Origin: Alphaproteobacteria bacterium
GTDB lineage: Bacteria; Pseudomonadota; Alphaproteobacteria; UBA828
Length of the DNA: 64,000 nucleotides
Direction: 5' to 3'
NCBI GenBank assembly: GCA_965214705.1
Contig: CBDCCI010000002.1
Span: forward strand, 1,728,001-1,792,000
Below the pieces are notes generated by a model, which did not search any database, was not told the origin of the DNA, and saw only the letters and a program-made list of their open reading frames with translations. Each line of letters opens with the position of its first letter. Positions within the stretch are counted from its first letter, which is position 1. Shown here piece after piece: positions 1 through 64,000 of the stretch. The position numbers and the translations under genes were made by a program.

Positions 1-153
1 CGCACCGGCTTCGCGCCCGAGAACAACGCGCTCTGCACCAACATCGCGATCGCGCTCATCATCCACAAAACCGACTTCGACAGCGTCGCCTCGGCAACCC
101 GCCACTTCGCGCTCCAGCGCGAGGACGCCTTCGCCGCGATCCTTTCCCCCTGA
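1..153 (+). CDS. C-terminal end of an ISAs1-family transposase (partial, runs off window)
   Basis: Frame 1 reads RTGFAPENNALCTNIAIALI...FAAILSP*, resembling the ISAs1 C-terminal R-x-G-x-APEN motif. Confidence 0.6.
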   Translation, partial: RTGFAPENNALCTNIAIALIIHKTDFDSVASATRHFALQREDAFAAILSP

Positions 154-349
154 GCGCCACCACGCCGTCCGATCCGGACGGCAGACAATGGCGGTGTGCA
201 ACCTCGTCACCGCTCAGCTGTCAGCACTGACGTTCATTGCGGCCAAGCCAACGTCTCGCCCGAACCGAGAGCCGTGAGCCTGCGAATCGGGCTATCGCGC
301 GGGAGCCGCAACACCCGAAATCGCCCGAACGCGGCCCAGATCGTCCGCA

Positions 350-630
350 TTTGGGGAGCGTGGGATAGTCCTGGACGATGCGCTGTCGGACCTTGCCGCC
401 GTCGCGCACGCCCTCGACGAGTTGCACCGAGCGGCGCGGGCTGTTGGGGGTGGTCTTGATACGCACGAACATGGGGGAAGCATAGCGAGCGGCGGCGCCA
501 TAGACAACTCAAAATAACTACTAGGCACAACAAGGCGGCTTGACCGCACCGTAACTGCCAAGTCATTGTCTTTACTGGAATCCCGAACCGGGATTCCAGC
601 GTAAACTCGGCTCAACCGTCGAAGTCAGGA
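350..630 (-). mobile_element. IS1634-family left-end remnant with truncated transposase N-terminus
   Basis: ORF 221..472 starts MFVRIKTTPNSPRRSVQLVEGVRDGGKVRQRIV (IS1634-like); end cctgacttcgacggttgagccgag is shared with the copy at 10620. Confidence 0.7.
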
Positions 631-692
631 ATACTCCTACTCGCCATCTCCATGCTCCATGTGGAGTTCCTTCGACCCTGGAGACAAGCTCA

Positions 693-1979
693 GTGGCACG
701 ATTTCGAGAAGACCTCAGCGAATGGGCACTGCATTTTATTCACGACCACAATCCGGATACCGACCCCACGGACAACGAAATCGACTACGAATTCTACGGT
801 GGCCTCCCCTACCACGAGAGTAAGGAAGTCAACGACCGCTTTGACGCGTGGAGAATCAGCGATGAATTCTATCCTATCGATCCCGACTCAGATGCCTTGC
901 AGGTATTGCTGAAGATCATTGCCGATGGCCACATTAGGGCGAGCTGGGCTTTCAGAAACAATCGGCCCACAATTTATGGACCCCGGGCCGCAGTATGCTT
1001 CACGGAAATGCCACTATACGCGTTGCTTGATTATGCCAGCCAAAGGGAGAAACACGCCGTCGCACCTTATGCGATTGGACTCTACAAACAAGAGCTGTTC
1101 CGCGCTGGCGCGAGACCCGTCATTTATGGGCTGACCGGAAAACACGCCGAGCAAAGAGATGGCTCGGTATCCTCCAGGTCATGGCCAAGAAAACTCACGC
1201 TGTCATGTGGGCTCGCCGAATCCGAACAATACCGCTATGTCGCAATGTCCTCCGATCCCATGCGAGCAATCAACTGGTCCCATGAGCGGGAATGGCGATG
1301 GGCCGATCACCAGGATCGATGTTCCTGCCCCGGAGTGCCAATTTGGCTGTCCGACGAGCCTACTTGGTTCACGCGTGTATTCATTGTGGTGCCGAATTCC
1401 GTAGCCATGGACCGCGTACTGAACAGACTGAAGGAGCTTCACGACGCGGGAGCGAATGACGCGGACCACGCGTTCTCGAGAAAAATGCTGCGTTCGACCG
1501 CAGTAGTCGCACTGGATCGTCTGGAACAGGGGATTGGAGACAAACCAATCAATCAATTGCGTCTCGACGACATCTCGCCGTCATATATGCAAGTCTTCGA
1601 GCGGCCGCCTGCATCCCGCGAATTGTTGAAGAAGGCAAGCAATGTCCTGAAGGAGGCGAGAATTTCGGCCGACCAAGCGGGCGCCACCCATTACGAGTCG
1701 GCCCCAAGAACGAAAGACGGCCACCACATCGCGGATGTTGCCGGCTGGGCTCACCTTGTCATCCATGACGGCCAAACTCCCTTGATCTCCGCACTCTTGG
1801 AGTTGAACGAAATCTATTCCGTTCCCGGGGAAGGATATTACTTTCGCAATGTCGGTGGCCTTGGCTGGAAAGACCACCAGGCACTCTCGCTAGCTGAGGC
1901 CGCTGTACGCGCCGCCATGGAAGTCTTCGAGAAACACTTTCCAGAGACCTCGTTCAGCATGACGACAAGATGGGACTGA
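693..1979 (+). CDS. DUF4427/AbiGi-like protein (putative ADP-ribosyltransferase-fold defence protein)
   Basis: 428 aa, lower GC; motifs LHF, WAFRNNRPTIYGPRAAVCFTEMPL, YAIGL.K, NWSHEREWRW typical of AbiGi/DUF4427 proteins. Confidence 0.6.
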   Translation: MARFREDLSEWALHFIHDHNPDTDPTDNEIDYEFYGGLPYHESKEVNDRFDAWRISDEFYPIDPDSDALQVLLKIIADGHIRASWAFRNNRPTIYGPRAAVCFTEMPLYALLDYASQREKHAVAPYAIGLYKQELFRAGARPVIYGLTGKHAEQRDGSVSSRSWPRKLTLSCGLAESEQYRYVAMSSDPMRAINWSHEREWRWADHQDRCSCPGVPIWLSDEPTWFTRVFIVVPNSVAMDRVLNRLKELHDAGANDADHAFSRKMLRSTAVVALDRLEQGIGDKPINQLRLDDISPSYMQVFERPPASRELLKKASNVLKEARISADQAGATHYESAPRTKDGHHIADVAGWAHLVIHDGQTPLISALLELNEIYSVPGEGYYFRNVGGLGWKDHQALSLAEAAVRAAMEVFEKHFPETSFSMTTRWD

Positions 1980-2115
1980 TGCTGTTGTACGTCGCGGCGT
2001 AGCTATTCGCGAAGAGGCTTCTCCCTTTGATTCCAGTTACGAAAGATGTTGGGGGCAGTTTGCGAATGGGGTGGACGAGGCGCGGGGCTCTTGGTCCTGG
2101 CAAGGCGCCGTCATA

Positions 2116-3332
2116 CCAAACGCAAATCATATGAACCGATACGGTGAGGCATCGGGATCAGCATGATGGCGCGACGGCCCAGTTGCGCCGGGTCGTTTTC
2201 GTGATGACGTCGGGCTGGTCGGTCAGCCATTGCCACCCCGCCCAGCAGGCCTCCTTCAGGGCAGCCACATCCTTGAACACGCGGTTGGCGAAGCGGTTCG
2301 ATTTCAGGAACAGAATGATCTGCTCCATCGGATTGAGTTCCGGACTGTAGGGCGGCAGATGCAGGAGCGTCAGGTTGGGTGGCACAACCAGATCGCCCGA
2401 GCGATGCCAGCCTGCGCCGTCCAGCACGATCACCCCGTGCGTACCCGGCGCCACGGCCGCGCCGATCGCCGCCAGATGCTCGTTCATCGACGCCGTGTTC
2501 GCCCTGTCCGCCACATGGGCGATGCCGACGCCGCGCTGTGCGCAGGTGGCGCCGAACAGATAGACGTAGCCATAGCGATGGTCGCGCACGATGCGCGGAC
2601 GCTGCTTCCCATGCGCCCACACCCGCGTCGTCATCCCCTTCTGGCCGACGCGCGCTTCGTCCTGGAACCAGATCTCGATCGGACCCGCCAGCGCCTCAGG
2701 GCTGAGCATCGACGCCAACGTTGCCTCGAAGTCCGTCACGAACTCCTTCTGCCGCTCTTGATCGGCTTTGGGGTGGACCGGTCGTCCCGAGACAAAGCGA
2801 AACCCGGCCCTCCGGAGCATCATACGGGCGCCGCTCTCCGTATAGATGACCCCGAAGGCCTCCTCGATTTTCCCGACGATGTCCTGAACCCGCCAGCGCG
2901 TCACCCCGTCCCGCTCAAGATCGGGACCCGCCTTGAGCCACGCGCCGACCTCGGCGATTTGCGCCTCCGTCAACCGGCCCTCGCTCCCGCCGCGAGGACG
3001 ATCCGCAAGGCCGTCGAAGCCCTCCGCGTTGTAGCGCAACACCCAGTCGCGCAGGATTTGAAGCTCCATGCCCTGCGCCCGCGCCGCCTCCGTACGAGAC
3101 GCGCCATCCATGATCATCGCGATCGCACGCGCGCGCGAGGCTTGCTTGGCGTCCCCGCACTGCTTTGCCAGCTCATGGACCTCGTCCGCCGTGTGTTCCG
3201 TCCAGGTTATCGGCGTTGCCGCACTCATCGTCCTCCTCCGGCGCTGGTGAGTCGATCACCACAGTCTATGGAGGTGGTCCAGCTCGTCACCACAACATAT
3301 TGGGCCGGTGAGTCAATTTGGAACGCGCTTGG
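2116..3332 (-). mobile_element. IS630-family insertion sequence
   Basis: Imperfect IRs ccaaacgc...gcgcttgg, each flanked by TA (2114-2115, 3333-3334). Confidence 0.85.
2158..3228 (-). CDS. IS630-family transposase
   Basis: N-terminal HTH plus DDE motifs WFQDEARVG, VLDGAGWH, LPPYSPELNPME. Confidence 0.95.
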   Translation of the reverse strand: MSAATPITWTEHTADEVHELAKQCGDAKQASRARAIAMIMDGASRTEAARAQGMELQILRDWVLRYNAEGFDGLADRPRGGSEGRLTEAQIAEVGAWLKAGPDLERDGVTRWRVQDIVGKIEEAFGVIYTESGARMMLRRAGFRFVSGRPVHPKADQERQKEFVTDFEATLASMLSPEALAGPIEIWFQDEARVGQKGMTTRVWAHGKQRPRIVRDHRYGYVYLFGATCAQRGVGIAHVADRANTASMNEHLAAIGAAVAPGTHGVIVLDGAGWHRSGDLVVPPNLTLLHLPPYSPELNPMEQIILFLKSNRFANRVFKDVAALKEACWAGWQWLTDQPDVITKTTRRNWAVAPSC

Positions 3333-3769
3333 TATCAGATGCCGTCTGGCGAGCTGGGGAGCCGCTGTGGCGGCGCTGATCGGATTGGCTTGGCGAACGG
3401 CGGCGAGCGGCCGCTGAGATCAGGCGCGTTGTTTGACGATGTCGCGGTAGCTGGCGGGTGGCACTCGGGTGCCGATGGCAAGCAGGGTATCGAAACAAAG
3501 GGAATTATATACCAACGCAGGACCAATTTTTTGTCGTCATCAAGTGCCAAGAATCAGTGCGGAGTGGCCGCCTGCGAGGTTGGTGCTACCTCCATGAGGC
3601 CCAAACCGGCGCTCAGACAACAAAATGCGTCCCAAAATGGGTCGCTGAATACGCCCACGCCGCGCCTTGTCGGACAAAAAACGAGCCCTGTATACCAACG
3701 TTGACGGCGACCAGTTAGCCCGCTAGCCTGTCGCGCGTACCCACTTGCGCACTGCGTGAATCGGGAGGG

Positions 3770-4528
3770 TTGGCGATGGGACGGGTTTCCCTGTGGGCGA
3801 TTATGGCGCTCGCAATTGCCTTAGTGCCTGGAATTGCGAAAGCGGATGCCGTCGACTGCAAATTGTCGGAGGTGACGAGTCTCCTGGACGAGGCGAAACA
3901 AATCACAAGCAAAGTAAAACGTGGCAATTATTTAAGTCCTTTTGACGAAATCAAAGCCGATTATGTCTACAATATGGGTATCAATTGTTACAAGGCCGGG
4001 AAAAGACCAGAGGCGCGCTCGTTGTTTAGAAGCCTGCATTTAATAGACAGAATCGATTCAAACTATATGGCTCTGAGGATAGATCTCGAGGACGAAAATA
4101 TGGCTCTGGGCACCAACATTCGTCTTGCCATACTTCACCACATGGCGGAGGCGGGATATGGGCCGGCCCAACAGTATTTGGGTGCTGTTTACTGCGGCCT
4201 CGCCCCCCTGGCTCGCCCTGTCTCCCAAGACTTCCCCGAATGCGCGAGGTGGCTCAAGAAAGCTGCAGAGCTTGGGGAAACTTGGTCACAGGCATACTTG
4301 GCGGGCATGTATGCCATGGGGGAAGGAGTTCCGCAGCACCGCATTCGGGCATACGCTTGGGTGAGCATCGCCGTCGCCAATGGTTTCGACGGGATCGAGG
4401 CTCGTGACGAACTCGCCAGCATGCTGAGTGAGGCAGAACTTACCAAAGCTCAGGAGCTGTCCGCTGAGCTTTGGGAACAGATCCAAGATCGCAAGAACAA
4501 TCCAGCACCCAAGGGAGACACACCATGA
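3770..4528 (+). CDS. Secreted Sel1-like repeat protein
   Basis: Hydrophobic signal peptide ending AKA; SLR motifs AEAGYGPAQQYLG, WLKKAAELG..SQAYLAGMYAMGEGVPQ..RAYAW. Confidence 0.85.
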   Translation: MAMGRVSLWAIMALAIALVPGIAKADAVDCKLSEVTSLLDEAKQITSKVKRGNYLSPFDEIKADYVYNMGINCYKAGKRPEARSLFRSLHLIDRIDSNYMALRIDLEDENMALGTNIRLAILHHMAEAGYGPAQQYLGAVYCGLAPLARPVSQDFPECARWLKKAAELGETWSQAYLAGMYAMGEGVPQHRIRAYAWVSIAVANGFDGIEARDELASMLSEAELTKAQELSAELWEQIQDRKNNPAPKGDTP

Positions 4529-5123
4529 CAATCGAAACGGTGTGGTCCTGAACTCGATATTGTTGGGGTGCGTCAGGTAGTGGAGTAGGTCGTTTTCTCT
4601 CCTGCATATATGTTACATTACAGGTGATTGGGTCGTTTCGCAAGAGAATTGTGGCGGCTTTTATCTGATATAAAATTTTACGCTTCGAACCGATCGGTTG
4701 CAATCTGGGAAGTGAAGGCGTATGTCAGGGGTGGTGAGGCTGTCTGTGCGCAGAAACACACGATGGATATTCTTGTTGGTAGAGGGGGTAAGGCGGTGGG
4801 TGCTCGTGACGTATGCGGATGGGCAGTCCGTAACTGTTTTAAAGGCTTATCCCTCTGGCTCCGGTTCCCCAACATGTTGTACCGATCACCTCGGCGGCGG
4901 TATCCGACACGGTCGCAGTTCCTTCCGTGTCTCAACGGGTTGCCCGTAAAGTGCCCAGCGATCCGGCACCCCACATATGGAGAAGCCGGATGTAAGGGGA
5001 TAAGCCTTCTGTTTTATATGGTGTTATGAACTGTTTTATATGGTGTTATGCAGGTGTTTGCGGCACGAACGCGGGTCCTTCGAGGTTTGTCACGCAGTAT
5101 TGCACCGTCCCCGGGGTGCCCTC

Positions 5124-5396
5124 ATGAGCAGCCGGCCGGCGGAGCGCCGCAAACAGCACGCGGTGATGACGACGGCAAGCGAATGGGCGCGAATCCGCGA
5201 ACTCGCTGCCGACGCAGGCATGGATCTCTCGCGCTACATCGTGCACAGGGCGAGCGCGCCGGACCCGCTGCCGGGTGCCGTTCTGCGCCGCGCGGTGCGC
5301 GAGCTTCTGCTGCTCGCCAGGATCGAGCAACAGCGCATGGCCGACATGGGGCTGGAGGAGCGCTGGAACGCGCTTGGCGATGCCGTCGATGCCTAG
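5124..5396 (+). CDS. Small ribbon-helix-helix (MobC/CopG-like) DNA-binding protein
   Basis: RKQHAVMTTASEWARIRELAADAGMDLSRYIV has the beta-alpha-alpha RHH pattern; homologous start at 52494. Confidence 0.6.
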   Translation: MSSRPAERRKQHAVMTTASEWARIRELAADAGMDLSRYIVHRASAPDPLPGAVLRRAVRELLLLARIEQQRMADMGLEERWNALGDAVDA

Positions 5397-5483
5397 GAGG
5401 ATGCCCTCTCGCGGCCGAGCGCACGATCGCCTCTCGTATACGCCCTTCGGAGCAAGGGATCGGTGAGCCGTCCCACGCGCTGG

Positions 5484-5613
5484 GCAGCTCTCGGTGCCAT
5501 CGCGCCTGCTTGCGATCATTGACGAAGCCGCATTGCGGGAGGGGGTATCCCGCTCCGGACTCATCGCCTGCGCGGCACTCAGTTTCGTGGAACGGCGGGC
5601 GAGGGAGCGATAG
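5484..5613 (+). pseudogene. RHH fragment resembling a HicB antitoxin C-terminus
   Basis: Reads QLSVPSRLLAIIDEAALREGVSRSGLIACAA...*; no clear start codon. Confidence 0.35.
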
Positions 5614-5727
5614 AAGCGCGTGCGTTCGCCGGAGCGGGGTTGTCCGGCGGCCCGCTTCGGACCTCCCGCCACAGACGGAGGGCCAGGTCGAACTCGCCAT
5701 CGACGAGCGCGACCGCGGCGCGCAGGG

Positions 5728-5819
5728 TGTTGTTCGGCGTGCAACTTGGACCCCCCAGTATCGAGCCGCTTCAATGGCTTATCGCGCCGATCAGCGCGCA
5801 ATCCACGCGCCGAACAACA
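5728..5819. mobile_element. 92-bp miniature element with IS21-like ends
   Basis: Perfect 12-bp terminal IRs tgttgttcggcg...cgccgaacaaca (TG...CA); it truncates the adjacent IS110 ORF. Confidence 0.55.
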
Positions 5820-6735
5820 ATGGTATCGGCGTCGGCCTTGATGCCCCGGTGGCGGAGCGCCGCCAGGTGCTCCGGGTCGCGCTCGCCGTCGACGATCGCG
5901 CGCAGGATGCGCTGGCCGGTCAGCCCCACGATGTTGGCGATCACCGAATCAAGCCTGACGTTCATCTCGGTCAGCGCCTTCTGCATGTGCAGGACGCAGC
6001 GGGAGCGGTCCTCGGTCAGCCGCCTCATCTGGCGTGCGTAGGAGCGCAGCGGGCAAACCTCGTCGCCCGGACGGAACGCGCCACGCAGCAGCCCGTAGGA
6101 CATCAGCTGCCAGATCCACTGGCAGTCCAGCACGTCGCTCTTGCGCCCGCCGATCTGCTTCGTCATGCGCGGCGGCACGAGCATCACCTCGAAGCCCGCG
6201 CGCTCCAGCGTCTCGTAGACCGGGATCCAGTAAACCGAGGTCGACTCCATCGCCACCTTCGTCACCCCGCACGACGCCAGCCACGCCGCCATCGCCTCCA
6301 GATCGCGGGTGAAGGAGCCGAACGAACGCACCGGCTCATCGCTGCGTTCCGGGTCGACTGCCACGAAGTGCCGATCCTTGCCGATGTCGATCCCTGCGCA
6401 GTCCGGGTTCACCACCCTGAGGCGCCGGGTTCTGCGAGACTTGCGCGCCATGGAACATCCTCCCGCCTTTCGTCTCCGCCGCGGGCGGGGAGGAACCATG
6501 GTCGAAGTCCCATTCTCTTGAACGAGGTCGCGGGAAACCCGCGCCATCGGTGACCGGCGGCGACTATATGGTTCGGGCCAAGCTTAACAGCGGGTGCCGC
6601 TACAGCACGCCAGTGCGCGAACGGCCTCTTCACCCCACCCGCGGCCAGTTCACGACCGAGCCGTCGCAGACACAAGCCCCCGTTACTCCCCGCGACCGAG
6701 CCGGAGCGACGCACAGGTGGAGGCTTAACAGCACC
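5820..6735 (-). mobile_element. IS110-family element, 3'-truncated (recombinase from 6451; upstream non-coding end 6452-6735)
   Basis: DEDD RuvC motifs CAGIDIGK, VAMESTSVYW, RKSDVLDC; ORF breaks at the mini-element. Confidence 0.85.
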
Positions 6736-6880
6736 GCTGGAAGCCGCGCACCCTGAAGGTGAACCGCGACTACCTCCATCTGCAGATCCTGCCCTTTTTC
6801 GCGGGCAGGCCCATCGGAGAGATAACCTAGGAGGACGTGCGGGCCTGGTTCCGTGGGCTGCACGCGGCGCCCGCCGCAAC
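6735..6880 (+). pseudogene. Fragment of a further arm-type integrase
   Basis: RWKPRTLKVNRDYLHLQILPFFAGRPIGEIT*EDVRAWF aligns with the integrases at 13866 and 23394; in-frame stop. Confidence 0.7.
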
Positions 6881-7698
6881 GAGTTTGGCCACAGCCAACC
6901 CCCATCCACTTGACTTACATCGGTTTCCCATCAGGACACAGATTCTCTGTAGCACAAAGAGTCGTCTTCTGCCAAGATCGCAGAGTTAAGTCTTATGAGC
7001 TTCAGCTTTGGAGTTAGAGACGTGTCTAGTGCATACTCCGTCGCCAACACCATCAAGGTGGCCAGTCACCGCAGTTTTCGCAACTTCTATCAAGCGGCTT
7101 GCTACCTTCAGGGCAAAGAACATTCCCCTTTCGGGACGCTCAAGGTAAAGGAGACTTCGATAAGCTACACGCGAAAGATTATGCGTGAGACAGGTATGAC
7201 ACTGGCTCAAGTGGAAGAGTGGGCCGCTAGCAGAATGCAGTAGTGCATTTTGGAGGTCCGCACTAGCCTGTATCGGTTTCAGATAAAGACTTCCTACTGA
7301 ACAATTTTCGATGGGACAACTGTTGGAACGTATGAAATGACGGTATGATCGCAAGACACTATCCCTACTCCGCCAAATCGCAAAGGTGATGGATGTGGTG
7401 CCGTCTAAACCCTCGAAGGCGTCCCAGCCTAAGAGCGACGACGATCCAGATATCGAAGATGGCGAAGCATCTGATCTTGACCAAATTGACGCCAATCAGA
7501 GAGACCAAGAAGCCAGAAAGTCTTCGAGAAATTCTCGTCCATGAGATGGTGCCTCCTGGATGGGAGCTTGCCCATGAGCTCTCTCCCCGTGGGTTGAGCC
7601 AGCGCGCGACCACCGCGCGCTTCCAAGGCCGGCTCCGTTGCTGCGGAGCCGACCCCACTTCTGACATGTGGTGAAGACCAAAGTCAAGGTGGCGTAGA

Positions 7699-7962
7699 AT
7701 GGTCGGAGAAGCCTGGAAGAACGTCGTGACTCACAAGCGTTTTTGCGCTGATATTCAAGGTCTGGTGAACAAAGCGCAAGCTATCGGTGATCCATCAGAA
7801 CAAGAATTGAATAAGGCGCTTGAACGTGTGAAATCACGAGAGCTTATTCGTGCGCAGAATGCTACAGTTGATCTTGGTCGAGTGAAAGGTCTCTGTTCAG
7901 ATGAACAGTTGCGCAAGCAGATCGAGACTATTGGGCGCGAACTTGATACGGTGGTCTATTAG
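7699..7962 (+). CDS. Hypothetical protein or gene remnant in a low-GC segment
   Basis: 87-aa ORF with plausible helical composition; no recognised motif. Confidence 0.3.
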   Translation: MVGEAWKNVVTHKRFCADIQGLVNKAQAIGDPSEQELNKALERVKSRELIRAQNATVDLGRVKGLCSDEQLRKQIETIGRELDTVVY

Positions 7963-7969
7963 GAACTAA

Positions 7970-8901
7970 GTGTCCGGCCCGAAACGAATTGAGTGATTTC
8001 AGTTGGTTATGCTTCACTGGTTGTGTCCGAGCAATCAGCGAGGCACAAGATGTGGACTGAAATCACTCGACCGAAGTATGACCGTACGGGGCTTCGTTAC
8101 GCAAGCGATCTGACCGATGCCGAATGGCGCGTGATCGAACCGCATATGCCGGCGCCGCAGGCTCTGGGCCGGCCGCGGACGACGGACCTGCGGGAGGTGG
8201 TAAACGCCATCCTGTATGTCTTGCGCTCGGGCTGCCCCTGGCGGTTGCTGCCGAAGGACTTTCCGCCGCGTTCGACGGTGCAGCGCTATTTCGCCGCGTG
8301 GCGGGACGACGAGCGGTGGGCGCGCATCAATCACCATCTCCTGATGGCGGCCCGCGAGGCCGAGGGGCGCGAGGCCAGCCCATCGGCCGGCGTCATCGAC
8401 AGCCAGTCGGTCAAGACCACGGAAAGTGGCGGTCCACGGGGCTTTGACGCGGGCAAGAAGATCAAGGGCCGCAAGCGCCACATCCTCACCGACACCGGCG
8501 GTCTGCTGGTTGCCGCTCAGGTCCACGCCGCCAACATCCAGGATCGCGACGGCGCCCCCTCGGTGCTCGCGTCCATCCGCCACGCCTTCCCCTGGCTGCG
8601 TCGCGTCTTCGCCGACGGCGCCTATGCCGGCCCCAAGCTCGCGGCGGCTTTGCAGCGGATCGGTCGGTGGACCCTGGAGATTGTCAAACGCCCGCACGGC
8701 GCACGAGGTTTCGACGTCCTGCCGCGCCGCTGGGTGGTCGAGCGCACCCTGGCTTGGTTGAACCGCAATCGACGGCTCGCCAAGGACTTCGAGGCCAGCG
8801 TCGCCACTGCCCAAGCGTGGCTCTTCATCGCCAGCGTTCAAGCTCCTTACCAGAAGACTGGTAAGATATCGCAAATCAATACCTTATTATGGGCCAGACT
8901 C
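7970..8901 (+). mobile_element. IS5-family (IS1031 group) element; transposase 8050..8904
   Basis: IRs gtgtccggcccgaaa / ttatgggccagactc, TAA duplication (7967-7969, 8902-8904); motifs YASDLTDAEW, IDSQSVK, ADGAY, RWVVERT. Confidence 0.92.
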
Positions 8902-8922
8902 TAAAGTAGCTAAAGGCAGAAT

Positions 8923-10588
8923 GTAACTGCCCAGGTTGTCTGATTTGTCATTTTGGGCCAGTGAGTTGAGGTGCGGTTCGCTCGGAATTGACGCGAAGGG
9001 CTTGACGGGAGTTTCGGAAAATGACTCAACAACGACATGACCAATCCCGAGTCGCCGCGCGGCCCTTCGACGGGGGCACAGCCCGAAAGTTCCGAGCAGA
9101 AGATCGCTCGCCTGGAGGAGGAGAACGCCTGGCTTCGGCAGCAGAATGCGCGGCTGGAGGAACAAAACACGCGTCTTGTCGAGCGTATCGAGGAGTTGGA
9201 ACGCCGTCTCGGACTGAGCAGTCGCAACAGCGCCAAGCCGCCGTCGAGCGATGGGTTGAAGAAGCCGAGGGCCAAGCGGCGAACCCAAAGCCAGCGGGGC
9301 AAATCGGGGCGCAAGCCGGGCGGTCAGCCCGGCCACAAGGGCGAGACGTTGCGCCGCACGGATCACCCGGACCGGGTGGAGAACCACGTTCCGGCTGCCT
9401 GCGAGGGATGCGGTTCGTCCCTGTCGGCGGCGGCCACGGCAGGGGTGTCGCACGCCCGCCAAGTCTTCGACCTGCCCGAGGCGCGTGCGCTGGAGGTGAC
9501 CGAGCACCGGGCGCATGCCAAGTGCTGCGGGCATTGCGGGACGGTGACGCGGGCGGCGTTCCCCGAGGGGGTGTCGGCGCCGGTGCAGTACGGGTCGCGC
9601 ATTGCCGGAGTGGCGGTCTACCTTCAGCACGCCCACTTCCTGCCGGAGGACCGGCTGTCGCAGGTGATGGCGGAGCTGTTCGGCGCGCCGGTGACGGCTG
9701 CGACGCTGGCGGCGATGAGCGACCGGGCGGCCGATCGGCTGCGGGGAGTTGCCACCCACATACAGGAGCTTGCGGCGGGCACGGCGCGGGTGAAGCACCT
9801 CGACGAGACCGGGTTGCGGATTGGCGGGCAAACGCAGTGGCTCCATGTGATCTGCACGCCGCATCTGGCGGCATTCCGGGTCAGCGCCAGGCGCGGCGAC
9901 CTGCTCTCGGGTGTTTCCGGCATCGTCGTTCACGATCACTGGAAGCCGTACTTCACGTTGGAGGGGGTGGAGCACGGCTTGTGCAACGCCCACCACCTGC
10001 GGGAGTTGCAGGCGCTGGTGGACATCGAAGGGGAAGGCTGGGCCGGATGCATGCAGCAGCTCCTGCGCCGGGCCAATCGCGCCGCCCGGATCGCGCAGGA
10101 CAAGGATATCGCCGTTCCGGCGAGGCTTGTGGCGCTGATCGAGCGCCGCTACGACAGGATCGTCGCCGAGGCGCTGGCCTTCCACGAGAGCCAGCCGCCG
10201 CTCTCGCCTCCCAAGCCCGGAAAGCGGGGACGCAGGAAGCGGCGGATCGGCCACAACCTCGCCCTGCGCCTGCGCGATCGAAAATGCGCGGTTCTCCGCT
10301 TCCTGACCGACCCCGAAGTGGCGTTCACCAACAACGAGGCCGAGCGCGACCTGCGGATGATGAAGCTGCGCCAGAAGATCTCCGGCGGCTTCCGATCCGC
10401 AAAGGGGGCCGAGAACTTCGCCATCCTGCGCAGCGTGATCACCACCGCCAGAAAGCAGGGCTGGAACATCATCGAAGCCCTGATGAGCCCATCGGATCGG
10501 CTCATCGCCACCGTCAAGTGCGCGTGAGCCTACCGGGCAAGAACTCCCCAACACCGGAATCACCTCAGTAAGCGACCTGGGCAGTTAC
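8923..10588 (+). mobile_element. IS66-family single-ORF (ISBst12-type) element; transposase 9037..10527
   Basis: IRs gtaactgcccaggt / acctgggcagttac; coiled coil, NSAKPPSSD, zinc finger, HLDETG, TNNEAERDLR; no matching 8-bp TSD. Confidence 0.92.
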
Positions 10589-10619
10589 TTCCGGTCATCG
10601 GTTTCTCTCCCTCAGTAGT

Positions 10620-10975
10620 CCTGACTTCGACGGTTGAGCCGAGTTTTCGCTGGAATCCCGGTACGGGATTCCAATAAAGACAATGACTTGGCAAGTGCGG
10701 CGCGGTCAAGACGCTTTGTTGTGCCTAGTATGTATTGTGGGTTGTCCATGGCGCCGCCGCTCGCTATGCTTCCCCATGTTCGTGCGCATCAAGACCACCC
10801 CCAACAGCCCGCGCCGCTCGGTGCAACTCGTCGAGGGCGTGCGCGACGGCGGCAAGGTCCGCCAGCGCATCGTCCGCCACATCGGCGTGGCCATGGACGA
10901 GGACGAGCGCCTGGGGCAACTCGGCGAGTACGTCAAGGCGAAGCTGACCTCCCTCCAGGACTATCCCACGCTGGC
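10620..10975 (+). mobile_element. IS1634-family left-end remnant (paralog of 350-630)
   Basis: MFVRIKTTPNSPRRSVQLVEGVRDGGKVRQRIVRHIG then degenerate. Confidence 0.7.
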
Positions 10976-11389
10976 CGAGCATCCGCTCCAGGGGTGGGTC
11001 GGGGCGATCCCATCCGTGCCGTGATGGCGGTCTGTGGGCTCTGTGGGCGTCGCCAATCGGCCATATCTCGTTCGGAACCCGTCATCCGGGCGACCGATTC
11101 CGGTCTGGGCCGTAGCGTGGGATCACCCTGGACCTCCCTCTCCGGCCCGTGTCCATCGCCTCGCCAACCCTCGGCACGCCGGGGGCGAGCGGTCATGCCC
11201 AGATGAAGCCGTGCTCGACCCTCAGCGGCCAGGAGGACCGCTATACGGCGGCACCATGGTGGCCAAATCCGTTGCCCAGCCCCCGCAACGACCGCACCAA
11301 AGCGGGTGGACCATGATTGGGTGCCGCGAAGCAGCGACGAAAATCAGAACGAATTTGTCGCGCCTAACAATGGCCATCGGGGTGTTCGG

Positions 11390-11570
11390 CCAAGCCATCG
11401 GCGCGCCGGGATGGGCTGACATGCCGCTCGTGGGCGGGCGCTTCGCCACCGGCGCCGCCGGCACGGACTACATAGCCGGCGCCTTCCGCGGGCCTGACCA
11501 GGAGGAGGTCTGGGGCGTGCTCGACACCGGGGCGTATGTCGGCGCGTTCGGGGCCAGGCGGGAGCGCTGA
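11390..11570 (+). pseudogene. C-terminal fragment of a TbpB-like beta-barrel lipoprotein
   Basis: IAGAFRGPDQEEVWGV...VGAFGARR* matches the GxFxGPxxEExxG...GAFG barrel motif also seen at 49055..50752. Confidence 0.65.
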
Positions 11571-11592
11571 ACGGCAGGGCCGTATCGATTGC

Positions 11593-12738
11593 CTACATGC
11601 CGATGATGTCTGCGATGGCCTTTCCGACCCTCTCGGCCGCCGCTTCGATGTCACGATCGCCGAGGTGGGCATACCGCAGAGTCATGCGGACGTTGGCGTG
11701 ACCGAGAAGGCGGGAGACGACGGGGACCGGCACGCCCTTCATCACGGCGTGGCTGGCATGGGTATGCCGGAGATCGTGAAGGCGGACGTCCTCGATGCCG
11801 GCCTCGCGGCGCACCCGGGACCAGAGCCCGAGATTATCTCCGAGCGGCCGCGCCGGATCGCGCGGCGAGGGAAACACGAAGGCGCTCCCCTGCCGCGGTT
11901 GCCGTTCGATGATTCTCCGGGCATGGGAGTTGAGCGGAACCTTTCGCGGTCCGGTCTTGGCTTCGGCCAGCATCAGCGCGTCGCCCTGGACCTCGGACCA
12001 GCGGAGGCGCACGATCTCGCCCTTGCGGCAGCCGGTCAGCAGCAGAAGCCGGACGATGTCGGCCTGCTGTCGGTCGCTCTCGCGGGGTAGTCCGTCGAGC
12101 GCCCGGTGCAGGCGGCCGATCTCCTCGCGGGACAGGAAGCGGGTGAGCGGCTGGCGGCGGTTCCCCTTGATGCCGCGCGTCGGGTTGGCGTCGATGTAGC
12201 CGCAGGCCATGGCGAAGTTCATGATCTGCCTGAGAAGCTTGAGGGCGCTGTTGGCATTGCCCGGCGCAGTCCGGCTGAACGCATGGAACCATTGCGCGGC
12301 CTGAGCCGGGGTGATGCGGTCGAGCGGCTTCGATCCGAAGGCGGGCAGGATGCGGCCTTCAAGCACGGAGCGGACGCCCCGTTTCGTGGACGGCTTGTAT
12401 CGGTCGAAATGAGCCTGCTTCCACTCGTTTGCGACGAAGTCCCGCATCAGCGGCGCAGCGCGCGTCGGCGCGGCCTCCCTGTCGGGCTCGGGGCCGGCCT
12501 GCCGGGCGAGGCACTCGCGGCGCGCCTCGGCGACGCTCGCGGTCTCCACCGGGCCGAGCGACACGCGTCTCGATCCGCCCGCGGATTGCCGCAGGAGAAC
12601 CCAGCTCTTCCCGCCGGTGGGCCTGACCCGGACGCCGAGCCCCGGCGCGCGGCTGTCCCATACGGTATATTCCCGCTCGCGGGGCCGCAGGCGGGCAACG
12701 GCGGCGTCGGTGAGGCGCATGCGTTTTCTGCCGGACAT
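11593..12738 (-). CDS. Tyrosine integrase with arm-binding domain (second of tandem pair)
   Basis: N-terminal WD..PGLGVRV..GGKSW arm domain; TGCRKGE, KTG, HDLRH, LLGH, TLRY. Confidence 0.92.
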   Translation of the reverse strand: MSGRKRMRLTDAAVARLRPREREYTVWDSRAPGLGVRVRPTGGKSWVLLRQSAGGSRRVSLGPVETASVAEARRECLARQAGPEPDREAAPTRAAPLMRDFVANEWKQAHFDRYKPSTKRGVRSVLEGRILPAFGSKPLDRITPAQAAQWFHAFSRTAPGNANSALKLLRQIMNFAMACGYIDANPTRGIKGNRRQPLTRFLSREEIGRLHRALDGLPRESDRQQADIVRLLLLTGCRKGEIVRLRWSEVQGDALMLAEAKTGPRKVPLNSHARRIIERQPRQGSAFVFPSPRDPARPLGDNLGLWSRVRREAGIEDVRLHDLRHTHASHAVMKGVPVPVVSRLLGHANVRMTLRYAHLGDRDIEAAAERVGKAIADIIGM

Positions 12739-12741
12739 GGC

Positions 12742-13866
12742 TCATGTTCCCCCCAGCGCGTCGCCGACGGTCTCGGCGGCCTCGGCGATCATGCTGTCGG
12801 CGAGATGAATGTATTTGAGGGTGGTCTCGGGGCTGGCGTGGCCGAGCAGGCGGGCGATGGCGAGGACGGTCTCGCCGCTCCGCAGGGCGATGCTGGCATA
12901 GGTATGGCGGAGGTCGTGAAGGCGCACATCCGCCAACCCGGCCTCGGCGCGAAGCTCGCGCCAGAATGTGTCGAGCCAGACGGCGCCCCGCGGCCCTCCG
13001 GTGCGGGGCGCCGGGAAGACCCACCGCCCGGTCCGCTCGATGCGGTCGAGGACGTTCCGCGCCGGGCTGGAGAGCCAGACGGTTCGGGGACCCGTCTTGC
13101 TGTCGCGCAGGAAGAGACGGCCTTCGCGATAGTCGGACCAACGCAGCGTCAGGATCTCGCCCTTGCGGCACCCCGTGAGGAGAAGAAGGCGGATCGCCGC
13201 GACCTGAAGCGGCTGCCCGTCGGCATGAGCGGACAACACCGTGGAGAGGCGGCGGATCTCGCCGTCGGACAGGAAGCGCTCGCGCCCCTTGCGGCGGTAG
13301 CGCCGGATGCCTCGGCAGGGGTTGGAGCCCTCGGGACGAAGGCCCATGGTTTCCGCCTCGCGCATGATGACCGAGAGAACCGGCATGGACCTGTCTGCTG
13401 CGACCGGGGTCGCACGCAGGGCAAGGAACCAGTCGCGGACGTCCTGAGCGCCGATGTCGGCGATCTGCCGTCCCGAGAAATGAGGCAGGATCCGGCTGCG
13501 CAGGTAGCGGCGGTTGACGTTGAGGGTTCCGGTCTTCCAGAGGTGGCGGTGACGCTCGAACACGGTCTCGGCGACGGCCTCGAAGAGGGTTTCGGCGGAA
13601 TCGCGGGGGACTTCCTCGCCCCGCCGCATGGCGGCGAGCGTCTCGCGCGCGCAAGAGCGCGCGTCGTCCACGCTCATGGTCCCGGCGTCGCCTATGATCT
13701 TCCAGACCCGCTCGCCGCGGTGCTGGCAGTGGACGAAAAAGCGCTTGCGTGCGGAGGGCAGGATCCGGACGCCGAAGCCCCTGAGGGCACCGTCGCGGAG
13801 GTCGTAGGTGGCCTTGCGGGGCTTGAGCCTGCGGACGCGGGCCTCGGTGAGGGTGATCCTGGGCAT
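12742..13866 (-). CDS. Tyrosine integrase with arm-binding domain (first of tandem pair)
   Basis: GFGVRILPS arm domain; TGCRKGE, DSKTG, HDLRH, LLGH, TLKY; 3 bp upstream of its partner. Confidence 0.92.
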   Translation of the reverse strand: MPRITLTEARVRRLKPRKATYDLRDGALRGFGVRILPSARKRFFVHCQHRGERVWKIIGDAGTMSVDDARSCARETLAAMRRGEEVPRDSAETLFEAVAETVFERHRHLWKTGTLNVNRRYLRSRILPHFSGRQIADIGAQDVRDWFLALRATPVAADRSMPVLSVIMREAETMGLRPEGSNPCRGIRRYRRKGRERFLSDGEIRRLSTVLSAHADGQPLQVAAIRLLLLTGCRKGEILTLRWSDYREGRLFLRDSKTGPRTVWLSSPARNVLDRIERTGRWVFPAPRTGGPRGAVWLDTFWRELRAEAGLADVRLHDLRHTYASIALRSGETVLAIARLLGHASPETTLKYIHLADSMIAEAAETVGDALGGT

Positions 13867-13985
13867 GAATTTGCTCCCGGCTGCGGTTGCAGGCGGGGAA
13901 CGGCCGGTCTCCGGATTGGCCCCGCTGCAACAAGTGTCAGGAGAAAAAACGACCCTGTGTCAGACAGTTAGCACCGAAGGTGCGT

Positions 13986-15193
13986 AGGGTGGTGTTCGAC
14001 ATCCTCTTCCGGGCCGTCGCCGAGACCCTGCGCACCATCGCCGCCGATCCCCGCCACGGCGGCATGCGCATCGGCGGCACCGCGGTCCTCCATACCTGGG
14101 ATCAGAAGCTCCGCTTCCACCCGCACCTGCACGTGGTCGTGCCCAACGCGGGCTTCGACGTAGACAGTGGCGAGTGGAAGACGGGGAGCACCACCTTCCT
14201 CGCCCCCGTCAAGGTCCTCGGCAGCCTGTTCCGCCGCCTCTTCCTCAAGGAGCTCGCCCGCGCCCACGGCCGGGGGGACCTGGAGTTCCACGGCACCCTC
14301 GCCCACCTCGCCAATCCCGGCGAGTTCCACGCCACGCTTGCCGCCGCCCGGGCCAGGGACTGGGTGGTCTACGCCAAGCGGCCCTTCCGCGGGCCTGAGC
14401 AGGTCTTCCGGTACCTCTCGCACTACACGCACAGGATCGCCATCTCCGACAGCCGCATCGTCTCCTTCGACGGCGAGACGGTCTCCTTCCGCCACCGAAA
14501 GCCCAAGGCGCCGGGGCAGAGAAAGCCGCGCTACGGCATCGCCACCGTGAGCGCCGACGAGTTCATCCGCCGCTTCCTGAGGCACGTCCTGCCGGACGGC
14601 ATGCACCGCACTCGCTACTTCGGCATCCTCGCCAACGGCTGCCGCGCCAGCACGCTGGAGAGAGCACGCCAGGCTCTCGGCGCCCTCGGCTGCGCCGCCC
14701 CCGAGGGAAGCGTGGACGGCGCTCGGGCCGAGCCCGACGAAGAGCCCGAGATCGGCACCGCGCCCGTGGCCTGCCCCCACTGCGGCGGCGTCATGCGCCT
14801 CGTCCGCGAAATCCGCCGCCGCCATGAGCCCCGCTCGACGCGCGGCCCGCCGGCGCTGCCGCCGACCCACAGGGGGAAACCGTGAGACGCCCGCTCGCTT
14901 CGGCCCCGCGCAACGGCGCCAAAGCGCCGACGCACGACCGAACCTGTCTCCGCTTGAGCCGGGCTGACAGCCCTCGGCTCACACCCCGCTCAGTCCTCGC
15001 AGCGTGCGCCCGCATGCCTGCCGAAAGACCGGCGCGAGCGTCGATTTTATGCGCAACTCTGCTGCCGGTGGATGCCGCCTGACGCTGACATCAGCGCACT
15101 TTCCACATAGCTCAACTTCGCCTCTCGTGGCCCGCGGCTTCGTTCAAAAGGGTTGGGCAGGCTCTCGAGAGAGAGCCTGCCCAACCCTTAACC
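13986..15193 (+). mobile_element. YR-HUH (IS91-like) element copy A, 5'-truncated
   Basis: Near-identical to the 3' part of 15961-18624, including the terminal hairpin; cut at the dual-integrase element end. Confidence 0.9.
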
Positions 15194-15829
15194 TTGAACA
15201 GCGACAGCTGCTGGTGCCCGTGCACGGCATCGCAGGTGTCGTCGATATCCAGCGTGATGGCGGCGGGTGGGGCTGAGAAGGAGCGGCAGAAGAGATCGAC
15301 CAGGGCGGCCGTCATGCGCGCCACCTCGATGCGAGACGGAGCGTTCTCCAGGCGGCTCATGGTGGGCTGGGAACAGAGATCGCGGCCGTTCTCCGGCGCC
15401 CGGCCTGAGGCCAGCTTGAACAGAGGGTCCGCGCGCAGCGTGTCGCAGTCGTCGGCGTCCTCGTACCCGCAGGCGATGGCCAACATGCGAAAGCGGAGCA
15501 TGGCCGAGAGCGAGTGGATCACCTGCGCCTGATTGCGCCGGTCCCGGATGCAGCCCGCCAGGGTCTCGGCGAGACGCAAGCGGCGTTCCGCTTCGCGCAG
15601 CAGGACGAGGCCGCCGTCAGACGAGATCAGGCCGCCGTCGAAGGCGGCGCTCACCTTCTTGCGCGCGACGGCTGGCAGATCGAAGGGGAGAAGGCTATCG
15701 TCGGTCATGGCGGGCGTGGCGTGGCGTGGCTCGGAGAGGAAGACGCTCGGACAACGAATTCCTACCCGATGGCAACGGCTTACGCTACGTTCGCCACCCC
15801 AAAATCAGACCTGCCATGAATAATCCGGG
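15194..15829 (-). mobile_element. IS1380-family element, 5' part only (transposase from 15708)
   Basis: FDGGLISSDGG, GYEDADDCD, LDIDDTCDAVHGHQQLSLF; end cccggattattcat. Confidence 0.88.
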
Positions 15830-16189
15830 CTAGAGTGGCGGCGCGGCAAGGCGAGGGCGCGGATGAGGGGCGAGGAGCTGGTCTTTTTCGGATGGCCCGA
15901 TCTGGCCGGCCTCATGCGCGGGCGCGGATTCCCGGCGGCCGATCTCGACCAACGCCTTTTGAACGAAGCCGCTACGCGGAGTTAGCGGCGTAGAGTTCAT
16001 TCATTTCCGAGGCGTCGCGGGTGCCGTTTGTTCTGTGCGTTCGCTTCCCGGTTGCGTCAGTGGCGCTCCGCCCGTCGGGTGGCGGATCCCCAGCAGCCTC
16101 CCGATCACCAGTGGTTAGTATCGACCCCTGCGACGGACCGTCGCCGGATCGGTCCGGCGGCGCGCCGTCGCGATCCAGGGAGATCGATA

Positions 16190-17068
16190 ATGACCGGGAC
16201 CGCGTGCGACACGAACACCGTCACCCCTCTTCGCCAGCGCATGGAGGAGCAGCTCCGCATCGCCAATCTGGCCGCGAGCACGTCCAAGGCCTACATCTGC
16301 GAGATCAAGAACCTGGCCAGGTACTACGACGCCTCGCCGGACGAGCTCGACGCCGAGCAGGTGCGCCAGTGGTACCTGGGGCGGATCGACAAGGGGCTCA
16401 GTCCGGGCACGACCAACGTCTCCTTCGCCGCGCTGAACTTCCTCTACATCGACACACTCGGCTGGCCTGACCATGTCGCCGGCCTGCGCTCCCGCAAGAA
16501 GCCCGGCAAGCTGCCGCGCTACATGTCGGAGCAGGAGGTCGAGCACCTCATCCTTGCGACACCCGACCTCCGCCACCGTGCTGCCATTGTCACCGGCTAT
16601 GGCGGCGGGCTCCGCATCTCCGAGACCTTGGCCATCAAGGTCGGCGACATCCTGTCGGAGAAGAAGCTGCTGCACATCCCCTCCGGCAAAGGCGGCACCG
16701 AGAGAATGGCACCGTTGCCGGACATCGTCATCCACTACTTGCGCGTCTACTACAGGAACATCTGGCCGCGTCCGACGAGCTGGCTCTTCTACGGCGTCTC
16801 GCTCGACAGGCCCATCGCAACGGAGACCTTGCAGGCCGCCTTCAGGAGGGCGCGCGACATTGCCGAGCTCGACCGCAGCTACACCTTCCATTGCCTGCGC
16901 CATTCGGCGGCGACCCATCTCCTCGAGCGCGGCGGCGATATCGAGGTGATCCGGGACATGCTCGGCCATCGAAGCGCGAACACGACCCGTCACTACGCCC
17001 GCGTCACCGGCAAGATGTTCGAGGGCCTCGACCACCCGATCTCAGGCTTCGCAGCGTTGCGCAACTGA
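16190..17068 (+). CDS. Tyrosine recombinase of the IS91-like element
   Basis: RBS gggag before ATG 16190; GLRISE, GKGG, HCLRH, LGH, TRHY. Confidence 0.92.
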   Translation: MTGTACDTNTVTPLRQRMEEQLRIANLAASTSKAYICEIKNLARYYDASPDELDAEQVRQWYLGRIDKGLSPGTTNVSFAALNFLYIDTLGWPDHVAGLRSRKKPGKLPRYMSEQEVEHLILATPDLRHRAAIVTGYGGGLRISETLAIKVGDILSEKKLLHIPSGKGGTERMAPLPDIVIHYLRVYYRNIWPRPTSWLFYGVSLDRPIATETLQAAFRRARDIAELDRSYTFHCLRHSAATHLLERGGDIEVIRDMLGHRSANTTRHYARVTGKMFEGLDHPISGFAALRN

Positions 17069-17074
17069 CGGCGC

Positions 17075-18316
17075 GTGGAGGCCGAACGCGCGGGCGTGGC
17101 GGAGATCTTCCGCCGCGCCGGCGCCGCTTTCCGTGAGCGCCACAAAGGGCGCATCGACGCCGCCCGGCTCAAGGTCATGGGCGCCATCGAGGCGTGCCGC
17201 ACCGCCGTGCTCGGCGGCCACATGTACGCCTGCGAGGGCTGCGGGCGCGAGCATCCGCTCTCCAACTCCTGCCGCAACCGCCACTGCCCCACCTGCCAGG
17301 GTCTCGCCGCCAACCTCTGGAGCGAGGAGCGCGCCGGGGACATCCTGCCGGTGCCCTACTTCCATGTGGTCTTCACCCTGCCCAAGGAGGTTGCCGCCAT
17401 TGCCTTCTGCAACCGCAGGGTGGTGTTCGACATCCTCTTCCGGGCCGTCGCCGAGACCCTGCGCACCATCGCCGCCGATCCCCGCCACGGCGGCATGCGC
17501 ATCGGCGGCACCGCGGTCCTCCATACCTGGGATCAGAAGCTCCGCTTCCACCCGCACCTGCACGTGGTCGTGCCCAACGCGGGCTTCGACGTAGACAGTG
17601 GCGAGTGGAAGACGGGGAGCACCACCTTCCTCGCCCCCGTCAAGGTCCTCGGCAGCCTGTTCCGCCGCCTCTTCCTCGAGGAGCTCGCCCGCGCCCACGG
17701 CCGGGGGGACCTGGAGTTCCACGGCACCCTCGCCCACCTCGCCAATCCCGGCGAGTTCCACGCCACGCTTGCCGCCGCCCGGGCCAGGGACTGGGTGGTC
17801 TACGCCAAGCGGCCCTTCCGCGGGCCTGAGCAGGTCTTCCGGTACCTCTCGCACTACACGCACAGGATCGCCATCTCCGACAGCCGCATCGTCTCCTTCG
17901 ACGGCGAGACGGTCTCCTTCCGCCACCGAAAGCCCAAGGCGCCGGGGCAGAGAAAGCCGCGCTACGGCATCGCCACCGTGAGCGCCGACGAGTTCATCCG
18001 CCGCTTCCTGAGGCACGTCCTGCCGGACGGCATGCACCGCATTCGCTACTTCGGCATCCTCGCCAACGGCTGCCGCGCCAGCACGCTGGAGAGAGCACGC
18101 CAGGCTCTCGGCGCCCTCGGCTGCGCCGCCCCCGAGGGAAGCGTGGACGGCGCTCGGGCCGAGCCCGACGAAGAGCCCGAGATCGGCACCGCGCCCGTGG
18201 CCTGCCCCCACTGCGGCGGCGTCATGCGCCTCGTCCGCGAAATCCGCCGCCGCCATGAGCCCCGCTCGACGCGCGGCCCGCCGGCGCTGCCGCCGACCCA
18301 CAGGGGGAAACCGTGA
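17075..18316 (+). CDS. IS91-family rolling-circle (HUH/Y2) transposase
   Basis: Zinc finger SCRNRHCPTC, HVVFTLP, HTW...HPHLH (HUH), YLSHY (Y2), RFLRHVLP. Confidence 0.95.
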   Translation: MEAERAGVAEIFRRAGAAFRERHKGRIDAARLKVMGAIEACRTAVLGGHMYACEGCGREHPLSNSCRNRHCPTCQGLAANLWSEERAGDILPVPYFHVVFTLPKEVAAIAFCNRRVVFDILFRAVAETLRTIAADPRHGGMRIGGTAVLHTWDQKLRFHPHLHVVVPNAGFDVDSGEWKTGSTTFLAPVKVLGSLFRRLFLEELARAHGRGDLEFHGTLAHLANPGEFHATLAAARARDWVVYAKRPFRGPEQVFRYLSHYTHRIAISDSRIVSFDGETVSFRHRKPKAPGQRKPRYGIATVSADEFIRRFLRHVLPDGMHRIRYFGILANGCRASTLERARQALGALGCAAPEGSVDGARAEPDEEPEIGTAPVACPHCGGVMRLVREIRRRHEPRSTRGPPALPPTHRGKP

Positions 18317-18578
18317 GACGCCCGCTCGCTTCGGCCCCGCGCAACGGCGCCAAAGCGCCGACGCACGACCGAACCTGTCTCCGCTTGAGCCGGGCTGACA
18401 GCCCTCGGCTCACACCCCGCTCAGTCCTCGCAGCGTGCGCCCGCATGCCTGCCGAAAGACCGGCGCGAGCGTCGATTTTATGCGCAACTCTGCTGCCGGT
18501 GGATGCCGCCTGACGCTGACATCAGCGCACTTTCCACATAGCTCAACTTCGCCTCTCGTGGCCCGCGGCTTCGTTCAA

Positions 18579-18620
18579 AAGGGTTGGGCAGGCTCTCGAG
18601 AGAGAGCCTGCCCAACCCTT
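18579..18620. repeat. Perfect 19-bp-arm terminal hairpin, loop GAGA
   Basis: aagggttgggcaggctctc-gaga-gagagcctgcccaaccctt. Confidence 0.95.
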
Positions 18621-19831
18621 AACCGAAACCGGCATCGGCTGGGTGCCGGTGGCGCAGGCGATCGGCCCGCTCTCGACGCTGGCGCCGAGCCCGTGGGGTG
18701 CGCTGGGGGATGTCTGGCTGGTCGCCGACCGGGAGGCCCACGCCAGGGTCGACCTGTGGCCGGAGCAGCCGCCGTTCCACGCCTACATCTGCGATGGCAT
18801 CGCGCCGGACGGTGCGCCCTGGGAGGCGTGTCTCAGAGCCTTGCTGCGGCGTGCGCTTGACGCCCTCGAGCAAGAGTTCGGCCTGCGGCTCATGGCTGCC
18901 TTCGAGCAGGAGTTCTATCTGGTGGAGGGGCTGGAGCGGCTCGGACCCAACTACAGTATCATCGCCCACGAGCAGGCATTGGGTTTCGGCGCCGTGCTGG
19001 TGGCGGCGTTGCGCGCGGCGGGGCTGGAGCCCGAGACCTTCGAGCCGGAAGGAGGGCCCGGCCAGTACGAGGTGAACTGTCGCCCTGTGCTCGGCCTCGC
19101 CGCCGCAGACCGGGCACTGCTGGTGCGCGAGCTCGTGCGCGCCGTCGCAACGCGCGAAGGGTACCGCGCGACCTTCACGCCGATGATCGCGGCGCAGGGT
19201 TTTGGGAACGGCGTTCACGTGCACTTCAGCCTGCAGGACCTCGACGGCGCGCCGGTCTCGCACGATCCGGCTCAGCCGGCGGGTGTGGCGGCGCAGGCCG
19301 GCAGCTTCGTCGCGGGGATCATGCGCCGGCTGCCCGCGCTCGCGGCGTTCACGGCGCCCTCGCCGGTCTCCTACCTGCGGCTCGCGCCGGGCCATTGGGC
19401 GGGCGGGGCCGCGGCCTTCGGCGCCGACAACCGCGAGGCGGCGCTCCGCATCTGCGCCGGCCGGCATGGGCCCGGCGGGGTCGACCCTGGCCAGTACAAC
19501 TTCGAATTTCGCCCGGCCGATGCCGCCGCTTCGCCCCACGTGACGCTGGCCGTGCTGGTCCAGGCGGGGCTCGAAGGCCTGCGCGAGGACCTGCCGACAC
19601 CGCCGCTGGTCGAGCGCGATCCGTCCGATCTGAGCGATGAGGAGCGCGAGGCGCTCGACGTGCGCTGGCTGCCACGCTCGCTGGAGGAGGCGCTGGCGGC
19701 GGCGGGGGCCGACGAGGCGGTGCACGGCTGGTTTTCCGATCCGCTCTGGCAGGCCTATGTTTCGCTCAAGCGCCATGAACTCGCGGCGGCGGGCGAGCTT
19801 TCCCCCGACGCCGTAATTCGGAGTTATCTCG

Positions 19832-20974
19832 ATGCCTATTAGCGACATCACCGCAACGCTGCCGCTGGTCGACCATCACTGCCATGGTCTCTTTCCCGTG
19901 GACCTGGATGACGAGCGACTCGCCGATTCGCTGAGCGAGGCGTTTGCGCCGGCGCCTCCCGGCACGAACCACTGGGACAAGCCGGTGGCGCTGAGCGTCC
20001 GGCGCTGGTGCGCGCCGCTGCTGGACCTGGAGCCGTTCTGCGCACCGGCGGCGTATGCCGAGCGCCGCCGGGTGATCGGCGCAGCGGAGGTGAACCGGCG
20101 CTTCCTCGCCGCATCGGGGATCGGCACCTATGTCGTGGACAGCGGCAACCGGCCGGAGGAGCTCTGCAGCGTCTCCGAAGTGGGCGCGATCGCCGGGGCG
20201 CCGGCGCGGGAGATCGTGCGCATGGAATCCGTCGCCGAGCGCGTCGCGCAGGGCGGCGTGTCGGCGGCGGGCTTCGCGCAGGCGTTCGAGACGGCGTTGC
20301 GCGCCTCACTCGGTGAGGAGGTGGTGGGTCTCAAGTCGATCCTGGCCTACCGCGCGACGCTCCGCATCGACTACGCGAAGCCCACGCCTGCCGAGGTCGA
20401 GGCGGCAGCAGGACGCTGGCTCGCCGAGATCGAGCAGACCGGCACGGTGCGCCTCACCGACCCGGTGCTCGAGCGGCACCTGATCTGGACCGGAGCCGAC
20501 ATCGCGCGCGAGCGGGGCTTCCCGATCCAGTTCCACATCGGCATTGGCGATCCCGACATCGAGCTGCACCGCGTGGACCCCAGCCATCTCACGCCCTGGA
20601 TCAAGGCGGTGGAGCCCTGGGGCTTTCCCATCACGCTGCTGCACTGCTACCCCTTCCACCGCGAAGCGGGCTTGATGTCGGAGAACTTCCCGCAGGTCTA
20701 TTTCGACGTGGGTTTCGCGCTGAACTGGGTGGGGCCGAGCTATCAGCGGATCATGGACGAGGCGCTGGAGCTCGTGCCTTTCACGAAGCAACTCTTCAGC
20801 ACCGACGCCTTCGGCCTCGCGGAGCTCTACTACCTGGGCGCGCTGCGCTTCCGCACCGCGCTCGCCCGCGCGCTCGGGCGCTGGGTGGAAGACGACGAGT
20901 GCTCGGTGGCGGACGCCGAGCGCATCGCGGCTCTGATCGGCGTCGAGAACGCCCGGCGCATCTACAAGGTCTAG
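19832..20974 (+). CDS. Amidohydrolase family protein (FluG N-terminal-like)
   Basis: LVDHHCH, GLKSILAYR, IQFHIGIGD, LLHCYP, FSTDA; overlaps the GS stop codon. Confidence 0.88.
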   Translation: MPISDITATLPLVDHHCHGLFPVDLDDERLADSLSEAFAPAPPGTNHWDKPVALSVRRWCAPLLDLEPFCAPAAYAERRRVIGAAEVNRRFLAASGIGTYVVDSGNRPEELCSVSEVGAIAGAPAREIVRMESVAERVAQGGVSAAGFAQAFETALRASLGEEVVGLKSILAYRATLRIDYAKPTPAEVEAAAGRWLAEIEQTGTVRLTDPVLERHLIWTGADIARERGFPIQFHIGIGDPDIELHRVDPSHLTPWIKAVEPWGFPITLLHCYPFHREAGLMSENFPQVYFDVGFALNWVGPSYQRIMDEALELVPFTKQLFSTDAFGLAELYYLGALRFRTALARALGRWVEDDECSVADAERIAALIGVENARRIYKV

Positions 20975-20982
20975 GCGTGCCG

Positions 20983-21777
20983 ATGCCTGCGACGCTGCTC
21001 GGGCCCGACGATCCGCCGCCCTTCGAGACCCTCAACGAGGGGAGCACATCGCGCGTGTTGCTGGTGTGCGACCACGCGAGCTGCCGGGTTCCCGCCGCGC
21101 TCGACGACCTCGGCTTGAGCGAGATCGAGCGCACCGAGCACATCGGCTGGGATATCGGGGCAGGGGCCGTGGCCCGGCGGCTTTCGGCGCTGCTCGACGC
21201 GCCGGCGATCCTCGCCGGCTATTCCCGCCTGGTGATCGACTGCAACCGGCCCGTGGGCGCGCCGGACAGGATCCCGCCGGTGAGCGACACGGTGCCGGTG
21301 CCCGGCAACATGGACCTCGATCAGGCGGCAGTGGATGCGCGGATTGCCGAAATCTTCGAGCCCTATCACGACGCGATCGCCGCTGCGCTGGACCGCATGG
21401 CCGCTGCTGACCAGGTGCCGTTTCTGGTAGCGGTCCACAGCTTCACGCCGCAGCTTGTCGGCGGCGATCCGCGGCCCTGGGAGATCGGCATCTGCTGGGA
21501 CAAGGACCAGCGCATGTCGACGCCCTTGATCGAGCGCCTGCGGACGGAGGGGCTCGTCGTCGGCGCCAACGAGCCTTACGACTTCGGGGTGCTCACCGAC
21601 CACACGCTGCCGGTTCACGCCGAGCGTCGCGGGCTCCCGTCGCTGCTCATCGAAATCCGCAATAACGAAATCCGCACGTCGGAGGCGGTGGAGGCCTGGG
21701 CGGAGCGCCTCGCCGGCCACATCCGCGCGCTGCTCACGCTGCCAGAGGCGCAGCGCCTGGAGTACGTCTTGGTCTGA
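20983..21777 (+). CDS. N-formylglutamate amidohydrolase family protein
   Basis: LVCDHAS, HIGWDIGA, SRLVIDCNRP, VHSFTP, NEPY, LIEIRN. Confidence 0.9.
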   Translation: MPATLLGPDDPPPFETLNEGSTSRVLLVCDHASCRVPAALDDLGLSEIERTEHIGWDIGAGAVARRLSALLDAPAILAGYSRLVIDCNRPVGAPDRIPPVSDTVPVPGNMDLDQAAVDARIAEIFEPYHDAIAAALDRMAAADQVPFLVAVHSFTPQLVGGDPRPWEIGICWDKDQRMSTPLIERLRTEGLVVGANEPYDFGVLTDHTLPVHAERRGLPSLLIEIRNNEIRTSEAVEAWAERLAGHIRALLTLPEAQRLEYVLV

Positions 21778-21816
21778 CGCCGGTGCGGCGCCCGATTACT
21801 CGTAGGGGAGTGGATC

Positions 21817-22771
21817 GATTATGTTGCGCCGGTGGTTATGTTGCGGCCCGGCGCTGGGCGGCGCAGCTGCACGCGCTTTGCGGTTTCTCGGCAACATAAC
21901 CTCAGTCCCGCGGGGAGGGTCGCGTGATGCCGCGCGACGCTTCCGAGCTGGCACGGCGCCTCGCGCGCGACGCCGAGGCGGTCTGCCGCCACTATCTGTC
22001 GAAGGGTCGGCGTCAGGGCCGCTACTGGATGGTGGGCGACGTGCGCAACACGCCCGGCCGGTCGATGTACGTGCGGCTGAGCGGGCCGGAGGCCGGCCCT
22101 GGGGCCGCCGGGCGCTGGAGCGATGCGGCCTCGGCCGAGCACGGCGACCTGCTCGACGTGATCCGCGAGAGCTGCGGGCTCACGGAGTTCCGCGAGGTCG
22201 CCGAGGAGGCGCGGCGCTTCCTGTCGCTGCCCCGGGCCGAACCGCCGGTCGCGTCAAGAGCGCCCGCCCCGAGGGGCTCGGCCGAAGCTGCGCGCAGGCT
22301 CTGGGCGATCGCCAGACCGATCGCCGGCACGCTGGCCGAGGCGTACCTGCGCAACCGCGGGATCGTACATCTGACGAGCTGCGAAGCGCTCCGCTTCCAT
22401 CCGCGCTGCTGGTATCGCCCGGATGGGCATGCGCCGACCGAGACCTGGCCGGCGATGATCGCCGCCGTCACCGACCTCTCGGGCGCGATCACCGGCGTGC
22501 ATCGCACCTGGATCGCCCCGGACGGGTTGGGCAAGGCGCCGATCGATACGCCGCGACGCGCGATGGGCGACCTTCTCGGCCATGCCGTCCGGTTCGGTGC
22601 GGCCGGCAACGTCCTCGCCGCCGGCGAAGGCATCGAGACGATGCTGTCGCTGCGATGCGCGCTGCCCGCCATGCCCATGGCGGCGGCGCTCTCGGCGAAC
22701 CACCTCGCCGCCCTCGAACTGGCTGCCGGTCTGCGACGGCTCTACATCGCGCGAGACAACGATCCCGCAGG
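21817..22771 (+). repeat. Left 955-bp terminal inverted repeat of the RIT element
   Basis: Reverse complement of 55995-56949; starts with repeated ttatgttgc motifs typical of RIT ends. Confidence 0.92.
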
Positions 22772-22970
22772 CGATACGGCGGTCGCGGTGCTCACCGAAC
22801 GAGCCGAAGCGGCCGGCATCGAAGCGCTAGCCCTCGCTCCGCGCCTCGGCGACCTCAACGAGGATCTGCAAGCGTTCGACTTGGGCGCCGTCCGCGCATT
22901 TGTGCGCATCCAACTCGCCCCCGAGGACGCGGTTCGCTTCATGCGCCGGCGGACAGTTGGGACGGGGTGA
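21924..22970 (+). CDS. Toprim-domain primase-like protein (conjugative-element type), variant 1
   Basis: AEAYLRNRGI, LRFHP, GVHRTW, Toprim AGEGIET...ARDNDPAG...DLNEDL. Confidence 0.85.
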   Translation: MMPRDASELARRLARDAEAVCRHYLSKGRRQGRYWMVGDVRNTPGRSMYVRLSGPEAGPGAAGRWSDAASAEHGDLLDVIRESCGLTEFREVAEEARRFLSLPRAEPPVASRAPAPRGSAEAARRLWAIARPIAGTLAEAYLRNRGIVHLTSCEALRFHPRCWYRPDGHAPTETWPAMIAAVTDLSGAITGVHRTWIAPDGLGKAPIDTPRRAMGDLLGHAVRFGAAGNVLAAGEGIETMLSLRCALPAMPMAAALSANHLAALELAAGLRRLYIARDNDPAGDTAVAVLTERAEAAGIEALALAPRLGDLNEDLQAFDLGAVRAFVRIQLAPEDAVRFMRRRTVGTG

Positions 22971-22994
22971 CCGAGGCCGGTGCCCCGTCGCCGC

Positions 22995-23272
22995 TTACAA
23001 CGCCTTCAGGAAGGCCATGAGGTCCTTGTCCTCCTTCCATGACCGAGCGGGTCGCGGCTGGCCCACCTCGCACATCGCGACGGCGTTGGCCTTCAGCGTC
23101 AGGTCGATCTCGGTATAGATGTTGGTCGTGCTGATCGAGACGTGTCCGAGCCAGGCACGGATGGTGTTGATGTCCACATCGGCGAGGGCCAGGTGGCAGG
23201 CCGTGGTGTGCCGGATCACGTGCGGCGTCACCGTCCGATCGGCCAGTTCCGGGACCTGGGCCGCACACCGCT
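22995..23272 (-). pseudogene. RitC tyrosine recombinase, 3' half
   Basis: TPHVIRHTTACHL...WLGHVSISTTNIY...LMAFLKAL* (RitC-type C-terminus). Confidence 0.88.
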
Positions 23273-24244
23273 CGGCGCACCTGCGGTGCTAAGTATCTGA
23301 CTAAGGGTCGCTTTTTCTCCCGCATATTGTTGCATCCGGACGGATCGGTCAACGCCCGGTTCCCCGGCTGCAACCGCAACCGGGAGAGAGGATATGCCCA
23401 AAACCAACCTCACCGACGCCCGCATCGGGGCGCTCAAGCCCCGCAAGGCCGCCTACGACGTCCGCGACGGCAAGCTCAAGGGTTTCGGCGTCCGGGTGCT
23501 GCCCTCGGGCGGCAAGCGCTTCTTCGTCCACTGCCAGCATCGCGGCAAACGAGTGTGGAAGATCGTCGGAGACGCCGAGGCGGTCGGCGTGATCGAGGCG
23601 CGCTCGCGCGCGAGCGGGATGCTGGCCGCGATCGGGCGGGGCGACACCGCGCCGCCCCGTCCCGAGGAGGCGCTCTTCGAGGCCGTCGCGGAGACCGTAT
23701 TCCGACAACACGAGCGGACATGGAAGCCGCGCACGCTCGCTGTCAACCGGGGCTACCTCCGCAACCAGATCATGCCCCATTTCGCGGGGCGCAATGTCGC
23801 CGATATCGACCGGCGCGAGGTGCGCGACTGGTTCGCATCGCTGGCCGCCACGCCGGCTGCCGCCGACAGGTCCATGCCGATCCTCTCGGTCATCATGCGC
23901 GAGGCGGAACGGATGGGGCTGCGGCCCGAGGGCTCCAACCCATGCCGGGGCATCCGGCGCTACCGCCGCAAGGGGCGCGAGCGGTTCCTGTCGGACGACG
24001 AGATCCGGAGGCTCTCCCGGGCGCTCGCGGCGCACGCCGAGGCGTGTCCGGGGCAGGTCGCCGCGATCCGCCTGCTCCTTTTGACCGGATGCCGCAAGAG
24101 CGAGATCCTGACGCTGCGCTGGTCCGACTACCGCGAGGGCCGCCTGTTCCTGCGCGACTCCAAGACCGGACCGAGGACCGTCTGGCTGTCCGCGCCCTCG
24201 CGGGCCGTCCTCGACGGCATCGCGCGGACCGGCCGTTGGGTCTT

Positions 24245-26907
24245 GAACGAAGCCGCTACGCGGAGTTAGCGGCGTAGAGTTCATTCATTTCCGAGGCGTC
24301 GCGGGTGCCGTTTGTTCTGTGCGTTCGCTTCCCGGTTGCGTCAGTGGCGCTCCGCCCGTCGGGTGGCGGATCCCCAGCAGCCTCCCGATCACCAGTGGTT
24401 AGTATCGACCCCTGCGACGGACCGTCGCCGGATCGGTCCGGCGGCGCGCCGTCGCGATCCAGGGAGATCGATAATGACCGGGACCGCGTGCGACACGAAC
24501 ACCGTCACCCCTCTTCGCCAGCGCATGGAGGAGCAGCTCCGCATCGCCAATCTGGCCGCGAGCACGTCCAAGGCCTACATCTGCGAGATCAAGAACCTGG
24601 CCAGGTACTACGACGCCTCGCCGGACGAGCTCGACGCCGAGCAGGTGCGCCAGTGGTACCTGGGGCGGATCGACAAGGGGCTCAGTCCGGGCACGACCAA
24701 CGTCTCCTTCGCCGCGCTGAACTTCCTCTACATCGACACACTCGGCTGGCCTGACCATGTCGCCGGCCTGCGCTCCCGCAAGAAGCCCGGCAAGCTGCCG
24801 CGCTACATGTCGGAGCAGGAGGTCGAGCACCTCATCCTTGCGACACCCGACCTCCGCCACCGTGCTGCCATTGTCACCGGCTATGGCGGCGGGCTCCGCA
24901 TCTCCGAGACCTTGGCCATCAAGGTCGGCGACATCCTGTCGGAGAAGAAGCTGCTGCACATCCCCTCCGGCAAAGGCGGCACCGAGAGAATGGCACCGTT
25001 GCCGGACATCGTCATCCACTACTTGCGCGTCTACTACAGGAACATCTGGCCGCGTCCGACGAGCTGGCTCTTCTACGGCGTCTCGCTCGACAGGCCCATC
25101 GCAACGGAGACCTTGCAGGCCGCCTTCAGGAGGGCGCGCGACATTGCCGAGCTCGACCGCAGCTACACCTTCCATTGCCTGCGCCATTCGGCGGCGACCC
25201 ATCTCCTCGAGCGCGGCGGCGATATCGAGGTGATCCGGGACATGCTCGGCCATCGAAGCGCGAACACGACCCGTCACTACGCCCGCGTCACCGGCAAGAT
25301 GTTCGAGGGCCTCGACCACCCGATCTCAGGCTTCGCAGCGTTGCGCAACTGACGGCGCGTGGAGGCCGAACGCGCGGGCGTGGCGGAGATCTTCCGCCGC
25401 GCCGGCGCCGCTTTCCGTGAGCGCCACAAAGGGCGCATCGACGCCGCCCGGCTCAAGGTCATGGGCGCCATCGAGGCGTGCCGCACCGCCGTGCTCGGCG
25501 GCCACATGTACGCCTGCGAGGGCTGCGGGCGCGAGCATCCGCTCTTCAACTCCTACCGCAACCGCCACTGCCCCACCTGCCAGGGTCTCGCCGCCAACCT
25601 CTGGAGCGAGGAGCGCGCCGGGGACATCCTGCCGGTGCCCTACTTCCATGTGGTCTTCACCCTGCCCAAGGAGGTTGCCGCCATTGCCTTCTGCAACCGC
25701 AGGGTGGTGTTCGACATCCTCTTCCGGGCCGTCGCCGAGACCCTGCGCACCATCGCCGCCGATCCCCGCCACGGCGGCATGCGCATCGGCGGCACCGCGG
25801 TCCTCCATACCTGGGATCAGAAGCTCCGCTTCCACCCGCACCTGCACGTGGTCGTGCCCAACGCGGGCTTCGACGTAGACAGTGGCGAGTGGAAGACGGG
25901 GAGCACCACCTTCCTCGCCCCCGTCAAGGTCCTCGGCAGCCTGTTCCGCCGCCTCTTCCTCGAGGAGCTCGCCCGCGCCCACGGCCGGGGGGACCTGGAG
26001 TTCCACGGCACCCTCGCCCACCTCGCCAATCCCGGCGAGTTCCACGCCACGCTTGCCGCCGCCCGGGCCAGGGACTGGGTGGTCTACGCCAAGCGGCCCT
26101 TCCGCGGGCCTGAGCAGGTCTTCCGGTACCTCTCGCACTACACGCACAGGATCGCCATCTCCGACAGCCGCATCGTCTCCTTCGACGGCGAGACGGTCTC
26201 CTTCCGCCACCGAAAGCCCAAGGCGCCGGGGCAGAGAAAGCCGCGCTACGGCATCGCCACCGTGAGCGCCGACGAGTTCATCCGCCGCTTCCTGAGGCAC
26301 GTCCTGCCGGACGGCATGCACCGCATTCGCTACTTCGGCATCCTCGCCAACGGCTGCCGCGCCAGCACGCTGGAGAGAGCACGCCAGGCTCTCGGCGCCC
26401 TCGGCTGCGCCGCCCCCGAGGGAAGCGTGGACGGCGCTCGGGCCGAGCCCGACGAAGAGCCCGAGATCGGCACCGCGCCCGTGGCCTGCCCCCACTGCGG
26501 CGGCGTCATGCGCCTCGTCCGCGAAATCCGCCGCCGCCATGAGCCCCGCTCGACGCGCGGCCCGCCGGCGCTGCCGCCGACCCACAGGGGGAAACCGTGA
26601 GACGCCCGCTCGCTTCGGCCCCGCGCAACGGCGCCAAAGCGCCGACGCACGACCGAACCTGTCTCCGCTTGAGCCGGGCTGACAGCCCTCGGCTCACACC
26701 CCGCTCAGTCCTCGCAGCGTGCGCCCGCATGCCTGCCGAAAGACCGGCGCGAGCGTCGATTTTATGCGCAACTCTGCTGCCGGTGGATGCCGCCTGACGC
26801 TGACATCAGCGCACTTTCCACATAGCTCAACTTCGCCTCTCGTGGCCCGCGGCTTCGTTCAAAAGGGTTGGGCAGGCTCTCGAGAGAGAGCCTGCCCAAC
26901 CCTTAAC
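24245..26907 (+). mobile_element. YR-HUH element copy C (recombinase 24474..25352, transposase 25359..26600)
   Basis: Near-identical to copy B; C-to-Y change in the zinc finger (NSYRNRHC); last base displaced to 29006 by IS1634. Confidence 0.92.
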
Positions 26908-28999
26908 CCGAACTTCCAGTGTGGGATAGTCAAAGAACCGTTGTGCGGCAGGGGTTTCGGCGAGTTTCGAAGCGACGATTACTGGACAGGTTTGGCGGTG
27001 GTCATCCCCTTTTCGGTGAGCGCGGGCGCAGGATGGGGCCGCAGCCCGAGCAATGCGAACGCCCTTTCCTGCAGTTCGGTCGGCTTGGTCAGGGCGGGCA
27101 CGGCGAAGTCGGTTCCGGTGGCGATCTCAGTGGCAGCAAGCGTGCCGAGATGGCCGAGGAGATCGCGGAAGTCGCACACCGCAAGTCCATCATCCGTCTT
27201 TCGGCGCTTGTCCTTGCGCCGGGCCTTTTCCGAGCGTTCCGGCGGCGCCACCGGGTTCGCGGACAGCGGCGCTCCGTCCTCCTCGGCGAACAGCAGCGGC
27301 GCCAGCCTGCGGCGCATGTGCCACTCGACATACCAAGCCAGCATGCAGATCAGAAGATGCGCCCGTACTCGGTCGTCGCGCCAGTGGAAGATCGGGCGGA
27401 TCCGCAACGACACCGTCTTGAGCGAGCGGAAGGCGCGCTCGACGCGTGACAGGCTCTTGTAGACGCGGACCGCCTCGACGTCCTCGATCTCGTCCTCGTC
27501 CACGTTGGTGCGTATGACGTAGAGACCGTCGAGGGCGGCCTCGGCGTCGATCGACGCCCGGTCGCGTTCGCAACTGAAGGTGCCGCTGCCCTCGTCGAAT
27601 TCGAAGCGGAAGTGCTTGGCCATCTTGCGGCGGCGCAAGGTTCCCAGCCGACGGTTCAACTCGTCGCGGTCGATGTCGCCGGCGGCGTGGCGCGCGGCGA
27701 AATCGCGCGCGTCCGTCTCGGTCGCATTGAGCAGCCCGTCGCGGTTGCGCTTGCGCTCGGCCGCCAGAACCGGGTTGTAGCAGACGATCAGCCTCTCGCC
27801 GGGATAGTCCGGCGTGGTCACCCGCGCGAGGCCCCAGGTGTCGAACAGGCCGGGCGTGACATGCCCCCGGTCGACGAGCTTGCGGATCGAGGATGCGCGC
27901 AGCGCCGTGATCCAGTCGATGCCGTTGGGCGCGAGGTCGCGGTCGATGCGGGTCTGCGCGATCATGCCGCGGTCCCCCACCAACACCACCCGCCGGATGC
28001 CGAAGCTGTCGCGGACCTTGCGCACCTGGCTGGCCAGAGTCATCGGGTCGCCGGTGTTGCCGGCGAAGGCCTCGATCGAGACCGGACAGCCATCGCGGGT
28101 GCAGAGGAGGCCGTAGACGATCTGCGGGCGGTCGCCCCGGCGATCCCTCGAATAGCCGCGCTTCGCCATGGGGCAGGCGTTGCCCTCCATGTAGCTCGAG
28201 GACACGTCGTAGAGGACGAGATCGTCCTCTCCGAGATGGCGCCGGGCGAGCTTGCGCTCGATCGCGCCCTGTCGCGCGCCCAGCCAGTCCATGGCGGCGT
28301 AGAGTTCGTCGACGCTGACGCCTTCGACGCCGAGCAGGGCGGCGAGGGTGGTTGTGCCGGCCGCTCCCAGTTCGCGCTCGACGCGCAGCTTGGCGCCGGG
28401 CCGGATCAGGCGGGCGACGATCATGGCGATGACGAGGGCCCTGCGGCGATCGGGCCGGTGGAAGATGACGCGGTCGAGGCCGATGTCGCGAAGGGTGCCG
28501 AGAACGGCGCTGACGGCGCCGTGCGCCCGGCTGGCGCGCAGTTCGACGTCGGCGCTGTCGGGATTGAGGGCGGGTCCGCGCTTGAGGGCGCGTTTGAGGG
28601 CTTCGATGGCGTGTTCCGGGAGGGCGGAGAGGTTGCACAGGGTGCGCTTCTTGGGTTTTCCGTCCTGCCAGTAGGACTGTCTGAGGAGGTGGCAGCGGGA
28701 GTTTCCGGACCGGGTGGTTTCGATGTGCATATCGATCTGCCTAGCGAATCGCGGCAATCATATCGGAAAGGCTTGGGAATGCGGAGCAATTATCGTAACG
28801 AGAAAACTATCTACTGACTAGTATTCAGGTTTTGGTGGATGCGCCGGGACGGCGTGATCCAGCGCTGGAGCGCCGAATCGCGGCGGTTTCGGCGATCATT
28901 TCGGGAATTTCGCGCCAAACCGGGCGCTAAACTGCGCAGAAAGGGCGGAAACAGGCAAAATCCGGCCAGATCGGCAATCAGATGCTAACGGAAGTTCGG
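26908..28999 (-). mobile_element. IS1634-family element; transposase 26979..28730
   Basis: IRs ccgaacttcc / ggaagttcgg; 6-bp TSD cttaac; YDVSS, GYSRD, VGDRGM, VERAFRSLK, RPIFHW. Confidence 0.93.
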
Positions 29000-29281
29000 C
29001 TTAACCTTCCGTCGCCGCATACCGGACGCGCGCACTGCGAACACTGGCTGGACAGATTCTGGTGGCGCATCCGGGCGGAGGCCGATCTCGGCGACGCCCG
29101 TCTTCACGATCTCCGCCATACCCATGCCAGCATCGCGCTGCGCGAGGGCGAGACCGTGCTCGCCATCGGCAGACTGCTCGGACATGCCGATCCGGGGACC
29201 ACCCTCAAGTATGCCCACCCGGCCGACGCCATGACGCGGCAGGCCGCCGAGACCGTCGGCGCCGTGCTGGGGAGCTGAGCC

Positions 29282-30442
29282 GTGCCGGCAAGGGAACGCA
29301 GGAAGCTCACCGACGACGCCGTCGCAGGTCTCCGCCCCCGCGCGCGGGAGTATGCCGTCTGGGACAAGAGCGTGCCCGGCCTCGGGGTCCGGGTCCGTCC
29401 GAGCGGCGGAAAGACCTGGGTTCTGCTGGAGCGCGCCGGGGGGCGCTCCAGGCGCGTCTCCCTCGGCCCGGTCTCGACCAGGACCGTGGAGCAGGCGCGG
29501 CGGGAGTGCCATGAGCGCCGGGCAAGCCCGGAGACGGACAAGCCCGTCCGTCCGGCGCCCGCCGCCCCCCTGTTCCGGGAGTTCGTGGAGGGTCCATGGA
29601 AGGAGGCGATTTTCGGGCGCTGCAAGCCCGCGACCGGGAAGTCCTATGCCTGCCTGCTCGATACCCGCCTCCTCCCCGCCTTCGGCGCGACCCCGCTCGA
29701 GCGCATAACGCCTGCGCAGGTCAGGCGCTGGTTCGACGCATTCAGCTGCGCCGCGCCCGGCAACGCCAACAATGCGCTCAAGCTGCTTCGCTCGATACTC
29801 AACCTCGCCATCGCCCGCGGCCTCCTCGACAGCAACCCCGCGCAGGGCATCGCGCCCAACCGCCGGCCGCCGATGACGCGCTTCCTGTCGCGCGAGGAGA
29901 TCGCGCGTCTTCACGCCGTCCTCGACGAAGAGGCCAAGCGGGGAGAGCGGTTCAGGCCGCAGGCCGACATCGTCCGCCTGCTGCTTCTCACCGGATGCCG
30001 CAGGGGAGAAATCGCCGGGCTCCGCTGGTCCGAGGTCCAGGGCGGCGCGCTGATGCTTGCCGACAGCAAGACCGGGCCGAGAAAGGTTCCCCTCAACGCC
30101 CAGGCCAGGAGCATCCTGGACCGCCAGAAGCGGGGAGAAAGCCGGTTCGTGTTCCCTTCGCCGCGCGATCCGTCGCGGCCGCGCGGGTCCGAACTCTCTC
30201 TCTGGTACCGGGTCCGCCGCAAGGCCGGCATCGAGGACGCGCGCCTTCATGACCTGCGCCATACCGTGGCGAGCCACGCCGTGATGAACGGCGTGCCGGT
30301 CCCTGTCGTCTCCCGGCTGCTTGGCCACTCCAATTCGCGCATGACGCTCCGCTACGCCCACCTCGGCGACCGCGACATCGAAGCCGCCGCCGAGAGGGTC
30401 GGAAAGGCCATCGCGGACACCATGGGCATGCAGGCTCGGTAG
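29282..30442 (+). CDS. Arm-type tyrosine integrase (second of pair)
   Basis: Paralog of 11593..12738; TGCRRGE, DSKTG, HDLRH, LLGH, TLRY. Confidence 0.92.
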   Translation: MPARERRKLTDDAVAGLRPRAREYAVWDKSVPGLGVRVRPSGGKTWVLLERAGGRSRRVSLGPVSTRTVEQARRECHERRASPETDKPVRPAPAAPLFREFVEGPWKEAIFGRCKPATGKSYACLLDTRLLPAFGATPLERITPAQVRRWFDAFSCAAPGNANNALKLLRSILNLAIARGLLDSNPAQGIAPNRRPPMTRFLSREEIARLHAVLDEEAKRGERFRPQADIVRLLLLTGCRRGEIAGLRWSEVQGGALMLADSKTGPRKVPLNAQARSILDRQKRGESRFVFPSPRDPSRPRGSELSLWYRVRRKAGIEDARLHDLRHTVASHAVMNGVPVPVVSRLLGHSNSRMTLRYAHLGDRDIEAAAERVGKAIADTMGMQAR

Positions 30443-30557
30443 CCGCGAGGCGAAAGTCCCTTCGCGTTCCACTCGCCGCGCGACCGGCCGCGCCGACCGT
30501 GCATACGTCGGCCGCGTTAGCGCATGCGCAGATAGAGGAAGACACCGGAGCTTCACC

Positions 30558-30710
30558 GTGATCGAAATTGACACCGGGATCGATCGCGGCACCTGCGCCT
30601 ACGAGACCGAGGCCGAGATCCTCGCCTGCCTGGCGCTCGCGCGGCTGGCGCCCGACCGGGTGAAGATCGTCCAAGACGTCTCCGAATGCACGTCCCTTGG
30701 CTCTTGGTGA
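30558..30710 (+). CDS. Small hypothetical protein (50 aa)
   Basis: GTG start after ggag; MIEIDTGIDRGTCAYETEAEILACLALARL... Confidence 0.35.
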   Translation: MIEIDTGIDRGTCAYETEAEILACLALARLAPDRVKIVQDVSECTSLGSW

Positions 30711-30821
30711 TCGGCTGCGCCGACGCCCCCCCCTCGGCCGCCGCCCGCCGGCTGGTTTGGGATCCCGTCATTGGGCATCCGCGATGCCCGACACGGGGGT
30801 TCGCAGACCGCGGGCGCCGCT

Positions 30822-31142
30822 TCACCGCAGAGACGGCCCGGGCATGAGCCCGGCCGGCCCGTTGCCGATCGACTTCTTCAGCTTCTGCGACGCGCGGAAC
30901 ACCACGACCCGGCGCGGCGATATCGCAGCCGGTTCACCGGTCTTCGGGTTGCGGCCCATGCGCGCCTTCTTGGCCCGCACGGCGAAGCTGCCGAAGCCGG
31001 AGATCTTCACCGGCTTCCCGGCGGACAGCCGCTCGGCGACGGCCTCGATGACGGTATCGACAAGCGCCGCCGCCTCGTTGCGCGGCAGCCCGATCTCGTG
31101 GTGGACCGCGTCTCTCAAGTCGGCCCGCTTCAGCGTCGCCAT
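30822..31142 (-). CDS. ihfA: Integration host factor subunit alpha-like protein
   Basis: VKISGFGSF..RAKKARMGRNPKTGE...ISPRRVVVFRASQKLK; RBS gaggtg. Confidence 0.88.
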   Translation of the reverse strand: MATLKRADLRDAVHHEIGLPRNEAAALVDTVIEAVAERLSAGKPVKISGFGSFAVRAKKARMGRNPKTGEPAAISPRRVVVFRASQKLKKSIGNGPAGLMPGPSLR

Positions 31143-31260
31143 GCCAGCACCTCCCTCAGGTTCGCCGACACCCTAGCCGCGCCGCCTTTGCGATCAAGCG
31201 GAATGCGGGCTAGTCCAGCGCCACCTGATCGGCCCAATCATGGCTGGTAATCGTAGACCA

Positions 31261-34257
31261 TCATCGGGGATTCGCATGTTCTGGCAGGATGACTGCCGCG
31301 GCCCGGTCTATGGCGGCAAAAACGCCCTGCTCGTCCAGCAGCGAGCGAATCCGACTCGATGCGGCGACCTGACCATATCGAGCGGTTTGCCGGGAGAGCC
31401 AAGTCCTAGCGGCCCGCTCAGCTCGATTGCACAGACGCGCCAGGTCGCGATGCACCTCGTCGGTGGCATCGTAGCGGGGGATCGGGATCGTGCGCCAGGG
31501 ATGTTGATGGAAGTCCCGGCCGCTCGTTCGAGATTCCTGGAATGCCCGCGACAGGCAAGGAGCATTCAGGAGTGCGGTCAGATATCCAGCTTCTCCGGCG
31601 CTGGCTGCGTTGAAGTAGTAGAGGGTGTCGTCAACGACAAACGACCTCGCTTGGCTCCGAGCTCCCCGCATGATGTCTCCCGACTTCGGATACAGGACGA
31701 GGGTTCGCCGTGTGCCCGCGCGGGCTAACTGCCCGGAGAGCTTGCCGTTGTGGTCAAGCTGCGCAATCAGCCTTTCCGGGGTATTGCGGCCGCGTCCGCG
31801 GAACTCGTCATAGGCGGCATCCAGAACCCGCCAGAAAGGAGAGAAGCGTTCGGGAGCCTCTTCCAGTTGCCCGTCGGCGTCCGTCGGGATGATCGCGCGC
31901 GGCAACTCTGGAAGGATTGCAAACGCGAACATCTCCTTCGAGGTCAGCAGCTCCCGAGCCCAGCGTGCGGGAACGACACCGGTCTGCGGCTCAAGTTCCG
32001 TCCAAGGCTCCTGTCTCGAAGGTACGGTAGTCACCGTTATTTCTTCATTCCGTGGCCCGTCGGCGATCTCGCCGACGACAAGAAGCACCCTGGGGCTCAC
32101 CGACGCCCCTTGCCGAAACGGAGTTCGGAGTTGCTTGTTGACATAGCCGGATGCCTGACGCGGTAGCGGCGCAGGCGAACCTTCGAATACGAGGATATTT
32201 CTTGCTTGATCGAGAGACGTGTGCGCCTCGGGTCTGCGGTCGGGACAGTAGGCCCAGAGCGCGCGAGCCACGTTACCGGGTGCGAGCGAAGCCGACGGTC
32301 TTCGCTCGAACAGGACACAGCATCGGCGGGCATCGCCCCCTCCGAACGGTCGTACGGCCTCAAGATCGAGCGATTGCGCCAGGATCGGTTCGTGCCATTC
32401 GCGAAATCTGGCCCAGCTTTCCGCCCGCAAGGCGGACTTCTTAACAATCCAGGCCGCCGGGTCATGGTCCGGGCTTGCGAGATACAGCTGCCGCGCACGT
32501 TTGATGAAGAGCTGGGCGATGTCGAAGTGCGGCGCATTCCTCCCGCCGGTCCAGAGATCGAGGTCCCTGTCGGCAAATTGCTCTAGATCTCGCTTGCGCA
32601 CTTCGGCCTGGATATCCGCCATGGAAACCCATGGAGGGTTGGCGACGATACGGTCGACCTTTTGGTCGGACAAGCGGACCGGGCCGGTGGTGTTGGCGAT
32701 GTACCAAGTCCACACGGAGTTCCCTTCCTTGGCGACGATCTCGATGAATGCGGCGTGGCACGCCTCTACTGCGGCCCGGTCGTCCTCTGGAACCGAATTG
32801 CCGATGTCGGCCGACAATGGCCGGCCCATGCTGGCTTCCTCGATAAGCCGACGCAGGTCGTCGGTGAAGGTCGGCAAGTCGACGAACGATCGCGGTAGCA
32901 GCAGTTCGCGCCCTTGCGGGGTCACAATCCGGATTTCCCCGTTCAGGGGACGGAAGAGCGACGTCTCGTCGTCCGCATTGACGAGCAGCGAGTCCCCCTC
33001 GTAGATCCGGATTCCCGCTTTCCCTCCTGGAGGTTCTGCAGGAAGGGCGCGGAGTAAAGTGGCCCGGGATATTTCCGCAGCTACCGGATGAACGTCGATA
33101 CCGTTTATCAGTCTCGCGACAACCGCGGCGCGTCTCGCGGCTGTATGGCCTTCAAGGGACGGTGTGCCGAGCAGGCGCTGCGCGGCGTAGTAGAGAATCG
33201 TCCCGGAGCCACATGCAGGATCGAGGAACCCGATGCCCTCCAATCGCCCCTGGTTCCGCTCATCCGCGATCGCTGCCGCAATGGCGCGATCGCACCAAGC
33301 CTCGTCGAGCAACTCCTCGACGATCAGACCGGCCAACCAATCCGGTGTGTAATATTCCCCAAAGACCTTACGGTCGCGTTCGCCGACGAAACGTTCGTAA
33401 AGCGGCCGAAGGACGTCTCCCCGCCGCCGGCGCCATTCATAGCCGTGGACCTGCTCCATGAGTCTTGCTGCCCACGTGCGACCACGGGTCGTTGCAAGAA
33501 TCCAGGCGACAATTCCGTCTACCAGCACGTCCGAGGGATTCGGAGCATCGTTCGGCTCGGCCAGTGTCTGCACCACGCCCCGGGCGAGAGCCACCAGAAA
33601 CGAATGAGTGACGAAGAGACGGTCTCGCGCCGCCTCGTTTTCCGGCTCCATGCTTGCGGTTCGGAGCATATCGAGCCACAGGTCTCTCTTCGTCCGTGTT
33701 TCCGCGAGATACGCGCCTCCCAGTTCCGAATAAATCGCCTGGAGCTCGTCGTGTGCGGGCTCGAAGAGGGGCCGCGGGTCCGAGGGAACCCATGGTTTTC
33801 CTATCGGGTCACCGCCGACGAGGGGACTGATGCGATGAATAAGGTCCTCGGCGCCCCTTGGCACGAACCCTTCGAGGAGTGTTCGGGCGCGCGTTTCGCG
33901 CTCGTTGTCGTAAACCCAGGCATGCCATACACGCCCGTCTGTCAGAATGCCCACCCACGGGCGCTCGGCACGTTCGTCGAACGCGAACATCTCCTTGTCA
34001 CGACGCAGTTCGCTCAGGACATAGCGCTCAAGCTGTTGCAGCGGCGATTCGTTGTTTTCCCGGGCCTGCGGTGCGTGGGGATCGCGCGCCAGTCCGCGAG
34101 CTTTCGTTTCGATGATCGTGCGCCGGCGTTGAAGGTAGAGGTCAGCCGGACCACCAGGAGTGGGGTACGAGAGGGTGTAGTCGACATCGAAGGAGCCGAG
34201 AAAATCCCCAACATTGCGCCGAACATTGTCCTCATGAAGCCTCGGTGACGCGTCCAA
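31261..34257 (-). CDS. Type IIG-like restriction-modification enzyme (nuclease + N6 methyltransferase + TRD), 5' end probably lost
   Basis: N-terminal ADL..IIETK..ILTDGRVW; GEYYTP, FLDPACGSGT, VANPPW. Confidence 0.8.
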   Translation of the reverse strand: MDASPRLHEDNVRRNVGDFLGSFDVDYTLSYPTPGGPADLYLQRRRTIIETKARGLARDPHAPQARENNESPLQQLERYVLSELRRDKEMFAFDERAERPWVGILTDGRVWHAWVYDNERETRARTLLEGFVPRGAEDLIHRISPLVGGDPIGKPWVPSDPRPLFEPAHDELQAIYSELGGAYLAETRTKRDLWLDMLRTASMEPENEAARDRLFVTHSFLVALARGVVQTLAEPNDAPNPSDVLVDGIVAWILATTRGRTWAARLMEQVHGYEWRRRRGDVLRPLYERFVGERDRKVFGEYYTPDWLAGLIVEELLDEAWCDRAIAAAIADERNQGRLEGIGFLDPACGSGTILYYAAQRLLGTPSLEGHTAARRAAVVARLINGIDVHPVAAEISRATLLRALPAEPPGGKAGIRIYEGDSLLVNADDETSLFRPLNGEIRIVTPQGRELLLPRSFVDLPTFTDDLRRLIEEASMGRPLSADIGNSVPEDDRAAVEACHAAFIEIVAKEGNSVWTWYIANTTGPVRLSDQKVDRIVANPPWVSMADIQAEVRKRDLEQFADRDLDLWTGGRNAPHFDIAQLFIKRARQLYLASPDHDPAAWIVKKSALRAESWARFREWHEPILAQSLDLEAVRPFGGGDARRCCVLFERRPSASLAPGNVARALWAYCPDRRPEAHTSLDQARNILVFEGSPAPLPRQASGYVNKQLRTPFRQGASVSPRVLLVVGEIADGPRNEEITVTTVPSRQEPWTELEPQTGVVPARWARELLTSKEMFAFAILPELPRAIIPTDADGQLEEAPERFSPFWRVLDAAYDEFRGRGRNTPERLIAQLDHNGKLSGQLARAGTRRTLVLYPKSGDIMRGARSQARSFVVDDTLYYFNAASAGEAGYLTALLNAPCLSRAFQESRTSGRDFHQHPWRTIPIPRYDATDEVHRDLARLCNRAERAARTWLSRQTARYGQVAASSRIRSLLDEQGVFAAIDRAAAVILPEHANPR

Positions 34258-34371
34258 AAGCTGCTGGGCCGCCTCGATGGTCCAGTGCCCGCGATTGAGG
34301 GTGAGCAGGCGTTCCGGCGATGCGGCCTGCGGGGTCAGGCTGGTGACGCCGTAAGCCGTCTCGCAGCTCCT

Positions 34372-34700
34372 TTTATGAGGCTGTGGAAGTCAAGGAACGA
34401 AGCCTCTGTCTACCTCATGTGGAGCCCTCCCTGGGTTGGCAGTATCTTCGGCAGCTTTCGCCGGGTCGAAACGCTTCTTGCATCGGTCGCGCCTCAAGTA
34501 CGCATACCCACCTTTTATCCGGGCGGTTGTCGGCAAGGGTGTGCCGAATCCGTCCCCCAATCCCGCTTGCTGCGGGCGCAGCGTTCCGGAGGCGGGACCC
34601 ATCTCTTGCCCGGCGTATTTCAGCCCGCGAGCAACCCGGCCACACGCCACCCGGCCCAGCGCCTGCCGCGTCCGGCCGGGCTGGAACAGTGCGGTCTCGG
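34372..34700 (-). ncRNA. Putative seek/bridge RNA region of IS1111 copy 1
   Basis: Long non-coding end downstream of the recombinase; motif cgttccgg..cgggacccatct shared with 38889-39234. Confidence 0.55.
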
Positions 34701-35959
34701 TGTCAGGCGAGCTTGGCGCCCGTCGGCACGAGACCGGTCCCGGAGAACCGCCACAGCGCGATGAGCAGCTTGCGGGCGAGCGCCACGATCATCACTCGGC
34801 GAATGCGGCCCCGAGCTCCGGCGGTGCGTTCCTCGAACCACTTGCTGAGCACGCTGTCGGGTTGATGGCGCAACCAGCGCCACGCCATTTGGATGAGGAG
34901 GGCACGGATCCAGGCCGGACCGTCGCGGCCGATCCCCTGATCGCGTTGCACGTCCCCGCTTGCCCATGGGGTCGGCGTCAACCCGACCCAGCTCGCAAGC
35001 TCACGGCGGTTGTGGAAGTCGCGGTAGAAGATCTCGTGCTCAAGCAGCGTCGCGTCGTTCGCGCCGATCCCCTTCAGCTGGGTCAACGTCGCGATCTTGG
35101 CCGCCGCCTTCTCCTGGCTTCCCTCCGGGGCGACCGGCGCCGGGATAGCCTCGCCCTGGCGGGCAACCGCATCTCGCTCCGCCTCGACTTCCGCGATCTG
35201 CCGCTGCACGAGCGACAGCCGCTCCACAAGCCGAAGGATCTCCTGGCGAGCCCGCGGCGGGAACGGCGATCCATATGCGGTCACCGTGTCCGCGAACGTC
35301 TCCTCGAACCCTTTGGCGCGGGGGTCCAGGTCGAAGATGCCGTGCAGCTTCAGCAGCCCCTTGATCGAGTTGGTCAGCGAGGTCCGCTCCTTCACCAGGC
35401 GCCGGCGCTCGCGAAGCAGCCGCTTGCGATCCTCCTCCTCGACGCTCGGAACCCGCACCTGGCTCAGCACCGCAGCATCGCCCCGGTCGTGCGCGAGCAG
35501 CGCACGTACCATCTTCTTCGCGTCGATCCGATCCGTCTTGCGCTGCTTCGCCTTCCGGTTCACCAACAGGCTCGCCGGATCGAGCACCACCGTCTCGATG
35601 GACATCTCCCGGTCCAGCCAGCGCTCCAGCCAGAAGCCCTCGTAGCCCGCCTCGTAGCAGCACAGAACGCGCACCTCTCGGTCGAGAGCCCGTTCAGCCT
35701 TGGCCCGCTGCTTCTCGATCAGATCCCTGAGGCCTTCCGTGTCCGCCGGCCCGAGCGAGTGCAGGCCGATCTTTTCGCTGGTCGGGCTCTTGACCCCAAC
35801 CACCCAGCTCTTCCGGCTGACCTCAATCGCCACGTACAGCGTGTCATGCTCCGCCTCGGCCGGCGCAGCGGTCTCGTTCAATGAGGACATATCGTGTCTC
35901 CTTATGAGGATTGGTCAGAACGGCACCGTAGCGCCGGTCTTCGAGTCGCCTCATAGGAT
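34372..35959 (-). mobile_element. IS110-family, IS1111-type element; recombinase 34703..35890
   Basis: AIEVS, CYEAG, KTDRIDA, GLTPTPWASG; subterminal IR tatgagg/cctcata; CT dinucleotide on both flanks; 330-bp downstream non-coding end. Confidence 0.92.
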
Positions 35960-36297
35960 CTCTTGCCGGATTTGACGTGCCGGGTTTCGCGCCGCACGGC
36001 GAAGATCTGTCCGACGCCGGGGAAGTTGAGGTAGTCGTTGAGCTCGCTGGAGACCCAGATGGAGCGCCGCTCGCGGCGGCCGTGCTCGGGCTTGGGGCTC
36101 TCGTCCGCGAAGTCCGGCGCGCGGCCTGCGATGGCCTCGTCGAGAGTGAGCCGGATGTCGTCGAGCAAGGTGGGCTGGTTGCCCTTGACGGTGAACAGAT
36201 AGTCGGCGCCGCGGTCGCGCAGATAGGAGGCCAGCGCGCGCTGGGTGAGCAGAGCATCGGCGGTGACGGTGCGGCCCGCGATGTCGGGCACCGTCTC

Positions 36298-36320
36298 GAT
36301 ACCCGGATCAAGTCCGGGCA
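36298..36320. repeat. Alphaproteobacterial REP-like palindrome inside the ISAs1 ORF
   Basis: - strand tgcccggacttgatccgggtatc; adds PGLDPG in frame. Confidence 0.55.
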
Positions 36321-38888
36321 GGGGGATGATGGTGCCGATCTCGTTGGTGCGCTTCTCCCCTTCGTCGGCGTCGGGCCTCATGCCGACTTTTTTGACCCCA
36401 GGGCGCCTTGGTGTCGTGGCCTATGATGCCGAGCACATGAGCCTGCGTGCCATCGTCATCGATGGCGCCGCGGATGGTCTTGCCGTCGATGGCCAGCGCG
36501 CTGTCGCCCGAGCCGTGGGCCTCGTGCCAGGCCCTGAGCGCGGCGTCGAGCTGGACCGGATCGACGCGGATCAGCAGGCTGCGCATCGCCGACAGGCTGG
36601 GCGGGCGGTACCGGCCGTCGCGGCGGCGCACGCGGAAGCGCTGCAGCACCCTGGGACTGAGGTCGTCGACCCATTCGCTGATCGCCTTGTAGCCGCGCAT
36701 GCCACAGAACGTCGCGGCGGCGGCGAGCGCCAGTACCGTGGGCAGCGCATGGCGCCGGCCCTGGCGGCGGCGGGGATCGTCGATGCCCTGGAAGAACTCG
36801 GGGAGGGATCGCATCTGTGCGGCGGTGAGCGTCATCTTCGGCACTCCATGTCGCAGACGGGGGTCGAGATCGTCGGCCCGCAGCCGGGCCCGCGCGGTGC
36901 GGGACAGGGGAAGAAGGAACACGCGCTTGGGCCGTGCGTGCTCGCTGTAGCCGGCCCCGCCGCGAGCGAAGCCGCGGGTGCGCCCGACCTCGATCCAGTT
37001 GGCCGCGCGGTAGACCGTACCCCGGAAGAGCGCCGGGTCCACGAACGTCTCCGCCAGCAGCACGTCGTGACCGAAGCGGATCGGCCAATCCCTCACCAGA
37101 CGGCGCGTGCACAAAGACAGCACCCGCGAGCCGAGATTGCGCTCACCGCCGGGCAGGATCAGGAAGCGCGAGTTGTTGGTGACCAGGTGAAGACGACCGA
37201 ACTGAAGGCCGCGGTCCCAGCCAATCCAGCGATCGCGCGCACCGCACTTCAGCGCCGGTGCCGAGAAGACCGCCAACGCCAGCCATCGCCCCCGATGGTG
37301 CGCGACATAGCGCACGGTCTCGCCCATCCCCGGCACCGCGCCGAGGTAGTGGTGTGTCTGCATCAAGTCGCGGAAGCGGGCCTCGTCCTCCGCCGCCACG
37401 ATGTCGACCACCACCTCCGATAGAGCTGCCACAGCTTGCCAGTCCCCACGGCTGCCTCGCGGCACTCATATCAGGACACGGGGAGCAAGTTCACTATTTC
37501 AGGCAACTCGCTGGAGGGCCTAGCCAAGGGTTAAGGGTTGGGCAGGCTCTCTCTCGAGAGCCTGCCCAACCCTTTTGAACGGAGGCGCGGGCCACGAGAG
37601 GCGAAGTTGAGCTATGTGGAAAGTGCGCTGATGTCAGCGTCAGGCGGCATCCACCGGCAGCAGAGTTGCGCATGAGATCGACGCTCGCGCCGGCCTTTCG
37701 GCAGGCATGCGGGCGCACGCTGCGAGGACTGAGCGGGGTGTGAGCCGAGGGCTGTCAGCCCGGCCCAAGCGGAGACAGGTTCGGTCGTGCGTCGGCGCTT
37801 TGGCGCCGTTGCGCGGGGCCGAAGCGAGCGGGCGTCTCACGGTTTCCCCCTGTGGGTCGGCGGCACGGCCGGCGGACCGCGCGTCGAGCGGGGCTCATGG
37901 CGGCGGCGGATTTCGCGGACGAGGCGCATGACGCCGCCGCAGTGGGGGCAGGCCACGGGCGCGGTGTCGATCACGGTCTCTTCGTCGGGCTCGGCCCGAG
38001 CGCCGCCCACGCTTTCCTCGGGGACGGCGCAGCCGAGGGCGCCGAGAGTCTGGCGTGCTCTCTCCAGCGTGCTGGCGCGACAGCCGTTGGCGAGAATGCC
38101 GAAGTAGCGGATGCGGTGCATGCCGTCCGGCAGGACGTGCATCAGGAAGCGGCGGATGAACTCGTCTGCGCTCACGGTGGCGATGCCGTAGCGCGGCTTT
38201 CTCTGCCCCGGCGCCTTCGGCTTGCGGTGGCGGAAGGAGACCGTCTCGCCGTCGAAGGAGACGATGCAGCTGTCGGAGATGGCGATTCTGTGAGTGTAGT
38301 GCGACAGGTACCGGAAGACCTGCTCAGGCCCGCGGAAGGGCCGCTTGGCGTAGACCACCCAGTCCCTGGCCCGGGCGGCGGCAAGCGTGGCGTGGAACTC
38401 GCCGGGATTGGCGAGGTGGGCGAGGGTGCCGTGGAACTCCAGGTCCCCCCGGCCGTGGGCGCGGGCGAGCTCCTCGAGGAAGAGGCGGCGGAACAGGCTG
38501 CCGAGGACCTTGACGGGGGCGAGGAAGGTGGTGCTCCCCGTCTTCCACTCGCCGCTGTCTACGTCGAAGCCCGCGTTGGGCACGACCACGTGCAGGTGCG
38601 GGTGGAAGCGGAGCTTCTGATCCCAGGTATGGAGGACCGCTGTGCCGCCGATGCGCATGCCACCGTGGTGGGGATCGGCGGCGATGGTGCGCAGGGTCTC
38701 GGCGACGGCCCGGAAGAGGATGTCGAACACCACCCTTCGGTTGCAGAAGGCAATGGCGGCGACCTCCTTGGGCAGGGTGAAGACCACATGGAAGTAGGGC
38801 ACCGGCAGGATGTCCCCGGCGCGGGCCTCGCTCCAGAGGTTGGCGGCGAGACCCTGGCAGGTCGGGCAGTGGCGGTTGCGGCAGGAGT

Positions 38889-39234
38889 ACTTATGAGCTC
38901 TCTCTGCAAGGCCCGACTTCATCTACGTGAATGGCATTCGTGATCTCCCCATTCGCATCCGCGGCCGATGTCCAGGCAGAACGTCTTTTCCACGCAGCAG
39001 CTTGTCACGCTGCTCAGCTCTTATCCGGTTCGGAACTCCGGCTCTCGCCGGCTCCGCGACCCCAATACCGCATCCAGGCGGTGACGACGTTCCGGGAGAC
39101 GGGACCCATCTGTAGAACGGTGCCATTCGGCGACCCAACTCTTGCCCGGTCACACGCCTTGCCCGGCATCCTCCGCGGTCGCGTCCGACCACGTCGGAAC
39201 CTCCTGCTCTCTCCTTCTCGTTCGGCCAACGCCG
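38889..39234 (-). ncRNA. Putative seek/bridge RNA region of IS1111 copy 2
   Basis: About 345-bp non-coding end with motifs conserved against 34372-34700. Confidence 0.55.
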
Positions 39235-40537
39235 TCAGGAGACGATGGCGCCCTCGGGCACCAGTCCCTGGGTGGCATAGCGCCACAGCGCGATCAGCAG
39301 CTTGCGCGCGACCCCCACGATCGCTCGCTTCCTCGCTCGCCGGTCCCTCCCGCCACCGGCGTCCCTGGCAACGTAGGCATGGAACCACTTTGTGATCGCG
39401 CTTTCCGGTTGCAGTTTCAGCCAGCGCCAGGCCATCTGGATCATGTGTTTCCTGACATGCGAGGGGCCGGCCTTGCTGATGCCGAGATCGTGGTCAACAT
39501 CTCCGCTCGCCCACGGCACCGACGTCAACCCGGCCCAACTGCCCAGCTCGCGCCGATTTCGGAAGTCCCGATAGAACACCTCGCCGGCCAGCAGCGTCGC
39601 GTCGTTGAGGCCGATGCCGTGAATGCGCGTGAGCGCCGCAATCATCGCCGTTCCGTCGCGATCGGACGCGTCCTGGGCTTTCCGGCCAGCCTTCAGCAGG
39701 GCCCTCTTCTCGGCCTCGATCGTGTCGATTTGGCCCTCAATCAGGCGAAGCATCGACGACGCCCTCTCGATCTCCGCCCGCGCCCGCGGCGGCAGCGGCG
39801 CTCCATAGCCCGTCCGTGCGGGCGCGAGCCGTTCGAGAAAGTCCGGCTTGCGCGGCGCCAGATCGAAGATGCCGTGCAGCTGCAAAAGCCCCTTGATCCG
39901 ATTGTTGAGGCGGGTGCGCTCACTGACCAGCGTGTCCCTCTCGCGTAGCAGGCGCCTGGCGTCCTCCCGGTCCACATCCGGCACGCGCACCCAGGACATG
40001 GCCTCCGAATCGCCCTGGTCCCACGCCTTCAGTGCGCGAACCATCCTCCTCGCATCGATACGATCGGTCTTTTTCTTCTTGGCGCGCCGGTTCACCCGCA
40101 GGCTCGCCGGATCGTTCATGAAGATATCGATCTCCGCGTCACGGCGCTCGATATCGCGGGCCAGCCAGAACCCCTCGTAGCCCGCCTCGTAGGTCAGCAT
40201 TACCCGCGGACGGGCGCCCAACTCCCTCGCCACCCGTTCCCGCACCGACCCGACGAGATCCAACAGTGCCGCCGTGTCGGCAGCGGCCAGTGTGTGGATG
40301 CTGATGCTGCCGCCCGAGGCATCCGGGCAATGCACGCCCACAATCCACGATTTGAGGCTGATCTCCACCGCAACGTAAATCGTGCTATGAGTTGCGCCTG
40401 TCAGCGCGGTCGTGTCTGGACCATTCGACATCCGTCCGCTCCGTTGTTGACGATCTCTCTCGGAGAGAAGGTGCTGGCCTTCTCTCCGAGTTTCTTTAGC
40501 CGTCAGACTCGATTCGGTGCCACCCGCTCATGGTATC
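38889..40537 (-). mobile_element. IS110-family, IS1111-type element; recombinase 39235..40431
   Basis: Removal restores ctcttca|actcctgc (LFNSC); subterminal IR atgagc/gctcat; YEAG, KTDRIDA, WASG. Confidence 0.92.
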
Positions 40538-41923
40538 TGAAGAGCGGATGCTCGCGCCCGCAGCCCTCGCAGGCGTACATGTGGCCGCCGAGCACGGCGG
40601 TGCGGCACGCCTCGATGGCGCCCATGACCTTGAGCCGGGCGGCGTCGATGCGCCCTTTGTGGCGCTCACGGAAAGCGGCGCCGGCGCGGCGGAGGATCTC
40701 CGCCACGCCCGCGCGTTCGGCCTCCACGCGCCGTCAGTTGCGCAACGCTGCGAAGCCTGAGATCGGGTGGTCGAGGCCCTCGAACATCTTGCCGGTGACG
40801 CGGGCGTAGTGACGGGTCGTGTTCGCGCTTCGATGGCCGAGCATGTCCCGGATCACCTCGATATCGCCGCCGCGCTCGAGGAGATGGGTCGCCGCCGAAT
40901 GGCGCAGGCAATGGAAGGTGTAGCTGCGGTCGAGCTCGGCAATGTCGCGCGCCCTCCTGAAGGCGGCCTGCAAGGTCTCCGTTGCGATGGGCCTGTCGAG
41001 CGAGACGCCGTAGAAGAGCCAGCTCGTCGGACGCGGCCAGATGTTCCTGTAGTAGGCGCGCAAGTAGTGGATGACGCTGTCCGGCAACGGTGCCATTCTC
41101 TCGGTGCCGCCTTTGCCGGAGGGGATGTGCAGCAGCTTCTTCTCCGACAGGATGTCGCCGACCTTGATGGCCAAGGTCTCGGAGATGCGGAGCCCGCCGC
41201 CATAGCCGGTGACAATGGCAGCACGGTGGCGGAGGTCGGGCGTCGCAAGGATGAGGTGCTCGACCTCCTGCTCCGACATGTAGCGCGGCAGCTTGCCGGG
41301 CTTCTTGCGGGAGCGCAGGCCGGCGACGTGGTCAGGCCAGCCGAGTGTGTCGATGTAGAGGAAGTTCAGCGCGGCGAAGGAGACGTTGGTCGTGCCCGGA
41401 CTGAGCCCCTTGTCGATCCGCCCCAGGTACCACTGGCGCACCTGCTCGGCGTCGAGCTCGTCCGGCGAGGCGTCGTAGTACCTGGCCAGGTTCTTGATCT
41501 CGCAGATGTAGGCCTTGGACGTGCTCGCGGCCAGATTGGCGATGCGGAGCTGCTCCTCCATGCGCTGGCGAAGAGGGGTGACGGTGTTCGTGTCGCACGC
41601 GGTCCCGGTCATTATCGATCTCCCTGGATCGCGACGGCGCGCCGCCGGACCGATCCGGCGACGGTCCGTCGCAGGGGTCGATGCTAACCACTGGTGATCG
41701 GGAGGCTGCTGGGGATCCGCCACTCGACGGGCGGAGCGCCACTGACGCAACCGGGAAGCGAACGCACAGGGCAAACGGCACCCGCGACGCCTCGGAAATG
41801 AATGAACTCTACGCCGCTAACTCCGCGTAGCGGCTTCGTTCTAAAGCCGAAGTACAAATCCGCCCTGGCAGGAATCTCGCGCAGGATGACGACATTGGTC
41901 AGATGTGGTAGCCTGTGGCCGTT

Positions 41924-41994
41924 CTCTTCACGGGGCCTCTTCACGGGGCCTCTTTACGGGGCCTCTTTACGGGGCCTCTTTACGGGGCCTCTTT
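41924..41994 (+). repeat. 13-bp tandem repeat (ctcttYacggggc) x5.5
   Basis: Direct reading; ends 32 bp upstream of the lipoprotein ATG. Confidence 0.95.
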
Positions 41995-42395
41995 GAAGCG
42001 CGTTCGGGAGGGAGGCCCTGAAATCCATGACTACAAAAATCAGGAATTTACCGCTTGTGGCGGTGGCAGCGTTGGTGCTGACCGTGTCCGCATGCGGGGG
42101 TGGCGGCCCGGCCACCGACGGCGATGACATGATGCCCGGTGACGGCGACGGCATGACGCCTGGTGATGGCGATGGAATGATGCCGGGCGACGGCGACGGA
42201 ATGGTGACCGAATACGGGCACGGGTTGGAAGCCAGCCCCCTGTCCTCGCCGACTGCCTCGAGCGCGACGGATTCGCTGGAGAATTTGGATGCCGCCGAGA
42301 CGGCGTTTGCGCCTGTAACGGCGCCCGTCAAGATCACGTCGGACGACATGGGCCAGGCAGGCGTCGTGTTGCTGGAGGACGACGAAGAGGCGTAA

Positions 42396-44555
42396 CCCAA
42401 GTTGGCACTTTTCCGCTGCCTGTGTTCCCTATTGGTTTGATTCAACGCGATATTTTTCTCGGTCGATTCCAACATGGCCCCACATTTTGTGAGATTCTGT
42501 CAGCTCATCAGACGGGTCCTCGTGCGGTGGATGGCGGGGTCCACGCCCGCCGCCGAGGAGATTGCGGCAACCTCGGCGGCCGGGCGCGTGTCCTGGCGGT
42601 TGACGATCAAGGTGCCGTCGGTCTGGCGCAGGCGCGTGGTGATCCGCACCCAGGTCCGCATGCTCTCGCGGATCGACGCCCAGCACTTGTGGATGCCGCG
42701 CGCGGCCAGCCGGGTACGGATCAGATGCACGGCGTGGTAGGCCAGCACGGCGATCAGCAGGTGGGCCGCGATGCGCCGGTCGAGCTGGTGCCAGATCGGG
42801 CGAAGGCCGAGCTCGGATTTCAGGCTCCGGAATGTCGCCTCGATATCCGTGATCCGCCAGTACGTCCGCAGGACCGTCTCGATGTCCCAGTCGACGTGGC
42901 TGGTGCGCAGCACATAGGCACCGGCGCCCTCATCGGCCTCGTCGTATCGCGGCCTGCGCTTGAAGCGCACGGCGGTGGCATTGGGGCCGGTTTTCGCCCT
43001 CTCGACCGTGATCTCGTAGTGCCTGGCGACGGCGGAGAAGCGCTGCTTGAGGTGGCCTATGCTCTCCAGCACCTTGTCGTAGCGCTTGAGGCGGCCCTTG
43101 ACCGGGAGGCCGCCGTGGAGCCTTTCCAGCGCCGCCTCGAAGCGGTTCCGCCTCAGGCCGATGATCGCGTTCTCGGCCTTCTTCTTGCCCTCGCTGACGA
43201 CGTAGAGCCGCGCCTCGCCGTCCTCGCTGGCAAGCCGCCAGGCCCGCACCTCGTGGCGCGCGCTGGTGATCAGCAGGGCCTCGGGTCCGCCCTCGGGCGG
43301 CGCAGGCCTGGCACCGCGGCTGACCGCGATCCAGTCGTAGCCCTGCTCGCCCAGCCACGCGATGTTTTTCTCGGTGGCGATGCCCGCGTCCATGACCACC
43401 GTGGGCTTCGGCGCCGTGCCGCCGCACACCGCCTCGAGCCGCGCCAGCGCCTCGTGCAGCGTGCCCGGCTCGCTCACGTTGCCCGGCAGGATCTCGCAAC
43501 TGCGCGGGAAGCCCGCGCCGTCGAGCGCCAGCGCCAGCGTGATGAGGGGACAGTCGTCGCGCTTCTGCTTGGAGCGCCCGAACCTGGGAAGCTCGCCGCC
43601 CGTGTGGCCGTGGTAGTGGACGTTGGTGAGATCGTAGAAGGCGATCGTCTCGGGCAGGTCGAGCAGTGCGCGCTCACGGTTGAACAGCTCCCGCTGGATG
43701 GCGGCGCGGTGGCGCCAGAGCAGGTCGCCGATGCGGTAGAGCGTCTTGCGCCGCAGCGCCTTGCGGTCGCCCTCCAGGCCCAGGAGCTCGGCGGCCGCGC
43801 TGTCGTGGCGGAGCCAGCGGCTGGTATCACGCTCGCTGGCGGGATGGACCATCCTGGCGACGATCAGCGCGCTGGCGATGCGCCCGTCGCGGCCCTTGAT
43901 GTCGAGGCCGTGGAGGATTTCGGCGAAGCCGAGGGCGTCGAGGGCCTTGAGGCACAGGCGCTCGCAGCCGACCGTGCGCGGGTTCTCGTGCTCCAGGGTA
44001 TCGAGGTCGACGGTGGCGATGTCGGGCTTGCGCGCCTCTTCCTGCATCGCCTCGACGCGGAACCCCCTGGCCCTGAGCTTGGCGACGATGTCCTCGGCTG
44101 CGGCCCGCACATCCGCCTCGCCCTCGAACAGCGGCGGCTTGCCGTGAAGCAGCGCCTCGGCGAGTTCGGTGACGGCCTTCCACTTCTCGCGCGGCACCGG
44201 ATAGTCGGTGCCGAGATTGAGCAGCGTCCTGTGGCGCACCTTGTCGCCGACGCGCTGGGCGAGCACGAGGCGATGGCTTCGGACCGGCTGGCCGGCCTTG
44301 TCGGTGTGTGTCCTGGTTGCCTTGATGTACATGGCGGCGCCGTTTCTGCGATGCCTGTTTCGCATACACGGCGTTCGCGGCATCTGGCAAGAGGGATATC
44401 GACTCAACTCCAAAGTCCTGGCCCCACAATTGGCTTCCAGGACCACGAATGGCAAATGTGGGTCTCAGGTGTCCTCCAACCCCAACATCTAGTGGTTCAG
44501 CGCCGCAAAACTAGCTCGAACAGGCTCGGCTGGTCGGAAAAAGTGCCAACTTGGG
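42396..44555 (-). mobile_element. IS1634-family element; transposase 42500..44332
   Basis: IRs cccaagttggcactttt / aaaagtgccaacttggg; gtaa duplicated; YDLTN, GRSKQKR, VMDAG, IEATFRSLK, RPIWH. Confidence 0.93.
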
Positions 44556-47307
44556 GTAAGCGGTACGCAGACCCCATACCGGAATCTGGCTTGACTACGA
44601 CGGGGATTTCTTGAGGAGCGCCGTGAGCGCGCGAGTCATTTTGCCTCGGGCTGGAAGTTCCACGGCAGAAGCTCCTGGATGCCCGACTGCGGGTGGCCCT
44701 TGGCGATCTTCTCGAGCGTGCTCCGCATCCAGGCGTAGGGCTCGACGCCGTTCATCTTGCAGGTCTCGATCAGCGAGGCGATGCGGGCCCAGGCTTGCGC
44801 ACCCTCGTCGTTGCCGGCGAAGAGCGCGTTCTTGGCGGTGAGCTTCAGCGGCCGGATTCGGTTTTCCACCAGGTTCGAGTCGATCTCGACACGACCGTCG
44901 TGCAGGAACTCCAGCAGCCCGTCCCACTGGTTGGCGATATAGGTCAGCTTCTCGCCGAGACGCGAGCGCGGTGAGACGCGCGAGCGCTGCTCGTCGAGCC
45001 AGACACCGAAGGTGTTCACGATCGGCGCCGACTCCTCCCAACGGATCGCGCGGCGCTCCGCCGGCGGCTTGCCCCGGATCTTCTTCTCGATCGCATAGAG
45101 CTTCGCGATCCGATTCAGACCGGCCAGCGCGATCGGCGATGCGCTCGAGTCGTATACCTCTTTCAGCTTCCGTCTTACATGCGCCCAACAGAGGGCCCGC
45201 GTCACAGGGCCTTCCGCCCGGTCCGGCCGCGCCAGGATGTTGTGGCCCGAGTAGCCGTCGAGCTGCACCGTCCCCGAAAAGCCCTCCATAAGCTCGGCGC
45301 CATACTTGCCGCCGCGGCCGGGCGCATAGCGATAGACGACGCCCGGCGGGTCCGTGCCGCTCCAGTGGCGCTCGTCACGCACAAGGGTCCACATGTAGCC
45401 CGTCTTCGTCTTGCCCCGGCCCGGGTCGAGAACGCGGATCGTGGTCTCGTCCAGACCCAGGTGATCCGACTTCTTCAGCTCATCCTCCAGGCAAGCGACC
45501 ACGGGGCGCAGGTGAAACGACGCCTGGCCCACCCACGTCGCCAGCGTCGCACGGTGAACCTCGATCCCCGAGCGCTCGTAGATCTGCGACTGGCGATAGA
45601 GCGGGCAATGATCGCCGTACTTCGCGATCAGCACCTGCGCCAGAAGAGCCTCGGTGGGAAGGCCGCCCTCGACCAGAGCGGCCGGCGCCGGCGACTGCAC
45701 CACCCCGCCCCCCTTGCACTTGTTGCAGGCGTAGCGGGGGCGCACGGTCTCGATGACGGTGAACTTCGCCGGCTCATAGTCCAGCCGCTCGCTGCGGTCC
45801 TCGCCGATCTTCGTCATCTCGCCGCAGCCGCAGGGGCACATGATCGTGTCCGGCTCGATCACCTCCTCGCGCCGGTCGACCTGGGGCCCGAAGCGCACCC
45901 CGCTGCGCGACCCCCGGGAAGAGCGCCGCCGGCGCTTGCCGCCAGCCCCCTCGTCCTGCTCCTGGTCATCTGCCTCGGGCCGACCGCCGGCTTCAGCGAT
46001 CGCCGCCCAAAACTCCTCGAACGTAAGCTGGCGCTCGTCCTCGCCGAGCTTCTCGGAGCGCGGACCGAACAGCGCCTTCCTGAGCTCCTTGTTGAGATGC
46101 TCAAGCCGGCTGATCTGCTCCGCGCTCTGCGCGTTCTCGGCCTCCAGCCGTGCCGCCCGCGCTTCCGCCGTCTGCCTCGCCGCCTCCGCCGCGCCGCGTG
46201 CCTGCTCCGCTTCGCATAGGGCTGCTTCCGTCGCCCGGCGCGCCGCGCGCTCGTCGTCAAGCTCCGCATGCAGGGCCGCCAGCGCCGCCGAAACCACCGC
46301 AGGCGACGGCGAACCGGCGCTGCTGAGGGGTGAGGGCGTGACCTTCGGCATGGGCCACCCCTTAATCCGATTCGCCAATGCATGACCAGGGAAAAGTGCA
46401 GGCGGGACCGCGACCGAAATCTGCGGCCCCGCCTGCGTGCCGCCTCACTCCGCCGCCAGCGGGCGGCGAACCGGGCGGGCCTTCACCCGGCGCCAGTCCA
46501 GACCCTCGAAGAGGGCCTCGAACTGGCCCTTCGTAAGGCGCATCACACCATCCTCGATCCGAGGCCAGGCGAAGCGGCCCTGCTCCAGACGCTTGTAGGT
46601 CATCACCAGACCGCTGCCGTCCCACGCAAGGAGCTTGAGCCTGTCGCCGCGGCGCGAGCGGAAGATCACGATCACCCCGGAATAGATATCGAGGTCCAGC
46701 TCCCCCGCCGCCGTCGCCGCAAGCGCGTCGTGGCCGCGACGAAAATCAACCGGCCGCGTCGCCAACACGATGCGAAGCGAGGGGGCCGCGATCATGACGA
46801 CGCCCGGCCCAGGCCCGAGGCCACCGCAACAATCCGATCGACCGCGCTCTCCACCGGAAGGCGAACGACCACGCCTAGCGCCTCGATCGCCACCGTCCGC
46901 TCGGACGTCACGCTATCAACCACCACGGGAACAAATGGCGGTGCAGAGCCACCAATCCGAGCGCCCGGAAGAGTTCCCTCCCGCGCGCGCCGCCGCCACT
47001 TGGTCAGGGTCGTATCGCTGACGCCATGGCGGCGCGCGACCGCCGCAACCGAAGAGCCCGGCTCAAAGCTCTCCGAGACAATCCGCGCCTTCTCATCGTC
47101 CGGCCAGCGTCGCATGGGGGCCGGCTCAGACGGAGCCGGGGCGGCTCCCTCAGAAGCTGGGATCTCAACCGAAGCAACAGCGACACCGTCGCCAGATGCC
47201 AAAATCGAATCTGTCATCGCGATCTCTCCTGTGTGGCTCGTGGTCAAGGCGGAGAGTCAGCCCCGAAATCAGATCCGCTGGAAGTATGGGGGCCCGATAC
47301 CGCTTAC
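44556..47307 (-). mobile_element. IS66-family element (tnpA 46792..47217, tnpB 46445..46795, tnpC 44636..46378)
   Basis: gtaagcggta IRs; 8-bp TSD gaagaggc (42384-42391, 47308-47315); PVDFRRG, LDETT, IDSNLVENRIRP. Confidence 0.95.
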
Positions 47308-47392
47308 GAAGAGGCCTATCTGGAGTCGGTCATACACGACGGCGCGGCGGGGTATAGCGTCGTCTACGTTATCGACGGACAGAAGACGCAAG

Positions 47393-49071
47393 GGGTGTGA
47401 TTCTCGTATGGCGATATGCCAGTCGTGATGGCGCTAAAGGATATGGGCTGGTTCATTTTGGTCAAGTAGCGAGTGCCAGGACTTCGGTTGGGCTGATGTT
47501 GTCGTTAGCTGGTCCGGATCGGGCGTCCATGAGCGCATCCCATGCCCGGTCGAAGAGGCCGGATTTGATCAGGGCGCGGAAGGTCAGAACCGCCTGCCCG
47601 CCGTCGATCCGCCAGCGCATGCCCGAGCGTTTCAAGCGCTGCGCGACGAGGGTCTTGCAGGCCGCCTCGACCACACCCGAGCCGATGGCGATGCCCTCTT
47701 CCTTCAGGGCGTGGTAGCGCATCCGATGGCGGTGCTTTCGGAAGAAGGCCAGCTCGCGCTCGATCTCGGCCGGGTCCCCCTTTGCCCTGTCCAGGAGGTA
47801 GCGCAGTGCCCGGATCACCTTGTCGACGCCGCGGGGGTCGTGGCGCAGGATTTCGCGGTGCTTCTCGAACCAGTGGCGCGCCACCGCATGGTCAGAGGCC
47901 ACGCGGAGATGCTCGCAAGCGTGCCAGAAGTCGATGACCTCGGTCTCGGGCGAGAGGCTTTCGAGGAAGGTCCAGTTGTCGGCGGCCCCGTCGGCGACGG
48001 CGCCGATCCTGATCTTCGGGCTCACACGGCGGATATGGGCGACCTCGCTTGCAAGTTGCGCTTTCAGCGCGGCCTTGCCGCTCTCGGGCATACGGCCGAG
48101 ATAGAGGGTCTTCAGCCGTTGGCCCTCGGCGTCGTGGAAGGAGACCGTGCCGCAAGAGGCCTCGCGCCAGCACGCCTCGGCACGGCCGTCCTCGCCGGCC
48201 CGCAGCGCCACCATGACGCCGTCAAGGGAGACGGACGCGGTGACCGCATCGGGCGGTATGCCCTGGGTTTCACGGATGCTGGCCAGCGTCTCCGGGGCGA
48301 CGCTCTCCCAGTGCTCATGCATGCTCAGGGCCAGGCGCTGCAGCGTGCTCACCGACGGCGTCATTCCGCCCATTTTCGCGAAGAACTCCTCCGCTTCACG
48401 CGGCGTACAGTGGCCCATCATCATCAGCCCGAGCTGCGCCGCCGGCCGCGTCAGGTAGTCGTCGATGAGGCCCAGGCTCTCGTCCACCGGCACCAGCGAC
48501 GTGCTGCTCGCGCCGCTGCGATAGCGCGCACGCCGATAGGTCACGGGACCGAGCGTCGTCATGATCGTCTTCGGCGTCGCCGCCACCCGGACCCAGCTCT
48601 GTCCGTCGCGCTCGATCCGGCTCGCACCGTCGTCGCGGCTCTCGGCGAAGGCCCCAAGGAGCTTGCAACCCAAGCCGTTCATGGCGTCCCGCAGCCCCGT
48701 CTCAACCGTTTCGAACGTCTCGGCAGACGGGTCAGACCCAGCCTGTTCGCGACAGAACTCCACCACCTGGGCGACCGCTTCGGCGACTTCGGCAGGCAGG
48801 CCCAAAAGGTCGATGGACGAGGCGATGAGAGACTGCGACACTGGCATGGGAACGCTCCTGATGTTGGGTCTGATGTTGGGTTGTCGGCGCGGCATCCTAC
48901 CGCATCTCGCGGTGCGGAGCGTTCCCACCCACCACTGCTGGATGCCGCCGTTGTGACAAAATCCGGCCCTGCACCGGCCGATTGTCACGAAAACCCGATT
49001 CTGGCTGCCTACGGCCACCCGCCAATCGCGCTAAATCAATGACTTACGATCGCCATGCCAGACCTACACCC
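47393..49071 (-). mobile_element. ISKra4-like element; transposase 47462..48847
   Basis: Imperfect GGG...CCC IRs; 8-bp TSD gacgcaag; SLDG, VADGA, IDFWHA, IGSGVVE, GMRW. Confidence 0.88.
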
Positions 49072-50832
49072 GACGCAAGTCGATTTCGAGGCTGCCGACT
49101 GGGTTTGGGTTCCGCCAGTAACAGACTACTACCAAAAGACCGTCGGCGGTACGACATACGGATTTGCGCACACTCCAATGGTCGCAGACTTTAAGACCGT
49201 TCACCGGCGCTATTTTCAGCTCTTCGCGTGGGAGACGGGCGAGCTGCGAGGCTACGCGGCGCTCGGGGCACTCACGCCGTCGCAAACTCTCGTAAACCTC
49301 GGTAGTGCGACTTACCAAGGCCATATCATCGCCGAGAGACACAACAACTTTACCGACCCGGATTTCAGGGCGGTCCGCGACCTGATGTGGGGTGAGTTGA
49401 CCCTGAACGCCGACTTCTCTGCGAGCACGATATCTGGAGGCGCCCAAAACTTGTGGATTCTACCGTCAGCCGGAACTTGGACGCCGGCTCCGGATACGAA
49501 CTCGATCGCCATTTCGAACGGCGAAATCGATGGGAGTCAATTCCACGCCGAATGGGCGGGCCAGGATACCGACACGAGCTCGGCTCAGGAGGACAGCTTT
49601 CGCGGATTCGAGGGGTCGATGCTGGGCGAGTTCTACGGGCCCAACGGCGAGGAGGTCGGCGGTGTGTTCAGCGGCGAGCGCGCAGCGACCGACCAGGTCA
49701 TCAACGGCCGCTTCGGCGGCGAATCCCAGTCGGCAGCCGCGGCGCGAGCGGCGGTCCAGACCGCGGCGGGTCGCGATGAAGGCATCTCAGTGAGTCAGGA
49801 CCCTGCGGTGTACGCTGACAGTTCCAGCGACACCTTGGCGAGCTTGCTGCCGGACGGCAACACGGTCTTCGCCCCGATCACCGCGGCGCTATACAGGGAC
49901 TGGGACAACAATGAAGTCAGGCAGCCAACAAATGGTGCTGCGTTCGTGAAGTCCATTTCGAGCGACGGCGCAAACGGCTTCAACCTCACCTACGTGATCG
50001 ATGGTAGAGATACAGTGGTGAACTTCTCGACCGATACCTGGAATGAACAATGGAGCAGTTATAATGTGAACCGGAGGGGCGGTGAACTCGATATATGGCG
50101 GTTCAACGACTATTGGCTATGGGCCCATACCGGCTCCTTCTACGATGACCCGAACGACAGAACGAGCGGTTCGTCGGAATTCGCCTACTTCGATATCAAT
50201 GGATGGCAACTTGATAGGACTGGCGACCAATTCCGAGGGTACTCGGTCTACGGCGCGCAGACGCGGCCGCAGAACTTGCCAACGGGAAGCGCCACCTACT
50301 ACGGACGCATGAGCGCTAGCATGTGGCTTGGCGATAATTCGGAACCGTATCCGGGAGATAGCGAATATGTCTACGGCGCTCTGACACTAAACGCCAATTT
50401 CGACAACAACGAAGTCGACGGGCTAATTGACGATCTCTACACGCAGGTCGGTGACTTCAGTACTCCATCCGAGGCGATGGGGACCGGGAACTCGATCGAC
50501 ATTTCCAACGGCGTGATTGCGGATAGCGGGTTCTCTGCTGACTGGGCGGGCTTGGACACTGACGCCAACTCCGCTGCCGAAGACACCGTTCGCGGTTTTA
50601 CAGGAACCATGCTTGGCCAGTTCTACGGACCGGCGGCGGAAGAGGTCGGTGGCGTCATGAACGGGCACCGGCCTCCCATGGGCGACCTTCCTGACTTGTA
50701 CTTCAGCGGAGCGTTCGGAGCGTCGCAGCCCGATCCTAGCGCCCAGCAGTAGGCGAAACATTCGGTTCGCGTTCACGGCTAGACGAAGGTGTCCCCATAG
50801 TTCGGGTCACCACTGTTGTTGCCGCGTGCGCC

Positions 50833-52131
50833 TTGACGGCCTTGGTGGCTGCCGGAGCGCACGCGGAGCCCGTTGAAGCAACCGCTCAGCCTCCGGCCGC
50901 CGCGCCCGAGATTTCGGACTTGGCGGCCGGTCGCCTGCTGATGGAGGCCGGGCGCTTCGAGGATGCGCTGGCGTTCCTGAAGCAGGCCCAGCCAGCTAGC
51001 GAAGAGGAAGCGATCCAACGGCGCTTCTTGTTGGGCGCGGTCTACATGCGCTTGCGCCAGCCGCGCGAGGCTGCCGAACAATACGAAGCGATCCTCGTCA
51101 TCCGTCCCGATCTGACCCGGGTACGACTGGAGCTGGCCCGCGCGCATTACGCCGCCGGACAGGACGACAAGGCCAAGTACCACTTCCAGCTCTCCCTCGG
51201 GGACAAGTTGCCTACGTCGGTCGAGAGTGTGGTGGAAGGGTTTCTCAACGCCATCGACGCGCGCAAGCGCTGGTCGGCCTATGTCTCGATCGCCGCACTG
51301 CCGGAGACCAACGCCGTCCGCCGCACCGACAGGGAAACCGTGCAGATCGGCGGCGCGACCTTCCGGCTGAACGAGGACGCACGGGAAGCATCCGGCATCG
51401 GCACGCAGCTCTCGGTGGGCGGCGCCTTCTTTCCGACCATAGGCCCTGGCCTGCGCGGGCACTTGGCCCTCTCCACAGCCGCCAAGCTCTATGAGCAATC
51501 GGCATGGAACGACATCGCGCTCGTCAGCAAGGCCGGACTCACGCGGCTGTTCGATGGCGGCAGCGCGTCAGGTGGCGTACAATTTGGTCGCCGCTGGCAA
51601 GGCACGGCAGGGTTCCAGTCCAGCGTCGGGCCCTGGGGGAGCGTCGACTACCGCCTGTCCAACCGGACGCGCGTCAGCGCCTCCACGAGCGCCGATTACC
51701 GCAAGCACGATGAGAGGGACGGCCTGGATGGCTGGCGCGTGTCGCTCAATCCCGCCGTCCGCTACGTGCTGGACAGTCAGACCGTGCTGGAGGCGGGGCC
51801 GCAGTTCGAACTTGTCGACGCGCGCGCGGATCACCGGAGCAGCCGCCTGACCGGTCTTGGGGTCGGTATCTCGCGGGCATTCGAGAACGGGATTACGGCA
51901 TCGCTTTCCGCATCGGCCCAACTGAATGGATACCGTGGCGAGGACCCGCTGTTCGGGAAGACAAGGGAAGACCGGATTGCGTGGCTGAGCGTCAGGGTGT
52001 TGCACCGGTCCTTTCAACTTGGCGGCTTCGCGCCTTATGTAGGCTACACCTACGAGCGCAGCACCTCCAACATTTCCCTGCACAATTACGAGAACCACGG
52101 CGCGATCCTGGGCCTCACCCGAGAGTTCTGA
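50833..52131 (+). CDS. Slam-family (DUF560) outer-membrane surface-lipoprotein translocon
   Basis: N-terminal TPR (RPDLTRVRLELARA) plus beta-barrel with SNISLHNY and terminal Phe; directly downstream of the TbpB-like gene. Confidence 0.88.
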   Translation: MTALVAAGAHAEPVEATAQPPAAAPEISDLAAGRLLMEAGRFEDALAFLKQAQPASEEEAIQRRFLLGAVYMRLRQPREAAEQYEAILVIRPDLTRVRLELARAHYAAGQDDKAKYHFQLSLGDKLPTSVESVVEGFLNAIDARKRWSAYVSIAALPETNAVRRTDRETVQIGGATFRLNEDAREASGIGTQLSVGGAFFPTIGPGLRGHLALSTAAKLYEQSAWNDIALVSKAGLTRLFDGGSASGGVQFGRRWQGTAGFQSSVGPWGSVDYRLSNRTRVSASTSADYRKHDERDGLDGWRVSLNPAVRYVLDSQTVLEAGPQFELVDARADHRSSRLTGLGVGISRAFENGITASLSASAQLNGYRGEDPLFGKTREDRIAWLSVRVLHRSFQLGGFAPYVGYTYERSTSNISLHNYENHGAILGLTREF

Positions 52132-52159
52132 CAGCCGCCTCGACCTGCTCTGATGCCCG

Positions 52160-52418
52160 CGTCTGACACCGCGGGATTCAGACCCCCCCTCGCCATATCG
52201 GCGGGCCAGAGATGCGGCCTTCGGCCAACGAAAGAGCCTCGGCATCCCGGATGATGTTTCTTTCGGTGCTCAATAGCTCCGCCCACACGCGCCCCTGTCA
52301 ACGCTTGACCCTCGCCCTCGCGAGCGACGGCCCATGACTCGGGGTGGAAGTGGTGGCTCACCTTCTCCTTCCTGTTGGACTTTCACCAACTGCACTCGCA
52401 CCAGTTCGCCTGGCGCAC
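52160..52418 (-). ncRNA. Group II intron 5' fragment (domain I)
   Basis: Starts gtgcgccaggc; shares ggtgaaagtcc, attgagcaccgaaa, gccgaggc and ccgcggtgtc with 61188-61858. Confidence 0.8.
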
Positions 52419-52494
52419 ACCGTTCCCACTCCGCATCGGTGGCCATGACCGCGCGCTGGTGCCGTCCGCCGGCGTCCTCCTTCATCGTGGCCAT
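52419..52494 (-). pseudogene. RHH protein 5' part, interrupted by the group II intron
   Basis: RHQRAVMATDAEWER resembles RKQHAVMTTASEWAR at 5124. Confidence 0.65.
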
Positions 52495-52852
52495 CCGCCC
52501 GTAGGGACCTGCTGCAACCGCGACACGCGGCTACCCTTGAATGTAGAATAGATCACGAAATTCATATGGAATTCCTAGCACCAAATATTATATGCCATAC
52601 GTGTGTCCTGTCTGAATGATCCATTTTCGCCACAGGCACCATATCAGTGCTCCACAGGAAATTCCACATCTCGGCTTCCCCAAATGCAACTCACAAGAGA
52701 CACAAGATCAGCCGATGTGTCCTCCACCTTCGCTCCATTCGCCCTTGACATCACTCATAACCCACTGTAGCATAAGTCTAATACAGGAGGAAACTGCAAC
52801 CCTGCGTCCGCCCTCGTTTGCTGCAAAATTGCTTAAGGAAGTGCACACCTCG

Positions 52853-53570
52853 CGATCAGCCGATAGACGCCGAAGCGGGTGAACGGTGTCCCGAGCCGGC
52901 TGACGAACACCGCGTCATCGCCTGCGCGATCGCTGATCTCCTCCGCGAGTACGCGCTCGGTTTCCGGCCATAGCGGGCACTGGCGCGTCTTGCCGCCCTT
53001 GCCGTGCAAGGTGGCGAGATCGTGCCCGCCTTTCCGCGTTCCGATCTGCAGATCGCATACCCTCAGCTGGATGGCCTCGGACACTCTTGCGCCGGTGTTG
53101 TACAGGAAGAGCATAAGCGCGTACTCGCTCCGGCCCCGCCGGGTCTTGCGGTCGGGCGTCGCCAGCATCGCCTCCATCTCCGCCCGGGTCAGCCATCCGA
53201 CCGGCGGCGGCACCGATCTCTTCGACGCGATCGCCCGGATATGACCGCACCATTCGACATGGACCGGGTCGCGGCTGCCGACGAAGCGCGCGAAGGCCTG
53301 GATCGCAGCCAGTCGCTGATTGCGAGTCCGGACGGAGCAACCTCGATCCGTCTCGACATGGGCGAGGAACTCCCGCACGCATCCGGATGTGATGTCCCAT
53401 ACCGCGAGCCGGTCTACGGGCTTGCGCACCTTTCGGCTGACGAAGGGCAACAACAGGCGGAAGGTGTCGCGGTAGCTCTTGCGGGTGTTCCTGGCCAGAT
53501 TGCGTTCGGTGACGATGTGCTCGGTGAAGAACCGGCGGAGCCACGGGCCGAGGGTTGCGGGCTCAGGCAT
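52853..53570 (-). pseudogene. RitC tyrosine recombinase, 5' part
   Basis: RTRNQRLAAI, LYNTGARVSE, GKGGKTR; overlaps the ritB stop codon. Confidence 0.9.
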
Positions 53571-54513
53571 GCCGACCTCCCGCCGCATAGCGGGCGAACC
53601 GTAGCGACGCCTCTTCCAGGAGCTCCGGCGTCATCGACAGATAGATCTTCGTGCCCTCCAGATCGGCGTGACCGAGATAGGTGGAGAGCACCGGCAGCAG
53701 CCGTTGCACATCAGCGCCTTGCCGATACCAGCTCGTCAGGCGGTGGACGGCGAAGCTGTGCCGCAGATCGTGCAGCCGCGGGATCGTCCGCCCCGCCGCG
53801 GGACGGTGGACCCCGGCGAGGCGCCTCAGCGTGTCGAACGCGGCCAGCACCGTGCTACTGGCGAGCCGCGTCCCGTCCCGGTTCGCCAGGAGCAACGCGT
53901 CCCGGCCTTCCACCAGTCCGGCGCGCTGGCGCAGGGTCACGTGGCTTCCCAGAAGCGCTGCAAGCTGAGGGCCGACCGGGACCAGCCGGCTCTTGTAGAA
54001 CTTGGTGGCCCGGATGGTCAGGACGGCGTTCGCCAGATCGACGTCGGCAAGGGAGAGGCGAGTCGCCTCCCCGAATCGTAGGCCCGCGCCGTACAAGAGC
54101 AGAAGCAGCGTCCGGAACGTCACCGCGTCCAGCTGGACTGCGCGGCGCCGGCTCGCTTCCACGGTCGCGGGGTCGAACAGGCGCGCAAGTTCGTCGCGCG
54201 AGTAGATGTAGGGCGGCGCTCGGACGGGCGATCTCGGTGCGTCGGCCGGCATCGGTGAGCGGGACGCATGGCCGCGGCTGATCGCATGGCGCCAGAAGCC
54301 GGCAAGCGCATAGTATCTGTTCTCGCAGTGGCGCCTCGACACGCCTTCGCCCGCGAGATACGCCCGTACCTGCCCGGCGTTGATCGCGTCGCAGGCGGCT
54401 TCGCCATCGGCATGGTGAAGGAAGCCGCGCAACAAGCTCGCGCCGCTCGTGAACTTCGCGCCGTGAGCCTGTCGCCAGAGCACGTAGCGTTCGATCGCTT
54501 CTCGCAGGTTCAT
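53563..54513 (-). CDS. RitB tyrosine recombinase
   Basis: GLRFGEA, TKFYKSRLVP, HDLRHSFAVHRL..WY, LSTYLGH, TKIYL. Confidence 0.92.
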   Translation of the reverse strand: MNLREAIERYVLWRQAHGAKFTSGASLLRGFLHHADGEAACDAINAGQVRAYLAGEGVSRRHCENRYYALAGFWRHAISRGHASRSPMPADAPRSPVRAPPYIYSRDELARLFDPATVEASRRRAVQLDAVTFRTLLLLLYGAGLRFGEATRLSLADVDLANAVLTIRATKFYKSRLVPVGPQLAALLGSHVTLRQRAGLVEGRDALLLANRDGTRLASSTVLAAFDTLRRLAGVHRPAAGRTIPRLHDLRHSFAVHRLTSWYRQGADVQRLLPVLSTYLGHADLEGTKIYLSMTPELLEEASLRFARYAAGGRHA

Positions 54514-55757
54514 ACCAGGCCCTCCATGTCGAGAGCCGCTACTTCGCGAAGCGCAGCGAGGTCGACCTTGGCGTAGATGGTGGTGGAGGTCGGATCTCGG
54601 TGCCCGAGGAAGTCGCCGATCACCTTCATCGACGTGCCCCGATCCAGCAGATGCTGGGCTGCGGCATGCCGCAGGGCGTGAGCCCCGCGTCGCCCGGTGA
54701 CGACGCCGATGCCAGCCAGCCGATCGCGGACGATCTTGCCCAAGGCCTTCCGGTCGAGCGGTCGGATCGGCGCGCGTGTTGTCAAGAAGAGACTGCGCCC
54801 GAAGCCGGACGGCCGCGCCTCCCTGATGTAGCACAGGATGGCGTGGCCCACGCCCTGCGACAGCGGCCACAGATGAGTGCGTCCCGGTTTCGGACAGCGG
54901 ACCCGGAGCATCGCGTTCTCCCAGTCCAGGTCATCGAGCTGCAGCCCGCCGACCTCTGCCGTCCGAAGCCCGTATGCGATGAACAGCATCAGGATCGCCC
55001 GATCGCGCTTGTCGATGGCCCGGTCGCCCGTAACCGACGCCAGCAAGCGCACGACATCCTCGCGCGGCAGCCCCTTGGGCACGGCCTCGTCGGCCATGAA
55101 GCGGGGCGCCACGATGCCCGCGGCAAGGCCCTCTCGGCACCAGCCGCGCATCTCGGCGAACAGGAAGAACGCTCTCAGCCGCTGCGCATAATCATGCCGC
55201 GTCCGGCGGCTCCAGGCACCCCGCTCATGCTCCGCCGCCATGGCATCGTCGATGTCGGTCATGCCGACCGCGCTCAACTGCACGCCCTTGGCAGCCAGGT
55301 GCAGGAAGAAGTGGTCGGCCGCTTTGCAATAGCTCTGCACGGTCGCATCGGAGAGCCCGTGTTCCTCGCGCGACCATCGTGCGAAGGCCTGGACCTCGGC
55401 GTGATGCGGATGGCGGTCGTCATCGACCTCGTCGAGCCAGCCCAGGAAAGCGAGCCAGCGAACACCGTGGCTGACGAAGCGGTCGCGCGTCTTCGGTGTT
55501 GCGGCTCGGTCGCACCGACGACCTCCGGGCCGCGCCCATATCGTCGCGGCTGCCTCGATCCGCGACCGGTCCACCGGTTCGCCATCTTCGAGGTTGAGAA
55601 GACGCACCAGACTCAGCTGATCGTTGGCGCACTTGCGCAAGGTCGACCGTCTCGCGCCGGTCGCCTTGAGATGAGCGAGGTATCGCTCCCGCTGCTCCAC
55701 CAGCGGCGCCTCTCGATACTTGTCGGCGGTGTAGGGGAAGAAGATGTCATCGAACAT
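54510..55757 (-). CDS. RitA tyrosine recombinase
   Basis: RDRAIL..YGLR, HALRH, FLGH, IYAKVDL; 4-bp overlap with ritB. Confidence 0.92.
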   Translation of the reverse strand: MFDDIFFPYTADKYREAPLVEQRERYLAHLKATGARRSTLRKCANDQLSLVRLLNLEDGEPVDRSRIEAAATIWARPGGRRCDRAATPKTRDRFVSHGVRWLAFLGWLDEVDDDRHPHHAEVQAFARWSREEHGLSDATVQSYCKAADHFFLHLAAKGVQLSAVGMTDIDDAMAAEHERGAWSRRTRHDYAQRLRAFFLFAEMRGWCREGLAAGIVAPRFMADEAVPKGLPREDVVRLLASVTGDRAIDKRDRAILMLFIAYGLRTAEVGGLQLDDLDWENAMLRVRCPKPGRTHLWPLSQGVGHAILCYIREARPSGFGRSLFLTTRAPIRPLDRKALGKIVRDRLAGIGVVTGRRGAHALRHAAAQHLLDRGTSMKVIGDFLGHRDPTSTTIYAKVDLAALREVAALDMEGLV

Positions 55758-55813
55758 GTTGGCCTCCTTGTGGTTGGAGGCGCGAGTTTCCCGACGATGC
55801 AGGGTGATGGAAG

Positions 55814-56842
55814 CTATGTTGATCCCACGAGGGGCCTATCGGTCAGCGCGAGTTGGGTATGCAGGCGGCCACTCAGCACCTCGACGCCGAGCCGGCGCAG
55901 GTCGCCGTTGAAGTCGTCCAGCGCGGGCACGAGCGTCAGCGCCTCGACGCCAGCGCCCCGCGCGCGATCGGCCAGGGTTCCCGCCGCACGCCGTCCTGCG
56001 GGATCGTTGTCTCGCGCGATGTAGAGCCGTCGCAGACCGGCAGCCAGTTCGAGGGCGGCGAGGTGGTTCGCCGAGAGCGCCGCCGCCATGGGCATGGCGG
56101 GCAGCGCGCATCGCAGCGACAGCATCGTCTCGATGCCTTCGCCGGCGGCGAGGACGTTGCCGGCCGCACCGAACCGGACGGCATGGCCGAGAAGGTCGCC
56201 CATCGCGCGTCGCGGCGTATCGATCGGCGCCTTGCCCAACCCGTCCGGGGCGATCCAGGTGCGATGCACGCCGGTGATCGCGCCCGAGAGGTCGGTGACG
56301 GCGGCGATCATCGCCGGCCAGGTCTCGGTCGGCGCATGCCCATCCGGGCGATACCAGCAGCGCGGATGGAAGCGGAGCGCTTCGCAGCTCGTCAGATGTA
56401 CGATCCCGCGGTTGCGCAGGTACGCCTCGGCCAGCGTGCCGGCGATCGGTCTGGCGATCGCCCAGAGCCTGCGCGCAGCTTCGGCCGAGCCCCTCGGGGC
56501 GGGCGCTCTTGACGCGACCGGCGGTTCGGTCCGGGGCAGCGACAGGAAGCGCCGCGCCTCCTCGGCGACCTCGCGGAACTCCGTGAGCCCGCAGCTCTCG
56601 CGGATCACGTCGAGCAGGTCGCCGTGCTCGGCCGAGGCCGCATCGCTCCAGCGCCCGGCGGCCCCAGGGCCGGCCTCCGGCCCGCTCAGCCGCACGTACA
56701 TCGACCGGCCGGGCGTGTTGCGCACGTCGCCCACCATCCAGTAGCGGCCCTGACGCCGACCCTTCGACAGATAGTGGCGGCAGACCGCCTCGGCGTCGCG
56801 CGCGAGGCGCCGTGCCAGCTCGGAAGCGTCGCGCGGCATCAC
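55814..56842 (-). CDS. Toprim-domain primase-like protein, variant 2
   Basis: Identical to variant 1 (one A/T change) up to DNDPAG, then a different but homologous C-terminus. Confidence 0.85.
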   Translation of the reverse strand: MMPRDASELARRLARDAEAVCRHYLSKGRRQGRYWMVGDVRNTPGRSMYVRLSGPEAGPGAAGRWSDAASAEHGDLLDVIRESCGLTEFREVAEEARRFLSLPRTEPPVASRAPAPRGSAEAARRLWAIARPIAGTLAEAYLRNRGIVHLTSCEALRFHPRCWYRPDGHAPTETWPAMIAAVTDLSGAITGVHRTWIAPDGLGKAPIDTPRRAMGDLLGHAVRFGAAGNVLAAGEGIETMLSLRCALPAMPMAAALSANHLAALELAAGLRRLYIARDNDPAGRRAAGTLADRARGAGVEALTLVPALDDFNGDLRRLGVEVLSGRLHTQLALTDRPLVGST

Positions 56843-56949
56843 GCGACCCTCCCCGCGGGACTGAGGTTATGTTGCCGAGAAACCGCAAAGCGCGTGCAGC
56901 TGCGCCGCCCAGCGCCGGGCCGCAACATAACCACCGGCGCAACATAATC
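55995..56949 (-). repeat. Right 955-bp terminal inverted repeat of the RIT element
   Basis: Reverse complement of 21817-22771. Confidence 0.92.
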
Positions 56950-56955
56950 CGTCCT

Positions 56956-59619
56956 GAACGAAGCCGCTACGCGGAGTTAGCGGCGTAGAGTTCATTCATT
57001 TCCGAGGCGTCGCGGGTGCCGTTTGTTCTGTGCGTTCGCTTCCCGGTTGCGTCAGTGGCGCTCCGCCCGTCGGGTGGCGGATCCCCAGCAGCCTCCCGAT
57101 CACCAGTGGTTAGCATCGACCCCTGCGACGGACCGTCGCCGGATCGGTCCGGCGGCGCGCCGTCGCGATCCAGGGAGATCGATAATGACCGGGACCGCGT
57201 GCGACACGAACACCGTCACCCCTCTTCGCCAGCGCATGGAGGAGCAGCTCCGCATCGCCAATCTGGCCGCGAGCACGTCCAAGGCCTACATCTGCGAGAT
57301 CAAGAACCTGGCCAGGTACTACGACGCCTCGCCGGACGAGCTCGACGCCGAGCAGGTGCGCCAGTGGTACCTGGGGCGGATCGACAAGGGGCTCAGTCCG
57401 GGCACGACCAACGTCTCCTTCGCCGCGCTGAACTTCCTCTACATCGACACACTCGGCTGGCCTGACCATGTCGCCGGCCTGCGCTCCCGCAAGAAGCCCG
57501 GCAAGCTGCCGCGCTACATGTCGGAGCAGGAGGTCGAGCACCTCATCCTTGCGACACCCGACCTCCGCCACCGTGCTGCCATTGTCACCGGCTATGGCGG
57601 CGGGCTCCGCATCTCCGAGACCTTGGCCATCAAGGTCGGCGACATCCTGTCGGAGAAGAAGCTGCTGCACATCCCCTCCGGCAAAGGCGGCACCGAGAGA
57701 ATGGCACCGTTGCCGGACATCGTCATCCACTACTTGCGCGTCTACTACAGGAACATCTGGCCGCGTCCGACGAGCTGGCTCTTCTACGGCGTCTCGCTCG
57801 ACAGGCCCATCGCAACGGAGACCTTGCAGGCCGCCTTCAGGAGGGCGCGCGACATTGCCGAGCTCGACCGCAGCTACACCTTCCATTGCCTGCGCCATTC
57901 GGCGGCGACCCATCTCCTCGAGCGCGGCGGCGATATCGAGGTGATCCGGGACATGCTCGGCCATCGAAGCGCGAACACGACCCGTCACTACGCCCGCGTC
58001 ACCGGCAAGATGTTCGAGGGCCTCGACCACCCGATCTCAGGCTTCGCAGCGTTGCGCAACTGACGGCGCGTGGAGGCCGAACGCGCGGGCGTGGCGGAGA
58101 TCTTCCGCCGCGCCGGCGCCGCTTTCCGTGAGCGCCACAAAGGGCGCATCGACGCCGCCCGGCTCAAGGTCATGGGCGCCATCGAGGCGTGCCGCACCGC
58201 CGTGCTCGGCGGCCACATGTACGCCTGCGAGGGCTGCGGGCGCGAGCATCCGCTCTTCAACTCCTGCCGCAACCGCCACTGCCCCACCTGCCAGGGTCTC
58301 GCCGCCAACCTCTGGAGCGAGGAGCGCGCCGGGGACATCCTGCCGGTGCCCTACTTCCATGTGGTCTTCACCCTGCCCAAGGAGGTTGCCGCCATTGCCT
58401 TCTGCAACCGCAGGGTGGTGTTCGACATCCTCTTCCGGGCCGTCGCCGAGACCCTGCGCACCATCGCCGCCGATCCCCGCCACGGCGGCATGCGCATCGG
58501 CGGCACCGCGGTCCTCCATACCTGGGATCAGAAGCTCCGCTTCCACCCGCACCTGCACGTGGTCGTGCCCAACGCGGGCTTCGACGTAGACAGTGGCGAG
58601 TGGAAGACGGGGAGCACCACCTTCCTCGCCCCCGTCAAGGTCCTCGGCAGCCTGTTCCGCCGCCTCTTCCTCGAGGAGCTCGCCCGCGCCCACGGCCGGG
58701 GGGACCTGGAGTTCCACGGCACCCTCGCCCACCTCGCCAATCCCGGCGAGTTCCACGCCACGCTTGCCGCCGCCCGGGCCAGGGACTGGGTGGTCTACGC
58801 CAAGCGGCCCTTCCGCGGGCCTGAGCAGGTCTTCCGGTACCTCTCGCACTACACGCACAGGATCGCCATCTCCGACAGCCGCATCGTCTCCTTCGACGGC
58901 GAGACGGTCTCCTTCCGCCACCGAAAGCCCAAGGCGCCGGGGCAGAGAAAGCCGCGCTACGGCATCGCCACCGTGAGCGCCGACGAGTTCATCCGCCGCT
59001 TCCTGAGGCACGTCCTGCCGGACGGCATGCACCGCATTCGCTACTTCGGCATCCTCGCCAACGGCTGCCGCGCCAGCACGCTGGAGAGAGCACGCCAGGC
59101 TCTCGGCGCCCTCGGCTGCGCCGCCCCCGAGGGAAGCGTGGACGGCGCTCGGGCCGAGCCCGACGAAGAGCCCGAGATCGGCACCGCGCCCGTGGCCTGC
59201 CCCCACTGCGGCGGCGTCATGCGCCTCGTCCGCGAAATCCGCCGCCGCCATGAGCCCCGCTCGACGCGCGGCCCGCCGGCGCTGCCGCCGACCCACAGGG
59301 GGAAACCGTGAGACGCCCGCTCGCTTCGGCCCCGCGCAACGGCGCCAAAGCGCCGACGCACGACCGAACCTGTCTCCGCTTGAGCCGGGCTGACAGCCCT
59401 CGGCTCACACCCCGCTCAGTCCTCGCAGCGTGCGCCCGCATGCCTGCCGAAAGACCGGCGCGAGCGTCGATTTTATGCGCAACTCTGCTGCCGGTGGATG
59501 CCGCCTGACGCTGACATCAGCGCACTTTCCACATAGCTCAACTTCGCCTCTCGTGGCCCGCGGCTTCGTTCAAAAGGGTTGGGCAGGCTCTCTCTCGAGA
59601 GCCTGCCCAACCCTTAACC
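56956..59619 (+). mobile_element. YR-HUH element copy E (recombinase 57185..58063, transposase 58070..59311); hairpin loop inverted
   Basis: 2664 bp, near-identical to copy B; hairpin 59574-59615 has loop tctc. Confidence 0.92.
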
Positions 59620-59839
59620 TTGAACTGAGCCGCGTTCCGCGGCGGGGCGCCTCGGCCGCCGGGTGCCCAGAGTGATCTCCTTGCCGCGCGTAAGTTGAGT
59701 GTGGCCGTTCGCTCCAGCGTCTGGGCGCAGGGTCGAATCCTGTTTCTCCCTCGTTGATCGATGGTCGTCGACCGCCAAGCCGGCGAGCAAGAGCATGGGC
59801 GTGTCTTCGTGACAGACCAAACCCAGAGGGAGACGCCCC

Positions 59840-60694
59840 ATGACGGCACTTCGCCAGCGCATGATCAACGACATGACGGTTCGCGGCTTCGCCGAGAACA
59901 CCAGGAAGTCCTACCTCAACTCGGTCTCCGGGCTCGCGGTTCACTACGGTCGCAGCCCCGAGCACATCTCAGCGGAGGAAGTCCAGGAGTACCTCATCTT
60001 TCTTCACGAAGAGCGGGGGCTGGCTTGGCAGAGCTGCAACAGCGCTCGCCAAGGGATCCGCTTCCTCTATCGCATCACGCTGGGCTTGCCCGAGCCGCAC
60101 TTCTATCTGCCCTTCGCCAAGACGCCTTCCACCCTGCCCGTACTGCTCAACCAAGACGAACTGGTGCGGCTGTTCAGCGTCACCATCAACCGCAAGCACC
60201 GCGCCTTGCTGATGACGGCCTATGCAGCGGGGCTTCGGGCGAGCGAGCTCGGCCGGTTGCAGATCAGCGATATCGACTCACAGCGGATGTGCCTGCGCGT
60301 CGATCAGGGCAAGGGCAACAAGGACCGCTACGTCCCGCTCTCGCCCCGGCTGCTCGACGAGCTGCGCGAGTACTGGCAGCGGGTACGGCCCGAGCACTGG
60401 CTGTTCCCCGGTCGGATTCCCGGCCGGCCGATGACGCGCCATGGGCCAGCACACGTTTACGATCGAGCCAAGGACAAAGCCGGGATCGCCAAGCCCGGCG
60501 GGATCCACACGCTGCGCCATTGCTACGCCACCGGGCTCCTCGAGGCCGGCGTCGAGCTGCATGTCATCCAACGCCGCCTCGGGCACACCTCAATCCGCTC
60601 GACCATGCGCTACCTTCACCTTGCTCACGACAAGACGTCCGCCACGCCGTCGCCCCTGGACCTGCTGGAGTTTCCGCGTCCTGCCCAGGCCTGA
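59840..60694 (+). CDS. Tyrosine recombinase of element F
   Basis: MTALRQRM, GLRASE, QGKGNKDR, HTLRH, LGH, TMRY. Confidence 0.93.
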   Translation: MTALRQRMINDMTVRGFAENTRKSYLNSVSGLAVHYGRSPEHISAEEVQEYLIFLHEERGLAWQSCNSARQGIRFLYRITLGLPEPHFYLPFAKTPSTLPVLLNQDELVRLFSVTINRKHRALLMTAYAAGLRASELGRLQISDIDSQRMCLRVDQGKGNKDRYVPLSPRLLDELREYWQRVRPEHWLFPGRIPGRPMTRHGPAHVYDRAKDKAGIAKPGGIHTLRHCYATGLLEAGVELHVIQRRLGHTSIRSTMRYLHLAHDKTSATPSPLDLLEFPRPAQA

Positions 60695-60697
60695 CCG

Positions 60698-62589
60698 GTG
60701 GCTCATGTCGGCCACGCGGCGCCAGCCACACGGCCGGCGCTGGAGGTCGCGGACATCCTGCGCGAGCGCGGCGACGCCTATGGCGAGACACATCTGCTCT
60801 CGGCCCAGCAGCAGAGGGTCGTCGACGCGCTGGTGAACTGCCGCACCGCTGTGCTCGGCGGGTTCAAGGCAGAATGCGATCACTGCGGGGCGGTGACGAT
60901 CCAGTACGCCTCGTGCCGGAACCGTCATTGCCCCAAGTGCCAGACCCTCTCGCAGACCAGGTGGGTTGAGCGTCAGTGCGCCGATCTGCTCGACATCGAC
61001 TACTGGCATGTCGTGTTCACCCTGCCCCACGAGCTCAACCCCGTGGCCCAGGGCAATGCCGCGCTCATCTACAGGCTGCTCTTCAAGGCCGCCTCCCAGA
61101 CCCTGCTCGAGTTCGGCCGCAATCCCCGCTGGCTCGGCGGCGAGCTCGGCATCACCATGGTGCTGCACACTTGGGGGCAGAATCTGGGAGCGCCAGGCTA
61201 ACTCTGTCGTGGATAGCCGGTGAAAGTCCGGTGAAGGGAAGGACTAACGAACCACCCTTGCCTTGAGCCGTGCGTCGGCCTTCGCGAGGAGGCAGGCGAA
61301 GCGTCGGTAGAGGTGCGCGTGGGCAGGACATTGAGCACCGAAAATGCCGTCATTCGGAGTGCCGAGGCCATCCAGAAGGTCGAAGGCAACACCGGCCGCC
61401 CGCTTTCGTGAGGGCCGGCAGGGCTCCGCGGTGTCCAAGACCCCAGGCACGCGCGTACGTCCACACAGGGGACCTGGGAGGCCTCTTCATCACCCGTGCC
61501 TCAGAGTGCGGGTCGTGACGGGAAGGGTGGATGCCCATAGCCGTCGATGTACGATGGGGAGGAATCTGACTCGGTCGTAGTACCGTTGAAACGGGGGAAC
61601 AAAGGGGCGTGACAACCTTGGCGGACTTCGTGGAGGAAAGGACCGGGGCCAACGGGAGATCGGGGACCTGAAGCATGTGCCGGGCACAGAACCGGGTAAG
61701 CATGTCACAGGAGGGTCTCCGAACACGCCGCCGTGCGAGACGTCGCAAGAGCGACGAGAGTGCGCCGGACGTCTGACCGGAGGCAGGAGCCGGATGCCTT
61801 AGCGGGCACGTCCGGATCTGCGCGGGGGGCGCTGGGTAACCAGCGTCCCTACCGCGAAGACAGCACATCCATGTCCACTGTATCGTCACCGACGGCGGTC
61901 TGAGCCCGGACAGAGAGCGCTGGCTCACTCCCGCGCGCAAGGGCTTCCTGTTCCCCACGGTCGCGCTCTCGAAGGTCTTCCGCGGCAAGTATCTCGACTT
62001 CCTCGGCGCCGCGCACCGCGACGGCGAACTCCGGCTCAAGGTCGTCGGCGGTGGTGACGACAGCCGCGAGTTCGAGTGTCTGAAGACCGCGCTGCGGTCG
62101 AACGACTGGGTGGTCTACACCAAGGCCCCGTTCGCCGGCGCCGGGCACGTTCTGGCCTATCTCGGGCGCTACACCCACAAGGCTGCCATCGCCAATCATC
62201 GCCTCGTCGACTTCGACGGCGAGCACGTTCGCTTCCGTTGGCGCGACTACGCTGACGGCAACAAGGTCAAGGTGATGCGTCTCGACGTCGACGAGTTCAT
62301 CCGCCGCTTCCTCCTGCACGTCCTCCCGCGCGGCTTCACCCGCCTGCGCCACTACGGCTTGCTCGCCAATCGCTGCCGGGCTCGCAAGCTCGCCCGCTGC
62401 CGAGACCTGCTCGGCCAGCCTGCCCCTGAACCGCGGGAGCCGGAAACGACGCAGCAGATGATGCTGCGACTGACGGGGATCGACATCACCGTGTGCCGCC
62501 AGTGCGGCGAGGCAACGCTGCGGCAAACCGTCATTCTTGAGCCGCAGCCCCAAGCAGCCATGCGGGCGACGAATACCCGACCGCCGTGA
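60698..62589 (+). CDS. IS91-family transposase split by a group II intron (60698-61187 + 61859-62589; 406 aa if spliced)
   Basis: Join gives HTWGQNLGQHIHVH; SCRNRHCPKC, YLGRY, RFLLHVLP. Confidence 0.88.
61188..61858 (+). ncRNA. ORF-less group II intron (671 nt)
   Basis: Domain V gagccggatgccttagcgggcacgtccggatc; domain VI ggggcgctgggtaaccagcgtccctaccgcgaa; domain I motifs; exact removal restores the reading frame. Confidence 0.9.
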
Positions 62590-63058
62590 CGATGCGTCAG
62601 AACCGACAAGGTCCGACAACAGTCCCCCCGGCCGCCGCGCCGCGACCGCTCCTGCGCCCGCTTCGTGCTGCCCGGCGGCGAAACATCGTCGCGAGCCCCT
62701 GCACAGCCGCGTCGCAACCTGATAAGTGGAGATTCAGAGTGCCGGCGCCGCCAGCGACACCAACAGGTTGCACCGCTTCGGCCTAATCGGCTCCCACCCA
62801 GCGGTTACTTTCCCCATAGCCCGGCACTACGGCCGTGCAGCGCGGCTCAGCTCAATGCCTGTATCGGTCCTGCTGCGCACGACCGATACAGGCCAATTCA
62901 TTATGTGCAGTTGAACATAAGACGGAGGCCGCTCCTGGGCTCGGTCGGGCTGATCCTGCGCGACAGGTAGCGGCGCAGGAACTCCTTCTCCCAGGCGCGG
63001 GTGCGCTTGAGCGCCCGAGTCAGCTCCGGCTCTTCCATCGTCATCATCACGATGTAGG

Positions 63059-64000
63059 GTAAGCGGTATCGAGGCCCCATACTTCCAACGCATCTGATTT
63101 CGCGGCTGACTCTTGGCCTTGGCAAGGAGCCTTGGAGGAGGCATCGCGATGAAGGATTTGGATTTTCTGCGTGGCCACGAGTTCGGCGGTCACTCGGTCG
63201 AGGCGCGAGCGCCTGAAGAGGCCGCCCCATCTGCCGCAGCCCCATCTACGGCAACTGTTCCGGCTGATCACACTCGGCGGTCATGGTCCGCCGAGGAGAA
63301 GGCACGGATCGTCGCGGAGAGCGACAGGCCGGGAGTTGTGCAGAAGGAGGTCGCGGCTCGCCACGGCATCAGCGCACAAACTCTTCGTCAGTGGCGCAGT
63401 CGGTCAGCGGCTTCCGGGAAGCGGCGTGGCCGGCCTTGGCCGGCTGATGTGAAGGCGCGGATTGTTGCGGAGAGCGAGCGCCCGGATGCATCGATATCGG
63501 CAGTTGCCCGCCGTCACGGCATCAGCGAGAAGACGCTGCGCACCTGGCGTCGCCAGGCGGCGAGTGACGCTGGTGGCGATCGGCAGGGAGCCGGGTCTTC
63601 GCCCCCCTATATTCCGGTTGTAGTTGACGGGTCTGCGTCCGAGCGGACGGTCGCGATTGAGGCGCTGGGCGTCGTCGTTCGCCTTCCGGTGGAGAGCGCG
63701 GTCGATCGGATCGTGGCTGTGGCCTCGGGCCTGGGTCGTGCGTCGTCATGATCGCGGTGCCCTCGCTTCGCATCGTGTTGGCGACGCGTCCGGTTGATTT
63801 TCGTCGCGGCCACGACGCGCTTGCGGCGACGGCGGCGAGGGAGCTGGACCTCGATATCTATTCCGGGGTGATCGTGATCTTCCGCTCGCGCCGCGGGGAC
63901 AGGCTCAAGCTTCTCACCTGGGACGGGACCGGTCTGGTGATGACCTACAAGCGTCTGGAGCAAGGCCGCTTCGCCTGGCCCCGGATCGAGGACGGTGTGA
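63059..64000 (+). mobile_element. IS66-family element, partial (tnpA 63149..63751, tnpB 63748..>64000)
   Basis: IR gtaagcggtatcg; close paralog of the element at 44556-47307. Confidence 0.92.

Follow-up and report, generated by a model that had tools for sequence, protein, structure and literature searches.

We interpret positions 23275 to 52854 of the window, the 64,000-nucleotide stretch of DNA that was analyzed, as one decayed copy of an integrative and originally mobilizable family that would recombine through an operon of two paralogous integrases, Int1 and Int2. As a reading of static sequence, we give this interpretation a probability of roughly 0.7. The family is one of multicopy mobile elements, signed by two adjacent arm-type integrases and inserting beside the motif ACACC. 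The initial annotation did not recognize the element as a described family, and likewise no description of a two-integrase, ACACC-inserting family was found in the literature searched. Coordinates below are window positions unless a locus or contig prefix (C1, C2, C3) is given.

The insert lies within ritC, a gene of a RIT element, which it interrupts between 23274 and 52853-52855. A minus-strand open reading frame (ORF) at 52833-53588 holds the 5' half of the gene and terminates in ...FGVYRLIARCALP followed by a stop, and the 3' half resumes at 23274 and proceeds downwards. Both halves match at 100% identity an uninterrupted RIT element in the same genome (locus L007, G000:C1:1589015-1594569), by comparison with which the 5' part was placed at 52855-53588 (minus strand, running downwards from 53588) and the 3' part, about 93 C-terminal codons plus the stop, at 22995-23274 (minus strand). 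The two matches share 2 bp (CG), the 3' segment ending at C1:1590475 and the 5' segment starting at C1:1590474. Two further RIT recombinase genes occupy 53563-55757 on the minus strand (ORFs 53563-54870 and 54510-55757), with Xer-like NCBIfam matches under the cut-offs, and L007 has three consecutive Xer-like ORFs in the ritA-ritB-ritC arrangement that marks a RIT. The unit is bounded by perfect inverted repeats of 955 to 960 bp; those quoted in one published account are 34 bp, far shorter (PMC10214605).

The initial annotation held that an insert splits ritC, that its removal restores a 331-aa frame, and that intact ritC alleles would be the telling comparison. All of this has held up: the intact, 100% identical RIT copy supplies the empty site, its ritC encodes 337 aa when the first ATG is taken as the start and 331 aa when the Met at residue 7 is (reading ...VYRLIERCAAQVPELADR...), and the genome has three intact sites whose flanks are 100% identical, all reading GCCGCACACC GCTCG ATCAGC. 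Identity of the window flanks to the empty site is 100% over 400 bp on the left and 3.1 kb on the right. Read from the sequence and from these three sites, the target ACACC falls at 23265-23269 and the 5 bases that follow it, here called N5, at 23270-23274 (GCTCG), both inside the 3' part of ritC.

The whole insert measures 29,580 bp (plus strand as described), starting with GCGCACCTGCGGTGCTAA... and finishing with ...AAGTGCACACC and its own N5, TCGCG. Its left boundary is set by seven copies and its right boundary by a 14-member family of right ends, and its removal restores ritC. The left arm (23275-23393, plus strand) consists of a core half-site and a palindrome, GCACC-TGC-GGTGC (23277-23289), and then a conserved block, ...CCCCGGCTGCAACCGCAACCGGGAG, which stands directly before int1 and is a candidate arm-type site. 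This arm is kept in all 36 regions upstream of int1 homologues in this genome and is found in other genomes as well. The N-terminal part of int1, about residues 1 to 283, spans 23394-24244 (plus strand; Pfam on an intact orthologue, with the break mapped against the sister element at C1:1456140), and its C-terminal part with the stop codon spans 29007-29278 (plus strand). The 4.8 kb from 24244 to 29007 that physically disrupt the gene are an insertion sequence (IS) block (24245-29006, plus strand), delimited by repeat families, Pfam, and mapping, that comprises an IS91-family unit (tyrosine recombinase ORF 24312-25352, Y2_Tnp 25359-26600) and a DDE_Tnp_1 IS (transposase 26979-28757, minus strand). 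The second integrase gene, int2, is whole (29282-30442, plus strand) and starts 3 bp past the int1 stop at 29278.

Beyond int2 lies a gene for an HU/IHF-type DNA-bending protein (30822-31142, minus strand; Pfam Bac_DNA_binding, 93.5 bits), common only to the sister element at C1:1456140, with which homology extends to 31173. It is followed by a single-copy gene for a type IIG-like restriction-modification protein or methyltransferase of 998 aa (31261-34257, minus strand), which matches Pfam Eco57I at 26.2 bits against a cut-off of 25.3, with MmeI and N6_Mtase near or under their cut-offs. A nested-IS block (34262-41854), recognized from copy numbers, repeats, and Pfam, contains IS110-type elements at 34703-35890 and 39235-40431, an ISAs1-like element at 36308-37465, and inverted IS91 halves (Y2 half at 37529-38888, tyrosine recombinase half at 40538-41849). 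After a single-copy stretch of 0.5 kb (41855-42407), neither ORF of which matches any Pfam family, come three more ISs (42408-49049; copy numbers 26 to 65, Pfam): DDE_Tnp_1 at 42500-44455, IS66 at 44636-46378 with accessory ORFs, and a UPF0236-type element at 47462-49018. A single-copy region at 49055-52131 (plus strand) encodes a TbpB-like surface lipoprotein (49055-50752) and a Slam translocator (50833-52131), with Pfam scores of 76.3 bits for TbpB_B_D, 35.9 bits for FHBP_C, and 102.6 bits for SlipAM.

The remnant at 52270-52494 (minus strand) derives from the family's first NikA-like ribbon-helix-helix (RHH) gene, as judged against the 120- to 137-aa orthologues at other right ends; it is homologous over about 25 N-terminal codons only and is then fused to unrelated sequence. 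The right arm (52500-52849, plus strand) is AT-rich and conserved, carries the block AGGAGGAAACTGCAACCCTGCGTC, and terminates in GTGCACACC at 52841-52849, after which the element-side N5, TCGCG, occupies 52850-52854 (plus strand), its last two bases being the ambiguous CG. An outward promoter-like site, TTGACA-17-TAGCAT, lies at 52745-52773; a promoter scan returned 4 sites against 0.2 expected. Right arms related to that of the window were found elsewhere in the genome by BLAST, and a profile built from these arms recovered the last 136 bp at the 14 full right ends.

The low-copy segments sum to a non-IS backbone of about 10.7 kb, close to the 10 kb estimated in the initial annotation, and its cargo assignments (IHF-like protein, type IIG-like restriction-modification gene, TbpB-like lipoprotein, and Slam) are confirmed by Pfam. 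Two of its descriptions stand in part. The tandem integrases do have the spacing of 3 bp and the six catalytic residues it gave them, with int1 whole only once the ISs are subtracted, as it had said; its inward-facing RHH gene is indeed of NikA-like origin, but it retains merely the first 25 or so codons of a family gene of about 120 aa, the rest being unrelated. Because the nested ISs could have rearranged the interior, the present order and orientation of the cargo need not be original.

Integrase genes of this kind are abundant in the genome, with 98 loci and 39 tandem pairs. Seven copies of at least 95% identity begin at precisely the base that corresponds to 23275, in unrelated surroundings, and the window copy shares its left module with the sister element at C1:1456140-1442123, whose right arm is related. 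All 14 full right ends finish in (A/G)(G/A)(T/G)(G/T)CACACC and then pass into unrelated DNA. As these 14 stand against 37 left ends, most integrase pairs are without a recognizable right end and may be truncated, rearranged, or too diverged. A sample of 401 genomes from the class contains the exact left-end pattern just twice, this genome included. In other genomes, 42 of 53 related loci are tandem, and the remaining 11 hold a truncated int1 only. The initial proposal of a discrete, cargo-carrying element marked by a pair of arm-type integrases is thus upheld by exact ends, by the 39 pairs here, and by the 42 loci elsewhere.

The 11 elements with both ends paired range from 4.1 to 51.2 kb, the smallest containing only int1, int2, an endonuclease/exonuclease/phosphatase-family ORF, and a NikA-like remnant. 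Two loci (L008 and L009) have, beside the right end, a TrwC/MobF relaxase-helicase (1592 and 1598 aa; 254.9 bits with NCBIfam MobF, cut-off 100) together with three NikA-like ORFs, whose Pfam scores on intact orthologues (24.2, 26.7, and 23.0 bits) are all under the cut-off of 27. No large ATPase-type ORFs were called at either locus, and on ORF calls both have the composition of an integrative and mobilizable element (IME), that is, an integration module and a relaxase and no mating-pore genes. The MOBF relaxase and the three NikA-like genes of these intact relatives make the family integrative and mobilizable. The window copy departs from this composition, with no relaxase gene within 23275-52854 and its NikA-like gene cut to about 25 codons. 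With 4.8 kb of ISs interrupting int1, it is probably immobile, and the broken int1 together with the missing relaxase suggests a relic rather than an active element.

Both integrases contain Arm-DNA-bind_3, Phage_int_M/SAM_3, and Phage_integrase domains, and both belong to the arm type by Pfam (int1, 40.2 bits for PF13356 and 65.9 for PF00589; int2, 36.5 and 80.3; cut-offs, 27 and 27.1). They are about 38% identical to each other and 373 to 386 aa long (in L003, for example, 373 aa at 3673-4794 and 383 aa at 4798-5949), and the R-K-H-R-H-Y residues are invariant in 68 distinct full-length int1 and 67 int2 sequences. The gap between the genes is 0 to 6 bp in 38 of the 42 tandem loci, and in some pairs the genes overlap by 4 bp; such spacing points to coupled expression. 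In a tree, the Int1 and Int2 types form separate clades, and 28 second genes group without any first gene in a clade with a support of 0.86. Shewanella and Vibrio plasmids that are conjugative and of the MOBF type carry orthologous pairs; the first and second genes from Shewanella place beside the respective Int1 and Int2 types, and the second is 40% identical to int2 versus 33% to int1. The two types have remained paired across Alpha- and Gammaproteobacteria. In the family loci examined, the pair has no conserved excisionase-like neighbor.

Structure prediction of an Int1-Int2 complex scored 0.47, against 0.00 for the best of three controls, with runs agreeing in at least 84% of contacts and a partner pLDDT of at least 76. 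In calibration, 58 of 80 solved complexes attained the mark, as did 2 of 110 mismatched pairs, and scores of 0.60 or less included just 7 of those 80 complexes plus both passing mismatches. Since oligomers of tyrosine recombinases have already been solved, the pass may reflect likeness to them. The prediction lends weak support to an association of Int1 with Int2, for hetero- and homo-oligomers alike. From the conservation of the pair, its invariant catalytic residues, and this prediction, we infer that Int1 and Int2 may act as a heteromer.

Among 36 int1-anchored upstream regions, ACACC occurs in 34 and ACACG in 2, in each case 5 bases before (G/A/T)CGCACC. With an anchor independent of this motif (90 int1 starts, giving 86 anchors and 80 unique flanks), ACACC was in exact register in 58 of the 80 unique flanks, with a one-base shift in about 12 more; exact-register ACACC was missing from 22, and no conservation was seen left of position -11. 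Insertions lie in protein-coding genes and in ISs, with ACACC as the one feature that these targets have in common. In the 11 paired elements, the left and right copies of N5 are identical in 4, differ by 1 base in 4, and differ by 2 bases in 3. This amounts to agreement at 45 of 55 positions versus 19.0 +/- 4.6 in shuffles, none of 20,000 of which reached 45. Intact paralogous sites carry a single N5 at C3:285711 (7 sites, 98 to 100% identity), C2:569963, and C1:381014, as does a paralogue of the target of the 51-kb element. In the window, the left N5 is the GCTCG of the target and the right N5 is TCGCG, so that 2 of 5 positions differ; no other case combines differing copies of N5 with an empty site of 100% identity. 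Three further elements have close intact paralogous sites, and in these both copies are the target's, which taken alone would resemble a 5-bp duplication.

Several other explanations have to be weighed against these data. The initial annotation envisaged a two-integrase complex with an overlap of just 2 bp (CG), and in the window CG is indeed all that is ambiguous between insert and target. We find this version highly improbable: junctions across the family share ACACC and a similar, nonidentical 5-base segment, CG is not conserved in N5 (which includes TCTTT, TTAAC, and GTCTG), and the ACACC of every target has its counterpart in the GTGCACACC that closes the right end. Read against the family, CG is the portion of N5 that matches by chance in the window copy. 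A transposase-like staggered cut, giving a true 5-bp target duplication and leaving the integrases to serve something else, would account for the 4 of 11 elements with identical N5 copies and for the three whose intact paralogous target has that N5 once. Such a cut is scarcely credible, as the copies differ in the other 7 elements, the element end repeats the target motif as att sites do, and the family has no conserved DDE or HUH gene, neither being present in the member of 4.1 kb. In the window, the right N5 departs from that of the target at 2 of 5 positions despite flanks 100% identical to the empty site, which argues against duplication. The pattern of N5 instead fits a crossover with tolerated mismatch, by analogy with CTnDOT, Tn554, and SE elements.

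It is also very unlikely that the 29.6 kb are a composite or an assembly artefact, either an integrase element joined through ISs to an unrelated right segment or two misjoined RIT copies. There are at least eight internal ISs, some in inverted copies able to mediate inversions or deletions, and short-read contigs of runs X1, X16, and X3 stop short of bridging the right junction. A 185-nt contig of run X15, which may derive from the assembly's own sample, does span that junction (52698-52882), reaching just 30 bases past 52852. Moreover, both ends are cognate to one family, stand in the correct relative orientation, and flank exactly adjacent bases of ritC, and the sister element combines the same left module with a related right arm. 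Less easily set aside, yet still unlikely, is the same recombination at ACACC-N5 with a division of labor, in which one integrase alone integrates and excises and the other controls excision or directionality, resolves multimers after conjugative transfer, or acts at other sites. A role in resolution is plausible for the related pairs on the Shewanella and Vibrio plasmids, the lack of a conserved excisionase-like gene would suit such a division, and the weak complex prediction is blind to hetero- versus homo-oligomers. Against separate jobs stand the close spacing, the joint retention of both types with all their catalytic residues, and the asymmetry of the core (GTGCAC...GCGCAC), of which one side only is conserved in targets.

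Under the reading that we favor, the element entered ritC by conservative site-specific recombination at ACACC-GCTCG, its joined ends reading ...GTGCACACC-N5-GCGCACCTGCGGTGC.... The sole target requirement is ACACC, 5 bases left of the junction, and the 5 bases beside it are the crossover (coupling) segment, leaving one copy at each junction: GCTCG, from the target, on the int-proximal side and TCGCG, brought by the element, on the distal side. The core would be an imperfect palindrome of GTGCAC, ACC plus N5, and GCGCAC, with the first strand exchange within the conserved ACACC part and the second over the mismatch-tolerant segment, as shown for IntDOT. Int1 and Int2 would cooperate, most simply as a heterotetramer like that of XerC/XerD, one type reading the ACACC-side half-site and the other the half-site found only in the element. 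Arm sites (the CTGCAACC blocks) and an HU/IHF-type protein may shape the complex, and transcription of int1-int2 from the outward right-end promoter would be possible in the excised circle only. The oriT-proximal NikA-like genes and the MOBF relaxase-helicase would allow conjugative mobilization of intact relatives. The window copy lost its mobilization module, gained the type IIG restriction-modification gene and TbpB/Slam, and then took up at least eight ISs, one of which, by breaking int1, probably ended its autonomous movement.

The family shares features with several known systems. CTnDOT/NBU elements also use an arm-type tyrosine integrase (IntDOT), and in the published account their overlap region consists of a conserved GC and 5 bp of coupling sequence, the second exchange tolerating heterology (PMC2817482). 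ACACC plus N5, mismatched in 7 of 11 elements, would be the equivalent here, and a short conserved identity (ACACC in targets, GTGCACACC at the element end) does lie beside a variable 5 bp; the likeness is one of mechanism, not homology. CTnDOT differs in having a single integrase and a conserved motif ending in TTTGC, whereas here there are two paralogous P4-like integrases in an alphaproteobacterial host. For SE elements and Tn554, the published accounts state that the target's 6 bp pass to attL and the carried 6 bp to attR (PMC10214605) and that two catalytic tyrosine recombinases are needed and no true target duplication arises (PMC10214605, PMC3414803). The window likewise has the target spacer at the int-proximal junction and the carried spacer at the far one, in one fully informative case. 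Those elements combine one ordinary and one large recombinase with TnpC or Srap, SEs adding Tfp, and have 6-bp spacers; here both integrases are about 375 to 385 aa with Arm-DNA-bind_3, their genes are separated by 3 bp, the spacer measures 5 bp, and intact members carry a MOBF module. The module has neither an adjoining third conserved small gene of TnpC type, which sets it apart from Tn554 (TnpA, TnpB, and TnpC) as described, nor any gene between int1 and int2, as the SE order intA-tfp-intB-srap would have.

Like RIT and GInt elements, the family is marked by adjacent tyrosine recombinase genes, and a RIT hosts this insertion. RITs have three simple, Xer-like recombinases and GInts three recombinase-like genes plus ginD, in both cases without arm-type domains, and the module here has two recombinase genes only, not the four-gene operon ginABCD. 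With XerC/XerD it shares two paralogous, catalytically complete tyrosine recombinases on an asymmetric core. Those, however, are chromosomal housekeeping enzymes that lack an arm-binding domain and act at dif, and against the Xer NCBIfam models the best scores here are 45.6 to 65.6 bits versus cut-offs of 330 to 335. P4-type islands and IMEs resemble it in domain plan (Arm-DNA-bind_3, SAM-like, and catalytic), in having an integrase at one end and variable cargo, and, as in IMEs, in intact members that have a relaxase and oriT but lack a type IV secretion system (from ORF calls). Arm-type (P4-like, DUF4102) integrases usually occur singly and use a long identical core, typically in a tRNA gene. 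Classical P4-type islands have one integrase, often with an excisionase; here there are two, the targets share ACACC alone, a 5-bp motif, and dozens of copies per genome amount to transposon-like behavior. It is possible, and we offer it tentatively, that Int1/Int2 is an ancient, obligately heteromeric arm-type recombinase, a mobile-element counterpart of XerC/XerD in which one subunit needs the target half-site (ACACC) and mismatches are tolerated, and that it drives a widespread, undescribed class of mobilizable islands, present in sponge- and sludge-associated Alphaproteobacteria as well as on plasmids of Shewanella and Vibrio. If so, a classical site-specific P4-type system would have been turned into a low-specificity tyrosine transposase.

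The window (G000:C3:1728001-1792000) comes from a 7.9-Mb genome in three contigs that is dense in ISs. The initial annotation described ritC, a gene of the tyrosine recombinase trio known as RIT, as interrupted by the island, and this was borne out. A minus-strand frame from 53588 enters foreign sequence at 52852 and stops (…VYRLIARCALP*), and the remainder of ritC picks up again at 23274. The empty site was also found: an uninterrupted RIT copy at C1:1589015-1594569 (L007) is 100% identical to both ritC halves, and its matches to the two halves share a 2-bp overlap, CG. The L007 ritC product is 337 aa, or 331 aa counted from the second Met, and reads …VYRLIERCAAQVPE…. Three times in the genome the site is intact between flanks of 100% identity, as GCCGCACACC-GCTCG-ATCAGC. 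In contigs from public sequencing runs, the right junction is crossed by a single short-read contig, which may derive from the source sample and extends only 30 bases past 52852. No contig in runs X1, X16, and X3 bridges 52852/53, and run X1 is without cover at 52702-52809. At 52843, all four runs (these three and X15) show the intact-ritC form as a loose end, which is uninformative on excision because it is expected from the other RIT copies. Neither excision nor a circle was seen.

The host RIT has features of its own. Its trio is bracketed by inverted repeats of 955 to 960 bp that are 100% identical (window 21812-22771 and 55995-56954; also in L007), each being the 5' part of a 342- to 348-aa gene weakly similar to the TraI C-terminal region. 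These repeats far exceed the 34-bp RIT repeats cited in a section of PMC10214605. The whole 5.55-kb RIT unit has four copies in the genome (eight arms). In sponge and coral metagenome runs, the RIT part of window 52000-53600 is present (about half of the sampled words) and the right arm of the island is absent, which implies that near-identical RITs with intact ritC circulate there.

The left end of the element was defined from 36 int1-anchored upstream regions, which share the start (G/A/T)CGCACC-T-N-CGGTGCTAA. To its left, across an interval of five bases, lies ACACC in 34 regions and ACACG in the other 2, with unrelated sequence beyond. An anchor free of ACACC, run as a control for circularity on 53 loci from other genomes as well as on this genome, yielded 80 unique flanks. 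ACACC was in register in 58 of these and one base off in ~12 more; the exact-register motif was missing in 22, and base composition was flat to the left of position -11. Right ends were recovered with a right-arm profile, and 14 full right ends (versus 37 left ends) read …AAGTGCACACC, then five variable bases, then unrelated DNA. Looking for the right ends of the other copies at 95% identity through left-flank paralogues worked for one of four (C1:2483553) and gave nothing for three, and in an alignment of the DNA after int2, homology was lost stepwise with no common end.

Eleven elements, 4.1 to 51.2 kb long, had left and right ends that could be matched to each other. Their left junctions read target…ACACC-N5/GCGCACC… and their right junctions …GTGCACACC-N5/target, where N5 denotes the five variable bases; paralogous intact targets carry ACACC-N5 a single time. 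The left and right N5 were identical in four elements, differed by one mismatch in four, and by two in three. This corresponds to identity at 45/55 positions, compared with 19.0 ± 4.6 in shuffled pairings, and none of 20,000 shuffles reached 45. Three other elements have close intact paralogues, and in each the left and right N5 both match that of the target; were it not for the island in the window, the pattern could be taken for a 5-bp duplication. There, the left N5 (GCTCG) is that of the target and the right N5 (TCGCG) is not, although the flanks are 100% identical to the empty site over 400 bp on the left and 3.1 kb on the right, which argues that N5 is a crossover or coupling segment rather than a replicative duplication. 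The 2-bp CG overlap proposed in the initial annotation does not hold, as CG is merely the part of N5 that agrees in this copy. Comparison of these sequences indicates that insertion is conservative, occurring at ACACC-N5 with no net loss of target bases, and that the element end repeats the target motif while mismatches in N5 are tolerated. A donor-to-recipient chain of N5 values (for example, left TGACG at C3:512979 and right TGACG at C1:1442123) was suggestive, and was set aside since unrelated subfamilies repeatedly show similar N5 values.

A plausible route would begin from a circle whose joined ends form an imperfect palindrome, GTGCAC/ACC-N5/GCGCAC, with a predicted junction of GTGCACACC-N5-GCGCACCT. 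The first exchange would fall within ACACC, the identical part, and N5 would be where the second takes place, as in IntDOT. Candidate DNA sites for the two integrases, Int1 and Int2, are the core half-sites GTGCAC and GCGCAC together with CTGCAACC blocks. Both strands of the AT-rich right arm have promoter-like sites (4 versus 0.2 expected). Thirteen right arms show a recognizable -35/-10 pair at the outward site (TTGACA-17-TAGCAT), and the fourteenth has TTGCAA at -35; in the circle this promoter would read over the joined ends into int1. The region of the right arm may also hold oriT. The target N5 lies on the integrase side and the carried N5 on the far side, and a single fully informative case is too few to distinguish a biased route from a 50:50 heteroduplex outcome.

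The island itself (23275-52854) is decayed. Its int1 gene starts at 23394, ends at 29278, and is broken between 24244 and 29007 by a 2.67-kb IS91-family unit (tyrosine recombinase open reading frame [ORF] plus Y2 transposase) followed by a DDE_Tnp_1 IS; int2 (29282-30442) begins 3 bp after int1. In the uninterrupted orthologues at locus L003 (3673-4794 and 4798-5949), both genes encode Arm-DNA-bind_3, SAM-like/Phage_int_M, and Phage_integrase domains; neither int1 nor int2 matched an NCBIfam model at cut-off. The cargo comprises an HU/IHF-type gene, a 998-aa type IIG-like gene, a TbpB-like lipoprotein gene, and a Slam gene, with nested ISs between them of the IS110 type (two), ISAs1-like, IS91 (halves), DDE_Tnp_1, IS66, and UPF0236 types. 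The non-IS backbone, as the sum of low-copy segments, is ~10.7 kb. The RHH gene noted earlier at the right end is indeed present, but it keeps only ~25 codons of a gene that, in relatives, is intact and encodes ~120 aa. With no relaxase, a broken int1, and its many ISs, the window copy is a relic with no special function.

Most of the NikA-like gene of the island is replaced by a 261-bp segment (window 52162-52422) that has seven copies in the genome and usually adjoins IS91-family ends; an identical fusion is found at an orphan right end, C1:2015894. IS-mediated rearrangement within the island is possible. The 2.67-kb IS91-family unit, with more than 90 copies in the genome, encodes a 346-aa tyrosine recombinase and a 413-aa Y2/HUH transposase, and a 42-nt palindrome (AAGGGTTGGGCAGGCTCTC...) marks one of its ends. 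Full units lie in the window at 15953-18624, 24238-26909, and 56956-59619, and halves, which also occur separate and inverted, at 13983-15193, 37529-38888, and 40538-41849.

Seven copies of the integrase pair share at least 95% identity, and all start at the base equivalent to 23275, beside unrelated flanks. By tblastn, the genome holds 98 integrase loci with 39 tandem pairs, ~27 of them in the family of the window element and 12 in a second, more distant family. The latter pairs form their own tree clade, are 35 to 40% identical to int1/int2, and have genes ~100 bp apart (for example, C1:469817-472202, C2:33005-35374, and C3:225576-227911). A second element of the first family (~72% subfamily) lies on the minus strand at window 11593-13985 (int1 at 12742-13866, int2 at 11593-12738); its left end at 13985 adjoins ACACC-ACCCT inside an IS91-family copy, and its right end is outside the window. 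At C1:365442-381014, a member is inserted in the int2 of another at the conserved EYTVWD codons (CGAGTACACC-GTCTG-GGACAC), and GTCTG is still read there in eleven uninterrupted int2 paralogues; two read the variants GTTTG or GTGTG. Insertion hosts thus include ISs, the RIT, and the family's own integrase genes. With a 5-bp target motif, ~27 pairs in a single genome, and nested insertions, the family behaves like a transposon.

Cargo in the family spans 4 to 51 kb and includes RM, efflux-like, and surface-lipoprotein genes. Members at C3:922930-909021 and C2:569963-554442 are intact. Two intact members of 13.9 kb (L008) and 15.5 kb (L009) carry, inward of the right arm, three NikA-like RHH ORFs that score below the Pfam cut-off, followed by a TrwC/MobF relaxase-helicase of 1592 aa (L008) or 1598 aa (L009) that scores 254.9 bits on the NCBIfam MobF model (cut-off, 100). 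Eight ORFs in the middle of L008 matched no Pfam family. Judged by ORF size, mating-pore genes are not evident in family members, and, taken with the relaxase and NikA-like ORFs, this makes "integrative and mobilizable" the most fitting label for the family.

Database relatives of Int1 number in the thousands; among those with a name, the nearest belong to Defluviicoccus and Rhodospirillales metagenome bins. Scanning species genomes gave 54 loci, mostly in bins of these types and with many copies in several genomes; 53 were analyzed after one 25%-identity match was left out. Int2 follows int1 in 42 of the 53, at a distance of 0 to 6 bp in 38, and int1 is truncated in the other 11. Of 401 genomes sampled from the class, two had the exact left-end pattern (29 sites in this genome and 8 in one from another family). 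Neither the 68 distinct Int1 sequences nor the 67 distinct Int2 sequences vary at any of the six catalytic residues, and the two types form separate clades. Orthologous pairs with a 4-bp gene overlap occur in the same order on the Shewanella oneidensis MR-1 megaplasmid and on S. baltica, Vibrio crassostreae, V. europaeus, and Polymorphobacter plasmids (L079 to L083), where they are annotated merely as site-specific integrases. The second Shewanella gene is 40% identical to Int2 versus 33% to Int1. CACAC(C/A) followed by a palindrome lies ~170 to 190 nt before int1 in the Shewanella and Vibrio pairs (four sequences, two sharing a plasmid backbone), a sample too small to place the element boundary. 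By plasmid typing, the S. baltica BA175 and V. crassostreae plasmids are MOBF and conjugative, and the S. oneidensis megaplasmid is MOBP and mobilizable. By the catalytic invariance, separate clades, and kept order on plasmids, the duo is old, and Int1 and Int2 have been inherited together in different classes of proteobacteria.

Int1 and Int2 may work as a single heteromer, a reading favored by their tight coupling, complete catalytic sets, co-inheritance, and one-sided target conservation. Complex prediction lends weak support, with a score of 0.47 for Int1-Int2 compared with 0.00 for the best of three controls, at least 84% of contacts agreeing between runs, and partner pLDDT of at least 76. 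Of 80 solved complexes, 58 attained the pass mark, as did 2 of 110 mismatched pairs, yet at 0.60 or below it was attained by only 7 of the 80 and by both passing mismatches. The pass may stem from similarity to recombinase oligomers with solved structures.

Should Int1 and Int2 form a heteromer in which the roles of DNA recognition and cleavage are divided, tyrosine recombination would have a new way of choosing targets, and the pair might also be a compact insertion system that looks programmable. Of more immediate use, such islands can be delimited in genomes by left ACACC-N5-(G/A/T)CGCACC-N3-4-GGTGCTAA and right GTGCACACC-N5, where current annotation offers only "site-specific integrase." The family is of real interest for mobile-DNA research; the window copy is a relic that landed in ritC by chance.

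Arm-type integrases are textbook single-enzyme, single-site systems. The present family invariably carries two, each of them catalytic. By protein family, the pair is a P4-like arm-type system, but it departs from that family's one enzyme and one long site. In the openly available article texts that were searched, we found no description of tandem arm-type pairs, and the word "tandem" is absent from Smyshlyaev et al. 2021; such pairs may be listed in Table S2 of PMC3414803 and the datasets of PMC8138268. BIM elements were considered as a match and rejected, being described in part of PMC3414803 as one recombinase plus an SMC-like protein. The IntDOT overlap, as given in a section of PMC2817482, consists of a conserved GC and a 5-bp coupling sequence, and the elements studied here resemble CTnDOT/NBU mechanistically in pairing a short identity with 5 bp of coupling sequence. 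In SEs and Tn554, according to the relevant part of PMC10214605, the target spacer is on the integrase side and the carried spacer on the far side. The present elements belong neither to CTnDOT/NBU nor to Tn554/SE, since they do not have the gene sets that define those families, and they are like Tn554 and SEs in mechanism, with two catalytic tyrosine recombinases and a carried spacer.
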